Position numbers and translations under genes: made by a program
Virus record (IMG/VR): IMGVR_UViG_3300037791_000022
Span: 1 to 30,487 of that record
DNA from: a virus
Taxonomy: Duplodnaviria; Caudoviricetes
Direction: 5' to 3' (one strand)
DNA length: 30,487 nt
Part shown: positions 1-30,487 of the stretch, piece after piece
How positions within the stretch are numbered: the first letter of the stretch is position 1
How the letters are laid out: each line of letters opens with the position of its first letter
Notes under the pieces: model-generated
Databases searched by the model: none
What the model saw: only the letters and a program-made list of their open reading frames with translations
Told to the model about the DNA's origin: nothing

Positions 1-2
1 AC

Positions 3-3000
3 CCGGCGACGATCATGACCGACCCGGGCCTCGCGGATGCAACCTATATCGAACCGATCACCCCCGAGGTCGTCGCCAAGATCATCGAAAAGGAACGCCC
101 CGACGCGCTCCTGCCGACGATGGGCGGCCAGACCGGCCTCAACACTTCGCTCGCCCTCGAAGAAATGGGCGTGCTCGAGAAATTCGGCGTCGAGATGATC
201 GGCGCCAAGCGCGAGGCCATCGAGATGGCCGAAGACCGCAAGCTGTTCCGCGAAGCGATGGACCGCCTCGGCATCGAGAACCCCCGCGCCTCCATCGTCA
301 CCGCGCCGAAGAAAGAGAACGGCGACGCCGATCTCGAGGCTGGCGTGCAACTCGCGCTTGAAGAACTCGAAGACATCGGCCTCCCGGCGATCATCCGCCC
401 CGCCTTTACCCTTGGCGGGACCGGCGGCGGCGTGGCCTATAACCGCGAGGACTATATCCATTACTGCCGCACCGGCATGGACGCCTCCCCGGTGAACCAG
501 ATCCTCGTCGATGAAAGCCTTCTGGGCTGGAAGGAATACGAGATGGAGGTCGTGCGCGACAAGGCCGACAACGCCATCATCGTCTGCGCCATCGAAAACG
601 TCGACCCGATGGGCGTTCATACCGGCGACTCGATCACCGTCGCGCCCGCGCTGACGCTGACCGACAAGGAATATCAGATCATGCGCACGCACTCGATCAA
701 CGTGCTGCGCGAGATCGGTGTCGAAACCGGCGGCTCCAACGTGCAATGGGCGGTGAACCCCGAAGATGGCCGCATGGTCGTGATCGAGATGAACCCCCGC
801 GTGTCGCGCTCCTCGGCGCTGGCCTCCAAGGCGACGGGCTTCCCCATCGCCAAGATCGCCGCGAAACTCGCCGTCGGCTATACGCTCGACGAACTCGACA
901 ACGACATCACCAAGGTCACCCCCGCCTCGTTCGAGCCGACCATCGACTATGTCGTGACCAAGATCCCGAAATTCGCCTTCGAGAAATTCCCCGGCTCCGA
1001 GCCGACGCTGACCACCGCGATGAAATCCGTGGGCGAGGCCATGGCCATCGGCCGCACCATCCACGAGTCGCTTCAGAAGGCGCTCGCCTCGATGGAATCC
1101 GGCCTCACCGGCTTTGACGAGGTCGCGATCCCCGGCGCGCCGGACAAGGCCGCCGTTATCAAGGCGATCTCGGTCCAGACCCCGGACCGCATGCGCACCA
1201 TCGCCCAAGCCATGCGCCACGGCCTGACCGATGATGAAATCCACCACGTAACGATGTTCGACCCGTGGTTCCTCGCCCGCATCCGCGAGATCGTCGAGGC
1301 CGAAACCGCCATCATGGAAAACGGCCTGCCTCAGGACGCCGAAGGCCTGCGCAAACTCAAGATGCTCGGCTTTACCGATGCCCGCCTTGCCAAGCTCACC
1401 GGCTACAAGGAAAGCGATGTGCGCAAGCGCCGCATCAACGCCGGCGTCACCGCCGTGTTCAAGCGCATCGACACCTGCGCCGCCGAATTCGAGGCGCAAA
1501 CGCCTTACATGTATTCCACCTACGAGGCCCCGATGATGGGCGAGGTGGAATGCGAGGCGCGTCCCTCCGACAAGAAGAAGGTCGTGATCCTCGGCGGTGG
1601 CCCGAACCGGATCGGGCAAGGCATCGAGTTCGACTATTGCTGCTGCCACGCCTGTTTCGCGCTGACCGACGCGGGCTACGAGACGATCATGGTCAACTGC
1701 AACCCCGAGACCGTCTCGACCGACTATGACACCTCGGACCGCCTCTATTTCGAACCGCTGACCTTTGAGCACGTCATGGAAATCCTCGCCACCGAGCAAC
1801 AGAACGGCACGCTGCACGGCGTCATCGTGCAGTTCGGCGGCCAGACCCCGCTCAAGCTCGCCAATGCGCTCGAGGCCGAAGGCATCCCGATCCTCGGCAC
1901 GACGCCCGACGCGATCGACCTCGCCGAGGACCGCGAGCGCTTCCAGGCGCTGGTGAACGAATTGGGCCTGAAACAGCCCAAGAACGGTATCGCCGCAACC
2001 GACGCCGAGGCACTCTCCATTGCCGAAGGCATCGGCTTCCCGCTGGTGGTGCGCCCGTCCTACGTTCTTGGTGGACGCGCGATGGAAATCGTGCGCGACA
2101 TGGCCCAGCTTGAACGCTACATCACCGAGGCCGTGGTCGTCTCCGGCGATAGCCCCGTCCTCCTCGACAGCTACCTCTCCGGCGCGACCGAGCTTGACGT
2201 GGACGCGCTCTGCGATGGCGAAAACGTCCACATCGCAGGCATCATGCAACACATCGAAGAGGCCGGCGTGCATTCGGGCGACTCCGCCTGCTCGCTGCCG
2301 CCCTACTCGCTCTCGACCGGGATCATCGACCGCATCAAGGAACAGACCGTGGCGCTGGCCAAGGCGCTGCACGTGGTCGGCCTGATGAACGTGCAATTCG
2401 CCGTCAAGGATGACGAGATTTACCTGATCGAGGTCAACCCGCGCGCCTCGCGCACCGTGCCTTTCGTTGCCAAGGCCACCGACAGCGCCATCGCCTCGAT
2501 CGCCGCACGTCTCATGGCTGGCGAGCCGCTCTCGAACTTCCCCGAGCGCGCGCCCTACGAGGAAGGCGCCGACATCTCGACGCCACAGCCCATCGCAGAC
2601 CAGATGACGCTTGCCGACCCGATGATGCCGTGGTTCTCGGTCAAGGAGGCCGTGATGCCGTTCAACCGCTTCCCCGGTGTCGATACAATCCTCGGCCCGG
2701 AAATGCGCTCGACCGGCGAAGTCATGGGCTGGGACCGCTCCTTCGCGCGCGCCTTCCTCAAGGCCCAGTTGGGCGCCGGGATGATCCTGCCGACCGAGGG
2801 CAAGGCCTTCATCTCGATCAAGGACGAAGACAAGACCGAACAGATGCTCGACGCCGCCCGCATCCTGACCGACATGGGCTTTACCATCGTCGCTACCTTC
2901 GGCACCGCCTCCTGGCTGACCGAACAGGGCGTCGCCTGCGAGAAGGTGAACAAGGTCTATGAAGGCCGCCCGAACATCGTCGATCTGCTGAAGAACGGCG

Positions 3001-3185
3001 ACATTTCCCTGGTGATGAACACGACCGAGGGCGCACAGGCCGTCAACGACAGCCGCGAAATCCGCGCCGTCGCCCTGATGGACAAGATCCCCTACTTCAC
3101 CACCGCCGCCGCCTCCCACGCTGCCGCCCGCGCCATGAAAGCGCGCGAGGAAGGCGATATCGAGGTGCGCTCGCTCCAGGGTTGA
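3..3185 (+). CDS. carB: Carbamoyl-phosphate synthase large subunit (5'-truncated by window edge)
   Basis: Frame is open from base 3 (PATIMTDP...). Hallmark motifs [58 protein letters not shown] and a C-terminal MGS-like domain. Confidence 0.98.
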
Positions 3186-3205
3186 GGCGGCCTCAGCGCA
3201 AAATG

Positions 3206-3237
3206 AAAGGGCGGGTCACACATGGCCCGCCCTTTTT
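3206..3237. terminator. Intrinsic terminator, probably bidirectional, between convergent carB and luxI
   Basis: AAAGGGCGGGTCA-caca-TGGCCCGCCCTTTTT hairpin with T tract on + and A-rich run upstream. Confidence 0.85.
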
Positions 3238-3263
3238 GCTGTTTCCCGGGTCTGCGCGTCCCG

Positions 3264-4121
3264 TCAGTGATCCGCCATCTGGGTGACTTTCCGCGCGATC
3301 ATCTTCTTGTCATAGAGCATGTCGGCAAGGCGCTTTGCACCGGCCAGTTCCTCGCCGGTAGAGGCATCCAGAAGCTGGTCGATAAGATACTGCTCAAGCT
3401 GCTCCTGCCCACAGCGTTTGCGCGGCATCTCCTTGGCCATGGCACAGACCGCGCTTCCCCCTGCCGTGACGGGCGTCGGATCAGCAAGCGCTTCTGCCGT
3501 GGCCTCGTCCACGAAAACGTTTCCCTCGATGCCCGCAAAGTTGCGGATGCGGGTGATACGCTCTTCCGTGCAATCCAGAAGCGCCGCCATCGCCGCGACC
3601 TTGCCCATGGGCTTGGTGCTGCCGACATAATCATAGGGCGCACAATCCGACCGTTTCAGCACCCGGTTCATGATCGGGTCGATGACCGTCACGATATCGG
3701 TGATCCCCGAGTTGCGCGCATATTCAAGCGATGCCGCCATGAGTTCACAGGTCGCATAGCTGACAGAGTTGCGCGACTTGCCCCTGTCGAGCACCTCCGT
3801 ATCGACACAGAACCGCGTCGATTCCCAAAGCGTCGCACTGCGCAAGGGCGGCTCCCCGTCGAGGATATCCGAGAACACGTCCGACAGCATGTGCGGCCCC
3901 GTGGTCTGTAACGCCCGCACACAGGACACCACGCGCCCCTCGTCGTTCAGCCCGATCACATAGGCCGGATCAAGCGCGTCGAACTGGTCGATCTCCTTGC
4001 CATCCGCGATTTCAACATCCCAGCCAAGGCGGTCACCAAAAACACGCGCCCGAAGCGCGAACATCTCATCCAGAACCCGGCTGTACCGATGGCGGTTCAT
4101 ACCGTCAATAATCAAGATCAT
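3264..4121 (-). CDS. luxI: Acyl-homoserine-lactone synthase (LuxI family) with C-terminal extension
   Basis: Conserved LuxI residues: LRARVFGDRLGW, EIDQFD, VRALQTTGPHMLSDVF, WESTRFCV; directly downstream of a LuxR gene. Confidence 0.95.
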   Translation of the reverse strand: MILIIDGMNRHRYSRVLDEMFALRARVFGDRLGWDVEIADGKEIDQFDALDPAYVIGLNDEGRVVSCVRALQTTGPHMLSDVFSDILDGEPPLRSATLWESTRFCVDTEVLDRGKSRNSVSYATCELMAASLEYARNSGITDIVTVIDPIMNRVLKRSDCAPYDYVGSTKPMGKVAAMAALLDCTEERITRIRNFAGIEGNVFVDEATAEALADPTPVTAGGSAVCAMAKEMPRKRCGQEQLEQYLIDQLLDASTGEELAGAKRLADMLYDKKMIARKVTQMADH

Positions 4122-4176
4122 GATTGTCCCTCCAAACTAGGTCTCTGGGGGGATGATGCTACTTTGAGGTAAATTC

Positions 4177-4200
4177 TACTATTGGGGAAATCCCGTAGTA
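4177..4200. promoter_or_regulatory. Putative lux-box-like LuxR binding site
   Basis: Imperfect dyad TACTA-TTGGGGAAATCCCG-TAGTA about 55-80 bp upstream of the luxI ATG. Confidence 0.5.
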
Positions 4201-4237
4201 CCCGAGGCGCCCAAGGCCATGACCCTACGTGCCCGGC

Positions 4238-4939
4238 TCAGTCCGGACAGATCAGGCCAAGCCCGATGGCCCGCCCCACCGCCTGCGCCGTGGTCAGCGC
4301 GCCAAGCTTGGTCCGCCCCGACCGCAGGTGCACTTCCACCGTCCGGTAGGAAATCGAAAGGATGTCGGCCACGTCCTGCTGGGATTTTCCGGCCGCGATC
4401 CATTGCAGGATCTCGGTTTCACGCGCCGACAAGGCCGGATGCATCAAGGTCCGCGTCAGCGCATGTGACCGCACCACGTTGTCATGCAGCCGCACCGCGG
4501 CCCCCTGCAAATGGCTCAGCACCTTGCCCTTGAGCAACTGCCATTCCCGGTCCGGACAGTTCCGCGTCACGCTGAACAGGCCGATATCGCCAAACGGCCC
4601 ACGCACCGGGATCGTCAGCCCCTGTTCCGCGATCCCGAAATCATGCGCATCGCGAAAGATCATCTGGAAATCGGGCGCCCCCCGCAACCCGTGCCAATCC
4701 ACCGGGGCGATGCTGCGCCGCGCGAGGATCAGGGCCGGGTCCTTGTGCTGATAGCCGTGCTCGACATAATGGGCCTGCCACGTGTCGGGATAATTCACAA
4801 AGCCATGCACGCTCTGGGCGATCGGGTTCACACCGGCATAGGCCGCATAATCAAGCTCATGCGTCTCGCACACTTCGTCCAAAAACAATCGAAGATTGTT
4901 TTCAGGAAATGGAACCTTGCTGAGGTCGATAACCGACAA
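4238..4939 (-). CDS. luxR: LuxR-family AHL-responsive transcriptional regulator
   Basis: Autoinducer-binding motif NYPDTWQAHY...DP...W; C-terminal HTH LSARETEILQWIAAGKSQQDVADIL...KLG. Confidence 0.95.
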   Translation of the reverse strand: MSVIDLSKVPFPENNLRLFLDEVCETHELDYAAYAGVNPIAQSVHGFVNYPDTWQAHYVEHGYQHKDPALILARRSIAPVDWHGLRGAPDFQMIFRDAHDFGIAEQGLTIPVRGPFGDIGLFSVTRNCPDREWQLLKGKVLSHLQGAAVRLHDNVVRSHALTRTLMHPALSARETEILQWIAAGKSQQDVADILSISYRTVEVHLRSGRTKLGALTTAQAVGRAIGLGLICPD

Positions 4940-5001
4940 TGAGGCCTCTTCTCCGGAGTGAGAAACACCCAGTCCTGACGTTCATGGCCTGCAGTTTCCC
5001 T

Positions 5002-5352
5002 TCAATCCCGCTTCAACGCAAGGAGAAAGGCGAAAATCACCGCCCTGTGGGATGTCGAGAGCGCCTCATAATGCCCGGCAAGGTTGCGCACATCCGAGCC
5101 GCCAAAGCCCTCCGGCGCAACGGGTTCGGGCGCGCAGGGCTGCACCCAGTCAAAAAAACCGTCCACCGGCACGTCAAGGCATTCTGCAATCGCCAATAGC
5201 TGCTGCGCGCTGGCACGGCGATCCCCCGCTTCAAAGGCGGAAATCGTCGCCGCCGAGACATGCAACCGCCGCCCAAGCTCTTCCCGGCTCAGCCCCGCCT
5301 TCCGGCGCCGACGAGAGATACTCCTCCCGAGCAATAGATCAATCTCGGTCAT
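5002..5352 (-). CDS. XRE-family HTH transcriptional regulator
   Basis: RRRKAGLSREELGRRLHVSAATISAFEAG...LLAIAECLDVPVDGFF matches the HTH_3 pattern. Confidence 0.85.
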   Translation of the reverse strand: MTEIDLLLGRSISRRRRKAGLSREELGRRLHVSAATISAFEAGDRRASAQQLLAIAECLDVPVDGFFDWVQPCAPEPVAPEGFGGSDVRNLAGHYEALSTSHRAVIFAFLLALKRD

Positions 5353-5464
5353 GCAGCCCCATTTCGGAATGCCCCGCTCAGAGGCGCATTATCCGCCGAA
5401 CACCCCAGTCTTTCAACTAAAAGATGTGCTGCATACATACCTTTCCCCGCGCCATGACGGGCCG

Positions 5465-7270
5465 CTAGGCCTCCGCTGGCCGGGACTCTTCGGATGAAAA
5501 CGGCACATCGATATGAAACGTGGTCCCCTCGCCAAGGACACTTTCATAGGAAATCCCGCCGCCCATCCGTTCGATCAGGCTCTGGGCGATATGCATCCCG
5601 AGACCGGAGCCGCCGGACACTTGCATACTGCTGGAATCGACCTGGTGGAACCGCCCGAAAACCTCGTCTTCCTGGCCCTCCGGAATGCCGATGCCATTAT
5701 CCTTGATGGAAATGCGCAAGCGCGGCCCCAGATCCTGCGTCGTGCAGACGACCTTGCCCCCGTCAGGCGAGAACTTGACCGCGTTGGAAATCACGTTGCC
5801 GACAACCTGTTTGAGACGATGCTGGTCGCCGCGCAGCAGCCTGTTGACCTCCGGCGAGCGATTGACCAACCGAACCTCCTTATCGGCAGCGAACCCCTCG
5901 TATTCCTCAAGGATGTTGCGCAGGAATTCATCCGCATCCAGATCCTGAAGTTGAAGCGACATGGTCCCCAGATCGAGCTTTTGCAGGTCAAGCACATCAT
6001 CCACGAGCTTCAACAACCGCAGGCTGTTTCTCTGGGCAATGGTCAACAGGTTCCGAAGTTGCGGGCTGATCTCTCCCATGGGGCCGTGCAATGCAAGGTC
6101 CAGCCCTCCCTTGACCGAGGTCATCGGCGTGCGCAATTCATGGCTGATCATCGCAAGGAACTGGGATTTCGCTTGGTTGGCGGCCTCGGCATGGGCCAAG
6201 GCCTCGCGCAGGGCTTCGGCGGAATGTTCGATCTCCGTGATATCCACGAGCGATATCGTCCACCCCATATAGCTGTTCTTGTTCTGAATGGGGCTTTCAA
6301 TGGGCAGCACGCGCAGCTTGAAGACCTTTTCCCGCAGGTGGATCGGATCATCATGCACAACCTCGCCCGCCTCGACCAGCTGCCGCAGCAACGGTCCAAT
6401 CTTGTCAAGACGCGTGGCCGGCTTGCCCCGTTGCAGGGATGTCCGGCCAAACAGGGATTGCGCCGCAGAATTCGCCCCAACGGCACGGCATTGCGTGTCG
6501 ATGATGATCGCCGGGTCTTCCGTCTCATAAAAAAGCAGGGTCCGGCCCTGTGTGGCGGTGTCCATCATCGTGTTGTTGATGAGCAACCAGCTCAGCGCGA
6601 TCAACGACACCGCAAACATGAACGGGGTCGGATCGAACCCGTAGAATGTCATCCCCCAGAGCACATAGGCCATATTCGCCGTCAAGGGCGCCGCCGTTAT
6701 GATGAGCAAGACGCTCAGGAAAGGGCGAATGATCGTCTTTGCCCGGTAATAGGCATAGACCAACACCCCCAGCGCACCCATGACAAAGATATAAAGGACC
6801 GCCGCCACGGCATAGAAAAGCGGCCCGTGATCGAAATAGACATACTCGTGCGTCCCGGCCGACATGATCCGCGTGCCGGTGCCATATAGAAGATTCGTCT
6901 GGCTGTTGGTGAGGGCGATCATGCCCACGACGCTGGGCAGCGCGATGTAGAGCAAGCGCCGCAGCGGATGGCCCCTGGCCCTGCTCCAGGTATAATCGAA
7001 AATGAAGAACGCCCAGGCCATCGGCAGCAAGGTGATACCCGGCCAGGCCGCGAGAGACCAGGCGATCTTGCAGGCTTCACCTTGCGAGGCCTGATCGAAC
7101 GCAACCGTGAACAACCACCACAGCATCGACAGCAATGTGAGCTGGAAGGCGGGCTTGCCGGGAAACCAATTCTTTCGCGACACCCAAATCAGAATGGCAG
7201 CGCTAATCACCCAAAGCGCAACGGCCATCGTGGGAGCAATCGTAAAGTCAAGATTCGTGAAACAGCTCAT
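5465..7270 (-). CDS. Membrane sensor histidine kinase (7TM N-terminus, PAS-like linker, HisKA, HATPase)
   Basis: About seven hydrophobic segments; H-box FLAMISHELRTPM, N-box NVISNAVKFS, G1 DNGIGIP, G2 GSGLGM. ATG at 7270 chosen over TTG at 7276. Confidence 0.92.
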   Translation of the reverse strand: MSCFTNLDFTIAPTMAVALWVISAAILIWVSRKNWFPGKPAFQLTLLSMLWWLFTVAFDQASQGEACKIAWSLAAWPGITLLPMAWAFFIFDYTWSRARGHPLRRLLYIALPSVVGMIALTNSQTNLLYGTGTRIMSAGTHEYVYFDHGPLFYAVAAVLYIFVMGALGVLVYAYYRAKTIIRPFLSVLLIITAAPLTANMAYVLWGMTFYGFDPTPFMFAVSLIALSWLLINNTMMDTATQGRTLLFYETEDPAIIIDTQCRAVGANSAAQSLFGRTSLQRGKPATRLDKIGPLLRQLVEAGEVVHDDPIHLREKVFKLRVLPIESPIQNKNSYMGWTISLVDITEIEHSAEALREALAHAEAANQAKSQFLAMISHELRTPMTSVKGGLDLALHGPMGEISPQLRNLLTIAQRNSLRLLKLVDDVLDLQKLDLGTMSLQLQDLDADEFLRNILEEYEGFAADKEVRLVNRSPEVNRLLRGDQHRLKQVVGNVISNAVKFSPDGGKVVCTTQDLGPRLRISIKDNGIGIPEGQEDEVFGRFHQVDSSSMQVSGGSGLGMHIAQSLIERMGGGISYESVLGEGTTFHIDVPFSSEESRPAEA

Positions 7271-7479
7271 ACTCAAAACCTACAACCCCTACTTGTGCGC
7301 TGGGAAGAAAAGATACGCCTCCCTGCCCCACTTTTTCCATGCGCCGTGACCCGCCTCCCGCGATGATGCCGGGGGCGGTGCGGTCTGATCCTGCGAAATA
7401 CGCTCCGCGTCGGCACGTCCCGTCGCCCCCTGAAACGCAAAAGCATCGCCCCAACGGGGGCGACGCTGCCACATTTCGC

Positions 7480-7521
7480 ACCGACGCAATACCGACGCGA
7501 TACCGACGTCATACCGACGTT
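7480..7521. repeat. 11-bp tandem repeat, about 4 copies (ACCGACGnnAT)
   Basis: accgacgcaat-accgacgcgat-accgacgtcat-accgacgtt, just past the acyl-CoA dehydrogenase stop. Confidence 0.85.
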
Positions 7522-7526
7522 GGTTT

Positions 7527-8756
7527 TCAGACTTTCTGCTGCGTGTATTTGCGCAGCTCCTTGCGGGCAACCTGGCGGCGGTGAACCGCGTCCGGCCCAT
7601 CGGCAAACCGCAGCGTGCGCACCTGTGTCCAGGCCGTCGCAAGCGGGGTATCCTGCGAGATGCCCGTGCCGCCATGCACCTGGATCGCCTCGTCGATGAC
7701 CTTGGTCGCCACGTTCGGCGCAACCGTCTTGATCATGCTGATCCAAGGCGCCGCCTCGCGCGGGTCGCCCTGGTCCATGACCCAGGCCGCCTTTAGGCAA
7801 AGCAGGCGGGCCTGCTCAATTTCCATACGACAATTTGCGATAATGTCGTAATTGGCCCCAAGATGTGCGATGGGTTTGCCAAAGGCTTCACGATCAAGCG
7901 CCCGTTTGCAGAACCGCTCAAGCGCCGCTTCCGCCTGCCCGATGGCGCGCATGCAATGGTGGATACGTCCCGGCCCAAGCCGCCCCTGCGCGATCTCGAA
8001 GCCGCGCCCCTCGCCCAGAAGCATGTTCTTCGCCGGCACCCGGACATTGGTAAAGCGCATGTGCATATGCCCGTGCGGCGCGTCATCCTGACCGTAAACC
8101 ATCATAGGGCGCACCGTCTCGATACCGGGTGTGTCCGCAGGCACGACGATCATCGAATGCCGCTGATGCCGCGGCGCATCATCATCCCCGGTCTTCACCA
8201 TCACGATATAGACCTTGCACCGCGGGTCCCCCGCCCCCGACGACCAATACTTGTCGCCGTTGAGCACATATTCATCGCCGTCACGCACGCAAGGCATTGA
8301 AATATTTGTCGCATCCGAGCTGGCGACATCCGGCTCGGTCATCAGGTAGGCAGAGCGGATATCCCCGTTGAGAAGCGGCTTGAGCCACTCTTCCTTCATC
8401 TCTTCCGAGCCGTATTTCTCGAACACTTCCATGTTGCCCGTGTCCGGCGCGGAACAGTTGAACACCTCGGCACCAAGCGGCGTCTTGCCCATCTCCTCGG
8501 CGAAATAGGCGTATTCCACGGTGGTCAGGCCAAAGCCACGCTCGCTGTCGGTCAGCCAGAAATTCCACAACCCACGCTCACGTGCCTTGGCCTTGAGGCC
8601 TTCGAGAATCTCCGCCTGCCGCGCGGTATAGGTCCAGCGGTCTTCTTTCGCGATCTCGGCGTGGTATTCCTCTTCCAGGGGCATGATCTCGTTCTGGATC
8701 ATGTCTTTCACCTGCTCCAGCAAGCCCTCGATTTCCGGGCGAAGTCCCAGTTGCAT
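7527..8756 (-). CDS. Acyl-CoA dehydrogenase family protein
   Basis: [62 protein letters not shown] 8756 has a GGGAGG RBS. Confidence 0.95.
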
Positions 8757-8963
8757 ATCAGCCTCCCAAACACATCTGCGTCCACAACATGGCGTAGCGT
8801 CAACGACCTTGTCCATGCTGCACATCAATTGTGACGCAGGGTCGCGCCGCCCATATCAGCCCCCCCTTGCCCAAGGTCTGCGGCCCCCGTCACAATTTCC
8901 ACAAGAAACCGCGATTCAGGGCTTGCACCGCACGGCAACCCCCATTAATTAGCCCCTCACCGT

Positions 8964-9038
8964 TGGGGTGTAGCCAAGTGGTAAGGCAACGGTTTTTGGT
9001 ACCGCGTACCGCAGGTTCGAATCCTGCCACCCCAGCCA
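8964..9038 (+). tRNA. tRNA-Gln (anticodon TTG)
   Basis: TGGGGTG acceptor arm, D-arm GCCAAGTGGTAAGGC, anticodon loop TT-TTG-GT, T-arm GCAGG-TTCGAAT-CCTGC, encoded CCA end. Confidence 0.97.
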
Positions 9039-9043
9039 CTTTC
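9022..9043 (+). repeat. attL core (22-bp direct repeat)
   Basis: TCCTGCCACCCCAGCCACTTTC, the tRNA 3' end plus 5 bp; identical copy at 27325-27346. Confidence 0.95.
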
Positions 9044-9089
9044 TCTTTTTCCTTATATTACAGACACTTAGGCAAATAGAGAAGTTGAC

Positions 9090-9124
9090 TTCCGGAACAC
9101 TTTTCCGACACACGTATCCGGACC
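9090..9124. promoter_or_regulatory. Putative integrase arm-type sites, left arm
   Basis: TTCCGGAACA (9090), TTCCGACACA (9103), ATCCGGACC (9116) at 13-bp period; same motif and period recur at 27216-27251. Confidence 0.65.
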
Positions 9125-9229
9125 TATCTGCAAGCGGCGACCTACGGCCCGACTCGAAAAAGCCTGCCAGGTCGTTACTGACGGGCGGTTCCACTCAAAG
9201 TCTCTAATAACTGTGCAGGGCGTAGGGAG

Positions 9230-10072
9230 TCAGATCACAAGGTCAAGCGGCAGATCAGCTATATCGCGTAGCCGCTGACCTTCAATCATGGTCTCGACCA
9301 GCTCCAAGGTCTCACGTTCTTGCTCGCGCAAGGTCTCCACCAGCTCCGGCAACGCGAAGTGATATACACAATCCATGTCGCCGGTCCCAAGTGCGATTGC
9401 AGCGATGCGTGACGGCACAGGCTCCGCCGTGACAGCGACGATATGCGGCAACCGGCCCTTACGGTTCCTGACAAGGTTCAAGGCCTCAGAACGCGTGTTC
9501 TGAACACGGTCTGACCGGATAGTGAGCTTGCAGCTAATCGAAGCGTGAAGCGTCGCGCTCGCACCGTTGGCGGCGCGCAGCGCTGTGCGCCGGGCAACCG
9601 TCTCATCCACAAGGGCAACATTCACATTGATGTTCTCATCCGGTTCAGGTGCGCGGATCACAACAACGTCAGGCTTGATCAGGTAGTCAGTGCCCAGGTG
9701 GGTCTTCAACTCGCGGCTGGCATCCGCCAGAGCGCGCAGCTCATCCAAGTGCGAATACTGATCAAACTGCGAAATTGCCTGCCCCTTCTCGACTGAAAAA
9801 TCTCCGGGGCGCAAGTGTGTGAGCTGCGCGAAGCACTCGGCAATGAACGTCTGGCAGGCCGTCTCGAACATATGCCCAGCGGTCTGCCCGGCAGGCTTCT
9901 CCGCGTGGTTTTGAGTGGTGCCGATCTTTGCCACAAGTGCCGTTGCTATTTCACGGCTCGACTTGTTCGACACGTCCGCGACTGACGGCACACCCTTGGT
10001 CTCCGTGATTGGCCCAGCCAAACACTCTGCATGAAACCGTCTACGCGCCTCAAGAAGCCAAGCGTCCATCAC
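9230..10072 (-). CDS. Type II restriction endonuclease, NgoMIV family (predicted GCCGGC)
   Basis: AGQTAG..FE, IKPDVVVIR, LHASISCKLTIRSDRVQNTRSEALNLVRNRKGRLPHIVAVTAEP: the PD...SCK..RSDR signature of NgoMIV. Overlaps the MTase stop by 4 bp. Confidence 0.9.
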   Translation of the reverse strand: MMDAWLLEARRRFHAECLAGPITETKGVPSVADVSNKSSREIATALVAKIGTTQNHAEKPAGQTAGHMFETACQTFIAECFAQLTHLRPGDFSVEKGQAISQFDQYSHLDELRALADASRELKTHLGTDYLIKPDVVVIRAPEPDENINVNVALVDETVARRTALRAANGASATLHASISCKLTIRSDRVQNTRSEALNLVRNRKGRLPHIVAVTAEPVPSRIAAIALGTGDMDCVYHFALPELVETLREQERETLELVETMIEGQRLRDIADLPLDLVI

Positions 10073-11040
10073 GCCACCGCATGTAGACGGCGCGCCGTTA
10101 TTGCAGCCTTGAGGCTCTGTGCGACAGCTTGCGCGACCGGCGGCGGGAACGCATTACCAACCTGCCGATAGGCGGCGGTCTTGCGTCCCGCGAACTGCCA
10201 CTCGTCCGGGAACCCCTGCAAGCGCGCCACCATGCGCACGGTCAGGCGCGGCATCCCCAAGAAGTCCGGGTCTGGTGCTTCGTCTGCGATGGTCTTGCCG
10301 TTCACGTTCAGGGTCTCCCACGCGCGCTTGGCTCGCGTCGGCCCCAGATCAGGCCCGCCATGCTTCTTGGAGCCACCCACGATGGTGGGTGCGATCTCAT
10401 CCGCTTGTGTGCGCCACGCGTCTGCACCCTTCCAGCCACGCGCGGCCATGAGATCATGCAACAGCTCACCCACGGTCGGGGGCTGCATGTCGCCGCCTTT
10501 AGGCCACTCGAACTTGTCCGCATATTCTTCGCGCACTGCCACGATCACAACACGGGGCCGGAGCTGCGAGACGCCAAAGTCACTTGCGTTGTATAGGTGC
10601 CAGTCGGCGAAGGTGTAGCCCATCTTCTTGAGCTGGGTCTTGAGCTTCTGCCGATAGTCATGGAACACGGCGTCCATAAAGCCCCGGACGTTCTCAAGCA
10701 GAACCGCCTTTGGGCGCACTTCGTCAACAACGCGCAGTGCTTCTGGGAAAAGGTCACGCTCATCGGCGGCACCAAGCTGCTTTCCAGCCTTCGAAAACGG
10801 AGGGCACGGAACACCACCGGCCACAAGATCAACACCAGCAAAAGGCCGCGCGTCGAACTTGGTCAGGTCGGCCTGTTGACCTTCGACTACGTTCCACTTG
10901 GGGCGATTCAGCACCAGTGTCTTGCGACACCAATCATCGACTTCAACAAGAGCTTGGTGGCCAAAACCGGCCCGTTCAACACCAAGAGCCTGGCCGCCTG
11001 CACCAGCGCATAGCTCCAGTGATGTAAGATTGCCCTGCAT
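10069..11040 (-). CDS. C5 DNA cytosine methyltransferase, M.NgoMIV/M.NaeI-like
   Basis: Motif I LCAGAGG, IV GGVPCPPFS, VI ENVRG, VIII QLRPRV, IX RLQGFP, X YRQVGNA; target-recognition region APTIVGGSKKHGGPDLGPTRA. Confidence 0.95.
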   Translation of the reverse strand: MQGNLTSLELCAGAGGQALGVERAGFGHQALVEVDDWCRKTLVLNRPKWNVVEGQQADLTKFDARPFAGVDLVAGGVPCPPFSKAGKQLGAADERDLFPEALRVVDEVRPKAVLLENVRGFMDAVFHDYRQKLKTQLKKMGYTFADWHLYNASDFGVSQLRPRVVIVAVREEYADKFEWPKGGDMQPPTVGELLHDLMAARGWKGADAWRTQADEIAPTIVGGSKKHGGPDLGPTRAKRAWETLNVNGKTIADEAPDPDFLGMPRLTVRMVARLQGFPDEWQFAGRKTAAYRQVGNAFPPPVAQAVAQSLKAAITARRLHAVA

Positions 11041-11115
11041 ATTGCGCCCCTTTTCTTGGTTTTTATCACATATCGCGGAATGACGAACAAAGAGTCAACA
11101 ATATTGCCGATGCAG

Positions 11116-11337
11116 CTATGCCACCTCCACATCCTTCAAGATACACCGGGGCCATACACCTCGTATCTCACCTAGGACATGGACAGCAGCTGTATCCGGA
11201 TCATGATGCCCCGTCCTGAGAAGATGCAAAGCTAACTCTGACCGGAGTTCAGCATAAAGCTCGTCGTCAATGTAGACTTCTGGTCTAGCCTTCGGCAGCC
11301 ACATAGCCATAGCCTTTCCAAGTTCTCTTGCCCTCAA
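11116..11337 (-). CDS. Small hypothetical protein
   Basis: 73-aa ORF co-oriented with neighbours and filling the gap; no motif, start uncertain. Confidence 0.35.
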   Translation of the reverse strand: MRARELGKAMAMWLPKARPEVYIDDELYAELRSELALHLLRTGHHDPDTAAVHVLGEIRGVWPRCILKDVEVA

Positions 11338-11536
11338 GCTCGCACGCGAAGAACTCTTCCTTCAAGCTGCAATGAACGGCGATGGTGCGCTCACTTTGTC
11401 GCGCTTAAGTGCTTACTTACATTGTAAAATGTGACCCCGCGCCGGGTGACTTACATCGCAAAGATGATCCTGCGCGGGGTCACGGCCAATAGAGCGTTCC
11501 CAGCCTTTACATGTTATATTATTACATATTTGGTAA

Positions 11537-12280
11537 TTAGTCGCAATCCCTTCGACTTAACCGCCGTTCCCACCACCCCGGAAGCCCAGCTTCGATCCTC
11601 TCCTCACTCCACCCAGCCTTCCGACGTCCATAGCGCCAGACTTTCTCTGCGTTCTTGTCTTTCCTATGCAGTTCACGCTCCTCGGGGGTCATGGCGTCCA
11701 GCACGTCCTTCGGCGTCATGACGTTGGGCTTATCCCTGACCTTCCGGCGACTGGCGTTGTATTCTTCGCGGCCCTCACCTGCGCGCCACTCATCGGTTGC
11801 ACGGCGTTTGCGCCACCCATCGTCCGTTGCACGCTCCAGTTCCACCTTGAGGGCGCGTTTAGCGGCTGCCATTTCGGCCATCGCCTCGTGATACTCATCA
11901 CTACCCGGTATGGCCACGTCACGCAGGATTTCAGCGCCTGTGAGCCGCTGACGTGCCTTGTCGTAGGGTGTCAGGACCGGAAGGTCATCAATGCGCTCAC
12001 AGGTCGGTTCTGTGGCCTCTTTGGCGTCGTCGAAATCGTCAAGGCCCCCGTCAGGATCACCAAGCACCAACTCGTCAATCTCATCGTCTTCATCATCGGC
12101 CATGAGTTGATCGAACTCCGCCAAGAGCGCTTCACCTTCTGCGGCCTTGCGCGCCAAGTATTGTTCATCACTAACCCCAACTGAAAGGTCACTCTGGGTG
12201 CGCTCCGGTTCTTCACCGTCGAAGAACGCGCGCAGGTTCTCGATTTTCTGCGCATCCGGGTCGGAGCTTGCTATAGTCAT
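11537..12280 (-). CDS. Hypothetical protein (acidic N-half, basic C-half)
   Basis: 247-aa ORF with protein-like composition, co-oriented with the element; no family recognised. Confidence 0.7.
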   Translation of the reverse strand: MTIASSDPDAQKIENLRAFFDGEEPERTQSDLSVGVSDEQYLARKAAEGEALLAEFDQLMADDEDDEIDELVLGDPDGGLDDFDDAKEATEPTCERIDDLPVLTPYDKARQRLTGAEILRDVAIPGSDEYHEAMAEMAAAKRALKVELERATDDGWRKRRATDEWRAGEGREEYNASRRKVRDKPNVMTPKDVLDAMTPEERELHRKDKNAEKVWRYGRRKAGWSEERIEAGLPGWWERRLSRRDCD

Positions 12281-12299
12281 GGCATCAACTTTCGGTCAT

Positions 12300-12331
12300 G
12301 AGGTGCGGCGTGGGCGCGCCGCCCCTCTTTT
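12300..12331 (+). terminator. Terminator-like hairpin facing opposite to the flanking genes
   Basis: GAGG-T-GCGGCG-tgggcg-CGCCGC-C-CCTC followed by TTTT on +. Confidence 0.5.
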
Positions 12332-12334
12332 CGT

Positions 12335-12793
12335 TTACGCGGCCTTCGGCAACGCCATGTCGATCAGACGGGCGAACTCAGACGCAAGACCACGGTCGAA
12401 CACCTTGGCTTCGCTCTTGGCCGGAATGGAAATCGCGATCCCCTGTCCCTTACCCTTCAAGCCGAATTTCATCTGCTTGTCCGCGTTGATGCTGATCACG
12501 GTTCTTGCGTTCGCCTCTCCGGAGAGGAATGCGCGTATCTCAGACGCAAGCTGCGCCGCCTCCGCGTGTGAGAAACTGACGGCCTCGCCATCGTCGAACT
12601 TGATTGCCAAGCCATCAGCCAGCGCGTTGATTTTCACGCCAGGTATCTCATGTGCGACAAGGCCCTCATTCTGGGCAATTTCGATAAGCTTGGCCAGAAC
12701 CTCGCTCATGTTCACCGCGCCCATGTTCGCGGCCATCTGCTTGAGCTGCGTAAGGCGTTCATGGGGAAGTTTGATTGTGGGGTGGTTAGACAT
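12335..12793 (-). CDS. Hypothetical protein with probable N-terminal ribbon-helix-helix DNA-binding domain
   Basis: ATG 12793 with AGGA RBS; PTIKL (strand), HERLTQLKQMAANMG (helix A), NMSEVLAKLIE (helix B). Confidence 0.6.
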   Translation of the reverse strand: MSNHPTIKLPHERLTQLKQMAANMGAVNMSEVLAKLIEIAQNEGLVAHEIPGVKINALADGLAIKFDDGEAVSFSHAEAAQLASEIRAFLSGEANARTVISINADKQMKFGLKGKGQGIAISIPAKSEAKVFDRGLASEFARLIDMALPKAA

Positions 12794-12890
12794 ACGGGCA
12801 TCCTTTTGTGTTCCGCCCCACACTAAGGGTATTCCCTTATGAAGTCAAGGGTGAACCGCGCCGAATCCAGCATCGCTAACCGGGACGGCC

Positions 12891-13115
12891 TCTTGTAGCC
12901 GGAAGGGGTTCTTCTAGCCGGAACAGGTCAAAACTAACCTTTTGCCCGTTCTCTCCTATTTAATTATGTATATGATAAGTAATAGGTAGAAATAAGTTAC
13001 TATAATACGTGCAAAAGGTTAGCTTCCCGGACGGGCAAAAGGTTAGCCTATCTCCGGGTGGTGAAGCCGCTCCGGGCGGGCAAAAAGTTAGCCTTCTTAG
13101 CGGGCAAAAGGTTAG
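12891..13115. repeat. Iteron-like repeats around an AT-rich core; putative replication origin
   Basis: 15-mer CGGGCAAAAGGTTAG at 13008 (1 mismatch), 13032, 13077 (1 mismatch), 13101 and inverted at 12934; AT-rich 12957-13007; 14-mer TCTT(G/C)TAGCCGGAA at 12891 and 12910. Confidence 0.8.
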
Positions 13116-13124
13116 TCTCCCCGG

Positions 13125-13475
13125 CTACCCCTCGGCCCCGAACCACTGCACCAGCTTAACCTCAAAGCTCCACGGCGCGGCGTCCACTCCTGACCATGCC
13201 GGGGCAGTCCACTTCTGTGCCGTGGCGAAGCCGCGCGGCTGATACCAGAACGGGCGATAGCCGCCACGATCTTCGAAGAACTGCCGGATGGTGCCGAACT
13301 GCGCTTCTGTGAGGGCGTCCCACCGCAAGGAAATCTCATATGCGATATGGTTCAGCCCATTCGGCGTTGCCTGTGTGTAGCCGTCGCCGAACTCTGCTTT
13401 CAACAGCTTGATCTTGGGCGCGTGTTTGGTGCCCGGCGCGGGTGCAATCGGCGGGGTGAAAGTCGTAAGTGCCAT
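13125..13475 (-). CDS. Phage minor/distal tail protein (lambda gpM-like)
   Basis: FGDGYTQATPNGLN and FFEDRGGYRPFWY motifs; coupled to the tape measure gene. Confidence 0.85.
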   Translation of the reverse strand: MALTTFTPPIAPAPGTKHAPKIKLLKAEFGDGYTQATPNGLNHIAYEISLRWDALTEAQFGTIRQFFEDRGGYRPFWYQPRGFATAQKWTAPAWSGVDAAPWSFEVKLVQWFGAEG

Positions 13476-15940
13476 TAGCGCGCCCTCCGGGAATTGAGCA
13501 TATTCCCCGGCCTCATCTGCCTGCGCATCTCATCACAGACAACGCCACGCATTGTCCCTTCGATTTCGCGTGAGACACGCTTCGCAAGGTCTGCATTTTG
13601 TTCCGGGCTACCCGCTGATCCGTTCACCGTCACCGGCGCAGAGATATTCACCACCTGCCCAGAGTCCGCCACAGGCCCGGAGCGCGCCGCCTGTGCGCTT
13701 CTCAGGGGTGCCGCGCCTCCTACCAACCCACCAGTGGCATAGCCCCTCCTGGCGGCGCTGTGCAGCGCCTCAAGATTACCAACACCAATCCGGCGGGTGG
13801 CCTCTTTCGAAAGAACATACTCACCCTTGTGGACAATCCCGGCGGGTTCGAACTTACCACCGTCGCCGGTGTAGCCACCTTCCGCAAAACCACCACCAAG
13901 CATGGTCGCGAAGCTACTAAGCCACCCTTGCCCACCACCAGCAAGGCCACCCAGCAGGCGCAGGAAGAACTTCTGCGCCGCATAGCGCGCCAGGTCTTTC
14001 ATCAAGCTCGCCATCGCCTCGCGGAAAGTCATGGTGCCGGTGATCAGCCCTTCAAAGGCGTGGGCCGCCGAATTTTCAATCTGCATCCGGGCATCGTCGA
14101 TCTTGCGCAGCCCCTCGGCTGCCATATCAGCCTTCTTGGAGCTATCCGCGTAGGCCTGCGCCAGCCGCGCGATCTCGGACCGCAGCGCCGGTGTAACGGA
14201 CAAGCCCTGCATCTGCGCGGAATGCAAAAGCTCCGCTTCGCGCTTTGCGATCTCGATTGCCATTCCATATTCACTACCGGCAGCAGCGGCTGCCAACATG
14301 GCGGCGGCCTCAAGCTCAAGCGCCTTGGTTTCATCTACGATAGACGCGACAGCCCGGCCAAAAGCATCGTCGCTCGCACCACCGCCCTTCCCGGCGTCCC
14401 TGCGCGCAATGTCGGCTGCAATCTTGGCCGCCGCTGTGGCCTCTGCCTGTGCGCGTGTCAGGGTGACGCCATCGGCAGCAGCGCGCTTCTGCACCGCCGC
14501 GATTTCACGCTCCAGGGTAAGACGTTCACGTGACATGGCATTCCGCTCAGCCTCTCCGGCAAGGAAGCCGTCCAGCTTGGCCTTCTCGGCTTCCCAGTTC
14601 CGCATCGACTCTGCGTCAGCGTCCCGGAAGGTCTGCATCGGCGTGGGCACATGACTCCCCGGCAGGGCCGACTTGAGCGATTGCGCCATGCTGAACGCAG
14701 CACCAAGCGCACCAGAGAGTCCGTTGATACCAGCGATCACACCGGCAAAGCGCTGCGCGTCGATCTCGCCAAGCTCAGTTGCAACGCCCTGAGCTTCACC
14801 CACCAACTCAGACAGACGACTTTCAAACGTCTCGGCAGAGATTGCACCCGTGCTGAACTCGTCCACCAGGGACTTCATGCCTGCCAGAATATCTGCAAGC
14901 GCATACCTGGCGTCTTCGTCGTCGATCTCGAACACGCGGATACCATCCGGCCCAGTCAGGCGATTGATGTGCGCGAACAGGTCGTCATAGGTATTCTTGA
15001 TTTCGCGGATATTGGCTTGATGTGCCTCAACATCATCGCGGTTGGCGGCAAGAGCATCATACAGCTCATCACCCAGCACCGCCCTACCCTGTCTCTCATC
15101 CGGGAAAATGTCGTCCAGCTTGGCGCGCAGGTCAGCGACTTCAACAACGCCATCGGCCACCGCAACAGCCACGCGCTTGCCGAACATGGCGATACGCTGT
15201 GTCAGCTCATCGAACTTGCGACTGACCTCATCGGCCTTGTCGATCACATCATCACCCAGCACAAGGCCAAGCTCATGCGCGCGCTCTACAGTGCGGCGCA
15301 AGCCGTCTTCACCCTGATCCACGAGTTCGACAAAGCGCTCACCTGCCGTGCCACCAAATAGCTCATCGGCCACCCGGATACGCCCGGCCACGTCCAGACG
15401 CCGCATCCGGCCCATGATCTCAAGCAACAGCTCAGACGGGTCTTTCAGCTTGTCCTTCAGCTCGTCGGCACCATAGCCCAGCCGGGCAAATGCCTCGGCA
15501 GCCGGTCCTTTACCTGTGATGATGAACTCATCGGCACGCAGGTTCAGCTCTTTCAGGCCGTCCACAAGAGCATCAACCGCGATGCGGTTCTGATCAGCGA
15601 CGAACTTCCATTCTTGGAATACCTGGGCAGATACGCCAGAGCGTTTAGCCTCATCGCCGATCTGGGCAATCCCTCGCGTAGTGTCGCGCAGTGCCCGGAC
15701 GGTGGCCGCCGATCCCAACCCGGTCAGCAAAGGCAAGCTCATGCGCTTGAACACAGTGGCCATGCCGTCGCCCATCTTACCATAGGTCTTGCCGATCCGG
15801 TCTGCCGACTGCTTAGCCCGGCGCTCCATGTTCTGCGCGGCACGGCGCTGCGCACGGTCGGCGCGCGCAAGACCCTTCTCAAGCTGGGTGATCCGCGCTT
15901 CGACGGGAACAATCAGGCCCGGCATGGTTACATCATTCAT
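13475..15940 (-). CDS. Phage tail tape measure protein
   Basis: 821 aa, Ala-rich and helical; C-terminal FAEGGYTGDGGKFEPAGIVHKGEYV motif of lambdoid tape measures. Confidence 0.9.
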   Translation of the reverse strand: MNDVTMPGLIVPVEARITQLEKGLARADRAQRRAAQNMERRAKQSADRIGKTYGKMGDGMATVFKRMSLPLLTGLGSAATVRALRDTTRGIAQIGDEAKRSGVSAQVFQEWKFVADQNRIAVDALVDGLKELNLRADEFIITGKGPAAEAFARLGYGADELKDKLKDPSELLLEIMGRMRRLDVAGRIRVADELFGGTAGERFVELVDQGEDGLRRTVERAHELGLVLGDDVIDKADEVSRKFDELTQRIAMFGKRVAVAVADGVVEVADLRAKLDDIFPDERQGRAVLGDELYDALAANRDDVEAHQANIREIKNTYDDLFAHINRLTGPDGIRVFEIDDEDARYALADILAGMKSLVDEFSTGAISAETFESRLSELVGEAQGVATELGEIDAQRFAGVIAGINGLSGALGAAFSMAQSLKSALPGSHVPTPMQTFRDADAESMRNWEAEKAKLDGFLAGEAERNAMSRERLTLEREIAAVQKRAAADGVTLTRAQAEATAAAKIAADIARRDAGKGGGASDDAFGRAVASIVDETKALELEAAAMLAAAAAGSEYGMAIEIAKREAELLHSAQMQGLSVTPALRSEIARLAQAYADSSKKADMAAEGLRKIDDARMQIENSAAHAFEGLITGTMTFREAMASLMKDLARYAAQKFFLRLLGGLAGGGQGWLSSFATMLGGGFAEGGYTGDGGKFEPAGIVHKGEYVLSKEATRRIGVGNLEALHSAARRGYATGGLVGGAAPLRSAQAARSGPVADSGQVVNISAPVTVNGSAGSPEQNADLAKRVSREIEGTMRGVVCDEMRRQMRPGNMLNSRRAR

Positions 15941-15950
15941 CGCTCATACC

Positions 15951-17600
15951 TCAGAAAGTGAATATCTCGGCATCATCGCCGGTGTAGTTGGATTTGTTGC
16001 TTTCACCGGCCACGGCGCGGTGAACGGCCATCGCAGATGCGATAGCGCCATCAATGCGGTCGGTCTTCTTGCCCTTGTGCATCCGCACAAGGCCGGTGGT
16101 CTCGTTGCGGCTGGCAACAACGCTATCGAAGTGGTGGCGCAAGACGGGGTGGCCGTTGTGGCGGATCAGGTGCCCGTTGACGGTGCGCTCAAGGTCGCCA
16201 ATCGCAACGCCCATGCTCAAGGGTGCCTGCCGATGTTCGATCACCGGCAACCCATCATCATAGAGCCGCTGCATGATCTGCCGGGCAAGGTGAGGGTCAA
16301 AGGCGATCTCGCGCACGTCATGGCGCGCGGCCAGCTCGCGCAGGTGATCCTCTACCGCCTCGGGGTCGATGATCGGGCCGGGCGTGGCCGTGATCAGCCC
16401 TTCATCGCGCCACCGCTCATAGGGCACCCCGTCGCGCTCGCTGCGTTCTTTCAGATCGTCGCCAGGCACAAAGAACCAAGGCCGGATACTGATCTGCCCA
16501 TCATCATGCAGCCACGCAGCCACTACAGCGGCGGTGTCGCCGCTCAGGGCCATGTCCACACCCACCCAGCACGGCAGCGCCTCAAGGTCGGTTTCGTCAT
16601 CAGCGAAACGCCGGGCGTCATAGGTCGCCATGTTGAACAGCGGGTCGCGGCTGTTCCCGTGCCAGATGTTTAGATTGTATTGTTGGAAGCTATAGCGCTC
16701 TGCCGGGTGGTCTTCGGCCTCTTTCGCCAAGCTGCGCAGCCCGGACAGGCTGGGGAAGCCGTACTTGAGGCCGGGGTTCACCCGGTGCCACACATCTTCG
16801 CAATGCCAATCATCATCCGGTTCCGCACCAAAGATGATCGGCAGGAACTCGGGGTTGTCGATCTCACCCAGAGCAACACGCCGGGCGTAGTCATACTGTT
16901 CGGCGGCAAGGGTCTCATGGCCCCGGCCTGCCGTCGTGGCAATCACCAGCAAGCTATCATCGGTCTTGGCTAGGCCGGATTTCAGGGCTTCCCACAGATC
17001 CCGCCCCGACCATGCGTGTATCTCATCGGCCAGCACAAAGGCCGGGGTGGTGCCATGCTGCGCACGGCCATCACTGGACACGGCGCGCAGCCGCGCACCG
17101 CTGTTCAAGTCGGTGATCTGCTTGGCACTGTTGAAGGCGTCGTGAATGCGTGTTGCGGCCACAAGGCGCTTGTCTTCGCGGATGATGTCTGCGGCCTCGC
17201 GAAAGCCGATACCAGCCTGTTCCCGATCAGACGCAGCGAAGATCACCTGACCGGCAGGCACCTTTTCGGGGCCAATCACATGCAACAGAGACAGGGCAGC
17301 GGCCAAGCTCGTTTTGCGGTTGCCTCTCGGCAGCATCAAGAACACGGTCTTGACGATGCGCCGCCCGTCTTCGTGGCGCGGCCCGTAGATGCGCCTGACG
17401 ATGCGCTCCTGGAACGGCACAAGCTGGAAAGCACGGGGGTGCCGGTTGGTGTTCGCGGCCTTGGGTGCGCGGTTGTCATTCACCGCCGCCGGGTGGCGCA
17501 GCCGACGCAAGAACATCACAGCGCGTTCCCCATGCCCCAGCGGGTCCGGGATGGTGCTGCCGTCTTCGATCCAAGCCGGGTATGTGCTGGCCGCGCTCAT
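15951..17600 (-). CDS. terL: Terminase large subunit
   Basis: Q motif LVPFQERIV, Walker A variant PRGNRKTS, Walker B VLADEIH, ATTAG, nuclease GVDMALSGD and DRIDGAIA. Confidence 0.95.
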   Translation of the reverse strand: MSAASTYPAWIEDGSTIPDPLGHGERAVMFLRRLRHPAAVNDNRAPKAANTNRHPRAFQLVPFQERIVRRIYGPRHEDGRRIVKTVFLMLPRGNRKTSLAAALSLLHVIGPEKVPAGQVIFAASDREQAGIGFREAADIIREDKRLVAATRIHDAFNSAKQITDLNSGARLRAVSSDGRAQHGTTPAFVLADEIHAWSGRDLWEALKSGLAKTDDSLLVIATTAGRGHETLAAEQYDYARRVALGEIDNPEFLPIIFGAEPDDDWHCEDVWHRVNPGLKYGFPSLSGLRSLAKEAEDHPAERYSFQQYNLNIWHGNSRDPLFNMATYDARRFADDETDLEALPCWVGVDMALSGDTAAVVAAWLHDDGQISIRPWFFVPGDDLKERSERDGVPYERWRDEGLITATPGPIIDPEAVEDHLRELAARHDVREIAFDPHLARQIMQRLYDDGLPVIEHRQAPLSMGVAIGDLERTVNGHLIRHNGHPVLRHHFDSVVASRNETTGLVRMHKGKKTDRIDGAIASAMAVHRAVAGESNKSNYTGDDAEIFTF

Positions 17601-17602
17601 CG

Positions 17603-17992
17603 TCACACCGCCAACGGGTTGTCAGCGTCATCATCATCCGGCAGCCCGGCCCCGATCCGGGCGCGGCTTGTCGGGGTCAGCCCATATTCAGCGGCAAGCT
17701 GGCGCGCGGTCTGCATATAGCGGATTTGCAGGCCGCCAAGTTTCAGGTCGGGAATACCCCCGGCGCTCATGGTGTCTGCGATGGTGCGCGCCGCACCTAC
17801 CGCCGCGCAGTAGTGTTCAACGCCGCCAAGATCGGCCTTGGTGATGATCCGCCTAGTGATGAGCTGCGGCATGATCCGCTTCCACTCGGCCTTGGCGTGG
17901 GGTGACAGGTGCTTGGGCACCGGTGGCGCCTTGGTCAGAGAGTCGTTGTCCGGGGTCAGGGGCGGCTTCACGCCGCGACTGTGAACGCTCAT
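17603..17992 (-). CDS. terS: Terminase small subunit (P27 family)
   Basis: PPVPKHLSPHAKAEWKRI and LAAEYGLTPTSRARI; directly upstream of terL. Confidence 0.92.
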   Translation of the reverse strand: MSVHSRGVKPPLTPDNDSLTKAPPVPKHLSPHAKAEWKRIMPQLITRRIITKADLGGVEHYCAAVGAARTIADTMSAGGIPDLKLGGLQIRYMQTARQLAAEYGLTPTSRARIGAGLPDDDDADNPLAV

Positions 17993-18309
17993 GCAGCCAC
18001 CTGCGAACAACGCAGTTCAAGGCCACGTCTGCGGCCCAGCTCTGCGATTTCATCAATGTCATAGGTCACGCCATAGAACGTCACGCGGTCAGCCGTGGTG
18101 ATCCCGGCCAGATACCGGATGCGGAACACCGCGCCGCCTGCATCGGCCTCACCGAACCCGACAAGGTATTCATTGGCACTGCGCTGCACCAGCTCGGCAC
18201 GGACGTTGACGACAGGTGCCCATGCTTTCGACACGGCACCCGATGCGGCCACGGTCTCAGCTTCGCGCGTGATGGTGATCTGCCGATCAAGTTTCCCTGC
18301 CTTGATCAT
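17989..18309 (-). CDS. Head-closure / head-tail adaptor protein (SPP1 gp16-like)
   Basis: MIKAGKLDRQITI...FRIRYLAGITTADRV...YDI pattern. Confidence 0.88.
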   Translation of the reverse strand: MIKAGKLDRQITITREAETVAASGAVSKAWAPVVNVRAELVQRSANEYLVGFGEADAGGAVFRIRYLAGITTADRVTFYGVTYDIDEIAELGRRRGLELRCSQVAA

Positions 18310-18311
18310 GG

Positions 18312-18731
18312 TCACACTCTCCACCGGATCACACCTTCGACGGTGCCGACGCCGTGGCAATAGGCCCGCTCCGGGTCAGGGTCGCGCGCGAACGCAAAGC
18401 TCGGGCGCTCATAGGCATCAATGCCCACCGTGCCGCTGTCAGGTGCATCCCAGAGCGCCACAGACGCCGCCGCACCGATCTGCCGGGCCATGTCTGCCCC
18501 GTCTTCCAATGCCCAAATGTGCAGGTCGATATAGACGCGCGTGAGATACTGGCCGCCACTCGCGCGCCCCAGGTTGATCATCTGGGGGTTCGCCAAGATG
18601 ATCGTCGGCAGCTTCTCGGGGCGCGTCGATCCGGCCCGGACATGTTCGGCAGGCACAAGGGCGTTCACCTCCGGGTGCGCGATCAGAGCGGCCCGGATTG
18701 CGGTCTGGAACTCAAGGCTGGGGTCGATCAT
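18312..18731 (-). CDS. Tail terminator / tail completion protein (DUF3168-like)
   Basis: DPSLEFQTAIRAAL...DLHIW...ARDPD...HGV pattern and neck-module position. Confidence 0.8.
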   Translation of the reverse strand: MIDPSLEFQTAIRAALIAHPEVNALVPAEHVRAGSTRPEKLPTIILANPQMINLGRASGGQYLTRVYIDLHIWALEDGADMARQIGAAASVALWDAPDSGTVGIDAYERPSFAFARDPDPERAYCHGVGTVEGVIRWRV

Positions 18732-19162
18732 GCGTCACCCTCCGCCGCGTTGCGCACGGCACGGCCTATGGCGCGGCTGATCCGACGCTTCGCCTTGGGC
18801 ATCGCCAGGCGCGCACTGGGGCGCATGAACGGCTGCGCCTCCTGTTTCACGGTGCCGAACTCTTGAAGGTGGCCGTGGCGCACCTTCTCATTCCCGGCAG
18901 TCACAAGCGCCTGATTACTACCAGCGGTGCGTCTGCCGCCGCCCTCGGCATAGGCCGGGGTGGTCTGGCCGGGTTCGGTCACGGTGATGGACTCTTCAAG
19001 GTCGCCTTCGTCCACAGGAACAAAGACGCGCATCATTGCGGCCACTTCCTCAGCACCCTTGATCAGCGCCGGGCGCACATCGCGCACCACGGCGTCAGGA
19101 ATGGCGCTCAGGCGCTTGCTCAGGATGCGCGACTGTTCAGACAGGCTCTTAGGCTTCGACAT
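18728..19162 (-). CDS. HK97-gp10 family neck/tail component
   Basis: VPVDEGDLEESI and HLQEFGTVKQEAQPFMRPS motifs. Confidence 0.88.
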   Translation of the reverse strand: MSKPKSLSEQSRILSKRLSAIPDAVVRDVRPALIKGAEEVAAMMRVFVPVDEGDLEESITVTEPGQTTPAYAEGGGRRTAGSNQALVTAGNEKVRHGHLQEFGTVKQEAQPFMRPSARLAMPKAKRRISRAIGRAVRNAAEGDA

Positions 19163-19445
19163 GGCCGGTCACTGCCTCCCTGTAAGGTGCCAGCAGCTCA
19201 TAGACGCCGAAGGGCACAGGGCGCATGGTCACGTCGCTGGCCGTTTCGCGCGTCTCATACCAATAAGCTGCGAGCTGCAACGCGGCCTCAGTCAGCACCG
19301 CATCACCGGCTGCAAAGGCCGTGCCGGTGTGGTGGCCAATCCAGATTTCGGCTGCGTCCAGCTTGTGCGCAAGCAGCGCATCATCAAGGTTGTGATCAAG
19401 GTTGAGCTGCGATTTCAACAGGCTCACGGGGGTTTGGGCAGGCAT
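19149..19445 (-). CDS. Head-tail connector (HK97 gp6-like)
   Basis: LKSQLNLDHNLDDALL...AALQLAAYWYETRE...PFGVYELLAPYR. Confidence 0.9.
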   Translation of the reverse strand: MPAQTPVSLLKSQLNLDHNLDDALLAHKLDAAEIWIGHHTGTAFAAGDAVLTEAALQLAAYWYETRETASDVTMRPVPFGVYELLAPYREAVTGHVEA

Positions 19446-19470
19446 CTCTAAGCTCTTCAATGGATTGCGT

Positions 19471-19485
19471 TGTTATAATATAACA
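19471..19485. promoter_or_regulatory. Perfect 7-1-7 palindrome TGTTATA-A-TATAACA (Zur-box-like)
   Basis: 25 bp upstream of the connector ATG; near-copy at 11512-11526. Confidence 0.65.
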
Positions 19486-19591
19486 CATTTATCCAACGCC
19501 CTGAAGAGTCAGCGCTATTTTTGACGAGGTTCGGGTTTCCACCAGTGCCTCAACGGATATATTGACAGTAGCAACAGAGGAGGACCGGACA

Positions 19592-20107
19592 ATGAAACAA
19601 GCACCTGTGTGGGTATTCGGCCTAGCTTTGGCGATGGCAGCAACCGGGCCCGCATCTGCAAAAGACTTCCTCTGGTCGCCGAAGAACTTCGATGGAGCGT
19701 GGGTTGAAGTCCGTGACAACGCAAAAAACGGGTGCTGGACCAACATTGGCGAAAGTCAGACGTATGCAGAAGACCAGCTAAAGATCGCAGGCTTCAAAAT
19801 GATTGAGAAGCCCGAAGTTGAAGAGGATGGCAACAACCCCTTGCTGGACGGCTTCAGAGTGAAGTTGATCATTGATGTGAGAGGATCACGCTGGAAAGAT
19901 GGACTGTGCGTCGGCCATATAATGACGCACTTTCTCGGATCAGTCGTTCCTAGGGATGATCAGGACAGCATTATCGTCAATCCGATTGGGCCAACAGAGG
20001 CATGGACGATCTGGGACGAGAAGAACTTCAACACATATGTGCTGGACCACATCAAAGCCTATGTTGGCTTCTGGATAAGAACTGGTGAGGTAGAGGAAGA
20101 AAAGTGA
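19592..20107 (+). CDS. Exported hypothetical protein (moron-like cargo)
   Basis: GAGGAGG RBS; signal peptide MKQAPVWVFGLALAMAATGPASA; opposite strand and lower GC than structural genes. Confidence 0.8.
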   Translation: MKQAPVWVFGLALAMAATGPASAKDFLWSPKNFDGAWVEVRDNAKNGCWTNIGESQTYAEDQLKIAGFKMIEKPEVEEDGNNPLLDGFRVKLIIDVRGSRWKDGLCVGHIMTHFLGSVVPRDDQDSIIVNPIGPTEAWTIWDEKNFNTYVLDHIKAYVGFWIRTGEVEEEK

Positions 20108-20124
20108 TGTCTCGGGGAATAAGC

Positions 20125-20210
20125 CCTGAAAAAGTTATTTAGATGCTATCTTGTGCGGACCTCCCCCCGCCGGTCCCCTCTAACCCGCGAAAGTTGGAAC
20201 CCACCCCGCT
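20125..20210 (-). other. Putative cos / packaging site
   Basis: Minus strand GGGGTGGGTTCCAACTTT...GGGGACCGGCGGGGGGAGG; a GC-rich non-coding island resembling cos regions found after the HNH gene in HK97-type phages. Confidence 0.55.
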
Positions 20211-20302
20211 CCAGATAATTCACTTGATTGCATTACTCTCAATCGGACAAAGTATCTTTGAGTTGATACAGGCTGGACAACAAACCTCTTTAAGGCGAAC
20301 GC

Positions 20303-21280
20303 ATGACCGACAAAACAAGTAGAAACTATCTCATCAACCAATCAGCAGAAGAGGAAGCGCGCTTCGAGGCATCACGTGAGCAAGAACTTTCAGCACTTAG
20401 AAATGAACTTCTGCGACAGCGCGATGAAAACATTGAACTTCGAAGTAGTCTTGAGAAGGAGCGTCATGCTGCGCGCGCGCACATCGACGCTAGAGAGAAA
20501 GAGCTAGATGCCAAGCATGCAAAGCTCCGGAAAGAACTCGCCCTCCGTGAAGATCGCTTGGAAAAAGAACTACAAGATCAACTTCAAAGACTAGAGGCTG
20601 AAAGAGAGCAATCAGCGCAACGTAGTTTCCGTTTGATCAACGAAGCCCAAGAAGAAATGGAAAGAGTAGCAAGTGAGCGTAACCGCTTGAAACTCGAAAT
20701 GGAGGCCTTCGAAGAAGAGAAAGAGCGGTATGACGAAGAAGCAAATGAAAAACTGCAAAGAACCTCATCAAGTTTCGTAGAAGGTGTGATCACCGATCTG
20801 CGCACACGAGAAAAAAATCTTATGGGAAAATCGACCATCTGGTCTGTCTTTGGTGGGGGCGCTTTACTATTTGCCTTGGCAATTGCAGCAATTGCCATCC
20901 ACAGCACGTCGACTGATCTAGCCGATGAGATTCCGGTTACGAATGTTGTGTTTTTGTTAGTAAAAGGCACGTTCTTTATGGGTATCGCAGGTGTTATCGC
21001 CCGTTTCGCCTTCGTATTATCCAAACGGTATTTAGCTGAATCTCTCCGTGTTTCCGACATCATCCATGGCGTTTCGTTTGGACAGATGTATGTGCAGAGT
21101 TATGGTGCCACTGCTGGCTGGGACCAGGTTAAGGAAGCGTTCTCCGAATGGCACGACAAGCCAAAACAAGATCACGAAAACACCGACAGTCAGTTCGAAG
21201 AGAACCTCGACTTTGGTCACGCCCCAAACAAGGACCTTCTGAAGGAAATCCTTGATACAGTTAAAGGCCTGAAAAGCTAA
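20303..21280 (+). CDS. Coiled-coil protein with two transmembrane helices (cargo, unknown function)
   Basis: About 170-aa E/R/K-rich coiled coil, then two hydrophobic segments; AT-richer, opposite strand. Confidence 0.82.
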   Translation: MTDKTSRNYLINQSAEEEARFEASREQELSALRNELLRQRDENIELRSSLEKERHAARAHIDAREKELDAKHAKLRKELALREDRLEKELQDQLQRLEAEREQSAQRSFRLINEAQEEMERVASERNRLKLEMEAFEEEKERYDEEANEKLQRTSSSFVEGVITDLRTREKNLMGKSTIWSVFGGGALLFALAIAAIAIHSTSTDLADEIPVTNVVFLLVKGTFFMGIAGVIARFAFVLSKRYLAESLRVSDIIHGVSFGQMYVQSYGATAGWDQVKEAFSEWHDKPKQDHENTDSQFEENLDFGHAPNKDLLKEILDTVKGLKS

Positions 21281-21300
21281 CCCATTTACCATTCGCGAGC

Positions 21301-21645
21301 CTAAGAGAGTGCGTCCCTTTCCGCTCGTTGCTTGTGGCGGTTGTGACAGGACGCACAAAGCGGCTGCCAGTTGGTGCGATCCCAAAACAAGCGATCATCA
21401 CCACGGTGGGGCGTGATGTGATCCACCACAGTCGCAGGTGCGCTGCACATCCGGCAGGTGGGATAGAGCTTGAGAAAGGCGTCACGGGCTTCGCGCCATG
21501 CACGGTTGTAGCCGCGCTTCGCAGCACTGGGGCGCTTGGCATCGTGGCGCTTGTTCCGGGCACGGGTGAGCGCGATCTGGCAAGCGCAGCGCTCACCATG
21601 CGGCACGATCTGCCCACAGGTGCAGATATGGGGCGGTTTAGGCAC
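21301..21645 (-). CDS. Phage packaging-associated HNH endonuclease (HK97 gp74-like)
   Basis: CRMC...VVDHITPHRGD...NWQPLCASCHNRHKQ; GTG start. Confidence 0.93.
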   Translation of the reverse strand: MPKPPHICTCGQIVPHGERCACQIALTRARNKRHDAKRPSAAKRGYNRAWREARDAFLKLYPTCRMCSAPATVVDHITPHRGDDRLFWDRTNWQPLCASCHNRHKQRAERDALS

Positions 21646-22271
21646 TAAAGGGCCATCCCTTCGCGCATCTCCGACAGCTCTTTCAGGGCGCGCAGCCCTG
21701 CCCGGTCAAAGTCAGGATCAAGGCCCAGGTCGGTGTTCTGCTTGCGCTGTTCTGCGGTCAGCCCGGTGTCGGTATCTTTTGCCTCACTATGAATGGCCTT
21801 GAGCTTGGCGATATGGGCGGTGAAGGCGTCGGTGATCTCTTGCGGCGTGGCGTTCCATGCCGTTTCAGACGTCCAGCCAAGCCATCCGGTAGCGAAGCCG
21901 TAAAGCTCTTTGAACAGCTCACCCCACGGCGTAGGGGTGACCGTGCTGGGCTGCTTGGTGGTGGTCTCCGGTGTCTCAGGGAAGAACGCCGCCACCAGCT
22001 CAATGCACGGCCCCTGTGCGGCCCTCTGGAAGTCTTTGAGGGGGTGGGCAGCGGCATGGGCGAACAGCGGCTCTGTGGCCTCCATACCGGCAGCGGTGGT
22101 GATCACATGCCAGATCGTGAGCGTATCGAACTCTTCGATCTTGCGCAGCAACTCAGGGAAGCCGCCATGCAAGCGCTCAAGCTGAAGTGCAGCCCGCAAA
22201 GACGGGCGCAGGAACACGGTGGTGCCACCGTATTCCAATGCGATTGCGTCATATGCGAGCTGCGTTCTCAT
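21645..22271 (-). CDS. Tail assembly chaperone, probable G-T type fusion
   Basis: C-terminal ATGWLGWTSETAWNATPQEI is gpT-like; N-terminus resembles the 23821-24147 protein. Confidence 0.65.
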   Translation of the reverse strand: MRTQLAYDAIALEYGGTTVFLRPSLRAALQLERLHGGFPELLRKIEEFDTLTIWHVITTAAGMEATEPLFAHAAAHPLKDFQRAAQGPCIELVAAFFPETPETTTKQPSTVTPTPWGELFKELYGFATGWLGWTSETAWNATPQEITDAFTAHIAKLKAIHSEAKDTDTGLTAEQRKQNTDLGLDPDFDRAGLRALKELSEMREGMAL

Positions 22272-22279
22272 GGGCCGGG

Positions 22280-23824
22280 TTACGCGGCCATCTGAAGCTT
22301 GCGGAAGGCGTCCGGCCGCACCACACCAGCACCCACGCGGCGCCGCGCATGGTAACGCATCAGGCCATTCGCGCGCTGCGTGTAGGGGTCGGCCAAGACG
22401 GCCAGCGACAAGCGGTCATAGATGCGGTAGCCGCGCTTGAAGTCACCGAAGATGATCGGTTCAGCACCCGCGCCAATGTCCGGCATATCCACCGCTTCGA
22501 TCACCGGGCGGCCCAGGATCGTTTCCGGCTGTCCTGCCTGGTAGGACGGCTGCCACAGGTAGTTGCCGTGACCATCCTTCAAGGTGCGAATGGCGGCAAG
22601 GGTCTGGCCGTTCATCACCCAGGAGCCTGCATTCCGATAGGTGGCCGGCAGGGCATACATGAGCGCGATCAGCTCATCCGGGGAAATTGCAGCCTGGGCG
22701 GTCGCCACGGTCTCGGCGATGTTCGCATTGACCATGAACCCGGCAGGCTCAAGAGCGGTGTTGCCGCTCACGAACGACACGTTCTCTTTCTGGCCGAAGT
22801 CTTCGGCAAGGGCCAGATTGACCTCGCTCAGCACGTTGGCGCTGTCTTCTGCGAGCTGAAGGGACATATCCACGAACGTGGCGATCTCCTTCACTGCGAT
22901 TTCCGACTGATCAAAGGTCGGTTCGCTTCCCGTCCGGGCGTCGGTCTCGCCAACCCATGCGGCATTGGTGATCCCGGTGCGCTTCGGCAAGATGATGTTC
23001 GCCGCGCCGGTGGTGCGCACATCGGCAATTGCCCGGATCGGGCTGTATTCCACCAGGTTGCGAATGAACTCGCCGCTCACGTCCTCGGGGGCAAGGATAT
23101 GGTTCGCGGTGTCGCTGGCCGTGTTCAGCGATTTCTTCTCGCCGGTGGACAGGTAATGGGTGAACGCCTTGACCTCTTCGGCAGGCATCACCGGGTTAGC
23201 AGCGCCGGTGATCTGGGGCCGGTTGCCTTTGGCTTCAAGCCGGTCCAGCCGGTCCTTGATCTCGTTGAACGCCTTGGTGTCGATCTGCGGCACCTGCGGC
23301 GTATCGTTGGCCGGGGTCGCGGCCTTCTTCTCGGTTTCGATTTCCTCGTTTTCCATGTTGGGGGTCTCCTTGAGGGGCTTCGGGGTTGCTTTCACCTCTG
23401 TGACACGCGCGGCGGGATGAACCGGGCGTTTGCAGAGAGAAATTTCAGTGACAGTGACGGCCTTGAATGTGCGTCCGCCTTCGGGACGCTTTTCATAACC
23501 GCCATGCTTGAAGCCGATGGAAAGGCCGGTGATCACACCGGCTCTAAGGTGGCGGTGCGCCTTCTGTGCCGGGTCAATGCCTTCGACAAACAGACGGCCC
23601 TTCACCTCAAGACCGCGCTCGGTCTCGGTGAAGTCTTCCCAGATACCGACAACCTGCCCCTGATCGTGCTCCATGCAGATCGGCAGGGAAGCCGGGAAGG
23701 TGAATGCGCCCTTCTCAATCACGTCTCCTACAGAGTCGGGTGAAAAGGGCCATGCGACACCACTCACGGTGCCTGCGTCGTCGGTGACGGCCAGCGCTGC
23801 CTTGATTTCAATGCGATCGGTCAT
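22280..23824 (-). CDS. HK97-family prohead protease fused to major capsid protein
   Basis: N-terminal DSVGDVIEKGAF, EHD, GLSIGF, EISL (S78-type protease); C-terminal AWVGE, IRTLKDGHGNYLWQP, ILGRPV, IFGDF (HK97 capsid). Confidence 0.95.
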   Translation of the reverse strand: MTDRIEIKAALAVTDDAGTVSGVAWPFSPDSVGDVIEKGAFTFPASLPICMEHDQGQVVGIWEDFTETERGLEVKGRLFVEGIDPAQKAHRHLRAGVITGLSIGFKHGGYEKRPEGGRTFKAVTVTEISLCKRPVHPAARVTEVKATPKPLKETPNMENEEIETEKKAATPANDTPQVPQIDTKAFNEIKDRLDRLEAKGNRPQITGAANPVMPAEEVKAFTHYLSTGEKKSLNTASDTANHILAPEDVSGEFIRNLVEYSPIRAIADVRTTGAANIILPKRTGITNAAWVGETDARTGSEPTFDQSEIAVKEIATFVDMSLQLAEDSANVLSEVNLALAEDFGQKENVSFVSGNTALEPAGFMVNANIAETVATAQAAISPDELIALMYALPATYRNAGSWVMNGQTLAAIRTLKDGHGNYLWQPSYQAGQPETILGRPVIEAVDMPDIGAGAEPIIFGDFKRGYRIYDRLSLAVLADPYTQRANGLMRYHARRRVGAGVVRPDAFRKLQMAA

Positions 23825-24147
23825 GTGGCTGCCTCACCTTCTTCGGCGGCACCACCCCAGCGCGCGTCCAGCACGTCCAGCGCCAGCGGATACAGCGCAT
23901 CAATCGGCGTGTTCCGGGCGTAGGTATCGACAAGCTGCGCGGCCCTCTCCGGGGCGGTGCCGCCACCGATCAGGCCAAGGCGGATCACCTCAATCAGATC
24001 GGTGAGTTTGAACTGCATGTTGACGGCGCGCAGGTAGAGCGCACCGATTCCAAGATCAGCAAGGCGCTCAAGCTCTGCGATCATGTCATCGGTCAGCGCA
24101 AAGATGTATTCGCCGTCACCGAAGAATGCGGTGTGGGTCAGGGTCAT
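23821..24147 (-). CDS. GTA-gp10-like protein (tail assembly chaperone G-like)
   Basis: AFFGDGEYIFAL...ELER...EVIRLGLIGGG...A..LV pattern; 108 aa. Confidence 0.75.
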   Translation of the reverse strand: MTLTHTAFFGDGEYIFALTDDMIAELERLADLGIGALYLRAVNMQFKLTDLIEVIRLGLIGGGTAPERAAQLVDTYARNTPIDALYPLALDVLDARWGGAAEEGEAAT

Positions 24148-25322
24148 GCGGCCTTGTCCTTGCTCGTGGTGGTGTAGGGATTTTCCAGAGTGTCACCGCC
24201 GTCTTTGGGCGGCAGGTTCAGCCCGGCGCGCACCTCGTTTGCGGTGAGCGCGCCCATACTGCGATACTGGCCGTAGGCGGTGGCACGGGCTGCGGTGTCG
24301 GTGGTCAGCAGATCGTCGGTGACGGCCTCAAGGTAGGCTTCCTTGCGTTCCTCGGGGGTCAACAGGCACCGGGCGTAGGACCAGCTCCAGGCGGTTAGCC
24401 ACGGCTTGAGCGTGATCTGCATGAACTGCCGGGCCATTTCCTCGGTGTTGGACCAGGTGCCCCGGCTCAGCTCAAAGAGCATCGTGGGCGGCACCCGGAA
24501 TACGCGCGCGATCTCCCTAATCTGTTCAAGGCGGTTTTCGGCGAATTGAGCGTCTGCAAGCGTGGTAGATAACGGCAGGTAGTCCATACCTTCATCAAGC
24601 ACGGCAGTGCCGCCCGATTTCGTCCCGCCGTGGGTGCTGAACCAGCTTGCAGCCAGCTTCTTCTTGGCGTCCACATCAAGGATTTTCTGCGCCCGGATCA
24701 CGCCAGAGGGGCGGCCACCATTGGCGAACAAGCCGCCGATATGCTGTTCAAAGCTGAGTGCCAGGGCGATAGCTTCCCGGCCTAGTGTGATCGGCGACGC
24801 GCCACCAATCGCTTCAACGCGCAGCACATCGCGATAGGAAAGGCGAACCTGCCCGGCGTCGGTTGTGACACGGTAGAAGGGTTCGCCGTCTGTCTCTTTG
24901 TCAGGCTGCACGCTGCCCGGTTCCAGCCGGTGCAGTTCATACGGAGTGCCATCCGCGAGGCGGATCACCTGGGCGTGGCCTGCCCCGTTCAAAAGGGCAT
25001 CAAGGGTCAGGTCGCGGCGCAGGTCCGCGGCGCTTGTCCATTCATTTGCCTCATCATGCACAAGGCGATAAGCCGGATGATCGGTGAGCGCGGCCTTAGT
25101 GCTGCGCTCATAGAGTTTGACCGGAAGCGCGCCGATGGTCTCGGAGATAAGCCCGACAGCACAGGCCACGGCAGGAACGCGCATGGCGTTGCTGGGGCCG
25201 ATGGACACGCCAGACGCGGTAGGCAGCACCCCGAACAAGCTCAGGGCGTCGGGGTCAGTCAGGGTCAGCGACTTCTGTTCAGTGCCGAACCCAAGCGCAT
25301 TCTTGATCTTCTGTAAGGACAT
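24144..25322 (-). CDS. HK97-family phage portal protein
   Basis: AVACAVGLISETIGALP, LLNGAGH, FANGGRPSG, VLDEGM, IARVFRVPP, TANEVRA. Confidence 0.95.
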   Translation of the reverse strand: MSLQKIKNALGFGTEQKSLTLTDPDALSLFGVLPTASGVSIGPSNAMRVPAVACAVGLISETIGALPVKLYERSTKAALTDHPAYRLVHDEANEWTSAADLRRDLTLDALLNGAGHAQVIRLADGTPYELHRLEPGSVQPDKETDGEPFYRVTTDAGQVRLSYRDVLRVEAIGGASPITLGREAIALALSFEQHIGGLFANGGRPSGVIRAQKILDVDAKKKLAASWFSTHGGTKSGGTAVLDEGMDYLPLSTTLADAQFAENRLEQIREIARVFRVPPTMLFELSRGTWSNTEEMARQFMQITLKPWLTAWSWSYARCLLTPEERKEAYLEAVTDDLLTTDTAARATAYGQYRSMGALTANEVRAGLNLPPKDGGDTLENPYTTTSKDKAA

Positions 25323-25409
25323 GTGATCCGTCGTGAAATTTGCAGTGTTGCAAAAATACCACACTTAGATTCACGGCGGAAGCAGAAAGTTACAAGCGCA
25401 ACCTTCTGG

Positions 25410-27215
25410 CTACTTGGGCATGAGGTGGTCGAGACTCAAACCGGGATAAGCAATGGCGTTGATCAGCTCTGCGCGCTTCTCAAGCAACCCCTGGGGCATA
25501 ACGCCATAACGCCCGGTCATGGTCGTGTCGCCGTGCCCCATCAAGAATTTGAACTCGTGGTCGAGATACCCAGCCCGGCGCAGGGCATCGGCAGCACCAT
25601 GCCGGAAGGAATATTGGCTGTAGCCGCGCCCATCCTTGATCCCGAGGCCGGTCAGGTAGCGCGAAAACATACGTGAAAAGTCCGCCATCATCTGCCCCCG
25701 CGCGTTACGCTCTGCCTTCGGGAACAGTCTGTCGTGACCAGCCCGCACCATTCGCGCATGGTAGTCGATAAACCCAAGCTTTATTAGTTGGTCATGCACC
25801 GGGAGAATACGCTTCGAATTCTCATTCTTGACGCTCTTGCCGCCGTCGCCATCGTCGGTGATATGCATGATCCAGTGGCCATGCTCTTGGCGCACATCCG
25901 TAACCGCAAGCAGCCCAATCTCTCCGGGCCGGGCACCCGAGAAAAGCATAATCAACGGCACCCAATATCGGTGATCCCGGATCAGCACGTTGCCCGGCTT
26001 CTTAATGAAACGCGGCTGCTCGTCACTCTGGCACCCAGTGAAAAGCGGCGACTTGAACAAGATGTTCATCTGCTCAGCACTAAAGGTGAGTGTCTTTGAA
26101 TTTCTCTCCTTGTTGAGCGCCATGCCGTCCACCGGGTTCTGTTCAAGATACCCATGATCCACAAGCCACCGGCAGAACGCGCCCAAGCTGGATAGGTGGC
26201 GGTTGACGGTGCGCGCGGTGATCGTGGGCTTGCCGACTTGCTCGTTGTGCTTGACGGCCTGTTCAATCGACATGCCTTTGAAGGCTTTGGTTTCGGCTGC
26301 CTTCACCGGGAACTTCAACAGAAGCGCCTTCCATTCGCGCACGGCCTTCTTGTCGATCTCGGTAACAGGGAACGTGTTGCCGACATACTGGACAAACAAG
26401 CCAACGTCGCGTCGTGCCTGTGCCAGCGTGTCGGGCTTGACCTGTTTTGGGTTCTCGGTGGCGTAGATGTCGAACACTTCCAAGACAGACTGCCCAGGCT
26501 CCGCAACGGCTCTGCGCGCGCCACTGGCGGGCTTGACGATAGGGTCTAGGGGTTGTCCTGCGTAATTGCCCTCATCGCGCTCTACGGTGCGTCTCAGCGC
26601 CTCTATCTCTGCGCGCATCATCTGACGGGCCAGCGCGTCCCGATCAGGCGATCCCGGCTCTATGAGCAGCTTGTTTCGGGCAAGGAAGTCGTCAACTTCG
26701 TGGTCGATCAACGCAGTGTTCCCGGTGCTCATATGCTTGCGCAGCTCTGATAACTTAGCGCGCCGCGCTTTGGCGTCGACGCTCTCGGCCCCTTTGAGCT
26801 GATCTTGCAGAACGTGAATCTCTAAGGCGGCATCGAGCATCGCAAGAGGGTCGGCTGTGTCGATGTTCTCGCGCTGCACTCTTTCGACGGCCTGTTCTGT
26901 CGCGGTTTCAATATCAGCATCGGTCGGTAGGTTGCGGCGGCGATCCTCATCCCGCTCAAGACCTTCGGTGTAGTGCTGCCAGACAGCAACGGCTTTGTCG
27001 TCGTCAGTCAGGATGCGCCGGGCGCGCAGCTCATCGAACTCACGCCGCCATTGTTCGATCACCGGCCACAGCAGCCGCTTCGCGGTGGCCTCATCCTTCG
27101 TCTTGAGGGACTGCTTGCGCGTCGTGGTGCCGACGATCTCCACAAGATCAGACGGCACATCAAGCCGGGCGTAGTAGGTCGCTCCACGTCGCCAAAGGTA
27201 AGTATGTCTGCCCAT
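25410..27215 (-). CDS. int: Tyrosine integrase with DUF6538-like N-terminal arm-binding domain
   Basis: N-terminal YLWRRGATYYARLDVPSDL...SLKTKD; catalytic SGARPGEI, VKN, YSFRH, MGH, GRYG; adjacent to attR. Confidence 0.93.
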   Translation of the reverse strand: MGRHTYLWRRGATYYARLDVPSDLVEIVGTTTRKQSLKTKDEATAKRLLWPVIEQWRREFDELRARRILTDDDKAVAVWQHYTEGLERDEDRRRNLPTDADIETATEQAVERVQRENIDTADPLAMLDAALEIHVLQDQLKGAESVDAKARRAKLSELRKHMSTGNTALIDHEVDDFLARNKLLIEPGSPDRDALARQMMRAEIEALRRTVERDEGNYAGQPLDPIVKPASGARRAVAEPGQSVLEVFDIYATENPKQVKPDTLAQARRDVGLFVQYVGNTFPVTEIDKKAVREWKALLLKFPVKAAETKAFKGMSIEQAVKHNEQVGKPTITARTVNRHLSSLGAFCRWLVDHGYLEQNPVDGMALNKERNSKTLTFSAEQMNILFKSPLFTGCQSDEQPRFIKKPGNVLIRDHRYWVPLIMLFSGARPGEIGLLAVTDVRQEHGHWIMHITDDGDGGKSVKNENSKRILPVHDQLIKLGFIDYHARMVRAGHDRLFPKAERNARGQMMADFSRMFSRYLTGLGIKDGRGYSQYSFRHGAADALRRAGYLDHEFKFLMGHGDTTMTGRYGVMPQGLLEKRAELINAIAYPGLSLDHLMPK

Positions 27216-27251
27216 CTCCGCACCACCATTCCGGAACACCATTCCGGAACA
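27216..27251. promoter_or_regulatory. Putative integrase arm-type sites, right arm
   Basis: CACCATTCCGGAA tandem x2 (27224-27249) plus degenerate copy at 27216; abuts the integrase ATG. Confidence 0.65.
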
Positions 27252-27324
27252 GTTGTAGGATCAGAAGTGGTGTGATAGCAATAGCTTACGATAAAACAGG
27301 GGCTTAGAAAAAGTTGGATTTTGT

Positions 27325-27346
27325 TCCTGCCACCCCAGCCACTTTC
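27325..27346 (+). repeat. attR core (22-bp direct repeat, displaced tRNA 3' end)
   Basis: Identical to 9022-9043. Confidence 0.95.
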
Positions 27347-27509
27347 CTCAGGACTCAAGCGCCCATCCGACCTTGCGAGGCGCCTTCACCCCGGGAAATT
27401 CTTCCGGGTAGGGATTGACCTAATTTTCGGGGGCTGTTCGGCCCGTCGACAACCTGATTGCCATGGGCTAACCCTTAACAACTACGCAATCGAGATCGGG
27501 TTTCAGGCT

Positions 27510-29867
27510 ATGCACGGTTTTTCCTCACTCGCCAGCATGGGTGCCCTCCTCGACGCGACAGCCAGCCGCTGGACTGCAATGCCTGATAAGATCGCCGTGA
27601 GAGATGGTGATCGGGCGCTCTCCTTTGTCCAGATGGACAGTCGGGCCAATGTGATTGCGCGCAGGCTTGTCGCCAATGGTCTGGGTGTCGGCGACTTCGT
27701 GGGGTATCTTGGCCCGACAGGAATTCCCTTCATCGTGACATTCTGGGCATGTCTGAAAGCCGGAATGACATTCACACCGATCAGCCCGAGGTTCCCCGAT
27801 AAAAGCGTCGTCGATATCCTGCGCACCGCAAAAGCCAAGGCTTTCGTGTCAGAGCGCAATCTGCCCGATGCCCTGGCAAAAAAGATCTGTCAAATCGGCC
27901 TGCCCGACGACAGCGAAGATCGGCGGCCATACCTCTCCACAGAGGTACCGGAGACCGTTCTAGCGGCAGTGGGGACCACTTCGGGCAGCACGGGAATCCC
28001 AAAAATCTCGGGAGAAACCAGGGAAATCAAGGCGACGGTCGCCCTGCAATATATCGAACTGACCGGGTTGAATGAGCGCTCGATCTTCGGTCATTGCGGG
28101 ACATTGTCGGTTCCGTGGGTGCTGGCTGCCCTCCACGCCGGAGCCTGCATCACCTGCCATGATGCAACGTCTGGCTCGTCCCAGGCTCTTTTTGACTGGC
28201 TGAAAGCAGACAATGTCACACATTGGCACAATTATCCCGCCCTCTTCCGAACCTTGTCGGACATAGACGACAGCTTGCCCGACCTGAACACGCTGGTCTT
28301 GTGCGGCGAACCAATCTTCAAGAATGATTTCGATTTATTTCAACGACTTACCAAACCCGGAGCGGCCCTTCTGAATGTCTATGCCCAGCAGGAATATTCG
28401 CTGGGCTCCTGCTTCAAGATCCATAACGGAGAGCATTTTGCCTTCGACAAGATCCCGCTGGGGCGGGTCATTGGCGAAAATGACATGAAACTCCTCGATG
28501 ATAATGGAGAGCCGGTTGGAGCAGGCGGGATCGGGGAAATCACGCACCGTTCATTGAGGGTGCCAGAAGGATATGTCGGCAATCCCGAACGCAGCGCACA
28601 AGCCTTTTCGACGGATGCCGACGGGGTCCGCAGTTTTGCGACAGGCGATCTTGGCTATTTCGACCACGACGGCCTACTGCATTTTGTCGGTCGCGTGGAT
28701 GATCGGATCAAGATTCGGAATTTCAACATCTACCCGGCAGATATCGAACAGGAGATCAAACCGCATCCGGGGATCAGCGCGGTCGCCGTGGCGGTCAGGC
28801 ATTGCGCCCGCGGCCTGCCGCGGCTGGCCTGCTTCTATGAGGGAAGCGTGACACCTGAAGAGCTGAAGGAATGGCTCTGCAATCGGATTCCCGCTTTCAT
28901 GATTCCGCAATTTTTCGTGCCGATGGAGACATTGCCAAGAACGGTGACGGGCAAGTTGCAGCGCAATCGGCTGGAGCTACCGCAAAAGGTCTCGGATATC
29001 GAATCCGTCCCCGCCCAAACCCCCGTTGAACAAACCCTGGTGGAAATCTTTGAGGGTGTACTGGGCCATAAGGACTTCGGCACGACTGACAACTTCTTCG
29101 ACGTCGGTGGAGACAGCCTGCGGGCGATGGAACTGCTCATGCACATCCACCAGCGTTTCAGCCGCAATCTGACGCTCGACCAGATCATCATGGCGGGCGC
29201 AAGCATCCAGCGTATCGCTGAGCTGATCGGCACCCCTGCAGAGAAATCGCAACTTCGCCTGCTAAAACCCGGAAAAGGCGCAGCCCATGTCGTGGTGTGC
29301 CATGTTCATGGGGGTGGCGTGACGGACTACTTGGAGTTTGCACGCGCCATGAAGGAAAGTATCCGGGTCTCAGGAATCTGCGCCGATTATTCACAGCGCA
29401 AGCGATCCTATCCGGTCCGACAGAAGGCACGGGAAGCCGTGGACCATATCCCGGACGATCCGGCGACCGTAATAATGGGCTATAGCTACGGCGCACGTAT
29501 TGCATTCGAGATTGCCCAACTACGCGCCACAGGTGGGCGGATTGTGCTGGTGGACCCGATCGGGCCGTTCAGCAGCAAGTTGCTACCCTGGCTCGAAAAT
29601 GCGGCAGGGAGGCTTTTTGCACCGCGCCCCGACCTTGGGCTGGAGGGAAATTACCTTGGAGACTTCACCTACCGACCAAGGCCCTTGACGACCGAGAAGG
29701 CGCTATTGATCACCTGCGAAACCTCTCATGCGAAGGATATCGCAGGCTGGACCGCCGCGTTGGACGGGCCGGTAGAGGTCTTCAACGTTCCCGGCAACCA
29801 CTGGGACATCCTGCGCGGGTCCAATGCCATCGAGATTGCGCGCAAGGTGAAAAACTGGCTGTCTTAG
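27510..29867 (+). CDS. Stand-alone NRPS-like enzyme (adenylation-thiolation-thioesterase)
   Basis: A domain TTSGSTGIPK, TGDLG, GRVDDRIKIR, LPRTVTGKLQR; carrier NFFDVGGDSL; thioesterase GYSYG and GNHW. Start uncertain (27510 or 27537). Confidence 0.88.
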   Translation: MHGFSSLASMGALLDATASRWTAMPDKIAVRDGDRALSFVQMDSRANVIARRLVANGLGVGDFVGYLGPTGIPFIVTFWACLKAGMTFTPISPRFPDKSVVDILRTAKAKAFVSERNLPDALAKKICQIGLPDDSEDRRPYLSTEVPETVLAAVGTTSGSTGIPKISGETREIKATVALQYIELTGLNERSIFGHCGTLSVPWVLAALHAGACITCHDATSGSSQALFDWLKADNVTHWHNYPALFRTLSDIDDSLPDLNTLVLCGEPIFKNDFDLFQRLTKPGAALLNVYAQQEYSLGSCFKIHNGEHFAFDKIPLGRVIGENDMKLLDDNGEPVGAGGIGEITHRSLRVPEGYVGNPERSAQAFSTDADGVRSFATGDLGYFDHDGLLHFVGRVDDRIKIRNFNIYPADIEQEIKPHPGISAVAVAVRHCARGLPRLACFYEGSVTPEELKEWLCNRIPAFMIPQFFVPMETLPRTVTGKLQRNRLELPQKVSDIESVPAQTPVEQTLVEIFEGVLGHKDFGTTDNFFDVGGDSLRAMELLMHIHQRFSRNLTLDQIIMAGASIQRIAELIGTPAEKSQLRLLKPGKGAAHVVVCHVHGGGVTDYLEFARAMKESIRVSGICADYSQRKRSYPVRQKAREAVDHIPDDPATVIMGYSYGARIAFEIAQLRATGGRIVLVDPIGPFSSKLLPWLENAAGRLFAPRPDLGLEGNYLGDFTYRPRPLTTEKALLITCETSHAKDIAGWTAALDGPVEVFNVPGNHWDILRGSNAIEIARKVKNWLS

Positions 29868-29877
29868 GCGGCAAGGC

Positions 29878-30486
29878 TCAGACCGCATGGACCTCGAATG
29901 AGACCAGTTCCATCGTTGTGAGCCCCTGCGGACCTTCCCAGCTGAGCCGGGTCGGCCCGCGCTTGGCCTCGAGCTGCAGTCGCAGGATGTTCTCCCGGCC
30001 CTTCCCACGCAGCCGGTATTTCGCGGTGATATCCGCACTCTGCGCGCCCGACAGCTGCTCCAACCGCAAGGCGACCTCGGTCAGCGGCGCACCGACGAGC
30101 GGCGTCACGAGATCCCGCAGGGAGCGCCTGTTCGATGCGGTCGGCAGGTAGAGGGCATCCTCCCACTCAACCCCCCTGTAGGCCGCATAAGGTATGGTCG
30201 ACATCGCGATGGCCAAAGCTGCGATCAGCCCACTTTGATCTGCCGCGACACTGACGACACGAAATGCGTCGATATCCAGCTCCGCCTCGAGGAAATCACC
30301 GTCCCGGCTTTCCATTCGGAACAGCCCGTCCTGCGTGAACCGTGTGGTGATCAGGAAAGATCCGGATACAGTCGATTTTCCGGGTCGATCAGAGCTGATC
30401 GTCCAGACCGCCCGTCCGGGAAGCATGCCGGTAACAAGGTCGTGCATGTCAGTGTTTACCGATGCAGCGGCGATGATGTCCCTCTC
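29878..30486 (-). CDS. Hypothetical protein, probably 5'-truncated by window edge
   Basis: Frame stays open from the listed ATG (30447) to the window end; convergent with the NRPS-like gene. Confidence 0.6.
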   Translation of the reverse strand, partial: ERDIIAAASVNTDMHDLVTGMLPGRAVWTISSDRPGKSTVSGSFLITTRFTQDGLFRMESRDGDFLEAELDIDAFRVVSVAADQSGLIAALAIAMSTIPYAAYRGVEWEDALYLPTASNRRSLRDLVTPLVGAPLTEVALRLEQLSGAQSADITAKYRLRGKGRENILRLQLEAKRGPTRLSWEGPQGLTTMELVSFEVHAV

Positions 30487-30487
30487 T

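Follow-up and report, generated by a model that had tools for sequence, protein, structure and literature searches.

The window, that is, the whole stretch of 30,487 nt that was analysed, contains an element of 18,303 bp (att to att) bounded by an exact 22-bp direct repeat at 9022-9043 and 27325-27346; the chance of any such repeat within 30.5 kb is roughly 6e-5. The first copy overlaps the 3′ end of a tRNA-Gln(TTG) gene, and 13 of the 38 scanned host-genome loci likewise have their element at tRNA-Gln. The features of the locus are as follows:

8964..9038, + strand: host tRNA-Gln(TTG), integration target (ARAGORN)
9022..9043, + strand: att repeat, tRNA side, 22 bp (exact repeat)
9230..10072, - strand: NgoMIV-family type II restriction endonuclease, cargo (PF09015 E 7e-99; PADLOC REase_II E 4e-84)
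10069..11040, - strand: C5 cytosine methyltransferase, cargo (PF00145 E 6e-66; 4-bp overlap with the endonuclease gene)
11116..11310, - strand: small ORF of ~65 aa, near the distal end of family members (blastp to the small ORF of member L002)
11537..12280, - strand: 247-aa ORF in the slot of the HUH Rep-like gene of other members (slot comparison)
12335..12793, - strand: 152-aa conserved ORF upstream of the replication slot (present in 25/37 host loci)
12934..13117, no strand: iteron-like 12-bp repeats, four direct and one inverted (repeat analysis)
13125..13475, - strand: lambda gpM-like distal tail protein (PF05939 E 7e-15, under the curated cut-off)
13475..15940, - strand: tape measure protein (TMP), 821 aa, with RHEph10-like C-terminal ~60 aa (phrog_10574 E 1e-129; 98 bits with the helper C-terminus profile)
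15951..17606, - strand: terminase large subunit, TerL (PF03354 and PF20441; Walker A/B-like motifs present)
17603..17992, - strand: terminase small subunit, TerS, P27 family (TIGR01558 above cut-off)
17989..18309, - strand: head closure protein (PF05521, TIGR01563)
18312..18731, - strand: tail terminator, gp17/DUF3168 type (PF11367 E 3e-13)
18728..19162, - strand: HK97-gp10-like tail completion protein, Ne1 (PF04883, phrog_5)
19149..19445, - strand: head-tail adaptor Ad1 (PF05135, phrog_40)
19562..20107, + strand: opposite-strand cargo ORF (no family in Pfam, PHROGs or NCBIfam)
20128..20209, - strand: family-conserved non-coding-type motif between the HNH and neck genes (core GG[AG]ACCGG)
20303..21280, + strand: opposite-strand coiled-coil/membrane cargo ORF (phrog_2628, unknown function; weak PADLOC rows only, E>1e-4)
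21301..21645, - strand: HNH nuclease (PF01844, phrog_2323)
21645..22271, - strand: 208-aa fused gpG-T-like tail chaperone (hhalign to the 108-aa chaperone E 4e-5; profile matches to T-type ORFs; fold)
22280..23824, - strand: prohead protease-major capsid fusion, HK97 type (PF04586 and PF05065, TIGR01554)
23821..24147, - strand: 108-aa gpG-like tail assembly chaperone, TAC_11/GTA-gp10 family (Pfam, AlphaFold, BFVD, synteny)
24144..25364, - strand: HK97-family portal (PF04860, TIGR01537)
25410..27242, - strand: tyrosine integrase with DUF6538 (PF00589, PF20172; catalytic-type motifs present)
27325..27346, + strand: att repeat, integrase side, 22 bp (exact repeat)

A sequence-only reading of this DNA had described exact att repeats, a full-length integrase and uninterrupted, tightly coupled structural genes, all of which were borne out. 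The integrase ORF is uninterrupted and its stop lies 45 bp away from the portal ORF, every named gene is an uninterrupted ORF of the named family (Pfam, PHROGs, NCBIfam), and neighbouring structural genes overlap or lie at most 10 bp apart, the sole exception being a 1.9-kb gap between HNH and Ad1. The sequence itself shows integration at tRNA-Gln between 22-bp repeats together with a complete HK97-type head and a cos/HNH-type packaging set, in which the HNH nuclease is presumably the HK97-type packaging cofactor. The core GG[AG]ACCGG with conserved flanks recurs in 110 of 136 distinct loci, and its position and conservation make 20128..20209 a likely candidate for the cos/packaging site.

This cos-like site had been left out of the earlier reading, as had the cargo (the type II restriction-modification pair and two opposite-strand ORFs, of which that at 19562..20107 is absent from related contigs in two other runs). 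The small ORF at 11116..11310 had no match in Pfam, PHROGs or PADLOC. Among 37 host loci, the replication slot holds an HUH-type ORF in 11, the 247-aa ORF in 10, neither in 16 and both in none; the 247-aa ORF matched no family in Pfam, PHROGs or NCBIfam and the HUH profile was negative on the window, and the slot suggests a putative replication role. The 152-aa ORF, whose ESM Atlas matches are unnamed clusters only, might at a guess be a regulator. The repeats at 12934..13117 may represent an origin; the exact 12-bp motif is present two or more times in 0 of 46 host loci.

Both usual positions of a tail tube gene are closed, because only 2 bp separate the terminator stop from the head-closure ATG and 8 bp the capsid stop from the start of the 208-aa chaperone, in agreement with the earlier claim that the neck module leaves no gap for a tube. 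The corresponding gaps are below 250 bp in 144/144 and 135/143 distinct loci, respectively. The functions reported as missing were indeed not found: none of the 21 element ORFs matched gpL/K/I/J, fibre, holin, endolysin, CI or primase families in Pfam, PHROGs and NCBIfam. No tube was detected in six frames of 197 family loci and the window by a 21-sequence GTA/HK97-type tube profile or by the pMPOP02 and RHph_X66 tubes as queries; the former missed the pMPOP02 tube, and the profile-based absence covers the three tube families tried. Nor did 146 gap ORFs of family loci include a tube, gpL/K/J, holin or endolysin. In the PHROG and fold comparison that the sequence-only reading had proposed, no ORF was accepted as tube, and the 108-aa and 208-aa products proved chaperone-like. 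The element lacks the tail tube, tip, receptor-binding and lysis genes of an autonomous siphophage.

Both Pfam PF11836 and phrog_8985 give the 108-aa ORF the label 'tail tube'. This identity was rejected on the basis of its AlphaFold model (pLDDT 89; a beta-hairpin and five helices), its best named BFVD match, a tail assembly chaperone, and the position of its family, which in phages vB_LagS-V1 and vB_MseS-P1 immediately follows the real major tail gene. The fold of the 208-aa ORF resembles tail assembly proteins, and its final ~20 residues correspond to the gpT-like ORF of RHEph10-like phages (23.6 bits).

Elements of this kind are widespread, the 208-aa chaperone being found in at least 502 confirmed IMG/VR stretches. 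Twelve core genes share one order in all 40 host-genome loci in which both portal and TMP are visible, 29 of 41 loci measure 16.6-18.7 kb from att to att, and the tape measure has 666-922 aa in 103 distinct members. Median pairwise dN/dS is 0.095-0.23 for 16 of 18 genes tested, a set that left out gpM and the 181-aa and 325-aa ORFs; conservation with dN/dS<1 had been named as a check, and its outcome favours the earlier reading. Several integrase types occur, tRNAs for Gln, Val, Leu, Pro and Thr serve as targets, and one integrase-less member forms a circular 17,494-bp plasmid record in Paracoccus. Close relatives of 35-45 kb, which would have spoken for an ordinary phage, were absent among the 197 loci. 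These observations support a conserved, size-constrained, satellite-like family under purifying selection, apparently with its own head and ruler and without tube, tip or lysis genes. We found no published description of it in the literature searched.

Sisters with a tube do exist. pMPOP02 (NC_010721.1), L230, L235-237, L241, L242, L250 and L252 share the gene order and the head, neck and TMP set of the element but have a phrog_158-type tube gene between capsid and 208-aa chaperone, whereas in members L355 and L357 the tube slot is occupied by a RHEph10-type gene (61% to X66). Since the tube is missing throughout the near family, its loss is not a recent deletion here, an alternative that had also been raised.

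Several lines of evidence point to a helper. The top-ranked matches of the window gpM and of the gpI of member L001 are RHEph10-like Rhizobium phages of 100-122 kb (42-46% for the best GenBank phage matches of gpM), and both genes, optional in the family (gpM in 6/37 and gpI in 3/37 host loci), also match ~117-kb alphaproteobacterial plasmids including that of Sinorhizobium LM21; pLM21S1 is a RHEph10-related phage-plasmid (PMC5537653, PMC7969092). A profile of the helper TMP C-terminus scored at least 44 bits with 105/108 tube-less and 4/4 tube-bearing TMPs and at most 6.6 bits with 6/6 TMPs of GTA/HK97-type phages. With the helper gpT C-terminus profile, 124 of 144 tube-less chaperones reached 10 bits (20 scored below), as did 0/8 tube-bearing ones, 1/144 shuffles and 0/5 GTA/HK97-type T ORFs; the match spans ~15-20 residues, and tube and chaperone genes are neighbours whose tube and C-terminus states are co-inherited. 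The chaperone ends of L178 and L254 are nearly letter-for-letter equal to those of helper L247. Although RHEph10-like phages share gpM, gpI and both C-termini with the family (PMC5537653, PMC7969092), they are autonomous, with a tube, a full lambda-type M-L-K-I-J tip and lysozyme, and are proposed as helper, not kin. The label 'tube' in these phages comes from position and a weak PHROG major-tail match (E 7e-6), and a search for a solved structural relative found none. The RHEph10-type tube was present in 0/46 host genomes and 3/3 helper records used as control. All cultured RHEph10-like matches infect Rhizobium, with none found for roseobacter-type bacteria, the hosts of the closest relatives, and the element terminator has no similarity to the presumed helper terminator, being nearer to that of vB_MseS-P1.

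We consider it probable that the element is a phage satellite whose chimeric tail takes its tube and lambda-type tip from a RHEph10-like helper of ~115 kb. According to the available text of PMC4493119, G binds TMP and T recruits the major tail protein. Upon helper infection or induction, the element would excise, replicate and package its genome of ~18 kb in a small head of its own. To judge from the matching C-termini, its TMP would dock on the helper gpL/K/I/J tip, with its own gpM added here, the gpG-like chaperone would coat the tape-measure ruler, and the T end of the fused chaperone, a copy of the helper gpT end, would recruit helper tube subunits. Its own terminator, Ne1, head closure protein and adaptor would then connect its head with the hybrid tail, and cell lysis would come from the helper. 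The predicted particles have small heads and tails of about half the helper length (TMP of 821 versus ~1500-1590 residues).

Among the alternatives, the tail genes of the same satellite might serve chiefly as decoys poisoning the tail assembly of the helper, the head taking a complete helper tail as in cf-PICIs. Single, scattered occurrences of gpI and gpM would suit interfering subunits, defence cargo (Abi, PIN, AAA, MTases) is frequent in members, and tail-assembly interference is a known defence in the available text of PMC12987554 and PMC11364771; yet a full-length ruler, both chaperones, terminator and Ne1 are under purifying selection and tube-bearing sisters use the same gene set, making decoys improbable as the main role. 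Slightly less probable still is a mid-size temperate helper like the ~30-50-kb prophage contigs L249 and L251 (phrog_158 tube, gpM-L-K-J tip), likely the stock from which the module descends. With the same profile, 69 and 58 bits were obtained for their TMP C-termini, the L249 T-frame product has the core of the 208-aa chaperone, and sisters carry their tube type, but the C-terminal motif that 124 of 144 tube-less members share with RHEph10-like gpT is absent from all 8 sisters with that tube and from the T end of L249 itself.

The earlier reading had also offered the host gene transfer agent (GTA) as lender of tube and tip. A GTA or a GTA-like/HK97-type resident prophage could be argued from the PF06199 tube in 41/46 host genomes, the GTA-gp10 family of the 108-aa chaperone, a TMP body that ranks RcapNL and phi2LM21 first and a terminator profile matching vB_MseS-P1. 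Against it, TMP and T C-termini of this group did not match, no family locus contains a homologue of the Dit/hub/megatron-type tip genes of RcapNL and LagS-V1, and the tip genes that do occur as options, gpM and gpI, are of lambda type. The host GTA thus appears a poor helper candidate, and this part of the reading is unlikely to hold, while a satellite-like element with its own head and ruler is supported, with tube, tip and lysis probably borrowed. Least credible is a decaying or domesticated prophage remnant, no longer mobile, since flat depth without an attP joint in the likely source run (contigs only) and broken genes in some relatives stand opposite an att pair and ORFs that are intact here, the use of five tRNA targets, more than one type of integrase and the lack of close relatives of 35-45 kb among 197 loci; common gene order, tight size range, low dN/dS and the circular copy indicate that the element is not a relic.

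The earlier statement that satellites do not normally encode tape measures or chaperones is outdated: in the available text of PMC12987554, Vibrio cholerae PLEs encode TMP, TAC and BhuB, with chimeric tails proven, and some cf-PICIs carry tmp, as given in Extended Data Fig. 10, while mycobacterial EPIPs carry a TMP (PMC12822802, preprint). Like cf-PICIs (EcCIEDL933; bioRxiv 10.1101/2022.09.08.507074, PMC10085698), the element has an integrase with att sites, its own capsid, protease, portal, connectors, HNH, TerS and TerL, and no lysis genes. However, it falls outside their definition: the SatelliteFinder cfPICI model treats tail profiles as 'forbidden', and the element has TMP, two chaperones, terminator, Ne1 and gpM; neither an AlpA/MerR/Stl-type regulator beside the integrase nor a primase-replicase gene was matched in Pfam, PHROGs or NCBIfam, gene order differs, and 18.3 kb compares with a 10-15 kb search range. 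PLE11 combines its own TMP, chaperone and one tip/baseplate part with the helper's tube, and the element has an analogous set without a tube gene, gpM standing in place of BhuB; the chimeric tails of PLEs were seen experimentally. As far as the available text of PMC12987554 goes, PLEs use the capsid protein of a contractile-tailed helper, ICP1, whereas the element has its own capsid, portal, protease and neck, with a siphophage helper indicated. EPIPs of Mycolicibacterium (PMC12822802, preprint) are also small satellites that encode a TMP and head-tail proteins, lack tail tube and holin, and have tails that differ in length from the helper's, but they are actinobacterial, 11 kb long with a serine integrase (tyrosine here), induce a resident prophage and have no chaperones or TerL listed. 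RcGTA-like clusters have a tube and a Dit/hub/megatron tip without integrase or att, the reverse of the element, and a quick tree placed the family capsids apart from the GTA-like capsid group.

The chimeric-tail principle is already known from PLEs, and what is new is the helper candidate. At class level, the odds seem even that hundreds of alphaproteobacterial satellites (Rhodobacterales and Hyphomicrobiales) parasitise ~115-kb RHEph10-like phage-plasmids by chaperone mimicry, in which the gpG-T end was swapped for the tube-recruiting end of the helper, a change that allowed the own tube to be dropped; three stages would exist now, one with the ancestral tube, one with a captured helper tube and one without any, and the chaperone ends would be adjusted to different helper subtypes. 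If so, an island that is very common in roseobacters and rhizobia and is mostly classed as an incomplete prophage would be an active satellite whose helper class can be named and is cultured, and, as far as the literature searched goes, the first satellite of RHEph10-like phage-plasmids. Within a siphophage system, it would unite own heads in the manner of cf-PICIs with chimeric tails in the manner of PLEs, and the short natural peptide swap could map how a gpT domain chooses its tube protein, a choice understood largely from lambda. Defence cargo, of which the restriction-modification pair found here is an example, is spread by the elements as well.

The element within the window is real, intact and conserved. 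It is bounded by exact 22-bp direct repeats and was confirmed by searches with Pfam, PHROGs and NCBIfam to carry on its minus strand an integrase, portal, 108-aa chaperone-family ORF, protease-capsid fusion, 208-aa ORF, HNH, adaptor, HK97-gp10, terminator, head closure, TerS, TerL, 821-aa tape measure protein (TMP) and gpM-like gene, all uninterrupted and tightly coupled. None of its 21 ORFs matched a tube, gpL/K/I/J, fibre, holin, endolysin, repressor or primase in the same databases. The sequence-only reading, which had described these repeats, the coupled head, neck, TMP and gpM genes and the absence of tip, fibre, lysis, repressor and primase functions, is borne out on all these points by the repeat and family searches. 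The main features of the window are as follows.

3264-7276: left flank, luxI/luxR pair with a histidine kinase
9022-9043: left direct repeat, overlapping the 3′ end of a tRNA-Gln
9044-27346: element, unit of 18,303 bp
12934-13117: iteron-like 12-bp repeats after gpM, whose exact motif was not found in 46 host loci
19460-21300: gap between HNH and adaptor
27321-29867: right flank, single-module NRPS-like gene directly after attR
27325-27346: right direct repeat

The flanking genes, including carB in addition to those listed, belong to the host, which is likely a member of the roseobacter group because the closest relatives of the element are found in roseobacter-group records. Two kinds of cargo had escaped the earlier description. 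One is an NgoMIV-family restriction enzyme accompanied by a C5 methyltransferase; the other consists of two ORFs on the opposite strand, lying between HNH and adaptor. Among the first 128 loci, 62 have an HTH-repeat ORF in this gap; here its place is taken by the two cargo ORFs, which flank a cos-like site. The six-base NgoMIV site occurs once in the element, where GC content predicts approximately 12 occurrences; 32 kb of the Rhizobium phage RHph_X66 contain 69. Nothing named was found among ESM Atlas matches of the 247-aa and 152-aa ORFs, and a promoter/terminator scan gave a result at chance level.

The matches listed for the terminator and the 208-aa chaperone comprised 197 loci, many of them redundant or partial. 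Twelve core genes occur in one order in all 40 host-genome loci that show both portal and TMP, and median pairwise dN/dS against close relatives was 0.095-0.23 where testable (one pair each for TMP and the 247-aa ORF, no pair for gpM), in agreement with conservation of the gene set at dN/dS below 1. A tRNA-linked att pair was present in 29 of 41 loci, the window counted, with att-to-att lengths of 16.6-18.7 kb and tRNA targets for Gln, Val, Leu, Pro and Thr. Of 136 distinct loci, 110 carry a conserved cos-like motif in the stretch from HNH to the neck genes; the window retains it, flanked by two cargo genes. No terminal repeats were observed in the IMG/VR family loci examined. Other members have an HUH Rep-like gene in the slot of the 247-aa ORF (the former in 11 of 37 host loci, the latter in 10, both together in none, neither in 16). 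A family member without integrase or tube, the 17,494-bp circular Paracoccus marcusii 'plasmid' NZ_CP157016.1 (L292), has a replication initiator and the full head, neck and TMP set. A plasmid collection also gave hits to a tube-less member in S. meliloti. Several other variants were noted: a lone lambda gpI-like gene at three different places of the head/neck operon (L001:4153-4821, L019:5754-6407 and L178), six loci (L034, L083, L090, L096, L105 and L113) whose integrase lies on the opposite strand at the far end, and, on a 17,036-bp contig (run X2, record 10), a close relative whose integrase is a different one and whose head closure and TerS genes are separated by a 445-bp insert.

Since Pfam and PHROG both label the 108-aa ORF 'tail tube', a hidden tube had to be considered. 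This assignment is ruled out by the modelled fold (pLDDT 89), a beta-hairpin with helices, by a tail assembly chaperone as the best named structural match, and by the position of this ORF family after the true major tail gene in phages vB_LagS-V1 and vB_MseS-P1; no PDB structure was matched by Foldseek at E<=0.001. The 208-aa ORF shares the N-terminal fold of the 108-aa ORF and matches tail assembly proteins and, in its C-terminal half, small T-type ORFs located after the chaperone in GTA-like clusters; it is therefore a fused gpG-T. The lack of room for a tube in the neck module was claimed correctly, both usual tube slots being closed in the window (2 bp and 8 bp), and the corresponding gaps are below 250 bp in 144/144 (terminator-closure) and 135/143 (capsid-chaperone) distinct family loci. 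A six-frame search of family loci found no match to three tube families, which define the coverage of this result, the first tube profile having failed to detect the phrog_158 tube. Concealment among cargo is likewise rejected: 146 gap ORFs (plus-strand cluster representatives of at least 80 aa from 1133 gap ORFs, plus six picked ORFs) include defence-type cargo, spike-like and gpI-like genes, and neither a tube nor a lysis gene. An optional 128-133-aa ORF can follow the capsid (phrog_5707, of unknown function; L016:5056-5442 and L015:4146-4547). Its 128-131-aa forms, present in five of the eight loci with a wide capsid-chaperone gap and absent from the window, matched no tube profile. Another optional ORF of ~95 aa follows the chaperone at L041:7872-8162, with a weak phrog_12296 match. 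These ORFs may encode a head decoration or spike base.

Judging from sequence comparisons, the element is probably a satellite that pairs its own head with a short chimeric tail. It would package itself into that head, the tail would be assembled on its own TMP as ruler from the tube and tip of an RHEph10-like phage, and its own terminator and neck would join the two. Scaled from 10-15 nm per 95 residues (PMC12987554), such tails would measure roughly 85-130 nm, against 160-245 nm in the helper. That the tail genes serve instead as decoys or in defence is unlikely. The window gpM and a relative's gpI have as top matches (42-49%) the same 100-122-kb Rhizobium phages, RHEph10 and RHph_X66, which carry tube, G, T, a ~1540-aa TMP and gpM-L-K-I-J. 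Among plasmids, gpM matches elements of ~116-119 kb. One of these is from Sinorhizobium LM21 and has been described as a phage-plasmid akin to RHEph10 (PMC5537653, PMC7969092).

The TMP C-terminal ~60 residues match RHEph10-like phages in 105 of 108 tube-less and 4 of 4 tube-bearing members (98 bits in the window). In lambda, the TMP C-terminus docks on the tail tip, as it may here on that of the helper. The same residues also match the ~30-50-kb prophage contigs L249 and L251, which favours an L249-type prophage as helper, a quite improbable choice on balance. Over its last ~20 residues the fused chaperone matches the C-terminus of the helper gpT in 124 of 144 tube-less members (23.6 bits in the window), a short match that is co-inherited with the tube slot and missing from the other 20; it was seen in 0/8 tube-bearing members and 1/144 shuffles. 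The chaperone ends of L178 and L254 agree almost letter for letter with that of L247, a helper candidate. The G protein of lambda and TP901-1 binds the tape measure, and their T protein brings in the major tail protein (PMC4493119). Fourteen tube-less members, mostly rhizobial-type, share another chaperone end, unmatched by the RHEph10 gpT profile, for which a second helper subtype is possible.

L015, L018, L021, L054, L061, L062, L064, L089, L093, L100, L110, L127, L128, L175: members with the other chaperone end

A gene transfer agent (GTA), named by the sequence-only reading as a possible tail donor, is disfavoured relative to an RHEph10-like siphophage and has a slim chance of being the helper: a GTA-type tube is present in 41/46 host genomes, but the TMP C-terminus matched none of six GTA/HK97-type TMPs and the T end none of five such T ORFs. 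The RHEph10-type tube occurs in 0/46 host genomes, a count that by itself is uninformative about the helper, and the RHEph10-like phages among the matches found included none infecting roseobacters. The helper tube family, labelled 'tube' by position and a weak PHROG match, is large, with 530 IMG/VR stretches, and the element terminator has no detectable counterpart in the helper. A relic is very improbable, even with no attP joint in contigs of four runs, the likely source run included.

The proposed tube-less class holds for the window and near family, with the amendment that sisters with tube genes exist. In Methylorubrum plasmid pMPOP02 and in seven distinct IMG/VR loci, a phrog_158 tube gene separates capsid from chaperone in an otherwise shared gene order; gpM is relocated beside HNH in these sisters, and pMPOP02 is a plasmid form carrying a Tn3 insertion.

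NC_010721.1 (L293) 20913-21356; L230, L235-237, L241, L242, L250, L252: sisters with the phrog_158 tube
L355:5668-6198 and L357:1079-1609: RHEph10-type tube in the tube slot, 61% identical to the RHph_X66 tube

The 'third type' chaperone end scored 6.4 bits on L355, a value reached by 0/200 shuffles; this is a weak link. In a quick capsid tree, in which the rows L267, L290 and L296 labelled tube-less are non-family phages, the members with a tube do not group together (8 rows require 6 changes), which indicates, on this tree, that head and tail modules are exchanged.

By its genes, the element resembles cf-PICIs in the head and PLEs in the tail. It differs from the cf-PICI definition, as given in PMC10085698 and bioRxiv 10.1101/2022.09.08.507074, in that tail genes are present and a cf-PICI-type regulator and primase were not matched. 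The presumed norm that satellites lack a tape measure is out of date: one is encoded by PLEs, for which chimeric tails have been proven, by some of the cf-PICIs (both PMC12987554) and by EPIPs (PMC12822802). The cf-PICIs with tmp in Extended Data Fig. 10 of PMC12987554 may include members of this family. No description of the family, or of any satellite of RHEph10-like phages, was found in literature largely outside subscription papers, the family is not described in passages of PMC13669383, PMC12486242 and PMC11409702, and nothing relevant was found on the RcCP prophage. The element offers a specific, testable prediction of its helper.
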